A stretch of DNA of 64,000 nucleotides from Ruditapes philippinarum (taxonomy: Eukaryota): positions 124,001 to 188,000 of the forward strand of contig NW_026867019.1 in assembly GCF_026571515.1 (NCBI RefSeq), read 5' to 3'. The notes below the pieces were generated by a model. The model had not been told where the DNA came from. It saw nothing but the letters and a program-made list of their open reading frames with translations, and did not search any database. Both the position numbers and the translations under genes were made by a program. Shown here piece by piece: positions 1-64,000 of this stretch (position 1 is its first letter; each line of letters opens with the position of its first letter).

Positions 1-889
1 GTTTGAAATAGAACAGTTACGCAAGTCTTAAATATTTTATAGTTTTAAATTAAAGATTTAATGCCGAAATGTCTGGAACCAAAACGTCTTGGGTTATTTG
101 GGACCGGAACGTCTTGGTCCGAAATGCTCGAAATCGTACAAATTCATTCTCAATTTTCAGATTTTAACTGACAAAAACATCACAGTTTAAGAAAAATATG
201 AAAACTAAGCATTCTCTTTGGTAGTACTGAAAGGCATATTATAAACTCTTCACAAGCAGAGTTAAAACATGTCAATTTTAAAAAAGATTTATTATAAGAC
301 AATATCGCGAATTTGTGTGACATTTTACTTCAGCTGTTCAAATAATGATAATTAAATTTAAGAGTGCTTGCAATCATGCAATTATTTATCAAATACAAAG
401 TAGAAATAAATTGAACTGACCTTTTTGTTCAAGAAAATCTATAATATTCACTTTATCAATGCATCCCGATTCCTGACCGACAGCCAAAACGTAACGCCTA
501 CGAATTTGAATTTCCATCCACGTGACTTTAGATTCGAATTATAGGTTAATTATGTTTTCTTTCCCTTTTCTGTCACTATGATTAAATGTTAAAGCACTAT
601 TAAAAAACTCGTGATTTTGATACATATAATGTAAGACAAATGATAATGTTATAACGTTAAATGATTGGAACTTGTAAACAGATCTGTGGCTATAAATAGA
701 TTTCATAACAATAACACATGTAACTTGCCTATATACAGCGCCAACTACATGTTTTATTATGTTGCAGCGCCGCGATCTTGGTCTGTATTTATATAAGAAC
801 ACTTCATTTGTAATCCAAATAACATTTGAAAAAAAGTTTAAATGATTACAACAGCGAATAAGGATTATTTTTTGTTATTTTTTTACCTA

Positions 890-1054
890 CCGTCAGGACA
901 CCGACCAGAACCTGACGTTAGTACGACGTCAAAAAGAAACGTCTATTAGACATCGGTATTTTAACGTCAGATTTACGTCGTATTTTGGTCACCGACGTCG
1001 TGACCAAAATCTAACATTAATCCGACGTTATTTTAACGTCATGTGTTTGCTGGG
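890..1054. mobile_element. Remnant of a CACTA/EnSpm-like non-autonomous DNA transposon
   Basis: Ends in TGTGTTTGCTGGG (reverse complement CCCAGCAAACACA) and is packed with short GACGT/ACGTC subterminal repeats; the other terminus is not recognisable. Confidence 0.45.
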
Positions 1055-1521
1055 TAGTTGTTTCACGTTTTTAAGAGCCCGGCTTTTATACTTTAATATC
1101 AACTCTATTGATATATTTCGTCAGAAACATTTAGTTCAGGTATTCCTTTCAATCAAAACGCAAAACGCAAAGAAACACACACTACATGTACACGGGTATA
1201 TGAGCATATGTTTATACTTAAGACGGGAAATCATGATTTAAGTTTCAGAAATCACGTTTTCACAATATTATCCTCATTAATTCAGGACTTTGACTTCAAT
1301 GAATACACAAATTGAAAACGAAATTTCAAAAGTATGACATTTATAATTTATGAAATTAAACTCATAAGGTCCAGTTGTTCTATTATGAATCTGTGAAGTT
1401 GAAAAAATGAATTCAGAAAGTTGTAATTGTGGATTCGTGGTGCATTGATTAATACATAAAAATATGGAAACAAAGTGATCCTTCGGAAGCATTAATCCCA
1501 ACAAAATTACAAGAGAACTGC

Positions 1522-1602
1522 AGACCCGGTTTGATTGAGTCTGTACATGAGTGATACTGAAAACGTGCAAAATCCCTCACGCCCCATAGCACCGGCTTCA
1601 AC
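1522..1602 (+). repeat. Decayed copy of dispersed repeat family X
   Basis: cggtttgattgagtctg...cacgccccatagcaccggctt matches the copies near 40375, 62655 and 63690. Confidence 0.55.
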
Positions 1603-2229
1603 GGTACTTAATTCTCAAAACTTAACTGTGCTGGTATCAATGATACCGCAGGACAAGTAAAATATAACAACACTAAAGTAGAGTACAGGACAACTTTTAA
1701 CAGCTGCCACATAGCACTTGCCACCTGCTGTTGTGAAGTAGTATAAAGTCTCATGTTATGTATTAACCTGTATCTTTGAAGGTTATAAACGATTACATTT
1801 ACTAATATTAATTTTTAGCGATGTCATTTATTTAATGTGAGAAGGTCATGTTATTGTGACCAAGAGACATAACATAAAGACCGGAGAGTCATTTTTTTAG
1901 AGATATAGACCGGGTGTGTTATGTTTTTTACATTGGGTAGTGAAATGCGTCTAGTGTGGCAGTAATAACGTCTCTAGATCCACTGTGCCGCTGCTAATCT
2001 ATTTTGTTAGGTTAGGGAGTGTCGAGTGCCTTAAATCTTTCCTGCAGCTCAAAGCCTCTGTACTACAAGACTCCTTTCAGTGCTTCCCCCGCGGAAAGAC
2101 ACAGTAATTAAGACATTCGCTCTCAAGCTAAACTGAAAGGGGATCTCAGAGGAGCAAGCAGCAGGCCTGAAAATGAAGTGTGTAGCCTCACCAGTGTGTG
2201 GACATGCCTAGCTACTCATCAACCTTCCC

Positions 2230-3110
2230 AAACTATGAGAGATTAATAATAGCAAGTTACATATATTAGGAATCAGTGAATGCAGATGTTACGGACTTTG
2301 TAAAACAAGGTAACAAGTATGAGTGAAGTTTACTCAGGCAGAAGAGATGGTTAAACATCATGAAGGAGTAGCCAATCATCTTTTTGTAAAAACAGCAAGC
2401 ACAATAATTAGTAAAATACCATCCTGTAAATGAGGAGTCAGATTGAAAAGAAAGCCTCTACAGGCATCAATAATACAGGTCTATGCACCGACATATGAAA
2501 CAGATGATTAATTCAATCAAGCATTTTACCACGCTTCACAAGCTGAACTGCATAAGATCCTTAAAGCAAGATCAAACAATCATTATGGGAGAGCTAAAAT
2601 GCTAAAGTTGGGAGTGAAAAACTGGTTTGGAGAGTAAAATGGAAAGACGCGGTAGGGAACAAAATGGAATTTAAAACTCTGTGGGAAATAACAAATATGG
2701 TCATCGGTGGTACTTGTTTAAGTACAAGAAGATTCTTAAAAACCCTTGCATGGGGTTCGCTGGAGAAGAGATAAAAATAAAATAGAACCACATTGCTTTT
2801 TTAAATGGAAGATATCCTACAACATGGTATGAGTGAGAGTGAGGCGATGTTGGGAAGTGATCACCAAAGCTAGTTCCAGCCTATACTCAACATTTAAACC
2901 CATGAAAGTAACAACCCTGTAAAACAGGTTGAATGCGAAATAGCTACTGGTAAACTGAAGGCAGCAAAAAAGCCAGCTTTCAAAAATTGAACTTAAAAAC
3001 TGTTTCATATGATCAAAACGAATAAGAATGGGGAATGATGAGCAATGGGAGGGAGTATTGTACCTGAAATTTATGAAGCAAGTAAGAAGATTCTGGGTTA
3101 CAAAAAGGAG
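2230..3110 (+). mobile_element. Degenerate RTE-type non-LTR retrotransposon, AP-endonuclease region
   Basis: Frame-broken but ordered motifs LGISECR (~2266), GVA, IQVYAPT (~2472), IIMG..NAKVG (~2580), VIGGT (~2700), GSDH (~2853). Confidence 0.7.
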
Positions 3111-3211
3111 GGTTAATTTAATAAATACTTCAATATTTTTTTTGTATACATTATGAAAAATTGGTTTTTTATTAAATTTTAATAGAATGCATACATGTTT
3201 TCTATGCTTAC

Positions 3212-3585
3212 AAAGAAAAAGTTCCGGGTAAACCTCAGGTCAAAGGTAATATTGTGATAATACTGCCGACTCTAAATACAGCGGGAACAAGCCGTAAATA
3301 ACTGATATTGGTAACTATAGTTAAAATTAATTTCCTCTCGATTTTTTTAAACTATTACGATGTGTAAACCTACAATTTACGATAACAAAATCAAGAAATA
3401 TTAAAAAATTAGATAAAAGTTATAACGACCTCAAATGAACGTAGAAAAAATTAAAACTTTATGATTAATGTAAAAACTTGGGAAAGCTTTTTTAAAAATA
3501 TTATGGGATTATTACATGATTTTTGAAAAGAAAAAAACGTCAATGTGATCAAAGTTAAATTGACTTACAAGTGGATAACAATGTT
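3212..3585 (+). pseudogene. Relic of a family C (RRM) gene, coding exons 2 and 3
   Basis: gccgactctaaa (~3265) and gaaaagaaaaaaacgtcaatgtgatcaaagttaaa (~3525-3559) match C2/C3 exons 2 and 3; the intervening intron shares taacgacctcaaatg; multiple indels. Confidence 0.65.
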
Positions 3586-4383
3586 CAACAAACACTCTCA
3601 GAATACAAACTGCTTAAAGAAAAAGAAAGAAAAAGAAAATCTTTATATGCCCTGTGTCTTCAAACATTGAAATTGAGAAAATTAGATAATACACATGAGA
3701 CATCTATTAAACAGTCAATTTACAAATTTTATCAATAATTTGAATTCGATTAACAAGTAGAAGCCAATAACCATTGTTGTTGATCTTTTAAACAGTTCTT
3801 GTTAACACTTTTAAAGGACAACGTTCTAGTGACCGACGTTCAATCAATTACGGTTACGGGCTGTTTCTCTGATCCTTATGTGACATTTCGCTTATGAATC
3901 TTTAACTCTTATAAATCTTTAAATACACACATAAGAAATACAGTATTGGTACTGTAACTGTACTGCAGTCATTAAGCAAGTTCTGGTACTGATTCTGAAG
4001 TAGTTACACGAATACATTTTTACTACTGATACTGGTACTGCATTAATGTCCCCAACATTGGTAGTTGGAACTGCAATTTTTATAAAATATTGAAAGTGAA
4101 AACTATCATCACTTGTATTTGTTGTTAAATATATCCATAAACAGACTTTATGTAATTTTAATGTATATTGTGAAGGGAAGAATAATAGAGGGACGTTTTA
4201 TTGTAAACGAAGTTGTGTAAGTCCAACATAGGATTCAAAATTATTGTTCACATATTTTTTAGCATTTGAAAATTATTGACTTGAAGTTTCAAATAGTAAT
4301 TGTATTGGTTAATTAATAATCCTGGAACTTAAGTACAACATCCTTATGCATGTTGTAGGCAAGCAGGCTAGTAAGCATGCAGG

Positions 4384-4410
4384 TACACATACATACATAC
4401 ATACATACAT
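4384..4410. repeat. (TACA)n microsatellite
   Basis: Direct read of the tandem tetranucleotide. Confidence 0.9.
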
Positions 4411-6054
4411 ATTTTATGTTGATGCTTAAAGTAAAAAATATACTAGTACTTCATTAAAGAGTATTAAACTATTTTATCTTAATAAGTTACATATGGACAG
4501 AATTGATTAAAAAATATGATAATAATAGGTTCAAACAATTCATTTCTTAATAAGCCAATATTATTTATTACAATTAAATATCAAAATATAGTTTTATTAC
4601 ATTTTTCCTGAAGACATCAATAACTGCACTGAGTTTAATTAACATACATAAAGAATGAGAGCTTGGGGTTACCAAAATATACGCTCATTGACGGGGAAGG
4701 TTTTTATTTTATATATATCAAATGCAGTTTACCAAATAATTGACTTATCTAACCTAGTGCTGTATACATAATGATGTGTTATAACAGACATGGTAAAAAA
4801 TGTCTTATTATCAAATAATGCATAGATCAATACGCATAATTTTATAACGGAACAACTTTAACAACTAACTTTTATCGGGAAATGAACACTGTTGCAAATT
4901 TCTGCTTTCATATTCAACAAAATGAAATATTTACATTTGCTTTGACCTAATAATAACAAGCCGGAATCCTTTAATTCGTGTCAACTGTTTATTATTGCAT
5001 TATTTGCGAAACCGAAACAAAGAACTAAAAATAGACGCTTACATTACGGGGAGCAAAAATATAAAATACCTTTATAGTTTACCGCGTGTATTTACATACA
5101 ATGTTCAATGATGATTTTAATCCAAGGTAAATGCTATGATGATTAAGGTACCAAGGGTACACAGGTTTACTGCGCATTGAATGGTCACTACGCCGCCAGT
5201 CACCCACCCTCACGAAAAAAAATAAAGAAAGAAAAAAGATACTTATGCTTAATATATATGTAGCTTTTTGGGGAAAGGGGAAGGGGCGAAGTGTCAGCAG
5301 AACAACTCTGGGTGGGACTAGATCCTTTCATATAGTCGATTGATTAAGTCATATTAGGTCATATAGTCAATTAAGACAACTAGAACATACATTTGGTATA
5401 TGTTAGTGTTACTCAGCATGAATAAAATTAAATCATCTTGACCCGTCTGATGGCGCAGATTTAATGAAATTTGTTCTGACGTTAAATCGTAATTGTGTTT
5501 AAATCTTGAATAAACGAGATTGTAATTACTTGGTCATTTAGAATATACATATTTAACTTTTTAAAATAATGAGTACTCCCCCATTTTATTTCCTTTATCA
5601 TAACAAATGATGCTCATAATGGTCCAAGTATTACCAAGTCAAATAAAACATCAATTAATATTATTTTCAAATAAAGTACAATTCCTCAAAATTTCCCTGT
5701 TATAAACCTGTATGTTTATTTGCGGTTTTCTTCCAAAAAGATTTTCATATTAAGACATGTCCAATATCTTTCAACAGAAAGTTGCATTTTTAAAAAAAAA
5801 TTTGTTTAATTTGTTCACGTGCTTGTCAACATTCAGGTTTCTCTTGTAAAACAAAGCTATATGCTTCTTTATGCTGAAAATGGTGGTTTGAAATAATTCA
5901 ATCAGCAAGAAATATACTATACGCCTCTGTAACTTTTTCATAAAATGACTGGTGGAATGCATTTACGTAACACATATTTTTTCATTCATAACAATACCTT
6001 CGATAGCAATTCACATCTTCACTGATTATCAAGAATGGAATCAACAGTTTTATA

Positions 6055-6314
6055 TTTAAGTGGTGGTGTTTGCAGTTTACCGTCGGGATGATGGCAGTAA
6101 GCCACTCTGAATTAACCAGATCGCAGCGACCACATCGTTCCTAAGCATGCTACCAAGCAGTTGTATGTAACTGATTACTTCAGTACATACCACAGAAGAG
6201 GTACAGTACAAATGACCGAAGACAGTATTTCATGATCATTCACAATCCGCCAATCGAACCCCGGATTGCCCGATTCACAATCCAACACTCTACCTATTGA
6301 ACTAACCTGTCGGG
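6055..6314 (-). mobile_element. tRNA-derived SINE
   Basis: Minus strand begins cccgacaggTTAGTTCAATAGGTAGAgtg (A box) then GGTTCGATT (B box), followed by about 200 nt of non-tRNA body; no intact cloverleaf. Confidence 0.6.
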
Positions 6315-8005
6315 CTCTTATATTTTAATAAATGCTTCATATATCTTTATATTAAGCTCGAAGGTTTCAAAATAAGGATTACAGAAAATATAGGTTATTT
6401 ATAATTCATGTAATGCATTTTTAAACTGGGATCCACACAAATTACCTAGTTCTTAATAAAGAAGAACACATCACTCAAGTTTTATGACGTGACAGCTATT
6501 AATAAAATGTTTAATTTGATTATTCAAATGAATGCAAAAAGATATATTTTGAAATGGTATATAGTAGACCAAATATAAATGCGTTCAAATTAATTTTAAC
6601 CCAAAACTGTTAAAGATCGCACTTAAAATATATTTCAGTTTAATTCGAGATATATTTACTTCTTACCGTTTGCAGCCTTCCATCTTAAGGTACCCAATTT
6701 TTACATGTAACGATTTCAAATTTTATGGTTTTTTTATATTTTTGTGTCTTAGTGGAGCTCTTTTGATGTTTATTTTCTGTTTTTTACAAGTTTGTGTCGA
6801 GTCGAAACAAGCAAACCAAAGTATCACTGTTTTCGCCTCAAGCAATAAATTAGTATGGCAATAAAACAACTTATCATTTCCCTTTATTGTAGTGAAAATA
6901 TATACTTTTGCCAGGGTAAAATACAAGCATTTTCATTCTTTGCTTCATATATTTATCTTTTTACAACAGCAGCAGAAGCAACAGCAACACCATCAGAGAT
7001 TTCAACTTTGTTAGAAAATAACGAGATCTCTAAAAGATAATTCCGATTATGATATCACTTTAAATTCAATTTTCTTTATATGTTGATTCTGTATTATGGA
7101 CTTTTAAATATACTGATTAGTTGCTTCTTTTCTGGAGAGGAAACAAGACACTCTACTCCCAGACACTTCAATTTTATTCGCCCCACCCACTCCCCCTAAA
7201 ATTCTTTTATACAGAACACTCCTTAACACCTCTTTAAATTTTCAATAGTTTATATTTCAATATAACGCCTGTGGGTGAAAAGGCCAATGCCCGTAATATC
7301 TTGTGAATAAAGTGCCTGGGGCGATTTGACAAAAATTCACTGCTAATTTCAATTACTACCGGAGTATTAAGCTAAGCGTATACTAATTTTCTTGATTAAG
7401 AATTTTTCATAAAATTGGTGGGGGCTTGCCGCTTTAAGCATTTTTAGTGCTTTGATAAATATTTGCTTTAATGCCATTCTATGTGCGTATTTGTGCTAAT
7501 TCGGCCATCCTTTTTATATTTATAAATGGTCAAGAGTATTTTGTATGCCGATATTCAAATAAACCTGAAACTGTATTTATTGATGTTAATATGTGTTATT
7601 ATATATAATCGTACTGTACATGTATATTTACAGAGAACATTATCATGGTTATGTCAGGATCGGAAAAGCGGAACAAGATTTTAACGAACTTTTTTCCTTT
7701 TAGAAGGTTTTCATTTAATGACATAATACACCAACCTTAACAGTAATGGCGAGCAAGACAAAGCATTGTTAGGTTTTTGTTTTATTAAGAAAATTTAATT
7801 ATATTTTGTCATATACATGTATTATACAGTAAATAACATATAAACTTAATTTAATATTTGGTACGTTTTATTTAGGAGGAAACTTTTATATAATGCAATT
7901 GTAAGTTTTAAACATGTAAGAAATTGTCTTGTGATTGTAATATTTAAGTTATTTTGTTCTCACAATATTAAGAAAGTTCACAGAGCAGTTTCATATAAAG
8001 AATTA

Positions 8006-8197
8006 TCAGCGCCACAGGAAAATTGCTTGCGGAGTAATTATCTTTCGTCCACCTCCACAAATACTGGCACCATTACCTCCCGTCCCACCTGAAGCACTAC
8101 TTCCGGCTCCACTTCCTCCCCCACCGCCCCCAGCACCTTCAGCTTGGCCTCCCTGACCACCTGCACCACCTGAATTGTTCGAGTTAGTGTTGCACAT
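8006..8197 (-). CDS. Glycine-rich microprotein family A, copy A1 (63 aa, starts MCNTNS)
   Basis: Intact ORF paralogous to 12463-12657 and 32023-32217; 5'UTR intron 8205-8425 (GTAAGT...TTGACAG); AATAAA at 7867-7872. Confidence 0.8.
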   Translation of the reverse strand: MCNTNSNNSGGAGGQGGQAEGAGGGGGGSGAGSSASGGTGGNGASICGGGRKIITPQAIFLWR

Positions 8198-8425
8198 TTT
8201 TTCACTGTCAATTAAAAGTGTTTTAAGATATTAATTATAATCCGAATTACATATTGTCTAATAGAAAAACAACAACAACAAAAAAACAACAAATTAAACA
8301 TTAAAATAAGAATAAAGATACAAATAAGTACTGGAAGTAAAATATATACATCTTAAACACTGTTTGCTGCATTGTCACGTTCAATGTTGTATTAATTAAC
8401 TTAGTTTATAACGTCATCGACTTAC

Positions 8426-8515
8426 CTTTATATTGAAGATTTTCTGAGTTCACACTTTATCGAAGAATACTTGCTTTACTGAAAATACAAGTTTTGTCTA
8501 CCTTATACTTTTATA
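8426..8515 (-). promoter_or_regulatory. Non-coding exon 1 and core promoter of A1
   Basis: TATAAAAG at 8515-8508, TCAGT initiator-like motif at 8482-8478, then AG|GTAAGT donor at 8425. Confidence 0.55.
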
Positions 8516-9337
8516 ACATAGAATAGTAATGCATGTATGTATTAACTGAAGCATGAACTATATATAGCTTTACCGGTCAACTATGTTAGTGATATATGAT
8601 TGTTTTAAAAGTCATACAGACATTTTATCCTCCATTATTTATTACAAATAAACGCATACTCTCTGTTGTCATGACGTAAGCTTTTATGTGAATGGTTTGA
8701 ATAACAAATGTAATAATTGTAATAAGAAATGTAATAATGATAATAAAATGTAATAATTATTTTATTTTTTTCAAAATCAGCAGTAATTAATTAAAACGCT
8801 TCTGACAACCAAGTTCACTTACATATAAATAATAATTCAAATATTACAGTTACTGTATTAAAAGTGATTTAAGATATATTAATGATACTGTAAAGATTTA
8901 CCTTGTTAGCATACAACATACAAATGTATGATATGTATTCCTAGTCTTGCCTTTTTATAATAAAGACTTCATTATTTGGGAAACTAGCGACATACCCCAC
9001 AAACTTAATCTGAATTATTTATAGAATTGAAAAACCGTAATATTATGGCTTATTTGTGTCTATAAATAAAACAAAGTGCATGTCATATGATCAATTTAGT
9101 CATAAATGCGGTGATATGGTGACCTTGTAGAATTTTAACTTTTGTATGTTCCTTTATACTTTTATACCCGCTCTACTGATATTGTGACAGAAACATTTAG
9201 TGCATGTTATCATTAGGAAACCCACATTACATGTACAAATCAAGTCATAAAATCATGATGGGGGAGTCAATATCTTTTAAATGAAATAGACCGGGGAGGT
9301 GCTTATACTTCTATGGTGGTCACTTGACTTCGTTTCA

Positions 9338-9440
9338 CTGGTCTGCCACACACAAGGACCAGGATCGCCATCTTCATTGTCACGTCCAATTAGGATATTC
9401 ATTCCACTGTCTTAATCAACCCAAACTCTTCCTCTACCCT
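9338..9440 (-). pseudogene. Inverted relic of a family C Gly-rich module
   Basis: Minus strand reads NILIGRDNEDGDPGP then gtggcagaccag, versus NVPSGHDGEDGEPGP...gtggcagaccag in C genes; in-frame stop upstream. Confidence 0.6.
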
Positions 9441-10577
9441 ATATATCTCCCTCATAAAGAACAAGATAAATCGAAGCTGTTAACACACACACATACATAC
9501 ACGCATGCACGCACGCACGCACACATAAATAATACGGAAAATGAAAATGGAGTAAATTTAAATACGCTGTAATTTGTCCAATGAATTGTTCTTATGTATA
9601 GAATGTAAATAACATAATTATTTTAGAGCATTGCATTATCATTGCTGCATAATATACGAAAATGAAAGTAAGATTTATTGGTTAAAATATACGCAAATTT
9701 GAACCCACTGTTTACAAATTTACAATAAATTCAAATTAAATATTCCACGATGATAATAAAATACCCGAGTTACCAGTAACACGTCTCTTCTATAGGCATT
9801 ACATGATTTTTTTTGGCGTTTCTTTCTTTTTTTGAATTTTTTTCGTTTACCTCAAAGTTCTGATTAATATGATTCGAAAGCAAATTTATTTAGAAATGTG
9901 ATGTCTTTTTGATAAACACTTCATCATTGTGGTTTTATTAAATATCTTATAGCAGACATTCTGGTACCTGTATATATGAAAAATGATAAGTTCAAACAAT
10001 GACGGCGTCAGAGAAATAAGAACAACGTTAAAAAGCGCATGGTATACATGTCTTTTTGCAGACTTCACGTCTAATTGTGGACGTCGCTCAGCACATAAGA
10101 ACATCGTTTTATGAATTGTATACAATATCAACAAATATCTGACTTTATTATAAATTCAATTTGATTGAAAAATATATATGGTTTAGGGTTTTTCTTAATA
10201 TCATCTTTTTTATTTAAAGAGTTATAAGTAAACATGAGTTTGTTGTTATAGATAACTGATATTATCTTTTATTAATACATATATATAATTAGTCGTTACT
10301 TCAATAAAACAGATGACATTGTTGCTGGGACATACTAGTCAAAGATTGTTTACAAAAGCATTTTAAGTATATATATTTTTTTAAACTATAATTTCTATTT
10401 AGTAACGCAAAACCTTAAGACTATAAAACATGTAGTATTTCAATGAATCCATACCATCAATTGAAAAAAACTGATCTTTCATTAACTAAAACATTCTCGA
10501 AATAAAACGAATGATATCATAATTATAATTGAAGTGCTCTGAAGTATGGCGAGTCTTTATGTGGCGAATCGTCTCTA

Positions 10578-11413
10578 CACACATAGGCACTTATAACCCG
10601 ACACTGACTTTTTCCTTAAAAACATACGTTATTTGTGAACGGATTTTGTTTAGATTTGGACTTTACAAAATTCAATATATCATACTACTACTTAGAATTT
10701 TATTTACAATTCATTGATAAGAAAATAGAAAAAATAGCAAAACAAATAGGCTACTGTAAAAGGAAAAATCACAAAATGACTGTAAAAATCGTAACACAAT
10801 GAACAGTCTCTGAATCCTATAAAATATGTATGTTTACCAGTTCTAACACTTTATATGACCTCCCAATTGGCTATAACAAAGTAAACACCTCTGCCTCACA
10901 GTTCTTTATTTCTAAATAAGGACTTGCCCGTGTTCCAGGAAATTGCGAGGAACTTTTGGCTGCTTTCTTACACGCCTTTTCAATTCAGCCGACAAGTGCG
11001 ATGTTTAGATCTTGTAACTTGGAATGCAGGAGTTGCTTGAACTCGAGGAAGCCCTTATTCCGAAATGGAGAAGTATTCACTCCGTCATAACCACGAGACA
11101 GGTGTTTAAACTTTGTTATAGTCATGGGATGACACAGAAAGTATTAGAACTGGTTATTATACGGAATCAGTTGGATTTAGAGACTTTTCATCATATTACG
11201 ATATTTACAGTCATTTTGTGATTTTTCATTTTGCAGTAACATATTTGTTCTGTTATTTTCTCTATTTTCTTGTTAATGAATTGGCAGTGAAATTTTAGAT
11301 AATTAAGTATGGTATATTGAATTTTGTATGTTCAAAAACGGAAAAAAATCTGTTCTCAAATAACCAAGTTATACCGAAAAATGTAAGTGTCGGGTTATAA
11401 GTGCCTCTGAGTG
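10578..11413. mobile_element. Non-autonomous TIR transposon (MITE), TA target duplication, Tc1/mariner-like
   Basis: Imperfect inverted repeats of about 210 bp (aggcacttataacccgacact... / ...agtgtcgggttataagtgcct), TA at 10576-10577 and 11414-11415, no transposase ORF. Confidence 0.8.
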
Positions 11414-12462
11414 TATTGTGCGGCGACTGGCAATGGGACGAATCGTCACTAAAGTGGGTCGAGTCCTTGGGCATCATAACGCATCAGTTATTGATATATC
11501 TGATTTTGTTTGTAATCATCCCGGGGCATTTTGAAAATCTCAGACGTTTAATACTTCACATATTTAACTTTTTAAAAGGATATTATTGTTTCGTTAAGCT
11601 CTCATTAAACCATTTCTATGAAAGATTTGAACATTAACATATCTACAAAGCACAAGACACGACGCCATACAATGCAAAATTCAAATATATATAAAATTCA
11701 TATATACAAATTTGATTTCTATCCACACCCGACAGTTTACCGTATACTAAGAATAGTATTGTCAGGTCCTATTTCGTCTGTATCGTGTGCAATTATACAC
11801 GTGTATTTTGATAATACTGTCCGCTATATTTCAGTATTTAACTTATTCCGGGGAAAATTAAATATAATGTTGTAAGCAATTGATGTCCAAACCGTTTGCT
11901 ATATATTTATCGTTTATGACATTATCATACATATTTAAGGTGCCATAAAATAAGTTTAAACTAAACAATAAGTATTGTAATTCTATGGCGTATATAATAA
12001 TATAAAAGAAAAAAAATAACAGCATAAATGCTTCGATGCTTTTCGTATCCGAACGACTGGCCGTGTGCGATCATTGGATTCTATATGGATCAATAAGCAC
12101 CGTGAATTACATGTATGAATTGTCGATGTTGATGAAAAGAATGGTCAGGGACAATAACACACAACAATGTTATCAAAAAGGAATAAATTTATTACCATAA
12201 CATATACTTAATTTACATTATTGAATAATTACATGAGTTCATCATTTTCTGTCAAAGTTCAAACTGTCTTATGAACGCATATGATTGGTTTATACATCAG
12301 ATACCAAGTAACACAGTGCACATTTTTGATCGATATTGTTACAAATTTGTCTGTTTCAATGTTATGAAGATGATACCTGAGACAAACAAGAAGATAAGAT
12401 AATCGATATTGTTATATGAAAATGAAGTGATAGATAATAAAAGGAGCTATTAAAGTGTTTGT

Positions 12463-12657
12463 TCAACTCCATGGAAACAGGCCTGAAGGGTAGAGGTATC
12501 TTCTGCCTTCACTTCCCCATAACTTGCCGCCATGTCCACCGTTTCCACCTGGAGCATTACTCCCGGCCCCACTTCCTCCCCCACCACCTCCTGCACCAGC
12601 GGCTTTTCCTCCTTCACCTCCTGCTCCGCCTGAATTGTTTGATCCAGTATTTCCCAT
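12463..12657 (-). CDS. Glycine-rich microprotein family A, copy A2 (64 aa, MGNTGS... ends YLYPSGLFPWS)
   Basis: Intact ORF; acceptor TTAACAG at 12664-12665, donor GTAAGT at 13220; Gly triplet pattern conserved among paralogs. Confidence 0.85.
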   Translation of the reverse strand: MGNTGSNNSGGAGGEGGKAAGAGGGGGGSGAGSNAPGGNGGHGGKLWGSEGRRYLYPSGLFPWS

Positions 12658-13243
12658 TTTATTCTGTTAATTAGAACGAAGTAAATATACAATGATATCG
12701 ATGAAATGTATTTATATAACGGATAATGTACAAATATATGCATTAAGAATTGCGAATCTTAACTGAGTTTTAAACTTGTTATGTTTTAAACTGAGTAAAC
12801 AATGTTAAAGTTTTCAAGTCTACAATCTAATTAAAATCAGCTCCTAATTCAAGCTATGTATTAGATCTGATGGTCATTTCTTTGCGACCTTTTAAACAAT
12901 CAATCATCAGCGAGCTTTTACAAATTTCAATTTTGAAAGCAATGCTGTTTCTAATTTTAACCACTGGAATACCAATTCTGAGTAGGTTCATATAGCTGAC
13001 AAGTACAATTAAGGTAAGACTAATTCGGTGACAACAATATCTTAATGCAGGAAATAACGTAAGTATATATGAACTTAAGTCTGATTGCCAGACGTATTAT
13101 ATATAATTAAATTTAAATCAATAACGAGCACACTCCGATCAGCATAAAATTACACAAATAATTTAAAACTTTCGACACAATAACTTTCGATATAATATAT
13201 AAAGCTAAATCTTTACTTACAGAAAGTTATTGATATATCTTGA

Positions 13244-13527
13244 TATTATTAGTTATAACGATTGTTGACAGGTTATATGGCCCTATATAAACGGTTGTTT
13301 GTAAATATAACCCGAGCCGTCAGGCGAGGGTTATATTGCAAACAGTCGTTTATATAGGGCCATATAACCGGTCAACAACCTTTATAACGAATTTATAATA
13401 CAGCAAGCATCCTTTTTTAGAGAAAAAAGTAAGATTTCTTCATGAATCGACAAAAGACGTGTATATAAAACTATATAAACGTCACGATTATCCAATGAAA
13501 AGCGACGTTACAAACGTGCAGTATTAT
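13244..13527. mobile_element. About 280-bp palindromic insertion with 6-bp direct repeats (Crypton-like non-autonomous element; family inferred)
   Basis: Near-perfect palindrome 13252-13388; TATTAT at 13244-13249 and 13522-13527; absent from the paralogous site at ~25035. Confidence 0.7.
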
Positions 13528-14520
13528 AAGTATATATATATACTTTCCAATTCGACAATTTACTGCAAATATAAAGGTATAAATAAATATTACAAATATA
13601 ATTATATAATTGTATTTCGATTTTTCCAATCAAGTATTCTAAACGTTTTATATTGTTATTCCATTTTATATAGTTATTCAATTCAAGTATTTACCATGAC
13701 AGACAGGTACAAAATAAAATTAGTAAATTAAAATTAGTAAATAGTGATAATATCATGATCATTATGATAATTATTGATACTATATGGAAATAAACAAAAG
13801 AATGTAGAAATAAGAAATATATTTATAATGTAAACAATTCGTAAACACTTACATTTATTGTACAATTTAAACGCATTCACTGAATAATGTGTTACTTCTG
13901 TACAGCGTACTATGAATTCTGTTTTATACGGGAACACATGAATAATTGGAAAACCAATGAGCTAAATTTGGGATACAGGTATGTTACTTTGAGGAATCCA
14001 ACTTCAAAATTCAGAAAAAGATCAATTAAATTAGTTTTGAATGCTTGAAAAATTACTGATAACTGTTGCCTATTTATAGATTGGATGACGTATTTAAGAT
14101 ATCATGTCGTTTGTTATTCGGAACAATTTTAAGGGCCCTAATATGCTTCTTGGTATCTTTAATTAAGTACTAAAGTATGTACGACACATCATTATTTGAT
14201 TTGTTTCACTGAATAACTCTTTTTCAATTTCGGTAAGTTCATTTACTTTTTTTAGGTCGATCGAATAATTTTTGTCTTCTTCAGTAATATTATAGCATCA
14301 ATCACTGTTTTAATGTAACGTTCATGTATATATGCTGTCAATATATATTATAGAAAAACAAAGTTTGAAAATGCACTTGAAAAGATACAGATTTTTACCA
14401 TGATTAAATGTTAATATAATTGTCATTAGAAGTAACTTTACACCTAATAGAGAAGTTATCTTTGAAAAGTATAATTATAAAGTATGATATTTCCTTATTT
14501 AACAGTTTCCAGTGATAAAC

Positions 14521-14805
14521 ATGGGAAATAGCAACGACACAAATTATGGTGGCGGCGGCGGGGGAGGAGGTTGCAATGGTGGGGCGGGTGGTGGTGGTGG
14601 AAGTGGTGGTGGACCTGGCGGAGGAAGAGGAGGAGACGGAGGACGTCCAAGACAGAACGGTCAGGATGGTCAAGATGGTGTTAATGGCGGTGGAGGAGGA
14701 GGTGGTGGTGGAGGCGGGGCAGGAGGAGGCAGAGGGGGGAGAGGAGGTCGTGGAAGTGGAAATGGAAGAGATGGACAGAACGGACAAGATGGAAGTTATT
14801 ATTAG
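14521..14805 (+). CDS. Glycine-rich protein family B, copy B1 (94 aa, MGNSND...GQDGSYY)
   Basis: Intact ORF from ATG 14521; donor GTAAGT at 14233, acceptor AG at 14504-14505 or 14511-14512; paralog at 33436. Confidence 0.85.
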   Translation: MGNSNDTNYGGGGGGGGCNGGAGGGGGSGGGPGGGRGGDGGRPRQNGQDGQDGVNGGGGGGGGGGGAGGGRGGRGGRGSGNGRDGQNGQDGSYY

Positions 14806-16721
14806 ACGACAAACTGATGTTAACATTCATTTATTCATTCATGTTTATATATTTATTTAGATATATATTTCTAAAAGAGAATAATGGAAACGTTTTATTT
14901 GTTTAACGCTCTTGGAGATGAATAATCAAAATTAGATTATTTTATTCAGTTAATTTAGTTAAACAATATTAACAATATTTGTGTAAAAAGAAACATGCAT
15001 GATTAAGTAAAATATCGATATAGATTATTCACTTTTATACTCACAATATTATTTTTCGATACTAGTTTAATATCCAACAAATGTGGCCATTTTCATTTAA
15101 TAGAAAATATATGCATTGGCTATTGATTATCAAATGCAAGACTTATATATAGAAGTATGCATGTTTTAAATAATTTCAGTGTTATAATTAACTAATTCTT
15201 ACACTCATTTATAATTTGAATGTTTATACGATGTATTTGTCTACACAAAATATGTCAATAAGTTTAAGAAAATAAAAAGGATAATACCTCACAACAATTA
15301 TCTCTTCTTCTTTTTTTCTTTATGCGAATATGGTCCAGAGCATGGCCATGTTTATCGAAACATTAATTGATTTGTTGATTAAAAAAAAACACCTGTTGAA
15401 GAATAAGAACATCGTTACTTCTAATACAATGGTTATAAATAAACATATTGTATTGAATACAGAACTTGATCACAGTTAGATCTACAACAACAAAATAAGA
15501 AAAATAAAACAACTAGAACAATGGTGGTACCTCTGGCTTGATTCGTAATTGTTTGATTATGATTACCAAATATGAAGAAAAGGAAAACAATGTTCACATT
15601 ATAAATAATTACTTTAGTCGTAATAAAATAATATGTCAAATGATAGTTTACAGTTATCCATCGTATGGCATAGCAGTCATTTTTTTTTTCATATAATGTT
15701 TCATGAGATTTAACGTATATTCAAATAAAAACTAGGTGTTCGGCATAAATAGCCACAAATAAAGTCTTTTTTTACACCGTTAAACAGGTCCGGTCACATG
15801 AAAATCAAGAGGAATTTAGGATGTAAGTAATATCTGTTCACGAGTGAGTAAATAAGTACTGAATAGTGGTGATAATTGAAGAACCAAAAGAGTTAAGGAC
15901 GCATAAAATGATGTACATTACATTATATCACGTAAACGCACTCAACATTAGTCTAGCAATTTTATTAATTCTTTTAGGTTTATGTTTACTAAAAGAGGAA
16001 TGTCAGACCAAGTTTATACACGATTGGGAAACAGTTTTAAAATTTTGTTTGATCTATTTATAGTCTAGACAAAATCAGAATATGCCCGAAATAACGACCT
16101 AATCTAACTTTACTTGGTATATTATAGAACAAATATATCGTTAATTATCAAATTTAAAAGACAAAGAATTGTTGATAATAATAATAATGATGTAGGTATA
16201 TGCAAACACGTTCGAGCTTTATATCAATCATATAAAATGATTGATATAAAACATGTCTTACTGTATTGTCATTTATTTATGACAATCCAGTGTTTTGGAA
16301 TCAAATTCTATTTTTAACAACCCAGAAAACCAAAAGTTGTATCAGCTTAGAAAGAAATTGAGTTTAACTTATTATATCTAAAATTAAAAACAAATCAGTT
16401 ATTGAAGCATAGTAATTATTTACTTTCGCTTTCATTATCGTATTTCAAAATGTATTTTATAAATACACACAACTCACCATTTTAAATTTACGCACAAAAT
16501 TCATAGGTTGGGTTTCCAATGATAACAAATGCTGAAATGTATTTACATAAATTGAAACAACTGAATTGAAAGGAATTAAGAAGAAGTAAGATACAATTTT
16601 GTCTTCATATAAACTTTTTATTTCTATTATAACATATCTTTTATCTATTTAAAGATACTCTGGTTTAAGATCTATGTTGAGGTATATAATTTACCTCAGT
16701 TGATAAAATCTCACGGAACAT

Positions 16722-16797
16722 CACGTAAAACATTTAATTTGTCTTCCACATATGTACATGAATGTTATCACGTCAATTTCTACATATTTGCACGTCA
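16722..16797. promoter_or_regulatory. Cluster of three CACGT motifs upstream of C1
   Basis: TCACGTA, TCACGTCA and GCACGTCA just upstream of the non-coding-exon donor GTAAGT at 16821; all three conserved at 36320-36395. Confidence 0.45.
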
Positions 16798-16937
16798 TAA
16801 TTGTCGTGGGAAATAGTACTGTAAGTATTGTTTTTCATACAAATTTTATTGATACAATTACAAGGTTATATTCGACTTTATGACATAGATTACATGCTTA
16901 TATATATATTTAAATATTGCAGGTAATAAACGAAAAC

Positions 16938-18784
16938 ATGGATGACTGTAAAAACACAGTAATTATCACGGGATTTGGACTTGATATCAAGAAAGAGGAT
17001 TTTATCCAACATTTCAAACGTTTTGGAGAAATACAAGTATGTTTTTAGCTTCCTTTCTCTAAAGAATGTTTCGATATATTTATCAAGATTGACGTTCATT
17101 TAAGTTGATTACCTGTATTTGTGTCTTAACTTGTACAGTAAACGAACATATGCGATAGATTTCATATGAATTTCCGAACGTTTGATTTGGGTAACTTAAA
17201 TTGTAAGACCTTTACTTCACATTTATTTTAACCGAAGTTTATTTCCCTTTCCTTAGCTTGCAAAAATATTTTCTTGTTTGATTCACATAACTGTATGAAC
17301 TGAGATAAATACTATCATAATTGTTTTATGTAAACGTTAATTATTGTTAAATATGAAGATATAAATGCATACTTGTATGTATATTTACACAGAAAAGTAA
17401 CCTTGTAACTACAGGATCGGAAGGGGATAGTGACATATGCCACTCTAAAAAGCGGAACGGGCTGTAAAAGAACTTGAGGTTTTTTTTAAAAAGCATATAA
17501 ATCGCATTAAAAATAGCACTTTTATTCTGTAGCAAATTACTAACCTTAAATTGTAAATATTTTTAGTTATGATTGAAATAGGTCCGCAAATGTTACCGTT
17601 ACCGTTACCAGTTATTTTCAAACGAAATTTTTTTTTATAAAAGTAATTACGACCTCAAATGCACGTAAAAGCTTATCTTTATAAACATATAATGCTTCTT
17701 TAAAAATATTATTGCATTATTGTACATAATTTCAGGAAAAAAAATAAACGGAAATGTGATCAGAGTTAAACTGATGGACAAGTGTTATAACATCGATAAG
17801 ATTTGCAATGAAGGTAAAATAAGTTTAATTGTTTCGAGTTAATAAACTATACTTGTAAACCAATATTCGAGTCACCCTCTATGATGATATGATATCATTG
17901 CTATCAGAAAGCTTTTTATATCAAATAAATGTGTGCATGATTATTGTAAAATTGTGCTAATTTTGATGAAAGCTATGAAATCATATACATTAATCAAATA
18001 AATCCAGAGAGATTTACTTTAATAATTTACATTTACTTTAATACTTTAATATTTCTTACTTTAATAAGAAACAACGTAACGAATGATAAACAACAAAAGC
18101 TTTTATCTATTTTATTGATAGCTTAGTTTAAGCATTTTGAATTAAACTGTGTAATACAATGGGGTTTCAGATTATGGTAACAACACAACAAACAACCAAA
18201 AAGATATACCTTGTGATGAACATCACAAGAAAAAGTTTGGTGGCGGTAAAGGTGGAAAAGGAGGGACCGGAGGTTCGAACGTTCCCAGTGGACATGATGG
18301 TGAAGATGGCGAACCGGGTCCTGGGGGAAAAGGTGGTGCAGGTGGTAGACCGGCTATAACTAATCCAAACCTGGGTAAAAGAGCCTTTGAATCGAATAGT
18401 GAAAATATGAAAAACAAATATGAATGTACCGGTGGTGGAAAAGGCGGTAAAGGTGGAACCGGGGGTCGGAACGTTCCAAGTGGACATGACGGTGAGGACG
18501 GCGAACCTGGTCCTGGTGGCAAAGGTGGTGCGGGTGGCACACCAGCAGTATCAAAAAACGACTATACATGGAATGGTAACTGGAACAACGATCCATGGTA
18601 TACAAGATGGTTTGGTCTTGGAAGGCCTAATAAGAAAAACGCGCAAGAATATCATTATTCAGGTGGCGGAAAAGGTGGAAAAGGCGGAATCGGGGGTCCG
18701 AATGTTCCAAGTGGACATGACGGCGAGGACGGAGAGGCCGGTCCTGGTGGTAAAGGTGGTGCGGGTGGCAGACCAGCAGTGTGA
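16938..18784 (+). CDS. Family C copy C1: RRM + three Gly-rich modules (exons 16938-17036, 17393-17478, 17736-17813, 18171-18784); exon 2 frameshifted as assembled
   Basis: GT-AG boundaries at all exons; exons 1, 3 and 4 open; exon 2 is 86 nt versus 88 in paralogs, with several single-base indels. Confidence 0.75.
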
Positions 18785-21700
18785 CATACAACTTCAAAAC
18801 TTTGACTCCTTCGATGTTATGATGTTTTTTCGTTCTCATATATTAGTTTTTAAGATAAAAGTATAAACATCTCAAATAAAAGCAAATGTTTAGCAAAATA
18901 ATATTTATTGCCGGAATAAGGTTGTTTTCCAATGACTTAATTTTATTGTTTTGTTTCTATATCTCAATTTAAATGTAAAACAATTACATAAATAATCGAA
19001 GATTTTAACTCTCTCACATCAAACAAGAACACAGTAAAACATTGATTAATAAAATTGTGTTTTTACTCATTGAAACGAAATTCACAAGATGTGTATGATA
19101 TCTTATAGTGTGTACAGAGTATATTGATATTTGGTAAATGCAAATATATTCTGTAATATTTTGTTTTCTTGCTGATATTTACTTTTTTATTTATAGTATA
19201 TTGTGAATATTCAAACAGTATCTTGACAATGACTGCATATCGGGCGATACAGGTTTTGACTATCCTGTATTTTTGTTGATGTCACCCCTATCGTAGGCAA
19301 ACGAAAGACAGGTGGCGATGGTTATATTGAAGGACTGAACAAAACATAGAGATTTTTGAATGGGTCGGATTCTTATCAACAAAAATGAGATCTTCTCATT
19401 GTCAGAGGATTGAAATATTCTCCGAACTATTCTGATATAACATGTATTTGTAACATTGCGTCAATTTAATGATTATCAACTCGGTACAACTGATGTAAAC
19501 TAACTGTGTTGTTTCTGTATAGTTCAACTTTAAAATTATAGATTATGCGGTATCTAAAAGGATTGGCATAGTAATTAAGACTTTTCTAGTTGTTAATACT
19601 AAAATATTTATGCAAGATATTGAGATATATAAAATTCACTTGAGAGCATCAATTATAACAATACTAAAATAGTGATAATTACAGAGTCGGGTTGATTAAA
19701 ACTGTTTATCTTTAGAGATAATAACAGGTCCAACATTCATCACGTCCTCAGGCATACTTCAATTCTCAACACAAAGAGTAATGTCCATCAGTGATCCCAA
19801 AATAACATCACTATGATGAAGCTTACTATTCTATAGCTTCACAGTTTTTTTTATACATACGTGTATAATCAATGTCCCATTTTTATAAATCATATCATGT
19901 TTTACTTTATCTAAAATCAATTATTTCATATCATCTTCTTTACTTAAATAATTGAAGCTCCTTATCTTGTATCCATTATTCCAATTAAAACAAAGTTAAA
20001 CTCAAAATTAGTATTGATTTTTTTATTGTATACATCAACTTGGTCAGTGTACATGTACAGAAATTATCATTACTATCAGTAAATTGTATAAGGTATAAGG
20101 ATAAGGATATAAGGAGTATTTCTGTATAGAAAAATTAATTAAAAAAGATGTCGATGGAAGTGTCAGACACTTATGTTAATTGCTTTTGAACAATATCTTA
20201 CGGAATATGCTACCTAATTTATTGTACTAATTCTTGACGGTTCGCACTTGCATTTCTGCATTGCATTATTCTCTGTTTTATAGAACTTATAGAACAGAAA
20301 AGACTTGCAAAAATGGAGAGAAGACAACATATGAAAGCTGAAATTAATCATGAGACTCTATTGAAATGAATGTATCTAATTGTTTTAAACAGTTATTTCA
20401 ACGATATAAAACTCGAAACATGAACGTTTTAAACAAGCACGTTTTCTGTTGCTAGGTTTCCTACAAAAGGATGAATAGAATTAAAGCTTTTGGTAATTAT
20501 AAATTATTGTTTTAGGACCGTGCTTCGACATATATTATATATATAATATGCTATTGGTGGGCTTGTACATAGCCTCGTAGAATCAATCTTGTGACCAGTA
20601 TAGCATGTCATTTTACGCCATAACCATTAGGTGTCGCGGCCAAATTTTATATCATAATACACGAAGCACGAACAGACATAAACGATGATAGTTTAGTTGC
20701 TTATGAGTTAACATGACGGTTATAACATGTATAAGAGCAATATACTTTCGATACACAGAAAAAATAAAAAGTCAAAATACAGTTTCTATTGTTGCCACTA
20801 CCTTTACATTTGAACAAATTCTTTTCAATTTCGTTTTTAGATTTCTATTGATATATTATCGTAATAAAGACAAATACAGTATGAGTAAAAAACATGTCAT
20901 CCCTGTATTACAACCAGAAAAAACTTATATATAAAACCTTACATTTGTCATCTTAACAAAAAAGAGACCATATCTCATTGTTACTTAAAAAGCGACTCTT
21001 TAGTTCCTTAGAAACGATCAAATTCTGTTTTGGATTAAATATAATCGTATTTTCGTTTTTGGTTTTTAATACAATTATAAAACCACTAATGACACTTACT
21101 ACTAAAAATAGGAAACATTACCTGTGTGTATGAAACAGATAATGGTGCAATTATAGAAACACATATTTTTATAATTATAGAAACATGTCAATGAATAAAG
21201 ACATAGCTAATTCATGATTTAGATTGAAAATAGATAATATGCTTTTGGTTTCTTATCCTTAATATAGAAACAGTTAACTCAAAGGCGACACTCAATATAT
21301 AAGTCATCCTGAAAAGTCCTGTTATGTCGAGCTATAATTGTGAATATTTATGTCAAAAAGGGTAAAGGCATATGAATCTCTTTCAATCTGTGGAACAAAC
21401 TATCAACATTTGTGATTGATACCTCGCTAAATGATGATAAAAAAAGTAGTGCCCTTTTAAAGTTGAAAAAAAAAACCCTTAAAAATATTAAATTTTTTTG
21501 GAAAAAAACCCTGTCACATTTGTAAAAAACTTTGACAAATACTTTTGGGGTTTTTAAGATTTTTTTTTAAAACTATAGTTTTTTTTTTCGAAAAAAAATG
21601 AAATAATTTTATTTTAAATTTGAATTTTTTGTATGGGTGTCTGATTCTTTCTTAAAAATTTTTTGGCTTGTTTTTTTTTTGTGCTTGATTGATTTTGTTT

Positions 21701-24058
21701 ATTAAAATAAAGGGTTGTGAAAGTTTTTACTTTTGACATCTTATAAACATAACATTATAAGTACACCATATTCCAGATATAACCCCAAAAAAATCCTTTC
21801 CTAAAGGGTTTAAACCAATTACTTATATATAAGGAAGTTCAACTGAAATTTTGTTTAAAATTTAAATTTGCTATGTATGAGCTTCAAATTTTTTTATAGC
21901 TAAAAATGTTTTTTTTTTTTATTTTTTTTCCCGCAATAATCCCGATATTTTTAACCCCTTACCGCGGGGCACATGACGGGTCCTTTAAATAAACACATTA
22001 AATAGAAAATTATATTTTGTAATGTTAGAACATAATTAGTAAATAGCTAAAATTCTACATTTTTTAACTTTGTAAAAAAAAGTTGTTGCTTTAAAATTTT
22101 TCCCTATAAGAATTAAGGCGGTTTGCATTTTGTATGGAAGAGAGAACAAAGGGTTTAAAAGCCCAGGCAACTTTCAAAGGGGGGAGAAGCCAAAATACTA
22201 CTTTGATTTTTCTTTTTTGCTAGATTTTCTCCAAAAAATACTTTTTTTTTTTTTGCTACATTTTACAAATTTCCCAATAATCTACTTTCTTCAGGTGATA
22301 AATATTTAACTGTTTAACGAAGCATTTCAACGATAAAAGCTCATAATTACCTTTTCTAAAGAATGTAAAAATACTGTATCTGAGGTATAATATGCCTTTA
22401 ATATGTATTCCAAGCTATTCAATGTGTTTTAACCATATTTTCTCGCGATATATTTGAACAATGAAAGCATAAAATATACATGAAAGATGTTATGTATTCA
22501 CTATTTACGACGTATATACGTTATTTCTCTGACTATTGGACCATTTAAACTTTTTAATATAAGAATCAATTTATGGGCCTTTACTGAACGGGTTTTAAAA
22601 TATTTTTTAGTAGAGCCTTAACATTAAATTCCTTGTTTAATTAATTTAAAATCCCTTTTAAATAAAGAAGATTAATCTATTATTCTTAACACTTCGTTCA
22701 CGATCTTTATAACAAGGTAAATTATCCCTTGATAAAAATTGGTATTATTTATGGTTTAATATATACCCCTTTGAGCAGTTTCATTTGTATCGTAAATTCC
22801 GTAAACCTTAAAGCTATTGACGTCGCTGCAGGTTCTAATAACATATAGGTTTATGGCACCTACCAGTTCCTACCTTTAATCTATGTGAAGACGTCCAGAA
22901 ACGTTTCCTAAACTTTTACTATTTAATTATTGACAAATATATGGCCAGCCAAAATTACAAAACAATACAGTTCAATCGTTTTTTGTAACTTAGTTTTTTA
23001 TACTTAATTTATATAGATATATCTGTTGAATATTTGTTTACTACTGTTAAAATATATCTTCATCTCCAACACCCTGATTAATTTATACTTTATTGGAACC
23101 TTAAGTCAAAGACAGACACATATTTAACTCTTTAAAGGGTTATTTCTCTTAGGTTAAGCTCTCAATAAACACCATTTCTATAAAAGATTTGAAAATTTGC
23201 ATATCTACAAAACACAAGGCACGAAGCCATACAATGCATTACATGGCGACCTAGAATTTAGCAAAACGATTTCATACAGTCAAATTTGATAACTATCTAC
23301 ACCCGAAAGTTTACTGTATACAAAGAATAGAATTGTCATGTCTTATTTCTTCTGTATCGTGTACAATTATACACAGTGTTTCAGTTTGATAACCCCCCTA
23401 CTGGCCCGTTTATATTTTCCTGTATTTAATATATTCCGGGGAAATTTTTAAATCTAATATTGGTCAGCAAAATTTGATGTCCAAACCATTTGCTTTCGGT
23501 AATAATATTTATCGTTTATTGATATTATTATACATATTTTAAGGTTCCATAAATAAGTTTAAATAACCTATAAGTATTATAAATCTATGATGTATATAAT
23601 AATATATGAGCAAAATAACAGCTCAAAATGCCGTAAATGCTTTTATTATCCGATAACGACTGGCCCGTGTGGCATAATTTGGAATAATAAGCACTGTGAA
23701 TTATATTTATGAATGGTCAGAATGTTGTATGAAAACAATGGTTAGGGACAATAACAACAAATGCTATCCAGAAAAGGAATGAATTTATTACCATAACATA
23801 TACTTAATTAACATTATTGAATAATTACATAAATTCACCATTTTCTATCAAAGTTCAAAAACGTTTTATATACGCATATAATTGGTTTATAAATCAGATA
23901 CCAAGATACCAGCGCACATTTTTGATCGATATTGTTACAAAATTGTCTGTTTCAATGTTATGAAGATTATTCCTGAGACAAACAAGAAGATAAGATAATC
24001 GATATTGTTATATAATAATGAAGTGATTGATAATAACAAAAGCTAATAAATTGTTTAT

Positions 24059-24240
24059 TTAACTCCATGGAAACACGCCTGAAGGGTTGATTTATTTTTT
24101 GCCTTCACTTGTGCCGCCATTTCCACCGTTTCCGCCCGGAGCAGTACTCCCGGCCCCACTTCCTCCTCCACCACCTCCCTGCACCCGGGCTTGTCCTCCT
24201 TGGGCCACCTGGGTCCGGAATTGTTTATCAATTTTTTCCA
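24059..24240 (-). pseudogene. Family A copy A3, no ATG and frameshifted as assembled
   Basis: GGGGGGSGAGSTAPGGNGGNGG core and PSGVFPWS* tail retained; the 5' part lies in homopolymer-rich, low-quality-looking sequence. Confidence 0.65.
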
Positions 24241-25414
24241 AAAAATTTTTTTTCTGTTTTAAAAAAGAATGAAACAAAAGTACAATGATATCGTGATTAT
24301 AATATTATATTCCCAAAAAAGAAAATATATGCTTGGATTTGTTAATTAAACTTGTTATGTTTTAAAAATGGGGTTAAAAACGTTTAAATTTTAAAATCTA
24401 AAGAATTTTGATTTAAAACAAAACTCCTAATTAAAAACCCTATTATTAGTTTGACGGGCCCAATAAAGGCGGGCTTTGGGGGACTTTTAACAAAACATTT
24501 AACGGCGGCTTTCACAAATTTTTTAAAAGGGGAGCTGTTTTTTAAAAGTTTAAACCCTTTAAAAACCCCTACTGGGTAGGTTTCCCAAAAGCCCACAAGT
24601 AAAACTGGCAAAACATTTCCCCCCTTGGGGCCCCTCTAAGGGGTTTCTAGTTTTTTTTGTAAAAAAAAAAAGGTTTTTAAGAAAATCAAACAATTTTGTT
24701 TTTTAAATTCCCCACCGGGAAAAGCCCGGGTATTTTGATACCTCGTCTAATCCCTATGTGTTAATGACTGTTTGAATGCATGGCTAAAATTCCTTTAGCA
24801 GGAAATCCGAATTACAGTGAAGGTGGTAAGACAAATTCGGTGACAATCAGATTTACACGCAAGATGTAACTTTAGTATATATGAACTTTAGTCATTATAT
24901 TACATACAATTAAATTTAAATCAATATGGTGCACACTCCAGTTATCATAAAATTACACAATTTATTAATAACAATCGATATAATATATAAAGCTGACACA
25001 CGTCATTACTTACAGAAAGGTTTTGATATATCTTGATATGTATAAATATATATTATACTTTCCGATTCGACGAATTACTGTAAATATATAAAATATATAT
25101 TACAAATACAACTATATCATTGTATTTTATTTTTTTCCAATCAAGTATTGTAATCCAGTTTTGTATAGTTATTCCATTTGCAATTATTTTACATGACAGA
25201 CAGTTACAAAATAACAGTAGTACATAGAAGTTAGTGCATAGTGATAATATTATGATCATTACAATAATTATTGATACTATATGGAAAGAAAACAAAAGAA
25301 TGGGTGATAACGGCTCGGGTGATATAAAATCTTAACAGGTAATATATCCACATATATCACTCCAAAACCAAAATAACATATAATATTTGAATATTGCAGG
25401 AAATAAACAGAAAC

Positions 25415-27318
25415 ATGGATGACTGTAAAAACACTGTAATTGTCACGGGATTAGGACTTGATATCAAGAAAGAGGATGTTATCCAACATTTCAAACGTTT
25501 TGGAGAAATACAAGAATGTTTTAGTTTCCTTTCTCTAAATAATATTTCGATATATTTATCAAGGTTGACGTTCATTTAAGATCATTTCCTTTGTTTGTGT
25601 CTTATCTTGTATAGTACACGAATGTTTTACCTGTATTTGTGTCTTATCTTGAATAGTAAACGAACAAATCACTACATTCACCGCGACGGATATCATGTGA
25701 TATACATGTCTTTCTCCCGAACCTTTAATTTGAGTAACTTAAATTGTAAGACTTATACTTCACATTTATTTTAACAGCAGTTTATTTTCCTTTCCTTAGC
25801 ATACAGCATATAAAAAGCACATTTTATTTTCTTGTTTGATCCTCATCTCCACACATAACTGTATGGAAAGAGATAAATACTATCATTATTGTTATGTATA
25901 CGTTAAGTATTGTCAAATATGAAGATCTGAATGCACACTTGTATGTATATTTACACAGAAATGTAACCTGGTAACTACAGGATCGGAAGGGATAGTGACA
26001 TTTGCCGACTCTAAAACTGCGGAAGAAGCTGTAAAAGAACTTGACGGTATTTGTTTTTTGGCATAATAAAACAGCATTAAAATTGTTGAACTAATATATT
26101 ACTGTATGCAAATCTGTCTGGTCTTAAAAATTGTAACTATGTTTCAGTTATGATTGAAATAGGTCCGCAAGATTTCAAAAATGTTACCGTTACCAGTTAT
26201 TTTCAAACGAAATTTTTTTTTATAAAAGTAATTACGACCTCAAATGCACGTAAAAGCTTATCTTTATAAACATATAATGCTTCTTTAAAAATATCATTGC
26301 ATTATTGTACATAATTTCAGGAAAAGAAATAAACGGAAATGTGATCAGAGTTAAACTGATGGACAAGTGTTATAACATCGATAATATTTGCAATGAAGGT
26401 AAACCAAGTTTAATTGTTTCGAGTTAATATTTTCTTCAGACTAAACTATACTTGTAAAACCAATATTCGAGTCATCCTGCTAACAAAAAGCTATTTATAT
26501 CAAATAAATGTGTACATGATTATTGTAAACTTGTGCTAATTTTGATGAAAGCTTGAAATCATATACATAAATCAAATAAATCCAGAGTATATTACTTTAA
26601 TAAGAAACAACGTAACGAATGATAAACAACAAAAGCTTTTATCTATTTTTATTGATACCTTAGTTTAAGCATTTTGAATTAAACTGTGTAATACAATGGG
26701 TTTTCAGATTATGGTAACACAACAAACAACCAAAAAGATATACCTTGTGATGAACATCACAAGAAAAAGTTTGGTGGCGGTAAAGGTGGAAAAGGAGGGA
26801 CCGGAAGTTTGAACGTTCCCAGTGGACATGATGGTGAAGATGGCGAACCGGGTCCTGGGGGAAAAGGTGGTGCAGGTGGTAAACCGGCTATAACTAATCC
26901 AAACCTGGGTAAAAGAGCCTTTGAATCGAATGGTGAAAATATGAAAAACAAATATGAATGTATCGGTGGTGGAAAAGGCGGTAAAGGTGGAACCGGGGGT
27001 CGGAACGTTCCAAGTGGACATGACGGTGAGGACGGCGAACCTGGTCCTGGTGGCAAAGGTGGTGCGGGTGGCAGACCAGCAGTATTAAAAAACGACTATA
27101 GATGGAATGGTTACTGGAACAACAATCCGTGGTATACAAGATGGTTTGGTCTTGGAAGGCCGAATAAGAAAAACGCGCAAGAATATAATTATTCAGGTGG
27201 CGGAAAAGGTGGAAAAGGCGGAATCGGGGGTCTGAATGTTCCAAGTGGACATGACGGCGAGGACGGAGAGGCCGGTCCTGGTGGTAAAGGTGGTGCGGGT
27301 GGCAGACCAGCAGTGTGA
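25415..27318 (+). CDS. Family C copy C2: RRM + three Gly-rich modules, 291 aa if spliced (exons 25415-25513, 25959-26046, 26321-26398, 26708-27318); first donor reads GA instead of GT
   Basis: Exons 99+88+78+611 nt join in frame: MDDCKNTVIVTGLGLDIKKEDVIQHFKRFGEIQ-KCNLVTTGSEGIVTFADSKTAEEAVKELD-GKEINGNVIRVKLMDKC...-DYGNTTNN...GGRPAV*. Confidence 0.8.
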
Positions 27319-30300
27319 CATACAACTTCAAAACTTTGACTCCTTCGATGTTATGGTGTTTTTTCGTTCTCATATATTAGTTTTTAAGATAAAAGTATAA
27401 ACATCTCAAATAAAAGCAAATGTTTAGCAAAATAATATTTATTGCCGGAATAAGGTTGTTTTCCAATGACTTAATTTTATTGTATTGTTTCTATATCTCA
27501 ATTTAAATGTAAAACAATTACATAAATAATCGAAGATTTTAACTCTCTCATATCAAACAAGAACACAGTAAAACATTGATTAATAAAATTGTGTTTTTAC
27601 TTATTGAAACGAAATTCACAAAATGTGTATGAGATCTTGTAGTCTGATAGGAAACCCGTGTACAGAGTATATTGATATTTGGTAAATGCAAATATATTCT
27701 GTAATATTTTGTTATATTGCTGATATTTACTTTTTTATTTATAGTATATTGTGTATATTCAAACAGTATCTTGACAATGACTGCATATCGGGCGATACAG
27801 GTTTTGACTATCCTGTATTTTTGTTGATGTTACCCCTATCGTAGGCAAACGAAAGACAGATGGCGATGGTTATATTGAAGGACTAAACAAAATATAGAGA
27901 TTTTTGAATGGGTCGGATTCTTATCAACAGACATGTGATCTTTTCATTGTCAGAGGATTGAAATATTCTCCGAACTATTCTGATATAACATGTATTTGTA
28001 ACATTGCGTCAATTTAATGATTATCAACTGGGTATAACTGATGTAAACTAATTGTGTTGTTTCTGTATAGTTCAACTTTAAAATTATAGATTATGCGGTA
28101 TCTAAAAGGGTTGGCATAGTAATTAAGACTTTTCAGTTGTTAATACTAAAATATTTATGCAAGATATTAAGATATATAAAATTCCCTTGAGAGCATCAAT
28201 TATAACAATACTAAAATAGTGATAATTACAGAGTCGGTTTGATTAAAACTGTTTATCTTTAGAGATAATAACAGGTCCAACATTCATCACGTTCTCAAGC
28301 GTAATTCAACACAAAGAGTAATGTCTATCAGTGATCCCAAAATAACATCACTATGATGAAGCTTACTATTCTATAGCTTCACAGTTTTTTATACATACGT
28401 GTATAATCAATGTCCCATTTTTATAAATCATATAATGTTTTATTTTATTTAAAATCAATTATTTCATATCATCATCTTTACTTAAAAAATTGAAGCTCCT
28501 GATATTGTATCCAATATTCCAATTAAAGCAAAGTTAAACTCAAAATTAGTATTTAATTCATATGGTAGACATCAACTTGGTCAGTGTACATTTACAGAAA
28601 TTATTATTACTGGTGATTTAGTTAAATCAGAAAATTGTATAAATTATAAGGATAAGGATATAAGGAGTATCTCTGTATAGAAAATTAAATTAAAAAAAGA
28701 TGTCAAAGGAAGTGTCAGACACTTATGTTAATTGCTTTTGAAACAGAAATATCAAACAATATCTTACGGAATATGCTACCTTATTTATTGTACTAATTCT
28801 TGACGGTTCGCACCTGCATTTCTGCATTGCATTATTCTCTGTTTTATAGAACAGAAAAGACTTGCAAAAATGGAGGGAAGACAAAATATGAACGCTGAAA
28901 TTAATCTTGAGACTCTATTGAAATAAATGTATCTAATTGTTTTAAACAATAATTTCAACGATATAAAACTCGAAATATGACCGTTTTAAACAAGCACGTT
29001 TTCGGTTGCTATGTATCCTATAAAAGGAAGAATAGAATTAAAACTTTTGACAGTTGTAAATGATTGTTTTAAGAACCGTGCACCGACATATATGATATAT
29101 ATAATATGCTATTGGTGGGCTTGTACATATCTCGTAGAATCAATCTTGAGACCGGTATAGCGTGTCATCATACGTCATAACTATTAAGGGTCGCGGCCAA
29201 ATTTCCATATCAAAATACACGAAACACGAACAGACATAAAGATGATAGTTTAGTTGCTTTTGATTATAAGAGCAATATACTTTCGTTACACAGAAAAAAA
29301 GACGTCTAGAAACTTTAGTCAAAATACAGTTCCTAGTGTTGCCACTACCTTTACATTTGAACAAAGTCGTTTCAATTTCGTTTTCAGATTTCTATTGATA
29401 TATTATCGTAATAAAGACAAATACAGTATAAATAAAAAAACATGTCATCCCAGTATTACAACCAGAAAACCCTTATTATATTAAACCTTACATATGTCAT
29501 CTTAACAAAAAAAGAGACCACATCTCATGTTAAATTAAAAAATACTCTTTAGTTCCTTAGAAACGATCAAATTCTGTCTTGGATTAAATATATATTTTTT
29601 TTTCGTTCTAGGTTTTTAATACAATTATAATTCCACTAATGACACTTGTACTAAAAATAGGAAATATTACGTGTGTATAACAGATAATGGTGCAATTATA
29701 GAAACACATGTATTTATAATTATAGAAACATGTCAATGAATAAAGAAATACCTTATTCGTGATTCAGATTGAAAATAGATAATATGTTTTTGGTTTCTTA
29801 TCCTAAATATAAAAACAGTTAACTGAAACATTAGTCATCCTGAAAATTCCTGTTATGTCGAGTGATAATTGTGAATATTTATGTCAAAAGGGTAAAGATA
29901 TATGAATCTAAATGGCTAAATGATGATAATAAACTAGTATGTGTCCGTTATACGATATACCTATAGATAATAAAATACTTTTGGCAAAAGCTGTCACAGT
30001 AATCCAGTTATTATGTACTTACGCACCTGTCGGGTCCTTTAATAAACACATTAGCATAACTTAATAAATAATTCCTACATTTTTACAATTGTGAAAGAAA
30101 TAGTTGTTGCATTAAAATATTATCCTATAAGAATTAAAGCGCTTTAGCATTTTGTATGGAAGACGAGAACAAAGATTAACAAGACCAAGGCAACGTTCAT
30201 AGGGCGGAGGAAGTCAAAATAGTACTTTTGTTTCATTTTGCTACTTTTATGACAAATAATTTCCACTTCAACACTACTTTCTTCAGGTAATAAGTATTAA

Positions 30301-32022
30301 ACTGTTTCAAAAAAATATTTTAACGATAAAAAAACTCCTAATTGCCTTTTCTAAAGAATGAAAATAATGTTGTTTCTCAGGTATAATATGCCTTTAATAT
30401 GTATTCCAAGCTTTTCAATATGTTTTAACCATATTTTCACGCGATAAATTTGAACAATGAAAGAATAAAGTATACAAGAAAGATGTTATGTATTCATATT
30501 TACGACGTATGAACGTTATTTCTCTGAATATTGGACTACATTTAAACTTTGTAATATAAAAGGTCAATTATCGGCACTTCTCACTTCAATGATTTGTTCT
30601 CTACTTGTTTTGTAGAGCCATTGCTTAATGCAACGCTATAATTTATTATTCTTAACACTTCGTTCTCTCGTTTATAACAAGGTAAATTATCCCTTGATAA
30701 AAACTTGGGATTAGTTATGGTTTAAGTCAAGAGGAGTTTCATTGTACCGTTAGTTCCGTAGACGTTATAGCTATTGACACCGCTGTGGGTTCTAATAACA
30801 TATACTATTAGGTTTATGCCGCCTATCAGTATCTACCTTTAATTTATGTGAAGACGTCCTAAAACGTGACAAAGATTTCCTAAACTTTTACTATTTGATT
30901 ATTGACAAATATAATTATGGCCAGTCAAAATTACAAAATAATACAATTCAAACGTTTTTTTTCTTAACTTCTTGAATATCTTAGTTTTGTATTCTTATTT
31001 TATATAAATATATCTGTTTATATTTGTTTACTACTGTTTAAATATATCTTCATCTCCAACACCCTGATTAATTTATACTTTATTGGAACCTTAAGTCAAA
31101 GACAAACACATATTTAACTCTTATAAAGGATATTACTGTTTAGTTAAGCTCTCAATAAACCATTTCTATAAAAGATTTGAACATGTACATATCTACAAAA
31201 CACAAGACACGACGACATACAATGCATTATGGCGACCTAGAATTTGGCAAAACGATTTTATACAGTCAAATTTGATTACTATCCACACCCGACAGTTTAC
31301 CGTATACTAAGAATAGAATTGTCATGTCTTATTGTTTCTGTATCGTGTACAATTATACACGTGTAGTTTGATATTACTGCCCCGTAATATTTCTGTATTT
31401 AATATATTCCGGGGAAATTAAATTTAATGTTGTAAGCAATTGATGTCCAAACCATTTGCTTTTGCTATATATTTATCGTTTATGATATTATTATACATAT
31501 TTAAGGTGCCATAAAATAAGTTTAAACTAAACTACTAGTAAAAGTATTATAAATCTATGATGTATATGATAATATATGAGAAAAATAACAGCACAAATGC
31601 TTAGATGCTTTTATTATCCGAACGACTGGCCGTGTGCGATAATTGGGATCAATAAGCACTGTGAATTACATTTATGAATTGTCGATGTTGATGAAAAGAA
31701 TGGTCAGGGACAATGACACACAACAAAGTTATCAAAAAGGAATGAATTTATTACCATAACATATACTTAATTTACATTATTAAATAATTACATAAATTCA
31801 CAATTTCCTATCAAAGTTTAAAAACGTTTTATATACGCATATGATTGGTTTATAAATCAGATACCAAGTAACACAGTGCACATTTTTGATCGATATTTTT
31901 ACAAATTTGTCTGTTTCAATGTTGTGAATATGATACCTGAGACAAACAAGAAGATAAGATAATCGATATTGTTATATGATAATGAAGTGATTGATAATAA
32001 AAGAAGCTAATAAAGTGTTTGT

Positions 32023-32217
32023 TCAACTCCATGGAAACACGCCTGAAGGGTAGAGGTATTTTCTGCCTTCACTTCCCCATAACTTGCCGCCATTTCCACC
32101 GTTTCCGCCTGGAGCCTGACTCCCAGCCCCACTTCCTCCTCCACCACCTCCGGCACCAGGGGCTTGTCCTCCTTGACCACCAGCTCCGCCTGAATTGTTT
32201 GATCCAGAATTCCCCAT
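32023..32217 (-). CDS. Glycine-rich microprotein family A, copy A4 (64 aa, MGNSGS...)
   Basis: Intact ORF, acceptor at 32224-32225; the upstream non-coding exon seen in units 1 and 2 appears deleted near 32560. Confidence 0.75.
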   Translation of the reverse strand: MGNSGSNNSGGAGGQGGQAPGAGGGGGGSGAGSQAPGGNGGNGGKLWGSEGRKYLYPSGVFPWS

Positions 32218-33435
32218 TTTATTCTGATAATTAGAATGAAACAAATCCTCAATGATATTGATGAAATATATATATTACGGATAATCTACAACATATGCTT
32301 TAGATATTATTAATCTGAATTTGTTATGTTTAAAACTGAGTTAACAACATTTAACAACCAATACTGAGTAGGTCCGAATAGCTGACAAGTAAACTCGCAA
32401 AACAATCTTGTACATTAAAATTTGAGTCTATTGTTCCGAGTTTATTTGTAAACAATTTGTTTCTAACGAAAATCAACAATTTGTTTTACTTCAATGAACA
32501 GCGATATTTTGATACTTCTTTTAATGCCTATGTGTCAGGATTGTTTGAATTCATGGCTAAGTACATAAAAATTAGTAAATAGTGATAATATTATGATCAT
32601 TACAATAATTGTTGATACTATATGGAAAGAAAACAGAAAAATGTAGAGAAAAAAACAGATATATAATTATATCTTATATAAAGAATTCATAAACACTTAC
32701 ATTTATTGTACAATTTAAACGCATTCACTGAATAATGTGTTACTTCTATACTGCGTACTATGAATTCTGTTTTTATACGGGAACACATGAATAATTGGAA
32801 AACCAATGAGCTAAAATTGGGATACCGGTATGTTATGTCTCATACTTTGAAAAATCCAACTACAAATTTCAGAAAAGATCAAGTACATTAATTTTGAATC
32901 TTTGAAAAGTTACCGATAACTGTTGCCTATTAATAGATTGGATGACTAAATTAAAAGATCATGTCATTTCGTAATTCGGAACAGTTTTAAGGGCACGAAC
33001 ATTCTTCTCGATATCTTTAATGAAGATAGTAAAGTATGTACGACACATTCTTATTTGTCTTGTTTCACTGAATAACTCGTATTTTCAATTTACGTAAGTT
33101 CATTTATTTATTTTTTTCAGATCGATCTAATATTTTTTTTGTCTTATTTCGTAATATTATAGCATCAATCACTTTTTTTAAGTGTAACGTTGATGTATAT
33201 ATGCTGCCAATTATGCTGCCAATATATATTATAGTTAAACATAGTTTGAAAAAGAAGCGATTGAAAAGATACAGTTTTTTTCCATTATAAAATGTAAATA
33301 TAATTGCCATAGCTTTATATACCGAGAAAATTTGAAGTACTATCACACCTAATAGAGAGAGAGAAATAAGTTAACTTTAAAAAGTATAATAACAAAGTAT
33401 AAAATTTTCTTATTTTACAGTTTCTAGTGATAAAC

Positions 33436-33705
33436 ATGGGAAATAGCAACGGCACAAATTATGGTGGTTACGGCGGGGGAGGAGGTTGGAAAGGTTGGGC
33501 AGGTTGGGGTGGTGGAGGTGGTGGTGGACCTGGCGGAGGGAGAGGAGGAGACGGGGGACGTCCAGGACAGGACGGTCAGGATGGTCAAGATGGTGTTAAT
33601 GGCGGTGGAGGAGGAGGTGGTGGAGGCGGGGCAGGAGGAGGCAGAGGGGGGAGAGGGGGTCATGGAAGTGGAAATGGGAGAGATGGACACAACGGACAAG
33701 ATTGA
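33436..33705 (+). CDS. Glycine-rich protein family B, copy B2 (89 aa)
   Basis: Paralog of B1; a GGA>TGA change at 33703 removes the terminal GSYY; three Trp codons in the N-terminal Gly segment. Confidence 0.75.
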   Translation: MGNSNGTNYGGYGGGGGWKGWAGWGGGGGGGPGGGRGGDGGRPGQDGQDGQDGVNGGGGGGGGGGAGGGRGGRGGHGSGNGRDGHNGQD

Positions 33706-35468
33706 AGTTATTATTAGACGATAAACTGATGTTCATTTATTCATTCATGTTTATATATTTATTTAGATATATATTTCTAATTGGAAAAAGTTTTATTTGT
33801 TTTACGTTTTTGAAGATGAATTATTAAAATTAGATTATTTTATTCAATTGTGATTTTAAGACTATTAATCTAACGATTTTTCCCTGGAAGATTTTCTATC
33901 TTAATGTGTATGTATTAACTAATTGCTTAAATGTTCAATTAAGTAATTAGTAAATAGAGCCAAGATATTAATTATTAAGTTAAATATCAATATATTAATA
34001 TTTATACTCGCGATATTATTGTTCGATACTCGTGTCATAGCCAACAAGTGTGCTCACTTTCATTTAATAGATAATATCTGCATTGGCTATTGATTATCAA
34101 ATGCACGACTCATATTATATATTGAAGTATGCATCTTTTGAATCATTTTAGTGTTATAATTAATTGATTTTTACACGCATTTATAATTTGAATGTTTATA
34201 CGATGTTAAATTAATTAATGTATTTGTCTAAACAAACTATGTCAATAAGTCTTAGAAAATAAAAAGGGTAAAACCTCACAACAATTTTTTCTTCTTCTTT
34301 TTTCTTTATGTGAATATGGTCCAGCGCATGGCCATATTTGTCGAAACATTTCATTGATTTGTTATTCAAAAACAAAATAACACCTGAAGAAAAATAAGAA
34401 CATCGTTACTTCTAATACAATGGTTATAAATAAACATATTCTACTGAACACAGAATTGGATCACAGTTAGATCTAATACATTTGATAATCATAATGTATT
34501 GACACCTATTAGAGTCGCAGCATCTTACTTCGTTTTGAATATGAGTCATTGTATAACATTGGATATAATAAATCAAAAGTGTCAGAATTATAAAATGAAT
34601 TTTTAGCATCATTTATGTAGGAGAGAGGGGGAATCATGGTTAATTATACACACTTTACCCCCCCCCCCCCCTAAAAAGAAATAGAGAACGAAGAAAGAAA
34701 AATAAAAAAGAAGAAAAAAGATGACAGAGGTGACTAATACAATAGTATCTCTTATATGATTCGTATTTGCTAGATTAAGATTACAAAATATGATAAAACA
34801 ATGTAAACATAATACATAATTACTTTATTAGTGACATTGTTGGATTGTAATTCAATTATGTGTTTACTGATAGTAAACATTTATCCGTCATGTAGCATAA
34901 CAGTCATGTTTTTCATTTGATTTTTTTTTCAAGAGTTTTAACCTGTATAAAAATACCAAATAGATATTCTGGCATAAATAACCACACATATAGTATTTTA
35001 TGATCTGTTAAACAGATCCGGTCACAGGAAAATTAAGAAAAAATTAGGAAGTCAGTCATATCTTTTCATGAATGAGTAAATATCAAGTACTGAATGGTGG
35101 GGGCATTGAAGTACCAAAGAGATTACTGTAATTCGATACAAGGAAGCGTGAGATGACGCACGTTAAATCATCTCACGTAAACTCATTAAACATTAGTCTA
35201 GCTATTTTATTCATTATTTTAGGTTGATATTTGCTTAACGAGGAAAGTAAAACCAAGTTTATACACGACTAGGAAACAGTTTTTAAATAGTCATACTTAA
35301 ATTTTATGTGAAGGGCAGAGTAAATACAAGAAAAGAATATGCCCGAAATAACGACCAAATCTTACTTCACTTAGTATATTATAGAACAAATACATCGTTC
35401 TTCCATCAGATTTGAAACAATTAAGAGTTATATTAATAGCTGTGTAGGTATATACAAACACGCTTTAT

Positions 35469-35785
35469 ACCATTTTTTTTTCCATTTTGTTTAGCTCCGC
35501 CCATTGTTTTCTCGTTTCGGATACACGCTTTATTTTACTTAGGGACCAAACGCCGCTTTTCGATGAATGGCATGGAAGTGTCACACTGATAACCGTCGTA
35601 TGTTTCTAAATTCAAGATTTTGCAATTTCATGTTTAAATATTAATTTTAGTTAAGTCGGTGCTAGAGCGCGTGGGCGGTAGTTTGCTCTTGACAGTACCG
35701 TCCATGAACAGGCTCAATCAAACAGAGCCTGCAACATTTTCAATTTTGCAATTTTGTATTTCTTTAGGGATTCTTATTGTCTCTA
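35469..35785 (-). mobile_element. Insertion of dispersed repeat family X, specific to unit 3
   Basis: Reverse complement of tagaga.aataagaatccctaaagaaa...gttgcaggctc.gtttgattgagcctgttcatggacggtactgtcaag; absent from the unit 1 site at ~16215. Confidence 0.7.
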
Positions 35786-36319
35786 TATTATAATAATATG
35801 GAGTGATTAACATAAACTTGATTTACAAAGGCAGTGCGTGTTTTGTCAATTTATGATAATTCAGTATTACTATGAAATCATATTCTATTTTTAAACATCC
35901 AGAAAACTAAAATTCGTGTCAGCTGATAGTCAAGCTTCAGACAGAAGTTGAGTCAACTCATTAAGTCTATAATTAAAAACAAATCAGTTACTGAAACATA
36001 GTAAATATTTACTTTTGCTTTCGTTTTTGTTTTTCAAATTGTTTTTTATAAATACACTTAACTCACTATTTACATGATTTACGCACAAAATTTACAGTTT
36101 GGGTTTCCAACGATACAATGCTAAGATTTAGTCACGTGAATTATACCAACTGAAATGAAAGGAATTAAGAAGAAGTAACTAAAGATACAATTTTGTCTTC
36201 ATATAAATACTTTATTTTTGTAATAACATACATGTATACATTATCTATTTAAAGAGACTCTGGTTTGATATCAATGTTGAGGTATATCATTTTATCAGTT
36301 TATAAAACTAACAGGACAT

Positions 36320-36395
36320 CACGTAAAACATTTAATTTGTCTTACACATATGTACATGTATGTTATCACGTCAATTTTTACATATTTGCACGTCA
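36320..36395. promoter_or_regulatory. Cluster of three CACGT motifs upstream of C3
   Basis: Same three motifs and spacing as 16722-16797; donor GTAAGT at 36419. Confidence 0.45.
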
Positions 36396-36539
36396 CAATT
36401 GTTGTGGGAAATAGTACTGTAAGTATTGTTTTTCATACAGTCAAATTTTATTGATACAATTTCAAGGTTATATTCATCTTTATGACGTAGGTTATATGCT
36501 TCTGTATATATTTCAATGTTGCAGGTAATAAACAAAAAC

Positions 36540-38640
36540 ATGAATGACTGTAAAAACACTGTAGTTCTCACGGGATTAGGAAGTGATATCAAGAAAGAGG
36601 ATTTTATCCAACATTTCAAACGTTTTGGAGAAATACTAGTATGATTTTAGCTTCCTTTCTCTAAATAATATCTCGATATATTAATCAAGACTGGTGTTCA
36701 TTTAAGTTTATTACCTGTGTCTTATCTTGTTTAAATAACGAACATATCACTACATTCGCCGCGACAGATTTCATATGATACACATGTCTTTCATTTGGGT
36801 AACTTAAATTGTAAGACATATACTTAACATTTATTTTAACAGCAGTTTATTTTCCTTTCCTTAGCATACTAAAACATATTTTCTTGTTTGATCCTCATCT
36901 CCACACATATCGTATGGACTGAGATAAATACTTTCATTATTGTTTTATGTATACGTTAAGTATTGTTAAATATGAAGATATAAATGCATACTGGTATGTA
37001 TATTAACACAGAAATGTAACCTGGTAACTACAGGATCGGAAGGGAGAGTGACATATGCCGACTCTAAAACTGCGGAAAAGGCTATTAAAGAACTTGATGG
37101 TAATTATTTTATAGCATAATAAAACAGCATTAAAATTTTTGCATTAATATATTACTGTATGCGAATCAGCCTAGCCTTAAATATGGTTACTATATTTCAG
37201 ATATGATTAAAAATAAGTCCGCAATATTTAAAACTGTTACCGATGTGTGCACTACTTATTTACAAACGAAAACCAAGATAATTAAAAATCATATAAAAGT
37301 AATAACGACCCTTAATAGACTTAAAAAACCTTATCTTAATAAACAATATAATTTTATGTCAATTCGAATGCTTCTTATTCTTAATATTTTTGCATTATTG
37401 TACATGGTTTCAGGAAAAGAAATAAACGGAAATGTGATCAAAGTTAAAGTGATGGACAAGTGTCATAACAACGATAATATTCACGATGCAGGTAAAAAAA
37501 GTTAAATGGTTTCGACTAATATTCCGAATATTTGAGTCATCCTCTGATTATATGAAATCATTGCTATCAATAAGCTATTTATATATAAATGTTTACGTAA
37601 TTATTATAAAATTATGCCAATTGTGATGAAAGCCATGAAATCATATACATACATCAAATAAATCTAGAGTTTATTACTTTAATAAGAAACAACGTAACGA
37701 ATAATAAACAACACAAGCTTTTATCTATTTTAATTGATAGCTTAGTTGAATTAAATTAAAGTTGAATTAAACTGTGTAATACAATAGGGTTTCAGATTAT
37801 GGTAACAACACAACAAACAACCAAAATGATTGACATTGTGATGAACACCACAAAAAAAACTTTGGTGGCGGTAAAGGTGGAAAAGGAGGCATCGGAAGTT
37901 CGAACGTTCCAAGTGGAAATGATGGTGAAGATGGCGAACCGGGTCCTGGGGGAAAAGGTGGTGCAGGTTGTTAACCGGCTATAACTAATCCAAAACTTGG
38001 TAAAAGGGCCTTTGAATCATATGATGGATTGGCTAATAATATGAAGAACAAATATGAATGTTCCGGTGGTGGAAAGGGTGGTAAAGGTGGAATCGGGGGT
38101 CCGAACGTTCCGTGTGGACATGACGGTGAGGACGACGAGCCTCGTCCTGGTGGTAAAATTGGTGACGGTGGTAGACCAGCGGTATCAAAAAATGACTATA
38201 CATGGAATGGTAACAGGAACAACGATCCATGGTTTACAAGATGGTTTGGTATTGGAGGGCCTAAAACGACAAATGAGGAAGAACATAATTCATCAGGAGA
38301 CGGAAGAGGTGGAAAAGGCGGAGTAGGTTACAATAATGTTCCAAGTAGACATGACAGTGAGGACTGCGAACCTGGTCCTGGTGGTAAAGGTGGTGCAGGT
38401 GGCACACCAGCAGTGTCGAAAAATGCCTATACACGGAATGGTAACTGGAACAACGATCCATGGTATACAAGATGGTTAGGTATTAGAGGGCCTAAAAAGA
38501 CAAACGAGCAAGAACATAATTCTTCAGGCGGTGGAAAAGGCGGAGTAGGTTACAATAATGTTCCAAGTGGACATAAGGGTGAAGACGGAGAGGCCGGTCC
38601 TGGTGGCAAAGGTGGTAGGGGTGGTAGACCTGCAATGTGA
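36540..38640 (+). CDS. Family C copy C3: intact RRM exons (36540-36638, 37012-37099, 37414-37491), last exon 37796-38640 with stops at 37831 and 37972; four Gly-rich modules
   Basis: All splice sites canonical; the spliced product ends after 100 aa; the downstream frame is open from ATG 38041 to 38640. Confidence 0.75.
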
Positions 38641-40324
38641 CATACAACTTCAAAACTTTGATTGTTTCAATGTTATTATTATTTTTCCCGTTCTTTTACA
38701 TTGGATTTTAAGATTATAGTATAAACATATCATCAAATAAAAGGAGTAGTGTAGCATAGCTATTGCAATAAAGTGTTCGCTTTTTTTAAATTTAGATAAA
38801 GGAAAATAGTGTAATGTTCATTGCAAATTGAACCTATATCTAAAGCAAAATATAAATAATTAGCAAATAATATAAATTGCCGAAATAATGTTGTTTTTTA
38901 ATGATTTAATTTTTAATTGTTTTGTTACTTAATCTCAATTTAGGAGTAAAACAATTACATAAATAATCGAAGATTTTCAATTCTCACACATCAAACAAGA
39001 ATACAGTAAAACATTGCTGAATTACAATGTACTTTTACTTATTAAAACGGAATTCACCAAGATATCTATTACATGTATATCTTTTAGTCTGAATGGAATA
39101 CCGTGTACAAAGTGTATTGATATTTTGTAAATGCACATATTTTCAATATTCTTTGCTGATATTTTCTTATGTTCTTTGTAGTATATTCAAAAGCGTGTTG
39201 ACAATGATTGCATATCGGTCGATACAAGTTTTGACTATCTTGTAACTTTGTTGATGTCACCCCTATCGTAGGCAAACAAAAAACAGATAGTAATGGTTAT
39301 AATGAAGGGCTGAACAAATCATAGATATTTTAGAATGGGGCGGACTCTTACAAACAAACAAATGAAGATTGATATAAAGATTCTGATCTCTGAACTTTTG
39401 TTGACATTTCGCACTTGCATTGCTGCATCGCATTATTCTCTGTTATATAGAAAAGAAAAATACTTGCAAAAGTGGAAAGAAGACAAAATATACGCTGAAA
39501 TTAATCTCCAGACTCTATTGATATGAATGTATTAAATAGGTTTAAACAATTATTTCAATGATATAAAACTCGTAATATCAATGTTTTAAACAAACACGTT
39601 TCCGATTGCTAGGTGTCCTACAAAAGGAAGACTGGAAATAAAGCTTTTGACAGATATAAATGATTGTTTTAATGACCGTGCTCCAACATATTTAACATGC
39701 TATTGACTAATACACGAAAAGACATAGCTGATAGCTGCTTATGAGTTAAAATGGTGATTATAAGACCAACAATTTACTTTCGGTACACAGAAAAAGAAAA
39801 AGACCACTTGGTACTTTTAGTCAAAATACAGTTTCTATTGTTGCCACTACATTTATATTTAAACAAATTATATATGTATATAATTATGCGTATGAAACAA
39901 TTTCCAAACATCAAAGAATATGTAAAATATGTAATGCAAATATATGTACATATTATATGTAATCCTTAAAATATATGCATTCATTTCTTATTGAAAAAAT
40001 TGACTTAGACTTTAGAGAAAATAAATTTTTATTACCTCCCTTTATTGACATGAAATGTAAAATTCGGCAACAATTTTTTATAAATAAGGCTTTGTGGAAC
40101 TTATAAAATTGATAAATCTGAAAGATCCTTTAACACAAATTTGTAAGGTTTTATATCATAAATATGATGCTCAAATTAAGATGTATCAATTTTGTAAGTT
40201 CCAAAAAGCATTATTCGTAACGATTTTACCGTATTTAACATTTCATGTAAATAAACGGAGGTTATAATAAATTTAATTTCTAAAAAGTCTCAGTCAAATA
40301 TTTACACAACTTTGACATAAAATA

Positions 40325-40445
40325 AGAGTGAAATAAGAATCCCTAAAGAAATCCCAACGCGACAAAATTGAAAATGTTGCAGGCTCGGTTTGATTGAGCC
40401 TGTTCATGGACGGTACTGTCAAGTGCAAACTACCGTTTGCACTTG
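40325..40445 (+). repeat. Dispersed repeat family X copy
   Basis: aataagaatccctaaagaaa...caggctcggtttgattgagcctgttcatggacggtactgtcaagtgcaaactaccgt. Confidence 0.7.
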
Positions 40446-40581
40446 ACTACTAATTTTACTATCTGACTGCACAACTGTTGAACAATATTTCATAATGTCA
40501 ACATTTCACATTGTTTTTAAAGATGTTCTTTCTAGCTAACCATATTTACAATTGTTTAGTTTGTCTTTTAATTCCTAACAA

Positions 40582-41450
40582 TTTTTATGCCCCAGCCATA
40601 AAATTGCTGAGGCATAAAGTGTTACCCTATTCCGTCCTTCCGTCATTCTGTCATCATCAGTTTCTGTTCATTATCTTAGTAACTGTTGCACACATTCAAC
40701 TTAAATTTGACATAGATATATCATAAGCAAATACAGGTCAAGTTCGAATTTCGTCATGGTCCGAGGATTTTTGACAGAGTTATACCCCAAGGTCAAGGTC
40801 AAATTTAATTATGATTTGATGATTTGTGGCAAAGTTATGCCCCTTTCACTTTGAAAATAATAAGAAATTTTCAGATCACGTTTATTATCTCCCCAACATT
40901 ATAACACATACAACTCAAATTTGACATATGGACATGATGGATATGTCAAAGAAATGTGCAGGTCAAGCTCGAATTTGGTCATAGTTCGATGATAGCTTAC
41001 AGAGTTATTCCTCTTGAACTTGAAAAAATCAGAAATTTTTAGTTTTCGTTCATTATCTCCGCAATGATTGTACACATTCATTTTGAAATAAGCAGTACAG
41101 TTTTGAATTTGGTCATGTTTTAATGATTTTGGACAAAGTTATCTCTCTTTTGATCATTAGAAAAAATGAATTTTCAGTTTCAACACTCATACTTTTTTAG
41201 AAATGTATGTAGTCATTACTTTGGCTACAAATAAGCAATATACAATTTTCTAAAAGGTTAAGACGGTAAAGTTTCAGTGCCTTGAATTTTGTATAAAAAT
41301 GGTTTGTGTTAACATTGAATAGTTTTAAGGGCTTTGAACTTAAAATGAAAAAAAAATAGTTTGTGCAAATGAATTGGAACTAAATATTATAACATCTGAA
41401 ATTTTGGCTGCATGCGGGGTCATCTGTGGCGTGACGATACATTTCTAGTT
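40582..41450 (+). mobile_element. Non-autonomous Helitron/Helentron-associated (HINE-like) element with internal tandem repeats
   Basis: 5' TTTTTATGCCCC, short (CCGT)-type microsatellite, repeated caggtcaagttcgaattt units, 3' GCGGGG...TTCTAGTT end. Confidence 0.7.
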
Positions 41451-41463
41451 TTATAATACTTTT

Positions 41464-41660
41464 TGGACGTAAGGATCGATATTTGTGAGGAATAAATAAT
41501 CAATAATGCATAATTTCTCGATTTTCCTTGTTTATTCTATTTATTAAACCACGTTTTCTCTAAACCGGAAATACATAAAACAGGTCTAACACCACTAAAA
41601 ATATTACTTCTTTCAAAAAAGGCTTATTCGATTAGAAACTATAGTTAACTCTTTTGGACA
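41464..41660 (-). repeat. 3' LTR (197 bp)
   Basis: No difference from 48388-48584 by eye. Confidence 0.95.
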
Positions 41661-43015
41661 TACCCCCACACATTGATCGGTCTTACCGATCAATAACGAT
41701 AATAACTTTAATTTTAACGATCAATTATCATTCTATCTGACAATTATATAATAACGATAAGTACCTAAAAATGTACTCGAATTTTTACGATATTTTTACT
41801 AGACTGATACTTCACAATAAATTGTATTTTTCTCATAATCGAAAAACGCCATGTGAAAACAAACAAAAAATACAAATGTACATGTTGCTATGCCTTTCCT
41901 ATCAAAAATCTAAACAACCTTTTAACTTTAAAAATGTTACCTCATTCAATTTTCATCAATTATTATTATTATTATTATTTTTTTTTTTTCAAATACTTGC
42001 AAATTGTTATTCATTGACAGTAGTAACCATAATTACACAAAATAAAGTAACATTTGACTTTATACCAATACTTAGTAATTCCTAAGTTTTAATTCTCATA
42101 ATATATACATATACCTAAATACACATCATCTTTAGTTTTGCTTCAGTCAGTATATGATAACATTCTCTACACAATTGTCTCTTTAATAATTATACTTTTT
42201 TAAGGGGAGACAATCCAATTTACTTTAACTAACATTCTAATGCAGTGATTACTTCCCTTATCACATTTGAAATTGTAACACACAAAAAATAAACATGAAT
42301 TGCTGATTAAACAGAAAACTACCCATCACTCTTCAAACCAAAAATATGTCAGACCGAACTTAATATTTAATGTTTAACTAACATTTTAACAAAAAAAAAA
42401 CAGTGAAACAACATTATTTTAGTATGAAGAATGACAGTGTATAAAAATGTACATACATGTAAATTATAACTATTTTTAACCCACTATTTAAAAAATGTCT
42501 TCATCATTTTATCTACACATGATAAATTCAACCCTTTGTACAGTAAACAGCAGTAAAAGTCTGTTCTTAAAAAACTAAATGTCAAACATTTTTGATAATT
42601 GATTATATTTAAACAGCAACTATTTTCACAAGTTCAATTTAACTTTGCTGCAGTTTAAAGAAATACAACACACATATAGTCAACAAAAAAACAAACATCA
42701 TTTAACTGAAATGTTAAAGTCTTGCTAAATTTTTCTTTAATTAACATATCAATGTATTTTAGAGTCTTTGAAAATCTGCGATATCTTTCGAGTTCTTTCA
42801 TTCTTCCAATTCTATGTACCATTTATGAAAAACTAGATTTTATCATGAGTGGGCTCTGGGGATTATTATGCCCCTTAACACTATGCCTCTCATCAAATTA
42901 ATCTTAAAAGAAGACACTGGGGATTATTATGCCCCTTAAACACTATGCCTTCATTTTTTAATACATTTAATGTTAATTTTAACAACTTTTCTGTTTACTT
43001 TTTTTCTTTGAGTCA

Positions 43016-46000
43016 CTAACAACTTTTGCTTGATTCTGCAACAAGACTTAAACGCGAAATTGGTCGTCTAAATACATTCCTCCCAACTTGAACATCTACA
43101 ACACGAACATGTCCATCTGGACCGTGGAACACTTTTGTCACTCGGCCTAGAGGCCAATGCCCCCGGGGTGTGTTTGGATCAACTATTAACACAATATCGT
43201 CTGCTTTGAAGTCACGTGAAGTTTGAAACCACTTAGATCGAGATCCCAGAGTTGGCAAGTATTCTCTAAGCCAACGCTTCCAGAAATGGCGTAGGAGTTC
43301 CTGGACATACCGCCATCGTTTTTTAACATCATAACGATCATTGTCAATAATATCTGGAGCGAATTGTCCACCAAGCTGGCCAGTCAAAAAATGATTGGGC
43401 GTTAACGCAGTATCATCATTTGGGTTTGATGTCTGATACGTTAAAGGTCTGCTGTTTATCAAGTTTTCAGCTCCAACGACTGCTGTTACTAATTCCTCAT
43501 CTGTGATATCCGCGTTCCCCAAAATTGCATATACCGCTTTCTTTGCCGATTTTACCATAGCTTCATGACATCCGCCAAAATGTGGTGCATTTGGTGGAAT
43601 GAATTTCCACTCAATTTTTCTATTTACAGCACTTTTCATGATAGCACTTTGATCAAGTTTCTTGTATAGATCTTTGAGTTCGTTAACACAACCGACAAAA
43701 TTTGTCCCATTATCAGATATAATAACACTTGGAACACCTCTACGACTGATAAATCTATTTAAAGCGTTGAGAAAAGAGTTTGTGTCCAAGCTGTAAGCTA
43801 TTTCAAGATGTACAGCTCTTACTGTTAAACATGTAAATACACAAAGGTAACGCTTAAGTCTCGTTTTCCCACGGCCTTGTTTTGTAATGAATGGACCGGC
43901 ATAGTCCACAGCAGTATTGGTAAATGCTCGCATCGATTGTCCAAAGCGTTCAACTGGCAATGCGCCCATAATCTGATTTGAACCCTGCGCCTTGCTTCGT
44001 TTACATTTAGCACATTGATTTTCCCAATTTCTTATTTCTTCACGGGCTGATATGACCCAATATCTACCAGACAATTTGGCTAATGTCAAATTCGTGCCGC
44101 CATGGCATGTTTTTTCATGACAATTCTTAACTATCAATTTTGTCACCCAATGCTTCCGCGGAAGAATGATGGGAAATCTAGCATCATAGGAGATGAAGTC
44201 TACAAACTTTAATCTAGTGTCACTTCTCATTACACCTTCAGAGTCCAGTTTCGGATTTAACGGTGCAAGTTTACTACTTGAAGATACATTTTTTCCTTTT
44301 TTAAGGCACTGATATTCAACACTGAAACATTCTGCTTGTGCAGTTTGAATAATCTTATATTCTGCTTGTTCTATTTCTTGAACACTCAATTCTAATGATA
44401 ATCTACGTTCCTTTTTTGCAACTTGACAATTATCGATGAATCGATGAGCCCAAGCCGATATTCGTACTAAACGATTCCAATCAGAGTACCTTGTTGGTTC
44501 AAGTCTAAAGTCATTATTCTCACTTAATGTCACATAGCTGTTATAAGCCGACTTGCGTTTTATTTCTACTTTAGCCACATCATGTATTTCCATTTTGTTT
44601 TCTGGCCATAATTCCGGAGTATTTTCAAGAAAGTCTGGGCCATGCCACCACTGAGGGTTTCCAGCCAGTTCTGTTATCGACGTTCCACGTGATGCCAGAT
44701 CTGCAGGATTCTCTTTTGTGGGTACGTATCTCCATTGACTAGGTGAAGTATGTGAATGAATGAACCCTACACGATTCGCAACAAATGTCTTATACTTCCT
44801 GCTTTGACTATGAATCCAATACAGAACATTCATGCTATCGGACCAGAATGTACACTGGTGAATGTTCATTTTCAATGATGAACAGATTGCTAATGTCAAT
44901 GTTAATCCAAGTACTGCAGCTAGAAGTTCCATTCTCGGAATACTTAATGATTTTAATGGAGCGACTCTTCCTTTTGCAGCAACAATTTTAGGCTTCTGTA
45001 AAGCTGAATTTTTGTTGTACACTACCGATCCATACGCTTCACTTGATGCGTCAACAAATATATGAAGTTCAGTGTCTTCTGATGCATGGATACACCTTTC
45101 AACCTTAATATTTGACAAGTCTTTAAGTTCACTGTACCACTGCTTTATGTCACAAGCTAACATTTCAGGCAATTCAATGTCCCAATCTAATCCTGTCAGC
45201 CAAATTTTCTGCATAATCATCTTTGCCCTCACTGTGAATGGAACTAAAAAACCTAAAGGGTCATAAAGAGCAGCAATTCTTCTTAATACACTTCTTTTAG
45301 TTATTTTCATGTCTGATCTAGACTCTGTATAGCTGTATGTGAATTCATCCGAATCTGACTTCCAAATTAAGCCTAATGTTTTAACTGTTGGCAATTCACT
45401 TTCTGACAAATTAACCTGGGAAGCTCTCAATTCTACAGGAATTTTATTTAATACTTCTGTGGAATTTGACAGCCATTTTCTTGCGCACATACCTGCTTTT
45501 CCCCAAAGTTCAGTCAATTCATTGTACAAATCAATTCCTTTTACTTCATTTTCCACGGAATTCATACTATCATCCATATATGTGCAATTTATGACTGTTT
45601 CTGCTGCAAGAGGATATTTCTCTTCAAATTTGTTGGCATTAAGCTGGGTGACGTACTGTGCTAAAAATGGCGATGCATTAACACCGAAAACAAGTCTATT
45701 AAATTCATATGTCTCTACTGGATGTTTTGGTGATTCTCTCCAAAGAAATCTATGATAAAGTCTGTCTGGAGGTGATAATTCTACTTGCAAGTACATTTCC
45801 TGAATGTCACAAATTATGGCAATAGCATTTCTTCGAAATCTGAGCAATACTTCAAATAGATCGTTTTGCAATTTCGGTCCCTGATGAATCACGTCATTCA
45901 ATGACAGCGAGTTATGCTTGGCTGAGGCATCAAAAACAATCCGGACTTTTGTAGTTTCCTTATCAAGACGTATAACCGGAAAATGTGGCAATGTCCATAG

Positions 46001-48259
46001 CGTATTTTTTAAATCACTTTCAGTCAGTTTAGAAATATAACCTTTCTTTTCATAATTGTTAATAATATCACCATAGCAAGCTTTTAGATCAGCATTTGCA
46101 TTCAGTTTTCTTTCTGTGCTTTTTAATCTTTCAAATGCCATTTCATAGTTATTTTTCAATTCACTTTGGTTTTCTTTCCAAGGCACCGGAACCTGGTACC
46201 TATTGCTTTCTTCATCATATACGATTTCACTTTTCATCAAATTTATTATTTTCTCATCAGAAACACTCAAGCTAGTTCCCTGCTTACCCTCAATTTCTTC
46301 CAATTCCCAAAACCTTTTAAGAATCTCATTTATCTCACCATCTTTCTTCACAGTGTCCATCATATGAAATGTAAATAAATTGATTTCCTCATCTTTCATT
46401 GGTACTGGGCCGACACATGTCCAACCTAAAGGAGTCAATCTGGCTGAAGGTGAACCTTCCGGTCCACTAATTTCTTGCAACGACCTGTGTAGCTCTAAAT
46501 AATCTATCCCAATTAAAAGATCAACTTTTTGGCGATGTCCTATTGATGGAAATTGAATTCCTTTTAAGTGCGGCCACTGATCGCAATACTTTGTCCAGTC
46601 TACTGGTCTCAAGTTCCCTGTTACTTTTTGTGTTGTATGGGCTTCCATGTTAATTTTAATGTCTCTATTTAAACTGCTTAGCTGAAAGTTCACACACATT
46701 GTATCAAGATTTACAGATTTTCCATTCAAAGTGTTCACTTTAACAGTCTCGTACTCTGAACTTACTCCTAATTCTTTCGCAACATCTTCATTTAAATATG
46801 ACCTAGTACTCCCATCGTCCAATAATGCATAAATTGGAATTTCTCGACCATTGGCATACAACAGAACTGGAACTGTACGAAGTGCTACATAAACATTTTG
46901 TGTACATGTACTTGTATATGCCTGACTTGTAAATGTCTGACCGTTTGTATTATGTTGGCTTTGCAAAGTGTTCTGTTTATTTTCACCAGGGCTAAACACT
47001 ACAGCTTCAGGATTTAAATCTGGCTGGTGCAACAGTCTGTGATGAATTTTCAAGCAACCATTTATTCCGCACTTTTTTACTCTTTTGCATGTTCTACCAG
47101 AATGATTGTCCCCTAGACAACGAAAACATAACTTTAAAGATTTTGCTTTCTCCCATCTATCTTTCACTGAAAGTTCCTTCATTGCTTTACAATCCCATAT
47201 TCCATGTGACATGTGACACAGCTTACACTCCCTCTGTGACTGTCTCATGTTACCGAAGAACGACCGTTGATCCTTAGGTTTCTCGAACTTCCCATCAAGA
47301 CCAAATTTTGTTTCCATAGCTATTGTTCGGAATTCTGCTTCCTTCAGTATCCATTCATTTAATATCTCTACTGATTCTGTCTCTTCTTTTTCATATATCC
47401 ATCTTTGATATCTCGCAATCATTGATTCAGGGAGCTTTTTTAACAACTGTGAATACATGAACCCACTTTGTAAATCTTCAGCATTTGTTTCTTTAATGTT
47501 GACAATGGCTACATCCAGTAAATCTGCAAATTGTTCTATATTCTTAGCGTTTTCATATCTTATGGGTGGAAATTGTTCTATCTCGTCTAAGAATTTATTC
47601 ACAATTCTTCGTTTTCCTCCAAATTTCCTTTCAAGTCTCTCTTTTGCTTTTTCATAAGCAATTTCACTATGACCAAGTCCTTCTATAGACTTCAAAGCTT
47701 CCCCTCTTAGATATTGCCGCATTTGTAAAAATTTATATTCAGCACTTGCCTCGGTTTTATCTATACAAGCTGTAAATGCAGCTTTCCAAAATTCATACTC
47801 TTTCTTAGAACCCGTGAATATTGGTATTGATACTCGTTTCATTTGCTTTGATAAATCAATGTCAATTTGCTTTTTACTAACATCTACAGGATCACTTTCA
47901 CTTTTAATTTCTTCTTGTAACTTATGATAGTCCTGTATCACTTTCTCATATTCCTTATCTATAAGTTCAATCTCTGACATAGTGACTAACATTTCTTTTG
48001 TTCTACCCTGAATTGTATATTCATTCACTAGTTCTTTTAAAACTTGATGTACATTATCCATAGCTTCTTCTAGTCTGTCAATAAAGCCTTGCAACAAAGA
48101 CTTGTTCTCATTTCTATCATCTATCTCATATTTTAACCTATTCTTCATTCGTGTAAACTTTGCCTTCAATGTCGATTTTCTTAACCGCATATCAACGATA
48201 TTTGATTCCTCCGTGTGTAATTCGGTACTAGAAGTACCCTTTTCCCCTTTCTCACTCAT
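43016..48259 (-). CDS. BEL/Pao Gag-Pol polyprotein (1747 aa)
   Basis: Gag with three Cys/His knuckles, protease ALLDDGS, RT YMDD, RNase H (IFVDAS, IPRMEL, WSDS, NPADLASRG), integrase (HHCC, DYAGP, SDNGTNF), in PR-RT-RH-IN order. Confidence 0.97.
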   Translation of the reverse strand: MSEKGEKGTSSTELHTEESNIVDMRLRKSTLKAKFTRMKNRLKYEIDDRNENKSLLQGFIDRLEEAMDNVHQVLKELVNEYTIQGRTKEMLVTMSEIELIDKEYEKVIQDYHKLQEEIKSESDPVDVSKKQIDIDLSKQMKRVSIPIFTGSKKEYEFWKAAFTACIDKTEASAEYKFLQMRQYLRGEALKSIEGLGHSEIAYEKAKERLERKFGGKRRIVNKFLDEIEQFPPIRYENAKNIEQFADLLDVAIVNIKETNAEDLQSGFMYSQLLKKLPESMIARYQRWIYEKEETESVEILNEWILKEAEFRTIAMETKFGLDGKFEKPKDQRSFFGNMRQSQRECKLCHMSHGIWDCKAMKELSVKDRWEKAKSLKLCFRCLGDNHSGRTCKRVKKCGINGCLKIHHRLLHQPDLNPEAVVFSPGENKQNTLQSQHNTNGQTFTSQAYTSTCTQNVYVALRTVPVLLYANGREIPIYALLDDGSTRSYLNEDVAKELGVSSEYETVKVNTLNGKSVNLDTMCVNFQLSSLNRDIKINMEAHTTQKVTGNLRPVDWTKYCDQWPHLKGIQFPSIGHRQKVDLLIGIDYLELHRSLQEISGPEGSPSARLTPLGWTCVGPVPMKDEEINLFTFHMMDTVKKDGEINEILKRFWELEEIEGKQGTSLSVSDEKIINLMKSEIVYDEESNRYQVPVPWKENQSELKNNYEMAFERLKSTERKLNANADLKACYGDIINNYEKKGYISKLTESDLKNTLWTLPHFPVIRLDKETTKVRIVFDASAKHNSLSLNDVIHQGPKLQNDLFEVLLRFRRNAIAIICDIQEMYLQVELSPPDRLYHRFLWRESPKHPVETYEFNRLVFGVNASPFLAQYVTQLNANKFEEKYPLAAETVINCTYMDDSMNSVENEVKGIDLYNELTELWGKAGMCARKWLSNSTEVLNKIPVELRASQVNLSESELPTVKTLGLIWKSDSDEFTYSYTESRSDMKITKRSVLRRIAALYDPLGFLVPFTVRAKMIMQKIWLTGLDWDIELPEMLACDIKQWYSELKDLSNIKVERCIHASEDTELHIFVDASSEAYGSVVYNKNSALQKPKIVAAKGRVAPLKSLSIPRMELLAAVLGLTLTLAICSSLKMNIHQCTFWSDSMNVLYWIHSQSRKYKTFVANRVGFIHSHTSPSQWRYVPTKENPADLASRGTSITELAGNPQWWHGPDFLENTPELWPENKMEIHDVAKVEIKRKSAYNSYVTLSENNDFRLEPTRYSDWNRLVRISAWAHRFIDNCQVAKKERRLSLELSVQEIEQAEYKIIQTAQAECFSVEYQCLKKGKNVSSSSKLAPLNPKLDSEGVMRSDTRLKFVDFISYDARFPIILPRKHWVTKLIVKNCHEKTCHGGTNLTLAKLSGRYWVISAREEIRNWENQCAKCKRSKAQGSNQIMGALPVERFGQSMRAFTNTAVDYAGPFITKQGRGKTRLKRYLCVFTCLTVRAVHLEIAYSLDTNSFLNALNRFISRRGVPSVIISDNGTNFVGCVNELKDLYKKLDQSAIMKSAVNRKIEWKFIPPNAPHFGGCHEAMVKSAKKAVYAILGNADITDEELVTAVVGAENLINSRPLTYQTSNPNDDTALTPNHFLTGQLGGQFAPDIIDNDRYDVKKRWRYVQELLRHFWKRWLREYLPTLGSRSKWFQTSRDFKADDIVLIVDPNTPRGHWPLGRVTKVFHGPDGHVRVVDVQVGRNVFRRPISRLSLVAESSKSC

Positions 48260-48364
48260 AATGTTAAAACCGACTGTCCGACCTTACTGTCCGACTACTA
48301 TTACACTGACGCTTCTTAATGTCCTAATTCGATAATACAGTCTTGCCGATGAAAACCCAAAGAA

Positions 48365-48382
48365 AACCTCGCTCTGCTACCA
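48365..48382 (-). promoter_or_regulatory. Primer binding site complementary to the initiator tRNA-Met 3' end
   Basis: TGGTAGCAGAGCGAGGTT, 5 nt inside the 5' LTR; matches the CTCTGCTACCA end of eukaryotic tRNA-iMet. Confidence 0.85.
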
Positions 48383-48387
48383 ATTTA

Positions 48388-48584
48388 TGGACGTAAGGAT
48401 CGATATTTGTGAGGAATAAATAATCAATAATGCATAATTTCTCGATTTTCCTTGTTTATTCTATTTATTAAACCACGTTTTCTCTAAACCGGAAATACAT
48501 AAAACAGGTCTAACACCACTAAAAATATTACTTCTTTCAAAAAAGGCTTATTCGATTAGAAACTATAGTTAACTCTTTTGGACA
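48388..48584 (-). repeat. 5' LTR (197 bp)
   Basis: Direct repeat of 41464-41660. Confidence 0.95.
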
Positions 48585-50280
48585 CTTTTAATGTATATTT
48601 TTATACCTGACTATCAAGTTATCTCCAGACTTGTCAATCATTTCTAAGAAGATAAGTTTATCAAACAGATTCAATGTTTGTTAACCGACATGCGAGAGGT
48701 TTCACGCACGAGTAAAATGGCTGGGAAAGCTGCGGACTGCTACCTTGTGAAAAGTCGGATAAATGCTAACATTGCGTATGTCTGATAAGTTGCCTGCGCT
48801 GTTGTGAAAAATAAAAGTAAAGGAGAAGCCTTACAACTACATCTACTCTAGCACATATTTCATACTGTGACAGGACGGGTATGCTTAAATCAATGCCAAA
48901 GGTAAAGCTAATCCATAATTGTGTCATGAATCAAACACCATGTGTCTTATTTTATATAAAGACAGTGCTGATATGCTCGTTTTGTAGTTGACAAGACATT
49001 ACAGCCATAATAACAGTTACCAGAGTTTAAAAAAGAAGTACGCGTGTGTCTCGATATACTATATGAAAGGAGAAGAAAATGTGAATGAAAAATGTTTTGC
49101 AACAATGCAAGAAATTTCAAATGGGTCCTGAGTGTTCTTTGGACTTGTTTGTTAGGATCAGACGATTTTCGGTCTAGATTTGAGACACGTTTGCACATTG
49201 AGTTCAGTTTATGTGACTGGGCGGGTATTTGTGCTTCAATTGAATCAGGTTTTGTAAACCTATGACTCATGGCTGTCAAACTTACCCATATCAGTTTGCT
49301 ACATGAAGATAACTGTTGTATGCATTGGGATTGATAATTATTTTACAAAGGAGGTATGGGGAAATAATTTTGAGGCGGAATTCAATTCAATTTAAATAGT
49401 TTATTTTCGTCTAATCACATGTACATCAAATAGTCACAATCAAAATGAATGAATCGTAAAAATATGAATTCAATAAAATTTTATTTTAGGGTTTTGAGGG
49501 GGTTCATTTTACTCAAAAATTAAAATTTCAAAAATTTTCAAAAAAAATGACTGCATTTTTGTTAAAAAATTTTCCGAAAAAGATAGGTACCTCATTTTTA
49601 TTTATGTTTTAAAATTTTGCCAAAATTATCATGGTTGTTTAGAGCAAAGCAACGATTAAATTGATAATTCTAACACTATCGGCAATTCTAATAATATAAA
49701 TTAAGAAGGCCCGAAGCGTGTATTATTCTACAACAATGCACTCGCCGTTCTTATTATCTACCTGTGTATTTTTACATCGAGGGCGCCATTTTGTTTGAAA
49801 ATACAAAACAATTGTTGTCGAATTTTGTTGTGAAAACCTTCTAGAATAAAAGAAAATGGTCTAACTACGAAATGAATCCGAACACCAATATCTTCATTCA
49901 GTCGTTGACGCTGTACATACATTTATAGTGTTGCTTACGTGACGTCACAATGTAGTCCCAAACAGCACGTGCAAAATAATCAAATCAAGTCGCAAACGAG
50001 TTAAGTTTAACATTTATTTCACTTTTAATAATTTGTATTTCGCTTGAAAAAGTATAGAGTGAAATAAAATAAACAAACAAAGTTTTATCAACGTTTTCAA
50101 AATTCGTTATTCACAAAATGTTTCTACACACGGTAGATTTAACGACAATTTTTTCAACCCACTGGAACAGCCTTTAAAGAACGTTTCTATTGGAAACTTT
50201 GAGGAGAAAACAAATTTAACCACCGTTCATAAAGTCCAAATTTAAAATAATAATTATATTTTTCTTGACGTGTTAGAATG

Positions 50281-50450
50281 GAAATAGATATTAATCCTTC
50301 GTGCATTATTGTATAATAATGCACGTTTTTCGTTCAAATGCTTTGTAATTAATCACCAGGCCTATCGGCCTTCGTGATTATATAACTTCGCATTTGAACA
50401 CAAACCGTGCATTATTCTACACTAATGCACTCAGAATTTATATCTATTTC
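50281..50450. repeat. Imperfect 170-bp palindrome (probable non-autonomous element)
   Basis: gaaatagatat...atatctatttc arms around an aggcctatcggcct centre. Confidence 0.7.
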
Positions 50451-50988
50451 CTAAACAAATTAAATCTAAATCGTTATCAAAAAGATTAAACTTACTTCAA
50501 TTCATTCAAGTAACCCGTAACCAAATTCGTCTCTACGTTTTGATTTAATTCACAACAGTCTTTTAATTACTCTTACTTTATCATTCAAAACTGCTTTTGA
50601 TGACATTTGGGCATATTTAAGTATTCTACGAGCAATAAATGTAAAAATATATAAAAGCAATCACAGTCATCTACCCGAAGGCAGCCTTTCAAAATAGACT
50701 AATAATAAATTATATCCTTCCGCTTTATAGTGTATATAACAGAATTAAGTTCGGCCTGGTGTTTTTCTTATGTTTTTGAATGATTGAAACAAGCGATAAT
50801 TCATATTTTTTGTTTAAAGTTATAGCTTATATCATCGCCATTTTGCGTTGATTTTCGAAATTTTATTTTAGCTCAATGCTTCTTTTATCTCATTCATCTG
50901 AAATGGAGGCTACCAGTGGGGAAAACAGATTTTAATATTAACGTTAATATTAAGAAAATTTCATTCAAACTTGTTTAAAGCATAAGAT

Positions 50989-51159
50989 AAATAGAAAATG
51001 TGTTTGTTTGTTGTGTAAGGTGAAATCTTATTTCATCTCGTGATCTTCAAAAACAGTATTCTTACTCGTGGTTAAGCTACTCGTGAGAATAATGTCTTTT
51101 AAGTTCACTCGATGAAATACATTTCATCTTACACACAAATAAACAAATATGCTCTATTT
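50989..51159. repeat. Imperfect 170-bp palindrome (probable non-autonomous element)
   Basis: tgtgtaaggtgaaat...atttcatcttacaca arms with paired CTCG mismatches. Confidence 0.75.
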
Positions 51160-51410
51160 CTTGCATATCAGACTGGCGTTTCCGTTAGTTTTACCCATGC
51201 CGGAAATTTCATCTGGCATGGGGGGTTCCAGATGAGTCGCGTGCTGTACAATGGCACGATAAAGATGACGTCATTTTACCGTTATGAATGATTTTGTAAT
51301 TCATACGCTGTTGAATGAAAGTAGTTACGGTTGTAATGATATAAATTTTCATTGAAAATAAAGATAAATAATTTAAAATATAATGGAATATGGTAGAATA
51401 TGCAAGAAAA

Positions 51411-51562
51411 AATATCTGACATATGTTTGCGATTCGGATCGGAATATCCGTCCCTCGGTCACCCGCCCATGGGCGGTAACTCGGCAAGCCTCGTTACCGC
51501 CCAATGGGCGGGTCACCTCGGGACGGATATTCCGATCCGAACCGCAAAATATGACAGATATT
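51411..51562. repeat. GC-rich 150-bp palindrome (probable non-autonomous element)
   Basis: ttcggatcggaatatccgtccc...gggacggatattccgatccgaa arms; centre ctcggcaagcctcg. Confidence 0.85.
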
Positions 51563-52861
51563 ATTAATATGAGACGTGTAAGCAAAGATTACCTAGGTAA
51601 ATAGAACAAAAAATATATTTACATATATATAATACACAGCTTGCTTTATTGAGAATGCTGCTGTGATTCATTTTTCTACATATTTCTACTAATGTATCTT
51701 AAAGACTATTTATAAAGCATTTCATTTGGCGGTCTGAATTGTATATATAGAGAGCGTACAATATAGCATAGCACATATCTCACCTTCTACCATATCAATA
51801 GAGTAAAAACAAGTTCCTTCATGTACTGACAGATTTTCAGGCCTCCCAGTTTCCAGTCTTATCGGTGCACAATAAAATGTTTCCAGACAAACATTATTGG
51901 TAATAAAGGAAAAAAGTATATAACAAAATATGATAAAATAAACAAATAGTGGGATTAAATTTATTATACATTAACCATTTTATTATCAAAACTATATATA
52001 AAAATGTCTATCCAAGGTGAAACATTATAAAAGTTTTCACATTTAAGCTAAACAATTATTTTTACAAAAAGTAGATGTTTAGTAATGTACATTTTCAGTA
52101 CTGGTACTCATGTCGATGACTAGGAATAAAATTCCTGCCCAAGAAATATAATTTATTATAAAAAAAATGATTTGATATACAAAATGATAAAAGAAAATAG
52201 AAAAATCATGTTGTCATGTACAACAAAAGCTATAGAAACATTTTCTGAGAAATTAATTTGCCTACAATATACGATTCATATGACAAAATGGCTAATTTCG
52301 CATTGCTAAAGTCCTTAGTATTGAACACAATTGTATTTTGTTTACAAAAACATAGTGAAATGTTAATGGTACATTTGGTGTGCAAACCATTGGTAACATA
52401 TGATTTACTTAAATTGCAAACGTACTTTTGACAACGTAACCTATATTACATTCATTTTAATTAATTTAAAATACCTTCATTTGAAGAATATTTTAATTGT
52501 ATTGTTATTTGTTTTAATTGCTTACCCGTTTTTGTTTACAGTTGCTTATTAGAAATTATCATAAAATAAAGGCAAATAAAACAAAGTTGAATATGAGGAA
52601 TTATAGCATGGATAACTGCTTTATATTCGATTGAAATGTCATATCAAATTTTTGTATAAATCATTCATTAATACAATCAATGATGTGGTCGGAAATGTCC
52701 ATATGTATCTTCTGCTACTTAAAGTACGACTAAAATAATCATTGGTATTACTCTCGGGAACAGAGATTATTATTAAGCTATACAATAATTGCTCTACTCT
52801 TAAATATCAAGTCCATACAGATAATGTACATATAATATCAATGTTTAATGTTAAGATTAAT

Positions 52862-55797
52862 CTAACTATCTCTAATACTTCCAACAGTTACTGGCTCATA
52901 ATCATCCGCCTTTCCAAAACTATCTCTGTCAGAAGCTGAAAACATAACGGTATAAACCAATCTTTTATATCAAATCACTTCAATACACATGTCTAAATAA
53001 CAACATAACAACAATTATTTAAATCAGTAAAGAGCATGATATAAAATGATTATTAATACATATCATAATATGACGTATTTTAATCCTCTATGTTTAGTTC
53101 ACGGGAGTGATAATCAAGAAAGAAACAATAGATATACATATCATACCTATTGCTTGGCTGGAAGTGTTAATAACATTTACCGAATGTCCTATTTCCAGTT
53201 TGATACCTGAAACGAGTAATTATTTCACTGCAGAATGCAAATAATTTCACAATAAAACAATTCACGACGTATTATTTCTAATGTAAATGATAATGAAAAT
53301 GATATATGTTTGATTACTTTTTAAAAACATTCTAGATTTAACTGTGTTACTTAAACATTTACCAGTGTTTTCATAATGCTGTTCTGTCGTGTTGTCATTA
53401 TCAAAAACCCTGAAAGCAAAGTTTAAAAATCATTTTACATTGTTCGAAATTGTTTAAGTATTGATTATGCTTTAATTTTTGGTCATATGAAATACGAAAC
53501 ATCTGGAAGTTGATAGATAAAATGAGTAGGATTTCAAGCAGCATGTCTCCAAATTCTTGCTAACTTTTATGATTTTTTATAAATCTATAAAAAAAAAGTA
53601 ACATTACACTTAAAATCTACGAAAATTACAAAAGCATAAGTCGGAATGTTCAAAAATAGTACTTAATGCGTTAGTCACGCAGTAGAAATATGGAGTTTAA
53701 TACTTCGAAACCAGTCATTTATTGCATATATCTTGCAGACCATTTCTAGAATTGAGAAGGCTTATAATTTAAACTAAAAATGCAATAGAAAAACCTCAAG
53801 CGGGATCTCACAAGGCCGCGCATATAAACAATAATGTCGTAGTACTTATTATCATCGACGCATTGCTACAGTCCATTTGAAGTTGGCACATATGATTTTT
53901 TACTAATGTGTTATCTATCACATCGCTAGTCTTTTATCTATTTTTTGTCTTACCCTCATGCTGATTTTTATTTTTCCACTTTGTTCTTTTAAAATAATGT
54001 TTCAAGACATTATTGATACATGACAATTGTGAAGAACTATACTATTAATGCTACCTGTTTAAATTTGGTAATCGTATAAAATCTCACTGTACCTGATTCG
54101 ACGTATTAGACGAACTAAGATCACCAAAAGTACGATATTACCAATTATAGACAAAACCAGAATTGTTCCAAGTGCAGCGAATGTCTTTGTTGGTAACTGG
54201 TTTGATTGTTCTAAGGCTGAAAGAATATCAATGATTGTGTATGCTTGTTAATTACAGTGTTTTCTTCACAACAGATTAAATATTTCGTCAACAGTATTTA
54301 GGTTTTTAGTGTTAGATGTTGGTCAATAAATATATAAGAAATTCTGAGAGTGTCAGAAATAAATAATTTTGTAGGTTCGAAGTCAGGATTGAATAGAAAG
54401 GATGTCCTTCACATTCACAAAAGCATAATGAGCAAAATAATAAAAGCAAAATAAAAGGCAAATATTAGCAAACAAAGGCAAATGAATTGTAAAGTTTCAA
54501 TTTTAATTAATTTGTTATTTAAATTAATGTTTAATGATGAAGTAATTATTTGTTAAAAAAAACATAAAACACAAAGTCAGGTGATTAACAGTTGATTCAG
54601 AGCGGTATAGAAATGTCTGGAATACAATGTATTTACCCAATTAAAAACGATAAATGGCAGGACAGGGACAAACTAGGATATACCTGACTGTAAGTTAAGA
54701 GAGCCTCTGTCTCAATAAGAACAACTGGAATTCGATCCTTTTTACACGATCGTGGAAAACATTTTTAAAACGCAAAACTATGTAAAAAAAATCTAATTTG
54801 CAAATAAGACATTGCTCTCATTCATACTTTCGAACTTCATCAAATGTTTTATACATTTAAATTTCAAACAGTGTTTCCAAACACAATTAATTTGAACAAG
54901 ACCAATTACAGTAATGTCAATACAAACCTGCTGAACATACGTCGCATTTATCACCAGTGATTATATCTATAACACATCCGTCCGTGCAATCTCCGGAATC
55001 TTTATCACAAACGTCTGCTTTACATCCCGCAGAGCATTGTTGATTACACATATTTCCGTATTTACCGGCTTTGCATCTATCACATCTTTCCCCAGCGAAA
55101 TTAGGAAAACAGTCACAGTTTCCAGTTAAAATATGACAAGTATTTATACAACCAGCTGAGCAATTTTTCTTACAATATGATCCATAGAGGCCGGATTTAC
55201 AAACTGAGCAACTGTCATAGGATGAGCATCGTATACAGTTATCTTGACATTTGTATGTACAGTCGTTTAACAAAGGAAAACTTATGTTGTTATTCTTGTA
55301 ACCTTTAAAATACCCATCCTTACACGATCCACAATCAGTATAAGCTGAACAATTGACACAGTTACCTGGACATAAGCTATAACAATTAATACTGGTATCG
55401 TAATAACCGTCCTTACATGACACACACTGATTATTTTCACAATTACAACTTTCAGAACAGTAACGATAGCGACAGTCTTTGTGACCATTGTCATTATAAT
55501 ATCCCTCCTTGCATGATGTACACGTGGTACCTGACGTGCATGTTTTACATCCAGGTAAACATTGTGATGTGCAGTCTCTAGCAGGACCAAGATAATATCC
55601 ATCATAACACGCAGTGCAGTTTTCTGTATCTTCAAAGTTATCACATTTTGTACAGTTGTGTATACATTTTTCATAACAGCGAGCACCACTATAGCCATCG
55701 ATACAGCCTAGCTTACATTCGTTTTGAAAAAAATGACCTGCTCCACATTTTCTGTCTATGCAACATGCACAATCCACAGTACAATCTATACCACTCC
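52862..55797 (-). CDS. Multiple EGF/furin-like Cys-repeat type I membrane receptor (MEGF10/11- or SCARF-like), 5' exon not found
   Basis: 870-nt phase 1-1 Cys-rich exon 54928-55797; TM exon 54093-54216 (FAALGTILVLSIIGNIVLLVILVRLIRR); candidate cytoplasmic exons 53954-53985, ~53363-53409 (HYENT) and 52862-52935 (DDYEPV...*), whose phases I could not fully reconcile. Confidence 0.8.
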
Positions 55798-58700
55798 CTG
55801 GAAAAATCAAATTTCTGTTTTCAGTTTGACTTAATATTTGTATGGGCATTGATATGAATAAATGTGAGCATCTATAACATTCTATTTGTATCTTTGTAGG
55901 TTAATTATAAACAATATAAAGGACGCCCTTTAGTTTCTTTAATTGCTTTAATTGCTCTACATTCGTGTTTCCTTTTGTCTGTGCTCAGTGTCCCATAAAT
56001 TCCATTAAATTGTGTACTGAGTGGTGTTTAGCGCTGCTTCAAGTTAACATTAATCTTCATTTCATAAATTGTAATTTATCTAAGAAATTTCCTATTATGT
56101 GTCCTGTCTTGCAAATCCCTAAAGGGTGAACGATGACAGGTAATGCATTGACGAACAACTACAAGATATTTAAGTTATCCTTCCCCCTCTCCCCCCTGAC
56201 GTTTTCATATGAAAATAACCTGTCTTAGAAAAGGTACAGTTCTTGAAATGTCATTGGGTCTGCAGTTTATCACTATATATTGAGGAATTGTATCGCTTGG
56301 TATTAAATGTTCTTTAAAAAGTAGATTGAATGGACTGATTTAAAGCAGACAGTAAGAAAGAACAAAGTAAAATGATCAGAACATAAATAAAGACAGTGAT
56401 ACTATTTGTTGTACATCTCTTGTTTATTTTTTAATATTCGAAATAGGTTGTATACTTAACAACACTAATTCCGCGTCATCACTTTATTTCACTGTAATAT
56501 ATAACAAAGTTTTTGTGCAAAATATTTTAAATCTCTAGATTTTTACGTAAACAGAACAACATTTTTCAAATTTCTGCAGAAATCAAAAATAGGTCCTAAA
56601 GTTTGTGCGTATGTCTGAAACAATCATCATTTTCTAAATGTTCTTGTTTGTTGATAAAATAAATTTTGAGTTACAAAGTAAAGATAGTTTTAATAATTTA
56701 AATTAAGCAAGATAACATGAAGAAATGTTAACTGAAACATGAAGAAACTGAAATGTAACAACATTACCGCGATTTAAATGATAAAATAATGTTTTCAAAA
56801 ATGGCCGACATATGGTCTACATTTTGTCTATTAAAATTAACTTTGACTAAATATATTGTTGTTTCCTTGTGTCATACAGCAAAAAGTACCTATATGTTAT
56901 GGCTTATGACATTTTTATTCGATACGTTCCATTTGTTGTTCTCTTTCTGGTTTCAAAGCGTTAAGTACCGTGAACTAAGAGGAGAACATTATAATATCAT
57001 AAATTGTCTAAAATGTCAGTCCAGAGAAAATCCCGGGACTGAAAATGATTTTTCGAGAATAAGATTCCATTTGATGTAGGCTTTGACCGATACAATAACT
57101 ATTGTGCAAACTTTCAGATAATTTGTTCACTCTGTTTTCCAATAATAATTATTATAAATGTAAAAATAGCCGACAATTTAAAAGCGTTGCAACTATTTTC
57201 GTGTGGCACAATGTCCAGAATTTAGTTTTATACATTAACATAACCAATATTAATATTGCCCCGTGGATCATAGTTCTCCTGCCCCGGACAGTTAGATAAT
57301 ATAGACTTATAAAGAAAACACAAGAAAGAAAATCCTATTGTGGAAAATTTGAATGCTTAAAAGTGAGATATTATGAAGCACTGGTTCGTGATCCTCCAAA
57401 ATCAAATATAATTCATGACTCTGTGTTAAAATTACCTCACCATATGGTCTTTTAGTTTATGTGGCCTTAATAGTTAACATATCTTATTCATGTTTACTGC
57501 TAAACAAAAGCCAAGAGCTTTGATATTTGACAAACCACACCAATAGGAGAGACTTCTACAGAAGTTATATTAATAATGACCTTCAGGTTTATCTTGGTCT
57601 AACCCGTGGTTCACTGGCTTTATAAAGGCTAATGTTCATGTATAAAAATATGTCTCATTTTATTAAGAAAAACAACAAACCCACACGCTTATATATTATT
57701 GTCTAGTTGACTCAACAAATATGTTATGATTATAGCCTTGGGTCACAAAATAACCCAACCTTAGGATAACACCTTTTCGGGCAGTGCTTATGAACGAATA
57801 TGTCCTATTATTTGAAGATTTTTTATTTTTTCTCAAACCAAATTAATATTTTACTCGGGTGTTGTGAAGGGAATGCTACAGAGATTTACTTACATTGGAT
57901 TTTCTTTTTCATTTAAGTTCTTTTCTTCTTATTTTCCCTATTCTTTCATTGTGGACATGACATTGGTATATTTTTCGTTGAATAAACGGAAATGCAATTA
58001 TAACAAACGTATAAATATTATGCATATTTATTTGAGTGACAAAATGTAAAAGATGAGCATTATTTAGGTTTTTGTCCATACAAATTTCAGGATAATTTAG
58101 CACCTTAACAGATTATACCATGTTCCTTTGAAGAAGATTGAAATGTTTTGAAATCCACTCTAGAATTTTACTGCTTGTGTCGGCAACATGTAAATATGCC
58201 TTTTCCCATTGTGGCACATTCAAATAACATAGATAAATGAAAAGCATCTAAAAGATTATGCATATACATGTTCAGTTGTAAAGTGTAATGAGAATATAAC
58301 AAAATGTCACTACGACGTAGGGTTGCGGTTTCCCGGCTATTTTTAGACAATCGTTTTGGATATTCCATCATCATACGTATTTCCCCAACAATAAGTTCAT
58401 ATAACAAAACCAAAATCTATCTTAATTACCGTGTGCACTAACTCTACTTGGGTTTTTTCTGCGAGATAAAGATTCGTTTTAAACATACGCCACTGGTCAG
58501 AAGAATATGTATCTTGAATAATTTTGTAATTAATTAAAAAACGTATAACTGGTCAAATCACATAGCAAATACGCGGCACTACTTCAGCGCTAGATAAGTT
58601 TAATCTATGACGAGAAATAGATGTTTACTTAACGTAAGACATATAAATCACTGGAAGTATGTAACTTTGTGGTTCGAACAGTTTCTAACTCCTGTGGTAG

Positions 58701-60811
58701 GAAACAAAGATTCACAAATAATAAATTAATGTTAAGTTGGTAGACAACCAAGTATGCAAATCATTCATAATGTTTTAAGGTATCTGATTGTCCAGTCGTA
58801 TATATGCACAAACTTTATAAATGACCGTTGGTCTGATGTGTACCAATTTCTTGCAGGCCGTTTTTAGAGCTTAGAGAACATTCTGTTTTACATTTAAAAA
58901 TACCACATAATAGAGAGAAAGCATAACAAGACAAAATTGAAAATGTTGCAGGCTCGGTTCATGGACCGTAATGGAAAGTGCAAATTAAAGGCGCATTTAC
59001 AAGGTAACTTCGTATCGGTGCTCATATTTATAATAGACGCGGACGATTTTATTCTGTGATTGCATTCAGAACTTTTCTGCCACTTCTAAAACATTTCTTC
59101 AATCAAACTCGGCTGACTGACGATCAGTTGCATCAAGGAAGCTTACACGCCTTTTGTGATAAAAAAGTCCCAGACGGTAGAAGCAATTTGTTTTAACATA
59201 ATTTTGTATGACCAACTGGGGACTTCTACAGGGATTCAGTGGCGCATCCTAATGAGATGAAATCGCCCATACGGTAACACTATGGGTGCTGGGTTGTTTT
59301 CAAACAAATGGGTTGTTTTAATACATATTTCAACAATTTTGCCGGTAGCTGATCTGGTCCTTTGCTTTTACTACGGTTCTGGGCATGAACTGTAATTTGG
59401 AATTCATAGGTTGTAGATGGTGCATTGTGATTTTTTTTATTATTGTTCCGTTTTATTTTGTGTGTTATAATAAATCTGTGTGGTAGTTTGTGCAGTATCA
59501 TTTATTGTACTATATAATGTGTTAAAGTGATAAGTATTACCTTTCTGTGCCTCAGAAGGGAACTCTAACGAGGAATGGTCAGAAAATTCTGTGATATCTA
59601 ATATTTCAAAAATGTTTTATAAAATCGATATTTTAAAGTTCTAATAACGGATTATCTACAGTACTTGATCCATTTATACCTGTAGATTTTCAAAAATCTT
59701 TTATCGTGTTTTAACCGTCTGGTTCCAATCATCATATTGGAAGTTTTAAACAGTGAAATAAGTTTTCAACCTTGAGAATCTAATGTATGGTCCTGATGAA
59801 ATTTAAATGGTTTATTACATACATTTATTATGAAGTTCTTTTTTTATAAGTTTCTAAAATTATATATTATTTATACGCAGCAAATGACAAATGTTGTAGA
59901 ATATTGTAGAATGTTTTCTAACTTACTAACAATAACAAAATTGAAGAGGAATCACAAGACTTAGAAATAATAGGACGTTAACCCAAAGGAACACACAGGT
60001 ATACTCATTCCACATAAACTTCGGAAAATCATAAAAATCTAAAACGATGGGCATATTTTAATCAGTGGCATCGGAAACGCTTTTTTATAGATACGTTATA
60101 CAGGCGAAAAATAATAAGTAGAGTCATTCATTCCGAAAAAGCAGTTTTGAACTGTTCTTGGGTATACTATTAGAGAGCACTTCCGAAGGCACTTTGGGTT
60201 TCGAAGCGGTTTACCGAAAAGGCAAGATTTGATTAATGAATTTATACAAATTTCACAAGGAGAGAGGTAAGAACTAAAAGAGTGATGTAGCAAAACCTCA
60301 ATTCACAACTCCTCTTAATAAGCTTGAACCAAGACTGACCGGTGTGCAGGTGCATTATCATCGAGTAATGTGATCTGCGCACTCAATGCCTTGAGTGCTT
60401 TGTGATGTAGTAATTAACTACAGCAAGGAAACATGGTCACATTAAAATGATCCAGTGTCAGTTCTCCCCTCAGCGACATGGGCAACTATTCCTTCACTGT
60501 CAAAATAGAGCGTACATATCTCTTTTAACGCCACTGCTTCGTCGAGCAACAACTGAGCGATCGATGTTTTCACCTACCCACAATTTGTTAATGAATTTAT
60601 TGTCGGACTAAAATAAATAATGCCACATTTCATTCCCTGGGACAATTTCTCACAAGACGTCTATGATCTCGATCATTAAACCTGGTCACTATGCTCCAAT
60701 TAAACGTGTAAAATCTCAATTTTCAAATGAATTTGCAAACAACAAAATCATTCTAAGTTCTTTCTTAAACAAATTAGGCTAGAATTGTCTTGTTGTTTTT
60801 ACACGATGTAT

Positions 60812-62300
60812 ATTTATTTATTTATTTTAGTCTCATCTGTGTACAATTACATATATTTCAAAATAAAAGATAAACATTACATTGTACATAGCCATTCTTT
60901 AAGTAGAATTACAGGAGACTTAAGATATTTTACATATTTTACAATTAAAACCATATTCTGTTATGTTATGGGCATATGTATGTGTATATATGAAATATAT
61001 GCACATATATATGCAGATATATTACACATTAAAATTAAATGCATATTAAAACATCACATAATATCCACTGTAAAATCTGCCAATAGTGACAGCTCTAATA
61101 AAAGTTCACTATTAAAAGGTAACAGCTTAAATGAAAGCTCACTATTAAAAAGTAAAAATGTGCATCTTTATGATATTATTTGTCTAGAGGTTATCTTTGA
61201 TTATGGAGTGGTCTAATTGGCAGAATTTACCTTGTTAATACAGAATGCAACTCAGTATACATTAAAACATGATAGTTCATATTTAAACTGATATAAACAT
61301 GATAAAATACAGTCCAATTTTGTTAAGAAATAAAATATGTCATAGCAAGTCAGTTGTGAAGACAATTATTACAATAGTTTTATATACAAACATCCGACTT
61401 TCACTAAATGGTAAGAAGAATACATAAAAAAGAAAAATTAAAAATATGAGAGTTTGTTAAAATATTTAAAATTTGACTGGAGGCAAACCAATAATTTTAA
61501 GTTTAAATTTTATAATTCTAAGTCTATATTGTGTTAACATTGCTATTATACAGAGTGTTATTTCGAAGTTTTAATATATTGCAGCAGGTTTTTGCTAATG
61601 TACGTATCATTTCTGGGTGGGTAAACAAAAATAGAAACTTATCAATATCAGTAAGTAATTCAAAATTTGTATTTAATATAACTGCCTTTTCTAAAAGTAA
61701 ATTCCTATCAACAGAGTAAGTTGGACATTTCAATAACACATGGATTTCGTTTTCCACCAAGTCTTTGCAAAATGGACACACTCTTTCAGATTCAGGTAAT
61801 CTTTCATAACGCCCAGTTTCTAGTCGAAGTGGTGCTACGCCACATCTAAATTTTGCTAACGCAGATCTATGTGCATATGGTAATTGTAATTTACAATATG
61901 TTTCAACTTCATAATTAGTTTTTAAAAGTTTGTATGTCCTTAATTTATTACGACCTGTGCCATTAACACTTGTCACTCGATCAATATCTGTTCTCCATTG
62001 CAAAATATGAGCATCAACAATAGCATTTGTCATATCAGACACGAGATTTTTACGATGGAAAGGTGGTTGAATATAGGATGCTAAATTATAAGAAACTAAC
62101 TTATTCTTTACCAAGAATGGCCAATTTTTACACCTATTACTACTTTTAGACAAAGCCCAATCAAATATTCTCTTATTGGTTCTACGAATATCATAATTAC
62201 AACATCGGTACCAGTGATTACATATAGCTTTCCACTGGTCAACAGTTATTGGATTCCAACCCATATCTCCTTGTATAGCTGCATTTGGTGTATATTTACC
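60812..62300 (-). mobile_element. 5'-truncated non-LTR retrotransposon (ORF2 C-terminus, RTEX/CR1-group-like) with 3'UTR
   Basis: Open frame to the stop at 61524 with LAKFRCG..PLRLETGRY and CPFC...ENEIHVLLKC knuckle; (TAAA)n tail at ~60812-60830; candidate TSD ATGTAT at 60806-60811 and 62301-62306. Confidence 0.85.
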
Positions 62301-62649
62301 ATGTATGTAAAGAAGTTGAGGCTATGAACAAAAAAAATCTTTATATTTTCATAGTTGGATAAACTCCGACATAGTTTTAAAAACGTATATTTTCGATACA
62401 AATGCCGAAATCAATTAACATTTTATTCTTTCAAAACTCAGAATTAAATCGAATTGGCTATTCGAAATCGATATGCTATGAATAGCTATACCGCAACTCT
62501 GGATCCAACGAATCAATCAAAACTAGGGTTAAAAGTAAATTACCTCCTTTACCCATAAAACAATCGAACATAGAAATTTATAAATTACTCAGACGCAATA
62601 AAGCTGAAAAATGATACCTTCATCACGAATGGGATATTATACCACGGAA

Positions 62650-63900
62650 TAAAGTTGCAGGCTCGATTTGATGGAGCCTGTTAATGGACCGTCCACGCCA
62701 CCTAGCACCGGCTTAAGCAGAAACATCCGCAGATGTGTTCATATGGGGGTTATCATGGAACCTTCAATGTGACACGTAAGTACCATTCAATGAAAAGCAT
62801 ATGGTCCCCAAGTAAAAAATGCCCTAAACGAGAAAATAATGGGAGGAACTAAATAAAATTCAATTTTGAAAGTTGATCAGAGGTTATGAAGCCTGCATAT
62901 CACCGATCAGACTTCAAAAAACAAATTAAAAAGCAGGCCACATATCCAAAAATATTCAAGTGAGAAATACTGGAACCACCCTAAAACAAAATAGCCAAAT
63001 AGATAGAACTAGATTACCACAAGCACAACAATAATGTCGTGCTGAACGATTTTTAAGGATCGGATATATAACATCTCTGATTGAATGTATGGGGCGACTT
63101 TTTACAGCCGCCACACGCACAAACAACGCTGATGTGGCGACAAAATAGAGAAAATAAGAATCCCCAAAGAAAGGCAAACACGGCAAAACCTAAATGCTGC
63201 AGGCTCGGTTTGATTGAGCCTGTTCATGGACTGTACTGCCAAGTGCAAAATACAGTCCAGTCCATGGAATCTTTCTACAGGAACTTAACAATATGAAACT
63301 ATACCTTGTTTATAAGAAAGTTTATACTCATTTCATTTAACGCTTTAAAACAAACTATTAATAGTGTCAGTGTTCAGGGTTATAGACGTAACAGCTATAC
63401 ATACCTTCTCAGAAAATGTAACACTTACATAACACCAGCTTATTACATACTAAAATGTACTTAATGCATGCAAAATAATGAATTCGCTTTTTTTCGTTTT
63501 ATCACATATTTTATAATTGTAAATTACAGCTAGACATACCTTTTTCTTAACTTTATACTTATTTTATACCATATTAAACGTGTTACAACGTGCCCACTTA
63601 ACATTTATTATATGCTAAATTTTTTTAATAAAATGTATATAGAGAAAAACAGAATCCCTAAAGAAAGCCCAACGAGGCAAAATTATGAAATGTTGAAGGT
63701 CGGTTTGATTGAGTCTATTTATGGACGGTACTGGTAAGTTACCGTCCACGCCCACTATCACCAGCTTAAGCAGAATTCAACATAAATGTTGCAGGCTCGG
63801 TTTGATAGAGCCTGTTTCTCGGCGGTACTGTCAAGTGCAAACTACCGTCAAGGTCCCTAGTATCGGCTAAATAATGGAATCTTTCTACACGAAAAAAATG
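62650..63900 (+). repeat. Cluster of four copies of dispersed repeat family X
   Basis: Hairpin core caggctcggtttgattgagcctg (or variant) at ~62658, ~63200, ~63697 and ~63792; a further partial copy at ~58910-58985. Confidence 0.75.
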
Positions 63901-64000
63901 TTTATACAATAATACAATGTTCAATAATGAAATCTATTGTATCAGCAAACGACTGTCATCCTATATTCTTGACATGAGAATTGATAACAAGGTTATAACA

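What the first reader, a model, noticed from the sequence alone, without database searches (positions are those of the whole stretch)
8006..38640. Candidate new system: co-duplicated cluster of three intracellular Gly-rich (putative polyproline-II bundle) protein families
Seen: three non-alignable families (A, B, C) sit together and were duplicated as a unit. All are built from 8-12 residue Gly-X-X segments (GGxGGxGG, GxDGxDGxxG, poly-Gly) separated by short turns, and none has a signal peptide. Knowledge: this segment pattern forms antiparallel PPII helix bundles in snow-flea antifreeze protein, the ALK/LTK glycine-rich domain, Obg and phage S16 gp38, where poly-Gly strands fill the core. Known molluscan Gly-rich proteins such as shematrins are secreted. 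Inference: these may be a functionally linked, co-assembling cytosolic or membrane-tethered module (lipid-anchored A, core-rich B, RRM-bearing C), perhaps for stress, cold or immune function.
Basis: partly seen in the sequence, partly recalled or inferred. Interest (0 to 1): 0.88.

Follow-up and report, generated by a model that had tools for sequence, protein, structure and literature searches.

The report
Clam-only cluster of glycine-rich protein genes
The Manila clam carries one tandemly duplicated, transcribed cluster of three kinds of small glycine-rich intracellular proteins, found at no other locus and in no other named species in the databases searched; their glycine pattern is strongly conserved, but their fold and function are still unknown.

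Summary
In Ruditapes philippinarum, an A(-)/B(+)/C(+) gene unit at 11557-21379 recurs at 31107-39869. It recurs again, without B, at 22051-29909. More A and C copies lie upstream on the same contig and nowhere else in the 1.4 Gb genome.

- **Transcription:** all three genes are transcribed and spliced at GT..AG sites.
- **Gene products:** C is a real RRM (Pfam 44.6 bits) that lacks the usual RNP aromatic residues. It is followed by three 40-residue Gly modules. A (64 aa) and B (94 aa) start with MGN.
- **Selection:** purifying selection is strong on the C module (pN/pS 0.08-0.14, p down to 1e-10) and on A (about 0.2, p about 1e-7). It is not shown for B.
- **Homologues:** none were found outside this species apart from a few unnamed metagenome contigs.
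- **Fold:** the polyproline-II bundle idea fits the triplet register. AlphaFold2 gave no confident model. The ESM Atlas model of B is only moderate, and its neighbours are PGRS-type and phage Gly-rich models.

The three families share short motifs, so they probably diverged in place. Co-duplication shows linkage, not functional coupling. The co-assembly test (A with B) gave no answer. Several copies are damaged.

The scan's only earlier notes on this DNA are first-reader notes on this same window.

The parts
8006..8197 (-). A0: diverged A-family copy (63 aa, starts Met-Cys, so it has no Gly2)
   Evidence: Against A1, pS is 0.63 and pN 0.22.
11557..21379 (.). Duplication unit 1 (A1, B1, C1 with their flanks)
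   Evidence: self-BLASTN; per-feature identities
12463..12657 (-). A1 coding exon (64 aa plus stop; starts MGNTGS)
   Evidence: An exact-match RNA contig spliced at 12663 is in table 8.
12664..13220 (-). Intron in the 5' leader of A1 (GT..AG on the minus strand)
   Evidence: joint 12663->13221 in runs X1 and X2
13247..13532 (.). 286-bp high-copy element with TA..TA ends inserted in the A1 leader; absent from the X1 transcript
   Evidence: joint 13246->13533, and depth in the thousands over 13240-13640
14232..14504 (+). Intron in the 5' leader of B1 (GT..AG)
   Evidence: joint 14231->14505 in X2
14521..14805 (+). B1 coding exon (94 aa plus stop; starts MGNSND; 56% Gly; contains RGGRGGRG)
   Evidence: exact-match RNA contigs; letter-for-letter record in the ESM Atlas
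16938..17036 (+). C1 exon 1 (start of the RRM; identical to residues 1-33 of NCBI model P0001)
   Evidence: joint 17036->17393
17393..17478 (+). C1 exon 2 (RRM); carries +1, -1 and -2 indels relative to C2 and C3 in this assembly
   Evidence: Run X2 has transcripts without the extra G at 17423.
17736..17813 (+). C1 exon 3 (end of the RRM)
18171..18783 (+). C1 exon 4: three 40-aa Gly modules (18239-18358, 18431-18550, 18662-18781), linkers and the stop
   Evidence: joint 17813->18171/18182
22051..29909 (.). Duplication unit 2 (A2 relic and C2; the B segment is deleted)
24062..24304 (-). A2: decayed A copy (no start codon, one internal stop)
25415..27318 (+). C2 gene (exons about 25415-25513, 25959-26046, 26321-26398, 26708-27318). 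It equals NCBI LOC132734522 isoform X2 (P0011). The exon 1 donor reads GA, not GT.
31107..39869 (.). Duplication unit 3 (A3, B3, C3)
32023..32217 (-). A3 coding exon (64 aa, 88% identical to A1)
33436..33705 (+). B3 coding exon (89 aa). Five substitutions put Tyr, Lys and three Trp into the first poly-Gly segments (three Gly, one Cys and one Asn replaced), and the stop comes 4 codons earlier than in B1.
36540..38640 (+). C3 gene (exon 1 at 36540-36638, exon 2 about 37012-37099, exon 3 about 37414-37492, exon 4 at 37796-38640). An in-frame stop lies at 37972-37974, after the first module.

Best explanation
This is a young, fast-turning-over tandem gene cluster found, in the databases searched, only in Ruditapes philippinarum (the unnamed metagenome contigs aside). 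It grew by segmental duplication of an A-B-C unit. It encodes three related kinds of glycine-rich proteins without signal peptides.

Shown here:
- The genes are transcribed and spliced.
- The Gly-rich frames are the coding frames for A and C.
- The 40-residue C module (GGGKGGKGGxGG, a NVPS turn, GHDGEDGEPG, PGGKGGAGG) and the A core are held almost residue for residue and without indels, while their synonymous sites are near saturation.
- C carries a genuine RRM that lacks the canonical RNA-stacking aromatic residues.

Inferred:
- The conserved XGG/GXY triplet segments form short polyglycine-II/PPII helices that pack side by side, with Lys-rich strands against the Asp/Glu-rich strand.
- C would then be an RRM-anchored array of three such modules, acting as a scaffold or adaptor in RNA-protein or protein-protein assemblies.
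- A would be a myristoyl-anchored microprotein with the same kind of Gly core.
- B would be an RGG-type Gly microprotein.

The three types most likely diverged from one local ancestor. Their joint duplication reflects physical linkage and has not been shown to reflect functional coupling.
For: Duplication as a unit: with feature-wise identities.

Single locus: all A, B and C matches in the 1.4 Gb genome lie on contig C15506 between 95.6 and 162.6 kb.

Transcription and splicing: GT..AG joints and exact-match RNA contigs for A1, B1 and C1 in two runs from different studies.

RRM: RRM_1 at 44.6 bits against a cut-off of 20.7; AF2 pLDDT 62-84 over residues 1-80; PDB RRM matches.

Selection:
- Modules within one protein have pS 0.33-0.60 against pN 0.05, ratio 0.08-0.14, p 1e-4 to 1e-10.
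- C2 against the P0003 locus gives omega 0.31, p 5e-6.
- A1 or A3 against A0 gives omega 0.14-0.19, p 3e-7 to 6e-9.
- The two upstream A copies differ by 8 synonymous changes and 1 non-synonymous change.
- 13-15 of 22 aligned Gly pairs use different codons, while only 5 Gly positions are lost.

Other sequence features: there are no indels in the module or in the A core. Non-Gly residues have period 3. Gly codons are mixed and DNA tandem repeats are only short and imperfect, so the Gly runs are not microsatellite-like DNA.

Shared motifs: the A and B N-termini align with hhalign probability 66%, and the B C-terminus aligns with the C module at 46%.

Fold leads: the ESM Atlas model of B has pLDDT 0.63 and pTM 0.55. 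Its nearest models are PGRS proteins, a phage Gly-rich protein (TM 0.79) and Gly_rich_2. The neighbours of P0001 are PE_PGRS models. PGRS and phage Gly-rich domains are described as PPII bundles in PMC13243192.
Against: - AlphaFold2 gave no confident structure for the Gly parts: pLDDT about 28 in C, and 46 with pTM 0.12 in B. The alignments held only 6 and 2 sequences.
- Foldseek and PDB sequence searches found nothing.
- The Atlas neighbours are predicted models with modest scores, which makes them leads only.
- B has only two recent copies, and its pN/pS (0.44-0.67) does not separate reading frames.
- Many copies are damaged in this assembly: A2, A0 (G2C), B3, C1 exon 2, the C2 donor site and the C3 stop. 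Recent pairs show omega 0.4-0.55, so constraint may now be relaxed.
- No orthologue in another named species is known, and no function has been tested.
- The raw RNA runs X21 and X23 show only about 1-3x depth.
Confidence: 0.5

Rival explanations
1. The Gly regions are intrinsically disordered low-complexity domains (RGG/KGG type). C would be a lineage-specific glycine-rich RNA-binding protein in the manner of CIRBP, GRP7 or FUS. A and B would be small low-complexity partners. All would act through multivalent weak contacts or condensates, without a fixed PPII bundle.
For: The architecture is an RRM followed by a Gly-rich tail. The RRM matches those of FUS, TAF15 and CIRBP among others. B has an RGGRGGRG stretch. 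AF2 pLDDT is about 28-46 over all Gly parts. No fold match was found.
Against: Disordered low-complexity regions usually conserve composition, not position. Here every residue of a 40-aa module, its length and the NVPS turn are kept at pN/pS about 0.1 across near-saturated synonymous sites. The A core keeps a run of exactly six Gly across copies that differ in codons. The RRM lacks the RNP1 and RNP2 aromatic residues that usually stack on RNA (sequence reading of P0001).
Confidence: 0.28
2. One reading: A (lipid-anchored), B (core-rich) and C (RRM-bearing) co-assemble into one PPII-bundle machine and were duplicated together because they work together.
For: The three genes are linked and are copied as a unit. 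A and B lie head to head, with spliced leaders starting within about 1 kb of each other. All three are high in runs X1 and X2 and low in X21 and X23. That is four runs, and contig depth is a poor measure of expression.
Against: Block duplication needs no functional link. Unit 2 lost B, and extra A and C copies upstream stand without B. B is the least constrained of the three. The shared motifs suggest common descent. No binding evidence exists.
Confidence: 0.1
3. The proteins are intracellular ice-binding or antifreeze proteins resembling the snow-flea AFP. They would help an intertidal clam survive freezing.
For: Size, Gly content and XGG/GXX segments of 9-12 residues resemble Collembola PPII antifreeze proteins (general knowledge; PMC10235112 and PMC13243192 listed).
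Against: There is no signal peptide, whereas known PPII antifreeze proteins are secreted. The outward positions are Lys, Asp, Glu and His, not small flat residues. No sequence or fold match to solved antifreeze proteins was found. An RRM fusion has no place in an ice-binding role.
Confidence: 0.04
4. The cluster is largely decaying, transcribed DNA. These are young orphan ORFs on their way out, and B in particular is not a functional protein.
For: Defects occur in A2, A0, B3, C1, C2 and C3 in this assembly. Recent paralogue pairs have omega 0.4-0.55, not significantly below 1. CDS identity is barely above flank identity between units 1 and 3. A and B are absent from the searched protein databases.
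Against: Older comparisons show strong purifying selection in A and C. Spliced transcripts reach depths in the hundreds. Run X2 holds transcripts in which the C exon 2 frame is intact.
Confidence: 0.08

Closest known systems
Glycine-rich RNA-binding proteins (plant class IV GRPs such as GRP7; vertebrate CIRBP/RBM3; the FUS/TAF15 RRM+RGG type)
   Same: One N-terminal RRM followed by a Gly-rich C-terminal region, with no signal peptide. The RRM of C aligns to the FUS, TAF15 and CIRBP RRMs among others.
   Different: Beyond the RRM there is no sequence relation. The Gly part is three strictly conserved 40-aa modules with Lys and Asp/Glu in a triplet register, joined by Trp-rich linkers, and it is not an RGG/YGG low-complexity tail. 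The RNP1 and RNP2 aromatic residues are replaced by Ile and Thr.
Snow-flea and other Collembola polyproline-II antifreeze proteins (PDB 3BOG, 2PNE)
   Same: These are small proteins built from 9-12 residue Gly-X-X or X-Gly-Gly segments joined by short turns. This resembles A (64 aa) and B (94 aa).
   Different: The antifreeze proteins are secreted and disulfide-bonded. No sequence match to any PDB chain was found. No confident bundle was predicted. The exposed residues here are charged.
PGRS domain of mycobacterial PE_PGRS proteins (PF21526), modelled as a PPII-helix bilayer
   Same: Both have GGxGGx repeats. NCBI names three of the clam proteins 'PE-PGRS family protein ...-like'. PGRS models are among the nearest ESM Atlas structures to B and to P0001.
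   Different: There is no PE domain and no Pfam PGRS hit. The host is eukaryotic and the genes have introns. The NCBI name reflects composition only.
Phage glycine-rich receptor-binding domains (Salmonella phage S16 gp38, PDB 6F45; mycobacteriophage Bxb1 gp33)
   Same: The best Atlas structural neighbour of B is a 376-aa phage protein (TM 0.79 by query). Such phage domains are polyglycine-II sandwiches (PMC13243192).
   Different: There are no PHROG or PDB sequence hits. Both sides of the comparison are predicted models. The biology is entirely different.
Secreted molluscan Gly-rich proteins (shematrins and similar); other Gly-rich tandem clusters noted in this genome (s1-803732, s1-803748)
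   Same: Both are lineage-specific, tandemly duplicated Gly-rich genes in a bivalve.
   Different: Those proteins carry signal peptides and, in s1-803732, a Cys-rich tail. A, B and C have none and share no motif with them as described.

Membership tests
RRM_1 (PF00076) domain proteins | Pfam RRM_1 score above the gathering cut-off | tested here: met
   P0001 residues 8-72 score 44.6 bits against a cut-off of 20.7. The AF2 model shows the order strand, helix, two strands, helix, strand over residues 7-75, with pLDDT 62-84.
RRM_1 (PF00076) domain proteins | Canonical RNP2 and RNP1 aromatic residues that stack on RNA | tested here: not met
   Sequence reading of P0001. RNP2 is V-I-I-T-G-F, with Ile where Phe or Tyr is usual. 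RNP1 is E-G-I-V-T-F-A-D, with Ile and Thr at the two aromatic positions. RNA binding is therefore uncertain.
Glycine-rich PPII (polyglycine-II) helical bundle domains | Several 8-12 residue segments with Gly at least every third residue, separated by short turns | tested here: met
   Segment maps and lag-3 periodicity: z 5.7-7.1 in C, 3.3 in B, 1.9 in A. Module alignment.
Glycine-rich PPII (polyglycine-II) helical bundle domains | A confident three-dimensional model or solved structure showing packed PPII helices | tested here: inconclusive
   AF2 pLDDT is about 28 for the Gly part of C and 46 for B. Foldseek against the PDB gave nothing. The ESM Atlas model of B has pLDDT 0.63 and pTM 0.55, with PGRS and phage Gly-rich neighbours.
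Glycine-rich PPII (polyglycine-II) helical bundle domains | Sequence relation to a solved PPII-bundle protein (sfAFP, gp38, ALK Gly-rich domain, Obg) | tested here: not met
   No PDB chain matched at E up to 10, either for the C module profile or for B. No Pfam family matched.
PE_PGRS proteins | N-terminal PE domain (PF00934) and PGRS domain (PF21526) | tested here: not met
   Pfam scans of the Gly exons, P0001 and P0003 found neither.
N-myristoylated proteins | Met-Gly start fitting the PROSITE PS00008 pattern G-{EDRKHPFYW}-x(2)-[STAGCN]-{P} | tested here: met
   By reading. A1 (GNTGSN), A3 (GNSGSN), the upstream A copies (GNVDAT) and B3 (GNSNGT) fit. B1 (GNSNDT) does not, and A0 has Cys at position 2. 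The pattern is permissive. Actual acylation cannot be tested with these tools.
Collagen-like proteins | A long uninterrupted Gly-X-Y run (tens of triplets), usually with a signal peptide | tested here: not met
   Each C module has only about 7 consecutive Gly-X-Y triplets, in the stretch that starts GHDGEDGEPG. There is no signal peptide.
Secreted molluscan Gly-rich shell-matrix or antimicrobial proteins | N-terminal signal peptide | tested here: not met
   The first 30 residues of A and B hold no hydrophobic stretch. C starts with the RRM.

The most novel reading that the evidence does not exclude
These would be the first animal intracellular polyglycine-II/PPII bundle proteins. A newly born 40-residue Lys/Asp/Glu-zipped PPII module would be arrayed three times on an RRM (C). 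Free-standing microprotein versions of it (A myristoylated, B) would have arisen and diversified within the Ruditapes lineage. This would give a natural, cytosolic, modular PPII scaffold.
Probability: 0.25. Interest if true: 0.8.

Novelty: new variant of a known kind. Interest (0 to 1): 0.5.

Why it matters
Gly-rich PPII bundles are a rare fold. They are known from a handful of secreted or viral proteins, from Obg and from the extracellular ALK domain, and protein designers want more natural examples. A cytosolic, modular version fused to an RRM, under strong selection and born recently in one clam lineage, would be useful in two ways. It would be a new structural building block, and it would be a clean case of orphan-gene birth and diversification. 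If the regions turn out to be disordered, the cluster is still an unusual case of residue-for-residue conservation in a low-complexity protein. Either way, NCBI's 'PE-PGRS-like' names for these clam genes are compositional artefacts.

Tried and rejected
- **Family scans:** Pfam and PHROGs scans of the Gly exons gave nothing.
- **Homologue searches:** word-indexed searches with A and B found no hits, not even the query proteins themselves. A profile search of 1.84 billion representatives with the C Gly region found only clam or unnamed metagenome proteins, plus one spurious bacterial repeat protein, P0008.
- **PDB sequence searches** with the C module profile and with B gave nothing.
- **Structure:** AF2 models of C and B had low confidence in the Gly parts. 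Foldseek of the B model against the PDB gave nothing. I ran no further fold searches because low-confidence models give meaningless matches.
- **Complex prediction with B plus A:** no answer, score 0.02. This is evidence neither for nor against binding.
- **Metagenome scans:** The scan with A5 found no relatives.
- **Literature:** searches for Ruditapes with glycine-rich, for PE-PGRS with Ruditapes, and for glycine-rich RNA-binding protein in bivalves found nothing specific.
- **dN/dS of C1 against C2 in exon 4** (about 2) was discarded as uninformative. The exon sits in a tract of 95-98% identity that includes intron and 3' flank, so it was probably converted or duplicated recently.
- **Frame test on B1 against B3** did not single out a frame.
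- **HGT from bacteria or phage was rejected:** the genes have spliced leaders and introns, lie in AT-rich animal DNA, and have no sequence homologue anywhere.
- **UHM-type RRM was considered and dropped:** there is no Arg-X-Phe motif.
- **Spliced models:** I sent no self-joined spliced model to any search. Full-length work used NCBI's own models P0001 and P0011, and exon-by-exon references otherwise. One script joined C2 exon coordinates only to check boundaries. Its output was out of frame and was not used.

Full report
**Organism and locus.** The database names attached to the proteins encoded here identify the genome as Ruditapes philippinarum, the Manila clam. The window is contig C15506:124001-188000 of a 1.4 Gb assembly. 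The DNA is AT-rich, about 31% GC, and has no N runs.

**What is there.** A six-frame scan for Gly-rich open frames finds three types.
- Type A lies on the minus strand at 8009-8230, 12466-12666, 24095-24304 and 32026-32274.
- Type B lies on the plus strand at 14503-14802 and 33403-33702.
- Type C lies on the plus strand at 18155-18781, 26692-27315 and 37834-38637.

Self-BLASTN shows that 11557-21379 (unit 1) is collinear with 31107-39869 (unit 3). It is also collinear with 22051-29909 (unit 2), which lacks the segment 13804-16900 that holds B. The matches run through introns and intergenic DNA at 72-88% identity.

**The cluster is a single locus, larger than the window.** Six-frame searches of the whole genome with A, B, NCBI's C model P0001 and an A profile return matches only on this contig, between 95.6 and 162.6 kb. 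I fetched the 30 kb upstream. It holds two more A-like genes (L002:7262-7447 and L003:6793-6978, minus strand) and two of the three upstream C-like pieces; the third starts at its end, at about 103.9 kb. One of these C-like pieces is the annotated 220-aa protein P0003. B exists only twice.

**Gene models and transcription.** I read the sequence and laid two RNA-derived contig sets and two raw RNA runs on 12440-18439. This gave the following.
- **A1** is a single coding exon (12463-12657, 64 aa, starting MGNTGS). It follows a leader intron at 12664-13220, with GT..AG on the minus strand, seen in X1 and X2.
- **B1** is a single coding exon (14521-14805, 94 aa, starting MGNSND). It follows a leader intron at 14232-14504 (GT..AG). 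Its ATG is the first after the acceptor and has A at -3 and G at +4.
- **C1** has four exons (16938-17036, 17393-17478, 17736-17813, 18171-18783), with joints 17036->17393, about 17441->17735 and 17813->18171.
- Exact-match contigs with word depths in the hundreds cover A1 and C1 exon 4. Exact-match contigs over the B1 coding exon have depths of about 14, and binned depth over B1 and its 3' end is 67-372 (tables 2 and 8).
- The raw runs X21 and X23 show only about 1-3x depth.
- All three genes are therefore real spliced transcripts. The same two runs are high for all three and the same two are low. This is only a weak hint of co-expression.
- A and B lie head to head, with start codons 1.86 kb apart. 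A shared promoter is an inference.

**C carries an RRM.** NCBI's full-length model P0001 hits RRM_1 at 44.6 bits against a cut-off of 20.7. AF2 models residues 1-80 with pLDDT 62-84 as an RRM-type alpha/beta fold. The best PDB sequence matches are RRMs of SPEN, SR proteins, HuD, FUS, TAF15 and CIRBP. The RRM is atypical: the RNP2 and RNP1 positions that normally carry Phe or Tyr hold Ile, Ile and Thr (sequence reading).

I sent no spliced model of my own joining to any search. Full-length work used the database proteins P0001 and P0011, and otherwise I worked exon by exon by reference.

**The Gly parts.** C exon 4 holds three 40-residue modules. Across ten module copies there are no internal indels; two copies are short at one end. 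Nineteen columns are invariant, including Lys, Asn-Val-Pro, Asp and Glu positions as well as Gly.
- Non-Gly residues recur with period 3: z 5.7-7.1 against shuffles in C, 3.3 in B and 1.9 in A.
- Each module reads as an X-Gly-Gly segment with Lys outward, then a short NVPS turn. A run of seven Gly-X-Y triplets follows, its first half acidic and its second half basic.
- Two of the three linkers are Trp/Tyr-rich and are conserved between C and P0003.
- Gly codons are mixed, and DNA-level tandem repeats are short and imperfect. So this is not microsatellite-like DNA.

**Selection.** This is the strongest new result.
- The three modules inside one C1 protein differ at 33-60% of synonymous sites but at only 5% of non-synonymous sites. 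The pN/pS ratio is 0.08-0.14, with Fisher p from 1e-4 to 1e-10.
- C2 against the P0003 locus gives omega 0.31, p 5e-6.
- In A, A1 or A3 against A0 gives omega 0.14-0.19, p 3e-7 to 6e-9. Against the upstream copies, synonymous sites are saturated while pN stays at 0.26-0.27 (p down to 6e-10).
- The two upstream A copies differ by 8 synonymous changes and 1 non-synonymous change.
- Of 22 aligned Gly pairs, 13-15 use different codons, while only 5 Gly positions are lost.
- The A core, including a run of exactly six Gly, has no indel in five copies.
- The Gly frames of A and C are therefore translated and constrained residue by residue. This is not what composition-only low-complexity regions usually show.
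- For B the only comparison is recent (omega 0.44-0.67). It does not separate reading frames. B's coding status rests on its spliced mRNA, its first-AUG context, the preserved ORF and its motif kinship.

**Recent history is messier.**
- Between units 1 and 3, coding identity (87-93%) barely exceeds flank identity (82-90%), and omega is 0.4-0.55.
- C1 and C2 share a tract of 95-98% identity running from intron 3 to about 1.5 kb past the stop. This points to recent conversion, so their exon 4 dN/dS is uninformative.
- Several copies are damaged in this assembly:
  - A2 has lost its start codon and has an internal stop.
  - A0 has Cys at position 2.
  - B3 carries five substitutions in its poly-Gly segments, three of them to Trp, and stops 4 codons early.
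  - C1 exon 2 has three indels.
  - The C2 exon 1 donor reads GA.
  - C3 has a stop after module 1.
- NCBI's isoform X1 (P0001) joins C1 exon 1 to C2 exons 2-4. Isoform X2 (P0011) is all C2. C1 is annotated without its RRM as 'PE_PGRS16-like' (P0012).
- Run X2 holds transcripts in which the extra G of C1 exon 2 is absent and the rest of the exon is in frame. So intact alleles or copies exist in other animals.
- This looks like birth-and-death evolution with presence/absence and allelic variation.

**Are the three families unrelated?** Not quite. hhalign aligns the A and B N-termini (23 columns, 57% identity, probability 66%). It also aligns the B C-terminus with the first 24 residues of the C module (50% identity, probability 46%). 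A against the C module gives only 5%. Composition inflates such scores. Even so, these links together with the shared single locus make in-place divergence from one Gly-rich ancestor the simplest history. C would then have gained RRM exons.

**Relatives elsewhere.** Word-indexed searches find C only in R. philippinarum plus one unnamed ENA contig. A and B find nothing. An exhaustive HMMER profile search of 1.84 billion representatives gives seven hits. Two are named R. philippinarum proteins (P0001, P0003). One (P0006) clusters with the named R. philippinarum protein P0009. Three (P0004, P0005, P0007) come from unnamed JGI or ENA contigs. The JGI metagenome scan found nothing. No paper mentions these genes.

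**Fold.**
- AF2 with the shallow alignments available gave pLDDT about 28 for the Gly region of C, and pLDDT 46 with pTM 0.12 for B. Foldseek found nothing. PDB and Pfam sequence searches found nothing.
- The ESM Atlas holds B letter for letter with a moderately confident model (pLDDT 0.63, pTM 0.55). Its nearest models are PGRS proteins, a 376-aa phage protein (TM 0.79 by query) and a Gly_rich_2 cluster. The low-confidence Atlas model of P0001 also sits next to PE_PGRS models.
- PGRS domains and phage Gly-rich domains are described as PPII-helix bundles (PMC13243192; bioRxiv 10.1101/2023.11.25.568672).

The PPII reading therefore rests on three things: the register, the residue-level constraint and weak model-to-model similarity. 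It is plausible and I put it at about 45%, but it is not shown.

**Co-assembly.** One complex-prediction job (B with A as partner) returned no answer, with score 0.02. Block duplication itself does not imply functional coupling. Unit 2 lost B, and the upstream A and C copies stand without B.

**Verdict.** These are real, expressed genes for intracellular Gly-rich proteins, found in no other named species. C bears an RRM, A has a myristoylation-type start, and A and C are under strong selection. The PPII-bundle fold is unproven. The co-assembling module and any cold, stress or immune role have no support. The NCBI 'PE-PGRS-like' names reflect composition only.

The LTR retroelement next to the cluster was only observed.

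Noticed in passing
window 41460-48584: An LTR retrotransposon sits just downstream of the cluster. It has two 201-bp LTRs (41460-41660 and 48384-48584) that are 99.5% identical, and an uninterrupted 1747-aa gag-pol-type ORF on the minus strand (43016-48259). It looks like a recent insertion. It was observed only.
   Followed up: no
window 13247-13532: A 286-bp element with TA..TA ends and internal inverted repeats lies in the 5' leader of A1. RNA depth over it runs to the thousands, presumably because there are many genomic copies. One X1 transcript joins 13246 to 13533, so that animal lacks the insertion. This is probably a polymorphic MITE.
   Followed up: partly
window 54917-55849 (minus strand): A 310-aa open frame rich in Cys with repeated EGF-like or furin-like CxxC spacing. 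It is probably an exon of a MEGF-type or other Cys-rich repeat receptor gene and is unrelated to the cluster.
   Followed up: no
window 3345-3589: DNA here is 72% similar to the intron 2 / exon 3 region of the C genes and shows a faint exon-3-like translation (E 1.5). It is probably a relic of another C copy upstream of A0.
   Followed up: partly
window 16938-17036 with 25959-27318: NCBI isoform X1 of LOC132734522 (P0001) uses exon 1 of C1 together with exons 2-4 of C2, which implies an intron of about 8.9 kb spanning the rest of C1 and A2. Whether this chimeric splice is real could not be checked.
   Followed up: partly
window 17814-20300 vs 26399-28800: Units 1 and 2 share a tract of 95-98% identity, including intron 3 and the 3' flank, while their other parts are 85-91% identical. 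This suggests a recent gene-conversion or secondary duplication event.
   Followed up: partly
window 61524-62264 (minus strand): A 246-aa open frame whose sequence looks like the C-terminal part of a non-LTR retrotransposon reverse-transcriptase ORF. This is a reading only and was not scanned.
   Followed up: no

What the first reader, a model, noticed from the sequence alone, without database searches (positions are those of the whole stretch)
12463..12657. Family A microproteins: myristoylation-type N-terminus, three Gly segments, aromatic tail
Seen: A2 (MGNTGS) and A4 (MGNSGS) fit the M-G-x-x-x-S N-myristoylation consensus. The core GGAGGxGG / GAGGGGGGSG / PGGNGGxGG keeps its Gly positions while X positions vary, and both end in KLWGSEGR(R/K)YLYPSG(L/V)FPWS. 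Inference: a 64-aa membrane-tethered peptide too small to fold alone, so likely oligomeric; short enough to be missed by annotation pipelines.
Basis: partly seen in the sequence, partly recalled or inferred. Interest (0 to 1): 0.7.

Follow-up and report, generated by a model that had tools for sequence, protein, structure and literature searches.

The report
Unannotated clam glycine-rich microprotein family
A clam gene cluster encodes spliced, selected 62-64-residue proteins, absent from the protein collection searched, whose fixed glycine spacing and nearly always kept Met-Gly start suggest they are likely fatty-acid-anchored and would pack together into polyglycine bundles on membranes.

Summary
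The ORF is real: 12463-12657 (minus strand), 64 aa, as described. It is the coding exon of a three-exon gene in a Manila-clam cluster. Spliced contigs and an in-frame stop five codons upstream make Met-Gly-Asn the true start, with no signal peptide. Six paralogs lie on this contig (five intact, two outside the window; dN/dS 0.04-0.47), and none of the five is in a 15-billion-protein collection. Seven unnamed outside homologs keep the three-segment glycine core, and all start MG[NT] although the linker length varies and their scores do not depend on it. Gly2 holds in 11 of 12, Ser/Thr6 in 8 of 12; paralog A1 has Cys2. The aromatic tail is not a family feature. Best reading: a likely N-myristoylated unit of three polyglycine-II helices (GGX, all-Gly, GGX) that would need partners to bury its all-Gly helix, so it would assemble on membranes, perhaps with the neighbouring Gly-rich B and RRM-fused C proteins. 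Acylation, fold, oligomer and tissue are untested; folds were low-confidence. Main rival: loricrin-like intracellular structural proteins.

The parts
12463..12657 (-). A2 coding sequence, 64 aa: MGN start, 9-residue linker, GGX segment (res 10-17), Gly-run segment (21-32), GGX segment (37-44), aromatic tail
12658..12666 (-). CAG splice acceptor (exon starts at 12663) and 6 nt before the ATG; A at -3 and G at +4
13221..13562 (-). A2 exon 2, non-coding; begins with TAA (closes the upstream ORF) and carries an in-frame TAA 5 codons before the main ATG; interrupted in this assembly by a MITE-like insert
   Evidence: joints; translation
13243..13529 (.). MITE-like repeat with internal inverted repeat inside exon 2; skipped in X3 contigs; adds 3 upstream ATGs if retained
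   Evidence: (I6)
13853..13900 (-). A2 exon 1, non-coding (5' end not mapped); upstream ATG at 13876 in weak context giving an 8-codon uORF; TATAAAA at 13928-13922
12188..12462 (-). A2 3' UTR up to the first AATAAA, 270 nt after the stop (end not mapped)
   Evidence: depth over the matching A4 3' UTR
32023..32217 (-). A4 paralog, 88% identical; this assembly's copy lacks exon 2; exon-1 donor at 32701
8006..8197 (-). A1 paralog, 63 aa, starts Met-Cys-Asn; exon 2 at 8426-8478 with an in-frame TAA; exon-1 donor at 8902
24059..24240 (-). A3 copy with no usable start and an internal stop; lies in a kilobase with 21 homopolymer runs (others of 20001-32000: 1-19, median about 4), so it may be an assembly error rather than a pseudogene
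14521..14805 (+). B1, 94-aa Gly-rich protein starting MGNSND, head-to-head with A2
33436..33705 (+). B2, 89 aa, head-to-head with A4; non-coding first exon, joints 33033 or 33093 -> 33421 (GT..AG)
16938..18784 (+). C1: RRM exons plus a last exon with three Gly-rich modules (GGX, GXX, GGX; no Gly run of 5 or more)
25415..27318 (+). C2: RRM + three Gly modules; matches NCBI XP_060577261.1 (P0001)
36540..38640 (+). C3: RRM + four Gly modules, with stops in the 5' part of the last exon

Best explanation
Family A genes are spliced, selected clam genes for cytosolic 62-64-residue proteins that are likely N-myristoylated on Gly2 and whose three glycine segments are predicted to form polyglycine-II helices that would pack with other copies into bundles on a membrane face. 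Steps: (1) shown: non-coding 5' exons, one coding exon, Met-Gly-Asn as the start, no signal peptide. (2) Inferred: Met removal and myristoylation. (3) Inferred from sequence rules: two GGX helices flank an all-Gly helix, which in solved bundles is buried by up to six neighbours, so three helices are a sub-unit that needs homo- or hetero-partners (A, B or the C repeats). (4) Inferred: myristate alone binds weakly, so oligomer avidity and, in A2/A4, the Trp/Tyr/Phe tail supply the second membrane signal. (5) Inferred: the variable tail gives each paralog its partner or membrane specificity. My odds by step: protein-coding 0.95, acylation of A2 0.65, polyglycine-II core 0.65, assembly given that fold 0.7.
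For: Selection and frame. Start site: joints and in-frame stop; A1 also has an in-frame stop 4 codons upstream; exon-2 loose ends at the A4 locus begin with TAA. Gly2: 11 of 12 A-family sequences and both B proteins. The 7 outside homologs (6 of them at weak E-values, 4e-3 to 0.7) all start MG[NT] while the first GGxGGxGG begins at residue 5, 8 or 10; masking residues 1-3 leaves all 7 under the E=1 cut-off and moves the score by under 1 bit in 6 of 7. A core profile built from clam paralogs without the N-terminus scores each of the 7 above 1000 of 1000 within-block shuffles, and scores B and C negative. Register: GGxGGxGG, 2-3 residues, G[AG/S]GGGGG[SC]G[AG]G, 4 residues, GGxGGxG. Two consecutive GGX is the motif rule for Gly-rich PPII bundles (PMC13243192, passages); Gly content rises with neighbour number and all-Gly helices are fully surrounded (bioRxiv 2023.11.25.568672, parts 1-3 of 4). 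Two-signal model: PMC13690689, passage. The A2 tail has the best interface score of the 14 sequences tested, -4.8 kcal/mol per 11-mer on a recalled Wimley-White scale.
Against: A1 has Cys2 yet is spliced and under selection. Ser/Thr6 is in only 8 of 12, and Gly2 with Ser/Thr6 in 7 of 12; no member has the Lys/Arg7 that NMT favours (PMC7048800, passages). G at +4 of a strong start context favours Gly2 by itself, and NatA acetylation competes for Gly termini. For P0013 the Met was chosen by alignment (residue 33 of the record). The outside homologs are related to each other, come from about 5 unnamed assemblies and have no genomic context. AlphaFold2 models were low-confidence (mean pLDDT 53.6 and 56.7) and matched no solved fold, so the polyglycine-II fold rests on sequence pattern only. 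Some plant Gly-rich proteins with similar motifs give only transient PPII in simulation. The tail is not conserved, and P0011/P0014/P0015 have little interface signal. The tissue of expression is unknown.
Confidence: 0.38

Rival explanations
1. Intracellular structural proteins of a hardening or barrier epithelium, working like vertebrate loricrin/SEDC proteins: flexible glycine loops between cross-linkable ends (Gln/Lys, Tyr/Trp, Cys). Met-Gly-Asn would be kept for start context or stability, not lipidation.
For: Gene form matches: tandem cluster, non-coding 5' exons, one coding exon, Gly/Ser bias, no signal peptide (SEDC described in PMC5366951, passages). Very uneven coverage among runs: summed contig depth in the thousands over A exons in X3, X4 and X7 (a poor measure of expression), against about 2-6 reads per strand in raw RNA runs X22-X24. 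Cys occurs in the tails of A1, A5, A6, P0010 and P0012.
Against: Core spacing is almost free of indels across paralogs with saturated dS and outside homologs, which fits a fold better than a loop; loricrin-type repeats vary in length (recalled). No sequence homology to any named protein was found.
Confidence: 0.25
2. An acylated but disordered regulatory microprotein: myristate, a flexible Gly spacer and a short tail that binds a membrane protein or seeds a condensate with the RRM-bearing C proteins; no stable bundle.
For: Low pLDDT throughout; tails differ between paralog groups while a K[LI]WG[ST]/FGSE motif recurs in A2, A4, P0005, P0010 and P0012; C proteins join an RRM to related Gly modules in the same cluster.
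Against: A spacer would not need 20 invariant glycines in a fixed GGX register; between paralogs the core is more constrained than the tail.
Confidence: 0.2
3. Glycine-rich antimicrobial or antifungal peptides released from haemocytes or epithelia without a signal peptide.
For: Short, 37-41% Gly, duplicated and variable among runs; Gly-rich antimicrobial peptides exist in other invertebrates (recalled).
Against: No signal peptide or propeptide; net charge only +1 to +2, and -1 in P0005; purifying, not diversifying, selection.
Confidence: 0.1
4. Not a protein gene: a chance ORF in a duplicated non-coding exon, or another frame is the coding one.
For: Not annotated; A2/A4 coding identity (91.8%) equals their 3' UTR identity (92.3%); no proteomic evidence.
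Against: Third-position bias p=5e-6 and dN/dS well below 1; each of the five other frames has a stop in at least one of the 5 paralogs; outside homologs keep the protein pattern.
Confidence: 0.03

Closest known systems
Glycine-rich polyproline/polyglycine-II helical bundles (snow flea antifreeze proteins, Obg, phage S16 gp38, ALK/LTK glycine-rich domain, PE_PGRS PGRS domain)
   Same: GGX triplet segments joined by short turns, plus an all-Gly run like the buried helices of gp38 and ALK
   Different: Only three segments per chain, against 6 to 14 in the solved bundles listed in the paper read; cytosolic, with a Met-Gly start; no sequence or fold match found
N-myristoylated proteins (NMT substrates such as ARFs and Src-family kinases)
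   Same: Initiator Met followed by Gly-Asn/Thr, Ser/Thr6 in most members, cytosolic synthesis
   Different: No Lys/Arg7 and no basic cluster; no folded signalling domain; one paralog has Cys2; acylation untested
Amniote SEDC genes / loricrin
   Same: Tandem cluster, single coding exon, Gly/Ser-rich, no signal peptide
   Different: No homology found; much shorter; fixed core register; mollusc; tissue unknown
Family C of the same cluster (NCBI XP_060577261.1, 'uncharacterized LOC132734522'; related records named 'PE-PGRS-like')
   Same: Three-segment Gly modules with GGX first and last segments; same tandem array
   Different: C has an N-terminal RRM (PF00076), a GXX middle segment instead of an all-Gly run, and no Met-Gly start; the A-core profile scores it below its shuffles

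Membership tests
N-myristoylated proteins | Gly directly after the true initiator Met | tested here: met
   A2: spliced 5' UTR with in-frame stop; Gly2 in 11 of 12 family members, (A1 fails)
N-myristoylated proteins | Ser/Thr at position 6 (recalled consensus) | tested here: inconclusive
   Met in A2 and A4; 8 of 12 in the family; 5.4% chance in A2 shuffles
N-myristoylated proteins | Basic residue at position 7 (favourable, not essential) | tested here: not met
   Asn, Thr or Gly at 7 in all 12; role of aa7
N-myristoylated proteins | Second membrane signal | tested here: inconclusive
   0-1 Lys/Arg in residues 2-20; aromatic tail favourable in A2/A4/P0005, weak in others
N-myristoylated proteins | Covalent myristate detected | not testable with these tools
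   needs mass spectrometry or click labelling
Gly-rich PPII helical bundle | Segments of two or more consecutive GGX | tested here: met
   Residues 10-18 and 37-45 of A2; rule
Gly-rich PPII helical bundle | All-Gly helix for a buried position | tested here: met
   Gly x6 at residues 23-28 of A2; G24-G28 invariant in 12 of 12
Gly-rich PPII helical bundle | Six or more PPII helices in one chain, as in the solved examples | tested here: not met
   Three segments only against 6-14; membership would need an oligomer
Gly-rich PPII helical bundle | Confident model or solved structure with the bundle | tested here: inconclusive
   pLDDT 53.6 and 56.7; no fold match
SEDC / loricrin-like | Clustered genes, single coding exon, Gly/Ser-rich, no signal peptide | tested here: met
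SEDC / loricrin-like | Homology to EDC proteins | tested here: not met
   No named homolog; no Pfam family
SEDC / loricrin-like | Expression in a cornifying epithelium and cross-linking | not testable with these tools
   runs are coded; tissue not given
Secreted Gly-rich antimicrobial peptides | Signal peptide and precursor processing | tested here: not met
   5' exons non-coding; best 19-residue hydropathy -0.09 for A2
PE_PGRS | N-terminal PE domain | tested here: not met
   No Pfam hit for A, B or the C last exons; the NCBI names on C records appear to reflect composition only (inference)

The most novel reading that the evidence does not exclude
The cluster encodes a kit for a lipid-anchored polyglycine-II lattice: myristoylated A (GGX / all-Gly / GGX) and B (all-Gly plus GXX) subunits, made from a shared head-to-head promoter, polymerise on a cytosolic membrane face, and the C proteins, whose modules have only edge-type GGX and GXX helices, cap the lattice and bring RNA to it through their RRM. 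This would be a polyglycine-II assembly built from sub-domain microproteins, unlike the single-chain bundles in the review read here.
Probability: 0.1. Interest if true: 0.85.

Novelty: new variant of a known kind. Interest (0 to 1): 0.5.

Why it matters
It is a conserved, selected microprotein family that annotation passed over while calling its neighbours. If the reading holds, it is a minimal three-helix polyglycine-II unit that folds only by assembly and is tied to membranes by a lipid, a combination not among the single-chain bundles in the review read here. A 64-residue synthetic peptide makes an open question in that review (chain orientation and packing in polyglycine-II assemblies) directly testable. 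Even under the rival reading it points to a loricrin-like gene cluster in a bivalve.

Tried and rejected
Signal peptide on an upstream exon: suspected from the acceptor 6 nt before the ATG, rejected because the RNA joints give non-coding exons with an in-frame stop. N-terminal extension from the ATG at 13876: in frame only if exon 2 is skipped; no direct exon 1-to-3 joint was listed in the 4 runs, but this assembly's A4 copy lacks exon 2, so it stays open for that haplotype. Family C as a secreted prohormone: rejected, it is an RRM protein. Overlapping ORFs 12450-12743 (-) and 12471-12674 (+): not kept across paralogs. Trimer prediction of A2: no answer (score 0.02 in both runs, mark 0.32, alignment not used); it is evidence neither way. 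AlphaFold2 monomers: low confidence; fold searches empty. PDB sequence search: 14 hits at E<=10; the 3 alignments shown are Gly-Ser linkers. Single-sequence homolog search: 0 of 120 candidates. P0006 dropped as an unrelated 1296-aa repeat ORF. Prokaryote genomes and metagenomes: 603, 596 and 604 pattern matches, none confirmed. ESM Atlas gave no result. No RNA holder listed on record as RNA. Own-genome search with P0014: nothing, though cluster members align to it locally, so these searches are lower bounds. Earlier scan notes: none. Literature: searches (listings only) showed no paper on this family; subscription papers and supplementary expression tables were not seen and could list these loci as unigenes or lncRNA. 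PMC12057185, PMC6317481 and PMC12858966 (passages) did not state the position-6 consensus, which is therefore recalled.

Full report
Setting. The window is G000:C15506:124001-188000 of a 1.4 Gb genome. A neighbouring protein is named by NCBI as Ruditapes philippinarum XP_060577261.1 on a contig of the same length, 197,984, so the host is taken to be the Manila clam.

Observation. The ORF at 12463-12657 (minus) is as described, and so is A4 at 32023-32217. A search with A2 found 4 copies in the genome, all in the window. Reading 60 kb upstream and 10 kb downstream found two more intact paralogs, A5 and A6, at contig 111259-111447 and 120790-120978; a search with A6 found no copy outside the cluster (counts are lower bounds). 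A3 is broken but sits in a homopolymer-rich kilobase that looks poorly polished.

It is protein-coding. In the 35-codon core of the 5 intact paralogs, variable columns fall 7/5/28 on codon positions 1/2/3 (p=5e-6), and 17 of 20 invariant glycines vary at the third base. dN/dS is 0.04-0.47 in the 6 of 10 pairs where dS is not saturated; A2/A4 alone is not significant (p=0.13). None of A1, A2, A4, A5, A6, B1 or B2 is in the 15-billion-sequence collection by exact look-up, and no named protein of 34-126 aa was returned; longer fused forms were not searched.

The start is Met-Gly-Asn. Every copy has a CAG acceptor 6-8 nt before the ATG, so an upstream signal-peptide exon had to be excluded. Contigs of run X3 (RNA by guess, but with CT..AC joints) give three exons: 13853 upward, 13562-13221 and 12663 downward; a contig of X2 identical to 12504-12663 leaves the genome at the acceptor. 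Exon 2 opens with TAA, closing an 8-codon uORF, and has an in-frame TAA five codons before the main ATG. A1 has the same layout with its own in-frame stop. A MITE-like insert lies in exon 2 of this assembly and is skipped in the X3 contigs. The assembly's A4 copy lacks exon 2, which would allow a 10-residue extension from the weak upstream ATG; contigs laid on A4 carried exon-2 sequence instead. Coverage differs greatly among the 7 runs laid: thousands of summed contig depth in X3, X4 and X7, tens to a hundred in X2, and near background in raw runs X22-X24. Contig depth is a poor measure of expression and tissues are not given.

Relatives. A profile of A1/A2/A4 against 1.84 billion representatives gave 2 hits: P0005 (72 aa, E 1.9e-5) and one unrelated repeat ORF, dropped. 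A 6-sequence profile gave 7 hits at E<=1 among 7977 scored: P0005 and P0010-P0015, all unnamed. Six have weak E-values, so I tested them: a core profile from clam paralogs without the N-terminus scores each above 1000 of 1000 within-block shuffles, while B and C score negative; P0010 and P0012 also share the K[LI]WG[ST] motif with A2. Three share a longest-contig length, which suggests another tandem cluster (inference). Their organisms are unknown; no prokaryotic or metagenomic relative was confirmed.

The myristoylation claim. In one Gly-rich protein the match is weak (5.4% of shuffles). The family evidence is better: Gly2 in 11 of 12, with all 7 outside hits starting MG[NT] (P0013 from its Met33), although the linker to the core varies and masking residues 1-3 leaves all 7 under the E=1 cut-off. 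Against: A1 has Cys2; Ser/Thr6 is in 8 of 12; nobody has Lys/Arg7, which NMT favours (PMC7048800, passages); G at +4 is also favoured by start context (recalled). I put acylation of A2 at about 0.65. Myristate needs a second signal for stable binding (PMC13690689, passage). A2 has no basic cluster or transmembrane stretch, but its tail scores -4.8 kcal/mol on a recalled interface scale. That tail is particular to A2/A4 and not a family feature.

The core. The invariant part is GGxGGxGG, a 2-3 residue turn, a Gly run in G[AG/S]GGGGG[SC]G[AG]G, a 4-residue turn, and GGxGGxG. Repeated GGX is the sequence rule for Gly-rich polyproline-II bundles (PMC13243192, passages). In solved bundles (6-14 helices) Gly content rises with the number of neighbours and all-Gly helices are fully surrounded (bioRxiv 2023.11.25.568672, parts 1-3 of 4). 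Three segments cannot bury an all-Gly helix, so if this fold is right the protein needs partners. This is inference: AlphaFold2 gave pLDDT 53.6 and 56.7 and no fold match, and some Gly-rich plant proteins hold such helices only transiently.

Neighbours. B genes sit head-to-head with A2 and A4, also have a non-coding first exon and start MGN, with all-Gly, GGX and GXX segments. C genes join an RRM to three or four modules of GGX, GXX and GGX with no Gly run. A, B and C are all covered deeply in X3 and barely in X22 and X24. This suggests, but does not show, a shared assembly; the A-core profile does not recognise B or C.

Comparison and verdict. It works most likely like a lipid-anchored piece of a polyglycine-II bundle; it is not a member of any named family (no Pfam hit; no PE domain; no signal peptide). 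The gene form also matches amniote SEDC/loricrin genes (PMC5366951, passages), the main rival. Searches (listings only) showed no paper on the family; supplements were not examined. Real and unannotated gene family: high confidence. Full mechanism: 0.38. Interest 0.5; a new variant of a known kind.

Noticed in passing
window 16938-18784, 25415-27318, 36540-38640 (+); contig 95570-106486: Family C: RRM fused to repeated Gly modules separated by Trp/Tyr-rich spacers (WYTRWFG); further RRM-less or partial copies lie upstream on the contig (P0003).
   Followed up: partly
window 14521-14805 and 33436-33705 (+): Family B: unannotated 89-94 aa, 56-57% Gly proteins starting MGN, head-to-head with A genes; B2 has two alternative first-exon donors.
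   Followed up: partly
window 8006-8197 (-): A1 starts Met-Cys-Asn; an N-terminal Cys could be acylated or act as an oxygen-dependent degron (recalled), a possible change of regulation after duplication.
   Followed up: partly
window 13243-13529: Abundant MITE-like element inserted into A2's 5' UTR exon, absent from X3 contigs; adds three upstream ATGs.
   Followed up: partly
window 24001-25000: Homopolymer-rich, error-like sequence around A3; possible unpolished assembly.
   Followed up: partly
window 43016-48259 (-): Uninterrupted 1747-aa ORF that looks like a BEL/Pao LTR retrotransposon polyprotein (motifs read by eye, recalled).
   Followed up: no
window 54917-55849 (-): 310-codon Cys-rich exon with laminin-EGF repeats (PF00053), MEGF/scavenger-receptor-like.
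   Followed up: no
window 61524-62264 (-): 246-aa ORF resembling the C-terminal end of a non-LTR retrotransposon protein (recalled); no Pfam hit above cut-off.
   Followed up: no
window 9355-9401 (-): Short inverted fragment resembling the family C module just upstream of A1 (I10/I11).
   Followed up: no
G000:C15506:87935-104529: 8.3-kb tandem duplication at 96.6% identity, each copy with a C-like fragment; recent duplication or merged haplotypes.
   Followed up: no

What the first reader, a model, noticed from the sequence alone, without database searches (positions are those of the whole stretch)
25415..27318. Hidden spliced gene: atypical RRM fused to Gly-triplet modules
Seen: four exons with compatible phases (0,1,1), repeated in three copies, give an approximately 80-aa RRM-like domain (TVIVTGL...KEDVIQHFKRFGEI...GIVTF...AEEAVKELDGKEINGNVIRV) followed by repeats of GGGKGGKGGxGGxNVPSGHDGEDGEPGPGGKGGAGGRPA. 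The ORF track shows only fragments. Knowledge: RRM plus Gly-rich tail is the CIRBP/RBM3/plant GRP layout, but those tails are RGG/YGG type. Here the RNP2 (VIVTGL) and RNP1 (SEGIVTF) positions lack the usual RNA-stacking aromatics. Inference: a non-canonical, possibly protein-binding RRM joined to folded modules with alternating basic (GGKGGK) and acidic (GHDGEDGE) strands.
Basis: partly seen in the sequence, partly recalled or inferred. Interest (0 to 1): 0.82.

Follow-up and report, generated by a model that had tools for sequence, protein, structure and literature searches.

The report
Clam FUS-type RRM, glycine-module tail
This is a real, expressed and already annotated Manila clam gene for a FUS-like RNA-recognition domain followed by three strongly conserved 40-residue glycine-triplet modules; it belongs to a small uncharacterised protein family so far found only in clams and zebra mussel.

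Summary
Four exons (25415-25513, 25959-26046, 26321-26398, 26708-27318; phases 0,1,1) encode a 291-aa protein, and paralogous copies lie at about 16938-18781 and 36540-38637.

The gene is not hidden. RefSeq of Ruditapes philippinarum lists this exact protein (LOC132734522 isoform X2, uncharacterised). RNA contigs join all four exons.

Caveats:
- Intron 1 of this copy starts with GA, not GT.
- RefSeq isoform X1 uses exon 1 of the upstream copy instead, across an 8.9-kb intron.
- The upstream copy has a frameshifted exon 2, and the downstream copy has two stops in exon 4.

The RRM is real (Pfam RRM_1, E 1.4e-11). Its missing aromatics are the signature of FUS/TAF15/EWS/cabeza (FET) RRMs, the best sequence and fold matches for the family. 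The clam copy has also lost the FET lysine loop.

The glycine modules match no Pfam family or solved structure. They occur only in one gene cluster of this genome, with relatives in Dreissena, Mya and unnamed assemblies. They are under strong purifying selection (dN/dS 0.05-0.08). Whether they fold is open, because AlphaFold2 gave them low confidence.

Function is inferred, not shown: a FET-like, self-associating RNA-granule-type protein.

The parts
25415..25513 (+). Exon 1 of this copy (start codon to EIQ; RRM beta1-alpha1). The next two bases, 25514-25515, are GA, not GT.
   Evidence: Identical to residues 1-33 of RefSeq isoform X2, P0156. Pfam RRM_1 profile positions 1-25.
16938..17036 (+). 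Exon 1 of upstream copy 1, with an intact GT donor. RefSeq isoform X1 (P0001) uses it as first coding exon, joined to exon 2 at 25959 across an 8922-nt intron.
   Evidence: The translation is identical to P0001 residues 1-33. tblastn.
25959..26046 (+). Exon 2 (RRM beta2-beta3-alpha2; RNP1 position reads SEGIVTF).
   Evidence: RNA joints 25513>25959 and 26045>26320.
26321..26398 (+). Exon 3 (RRM beta4 and a Cys-containing linker).
   Evidence: RNA joints 26045>26320 (run X1) and 26396>26706 (runs X2 and X8).
26708..27318 (+). Exon 4: linker, three Gly-triplet modules, two linkers (the second rich in W/Y/N) and the stop codon.
   Evidence: 100% identical to P0001 and P0156 residues 89-291. RNA depth in the hundreds in runs X1, X2 and X8.
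26773..26892 (+). Gly-triplet module 1 (40 aa).
26965..27084 (+). Gly-triplet module 2 (40 aa).
27196..27315 (+). Gly-triplet module 3 (40 aa), at the C-terminus.
27319..27699 (+). 3' untranslated region covered by RNA contigs.
   Evidence: tables 2 and 8.
25308..25388 (.). Interspersed MITE-like repeat inserted 27 nt upstream of the start codon. It accounts for the very high RNA depth at 25249-25386, which does not belong to this gene.
   Evidence: 932 first-look candidates in the genome, often as adjacent inverted arms. (loose ends and opposite-strand joints).
17393..18781 (+). Rest of copy 1: frameshifted exon 2 (from 17393), exon 3 (17735-17813) and an intact exon 4 (18170-18781). RefSeq models only exon 3 Met plus exon 4 (P0157).
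36540..38637 (+). Copy 3: exons 1-3 are intact (36540-36638, 37012-37099, 37413-37490). Exon 4 (from 37795) has four modules but in-frame stops at 37831-37833 and 37972-37974.

Best explanation
Shown:
- This is a genuine, transcribed, four-exon gene of the Manila clam.
- It encodes a cytoplasmic-type 291-aa protein with no signal peptide. Residues 8-72 form an N-terminal RRM. The tail holds three near-identical 40-aa Gly-triplet modules separated by linkers, one of them rich in Trp, Tyr and Asn.
- The RRM belongs to the FET (FUS/TAF15/EWS/cabeza) type, which by nature lacks the RNP1 aromatics.
- The gene sits in a three-fold tandem array in which every copy carries one defect. The working mRNA uses exons 2-4 of the middle copy. 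Its first exon is either that copy's own (through a GA-AG intron) or the first exon of the upstream copy.
- It is one member of a small family (FET-type RRM, then a Trp-containing helix, then Gly modules) found in heterodont bivalves.

Inferred:
- The protein probably acts like FET proteins and other glycine-rich RNA-binding proteins, as a self-associating component of RNA-protein assemblies.
- The RRM has lost both the stacking aromatics and, in this species, the lysine loop that FUS uses. It therefore contributes at most weak nucleic-acid contacts, or a protein contact.
- The Lys-bearing Gly segments and aromatic linkers would supply multivalent contacts.
- The strict triplet register and strong sequence constraint suggest the modules adopt polyproline-II-type segments with a defined partner or packing, rather than being free low-complexity spacer.
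For: Gene and splicing:
- Exon structure and phases.
- RNA contigs join exons 1-2, 2-3 and 3-4.
- RefSeq proteins P0156 and P0001 are identical to the exon translations.

RRM:
- Pfam RRM_1 at E 1.4e-11, 44.6 bits, covering the full profile.
- AlphaFold2 gives beta-alpha-beta-beta-alpha-beta topology, and all top Foldseek hits are RRMs.

FET type:
- The family profile's best single-domain PDB hit is the FUS RRM (58.8 bits, E 5.7e-15), followed by TAF15 (56 bits) and EWS (42 bits). The lysine-loop segment aligns without gaps.
- A high-confidence model of relative P0154 (RRM region pLDDT 81-98) has FUS, FUS and EWS as its only Foldseek hits at E <= 0.001.
- NCBI names one Dreissena member 'cabeza-like'.
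- FUS RRM is documented to lack beta3 aromatics and to rely on the KK loop (PMC10687056).

Family range:
- Members in Dreissena polymorpha, Mya arenaria, Ruditapes and unnamed Logan, ENA and JGI assemblies.

Constraint on the modules:
- dN/dS is 0.05-0.08 between modules of this gene, at dS 0.4-1.4.
- Module order and register are conserved across species.

No signal peptide: read directly from the sequence.
Against: - No functional data of any kind exist, and no paper mentions these loci.
- The tail is predicted with low confidence.
- The self-association job gave no answer.
- The RRM of this species lacks the FET lysine loop, so FET-like RNA binding may not apply.
- Intron 1 has a GA donor. 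The RNA contig over that joint holds only 32 nt of exon 1, a stretch identical in copies 1 and 2, so which first exon is used is unresolved.
- All three copies carry a defect, and exon 4 of copies 1 and 2 differs with dN/dS about 1.8 on 14 changes. That is compatible with relaxed constraint or recent conversion.
- A raw-read RNA run showed almost no expression (X22), so expression is restricted.
Confidence: 0.6

Rival explanations
1. The tail is a folded domain. Each module would supply three polyproline-II helices (a GGK-type helix, an acidic G-x-x helix and a second GGK-type helix). These would pack with the other modules into a glycine-rich PPII bundle like the snow flea antifreeze protein, the Obg N-domain or the ALK glycine-rich domain.
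For: - The register is strict: four GGx triplets, a short turn, then seven G-x-x triplets.
- Purifying selection on the exact sequence is strong.
- The module is conserved across Ruditapes, Dreissena and Mya.
- Known PPII bundles have this composition and tolerate unrelated flanking domains (bioRxiv 10.1101/2023.11.25.568672).
Against: - AlphaFold2 gives pLDDT 25-35 for the tail of the clam protein and 40-52 for the module of a relative whose RRM is confident.
- There is no sequence match to any solved structure.
- There are no disulfides or other obvious stabilisers inside the modules.
- The alignments available were shallow, so the prediction is weak evidence either way.
Confidence: 0.2
2. 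The locus is a decaying gene cluster. This copy is a transcribed pseudogene or is on its way to becoming one, and the protein has no present function.
For: - The intron 1 donor is GA.
- A repeat insertion lies just upstream of the start codon, and about 3.1 kb present in copy 1 is missing upstream.
- Copy 1 is frameshifted and copy 3 has stops.
- dN/dS is about 1.8 between exon 4 of copies 1 and 2.
- Modules of copy 3 show raised dN/dS of 0.2-0.47.
Against: - The 291-codon frame is intact.
- RNA depth is in the hundreds in several runs, with correct joints.
- An intact GT donor is available from the upstream first exon, as in RefSeq isoform X1.
- Modules within this copy have dN/dS 0.05-0.08.
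- Family members are kept in distant bivalves.
Confidence: 0.12
3. It is a secreted or structural glycine-rich protein of shell, byssus or cuticle type, or a glycine-rich antimicrobial precursor. On this view the RRM resemblance is incidental.
For: Bivalves have many glycine-rich matrix proteins and peptides (background from the papers listed). Automatic names such as 'PE-PGRS-like' reflect composition only.
Against: - There is no signal peptide; the protein starts directly with the RRM.
- The RRM match is significant by profile and by fold.
- The neighbouring Gly-rich genes start with Met-Gly-Asn, an intracellular lipidation-type start, not with signal peptides.
Confidence: 0.03

Closest known systems
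FET family RRM (human FUS, TAF15, EWSR1; Drosophila cabeza)
   Same: - Best sequence and structure match for the family's RRM.
- Same RNP1 pattern, with Glu at position 3 and no aromatic at positions 3 and 5.
- Most family members keep the extended lysine-rich alpha1-beta2 loop.
- The RRM is followed by a Gly-rich region.
   Different: - No N-terminal SYGQ-rich region, no RGG boxes, no RanBP2 zinc finger and no PY-NLS.
- RNP2 position 2 is Ile or Val, not Phe.
- The Ruditapes and Mya members lack the lysine loop.
- The tail is built of long, exactly conserved modules rather than degenerate RGG repeats.
Glycine-rich RNA-binding proteins (CIRBP/hnRNP A18, RBM3, plant GRP7)
   Same: - Single N-terminal RRM plus a Gly-rich C-terminal tail of similar total size.
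- The CIRBP RRM is the top Foldseek hit of the lower-confidence clam model.
   Different: - Those RRMs have canonical aromatic RNP1 and RNP2, and their tails are RGG/YGG type.
- Here there are 0 RGG, 0 YGG and 10 GGK.
- The CIRBP RRM scores about 22 bits lower than FUS against the family profile.
Glycine-rich polyproline-II helix bundle domains (snow flea antifreeze protein, Obg N-domain, phage S16 gp38 tip, ALK/LTK glycine-rich domain)
   Same: Segments of 10-12 residues with Gly at one or two of every three positions, joined by short turns. Such domains are known to be grafted next to unrelated domains.
   Different: - No detectable sequence relation.
- No confident predicted fold.
- The modules are separated by 24-37-residue linkers.
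- The protein is intracellular and fused to an RRM.

Membership tests
RRM (Pfam PF00076, RRM_1) | Profile match above the curated cut-off over the whole domain. | tested here: met
   P0001 scores 44.6 bits against a cut-off of 20.7, E 1.4e-11, residues 8-72 on profile positions 1-70 of 70. Exons 1 and 2 alone match colinear parts of the profile.
RRM (Pfam PF00076, RRM_1) | Beta-alpha-beta-beta-alpha-beta fold. | tested here: met
   The AlphaFold2 topology is correct at pLDDT 50-72, and Foldseek returns only RRMs. The relative P0154 has its RRM region at pLDDT 81-98.
RRM (Pfam PF00076, RRM_1) | Canonical RNP2 and RNP1 aromatic residues that stack on RNA bases. | tested here: not met
   RNP2 reads V-I-V-T-G-L. 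RNP1 has E at position 3 and I at position 5 (alignments). This is a feature of canonical RNA-binding RRMs, not of the fold family.
FET family (FUS/EWSR1/TAF15/cabeza) | FET-type RRM with a non-aromatic RNP1. | tested here: met
   FUS is the best single-domain hit of the family profile at 58.8 bits. FUS, FUS and EWS are the top three fold hits. The RNP1 pattern is the same (PMC10687056).
FET family (FUS/EWSR1/TAF15/cabeza) | Extended lysine-rich alpha1-beta2 hairpin (KK loop). | tested here: not met
   The loop is present in relatives P0030, P0133 and P0154. In the Ruditapes protein and the Mya protein the segment is about 14 residues shorter.
FET family (FUS/EWSR1/TAF15/cabeza) | RanBP2-type zinc finger, RGG boxes and an N-terminal SYGQ-rich region. 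| tested here: not met
   Pfam finds only RRM families. The RGG count is 0. The RRM begins at residue 8. The protein is therefore a FET-RRM offshoot, not a FET orthologue.
Glycine-rich PPII helix bundle domains | Several 8-12-residue segments with Gly every third residue or more often, linked by short turns. | tested here: met
   Register analysis of the three modules.
Glycine-rich PPII helix bundle domains | A compact bundle of PPII helices in a solved or confidently predicted structure. | tested here: inconclusive
   Tail pLDDT is 25-35 and 40-52. The complex job gave no answer. The alignments were shallow.
CIRBP/RBM3/plant GRP class | Canonical RRM followed by an RGG/YGG-type tail. | tested here: not met
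   RNP aromatics are absent. There is no RGG or YGG.

The most novel reading that the evidence does not exclude
The unit 'Trp-containing helix plus 40-aa Gly-triplet module' may be a new, autonomously structured domain of the glycine-rich polyproline-II kind. It would have been recruited onto a FET-type RRM in heterodont bivalves. If so, it would be the first repeated intracellular PPII-bundle module coupled to an RNA-recognition fold. It might give regulated self-assembly, or a cold- or stress-protective function in intertidal and freshwater bivalves.
Probability: 0.18. Interest if true: 0.7.

Novelty: new variant of a known kind. Interest (0 to 1): 0.45.

Why it matters
- It defines a small, undescribed bivalve protein family that joins a FUS-type RRM to a new, exactly conserved glycine-triplet module.
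- FET proteins are the reference case for glycine-rich self-assembly. A natural variant whose tail is under strict sequence constraint could show what separates a structured glycine-rich module from a disordered one.
- The locus is also a clear example of a working transcript assembled across partly decayed tandem duplicates, either by borrowing the first exon of the upstream copy or by splicing a GA-AG intron.
- As a gene discovery it adds nothing. The protein is already in RefSeq as uncharacterised.

Tried and rejected
- Joined spliced model: not built for any search or fold. Exons were scanned one by one by reference. Whole-protein work used database proteins returned by the tools (P0001, P0156).
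- Pfam on exon 4 and on P0002-P0004: nothing.
- PDB sequence search of the tail: only a non-significant phage T5 fibre hit at E 0.71.
- ESM Atlas search of the tail: a single hit at 0.75, below any useful level.
- Complex prediction with three copies of the tail: 'no answer', which is evidence neither for nor against.
- Rfam on 24000-28000: no match.
- Literature searches for the loci, for 'PE-PGRS' in clams and for 'cabeza-like' in bivalves: nothing relevant.
- Alternative GT donor four bases downstream of exon 1: rejected, because it gives a stop codon with either candidate acceptor (read from the sequence).
- Upstream Met-Gly-Asn gene at 14521-14802 as a coding exon joined to the RRM gene: rejected. 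It ends in a stop and has no in-phase donor.
- UHM-type protein-binding RRM: rejected, because there is no Arg-x-Phe motif before beta4 (read from the sequence).

Full report
**Origin and observation.** The window is contig C15506 (124001-188000) of a 1.4-Gb assembly of the Manila clam, Ruditapes philippinarum. It is 31% G+C and has no gaps.

- 25415-25513
- 25959-26046
- 26321-26398
- 26708-27318

The lengths of 99, 88, 78 and 611 nt give phases 0, 1, 1. The mechanical ORF list shows only fragments. Two further copies lie at about 16938-18781 and 36540-38637.

**How the spliced model was handled.** I built no joined spliced model for any search or fold. Exons were scanned one at a time by reference. 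Whole-protein analyses used proteins that the database tools returned.

**Not hidden.** A search with exon 4 returned a 291-aa RefSeq protein, 'uncharacterized protein LOC132734522 isoform X1' (P0001). Its cluster also holds isoform X2 (P0156, XP_060577263.1).

**Defects in the three copies and choice of first exon.**
- Isoform X1 differs only in its first 33 residues. These equal exon 1 of the upstream copy (16938-17036).
- The reason is visible in the DNA. Intron 1 of the middle copy begins with GA, whereas copies 1 and 3 have GTATG.
- Copy 1 has a frameshift in exon 2, and RefSeq models only its exon 3-4 remnant (P0157).
- Copy 3 has stops at 37831-37833 and 37972-37974 in exon 4.
- So no copy is canonical. 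The coding transcript uses exons 2-4 of the middle copy. Exon 1 comes either from that copy (a GA-AG intron of 445 nt) or from the upstream copy (a GT-AG intron of 8922 nt).
- An abundant MITE-like repeat (25308-25388; at least 932 candidate copies in the genome) lies 27 nt upstream of the middle copy's start codon. That copy also lacks about 3.1 kb found upstream of copy 1. This may have damaged its own promoter region.

**RNA evidence.**
- Contigs of public runs join 25513 to 25959 (run X1), 26045 to 26320 (X1) and 26396 to 26706 (X2 and X8; X8 is a recorded RNA-Seq library).
- Loose ends in X1, X2 and X8 spell the neighbouring exon ends.
- Depth over exon 4 is in the hundreds, and the 3' UTR runs to about 27700.
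- The contig over the first joint holds only 32 nt of exon 1. That stretch is identical in copies 1 and 2, so it cannot say which first exon was used.
- A raw-read RNA run (X22, about 4% sampled) shows almost nothing on the gene, so expression is restricted.
- The very high depth at 25249-25386 belongs to the interspersed repeat, not to the gene.

**The RRM.**
- Exon by exon, Pfam RRM_1 matches exon 1 on profile positions 1-25 and exon 2 on positions 41-60.
- On P0001 the match is 44.6 bits, E 1.4e-11, over the whole profile.
- AlphaFold2 with a seven-row alignment gives the expected strand and helix order at pLDDT 50-72. Foldseek returns only RRMs, with CIRBP first.
- The aromatic residues at RNP2 position 2 and RNP1 positions 3 and 5 are indeed missing.

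**The RRM is of the FET type.** The missing aromatics are not a peculiarity of this gene.
- An exhaustive HMMER scan of 1.84 billion representatives and a profile search recovered more distant members with the same layout. They come from Dreissena polymorpha, Mya arenaria and unnamed assemblies.
- The family profile's best single-domain match in the PDB is the FUS RRM (58.8 bits, E 5.7e-15), then TAF15 and EWS. The FET lysine loop aligns without gaps.
- Multi-RRM proteins score higher only by summing domains of 25 bits or less each.
- A model of the relative P0154 has its RRM region at pLDDT 81-98. FUS, FUS and EWS are its only Foldseek hits at E <= 0.001.
- FUS RRM is documented to lack beta3 aromatics and to bind nucleic acid through its KK loop and flanking residues (PMC10687056).
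- The Ruditapes and Mya members have lost that loop. The clam RRM therefore lacks both usual routes to RNA.
- The family is not a FET orthologue. It has no zinc finger, no RGG boxes and no SYGQ region.

**The tail.**
- Each module is 40 aa: four GGx triplets bearing Lys, a break at NVPS, then seven consecutive G-x-x triplets that run from an acidic part into a second GGK-type part.
- Charges balance within a module (4-5 basic, 4 acidic).
- The tail has 31% Gly, no RGG and no YGG.
- The second linker is rich in Trp, Tyr and Asn. It resembles the conserved Asn-Thr-Ala-Trp-x-x-Trp helix that precedes the module in other species and is predicted with pLDDT about 87 in P0154.
- Modules within this gene differ at 14-26 of 120 nucleotides but at only 3-5 of 40 residues. 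That gives dN/dS 0.05-0.08 at dS 0.4-1.4. Low-complexity drift would not produce this.
- Modules of the broken copy 3 show dN/dS 0.2-0.47.
- No Pfam family, solved structure or Atlas cluster matches the tail.
- In the clam genome the module occurs only on this contig, at eight scored places.
- AlphaFold2 gives the tail low confidence. A three-copy complex job returned no answer. Whether it folds remains open.

**Interpretation.**
- What is shown: a real, expressed, annotated but uncharacterised gene of a bivalve-restricted family that joins a FET-type RRM to a new conserved Gly-triplet module.
- What is inferred: FET-like behaviour, meaning multivalent self-association in RNA-protein assemblies. 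The RRM would contribute weak or no base-specific RNA contact. The modules would be PPII-prone units with a specific packing or partner.
- Rivals: a truly folded PPII bundle (0.2), a decaying pseudogene cluster (0.12) and a secreted structural protein (0.03).

**Limits.**
- Run identities are coded, so tissue is unknown.
- No paper mentions these loci.

Noticed in passing
window 12466-12666 (-), 8009-8230 (-), 24095-24304 (-), 32026-32274 (-): Small Gly-rich ORFs that start Met-Gly-Asn (a lipidation-type start) and end in an aromatic tail. There is one per repeat unit of the array, on the strand opposite to the RRM genes. The copy at 24095-24304 lacks the start. A relative from another species (P0154) carries a similar Met-Gly-Asn Gly-rich segment fused in front of its RRM.
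   Followed up: partly
window 14521-14802 (+) and 33403-33702 (+): A second kind of small Gly-rich gene. It starts Met-Gly-Asn-Ser-Asn, has long Gly runs, GGRGG and G-Q-D-G-Q-D-G motifs, and is preceded by a splice acceptor. It lies between the minus-strand microprotein and the RRM gene in units 1 and 3 and is missing from unit 2.
   Followed up: partly
window 25308-25388: A roughly 80-nt interspersed repeat, often found elsewhere as two adjacent inverted arms (MITE-like). It has at least 932 candidate copies in the genome and is abundant in RNA runs. Reads here show opposite-strand joints at 25308-25336.
   Followed up: partly
G000:C15506:95609-95788, 103891-104070 and 105803-106429 (loci L004, L006-L008): Further module-bearing ORFs lie 18-28 kb upstream of the window on the same contig. 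Two are 65-aa ORFs with one module each. One is a 220-aa protein (P0003) with two modules and no RRM.
   Followed up: partly
window 10576-10890 / 11100-11415 and 39994-40303: Inverted repeats of about 310 nt (79% and 75% identity), possibly ends of mobile elements.
   Followed up: no
window 3413-3580: An isolated stretch 73% identical to the end of intron 2 and most of exon 3 of the RRM gene (26222-26377). It may be a remnant of a fourth copy.
   Followed up: no
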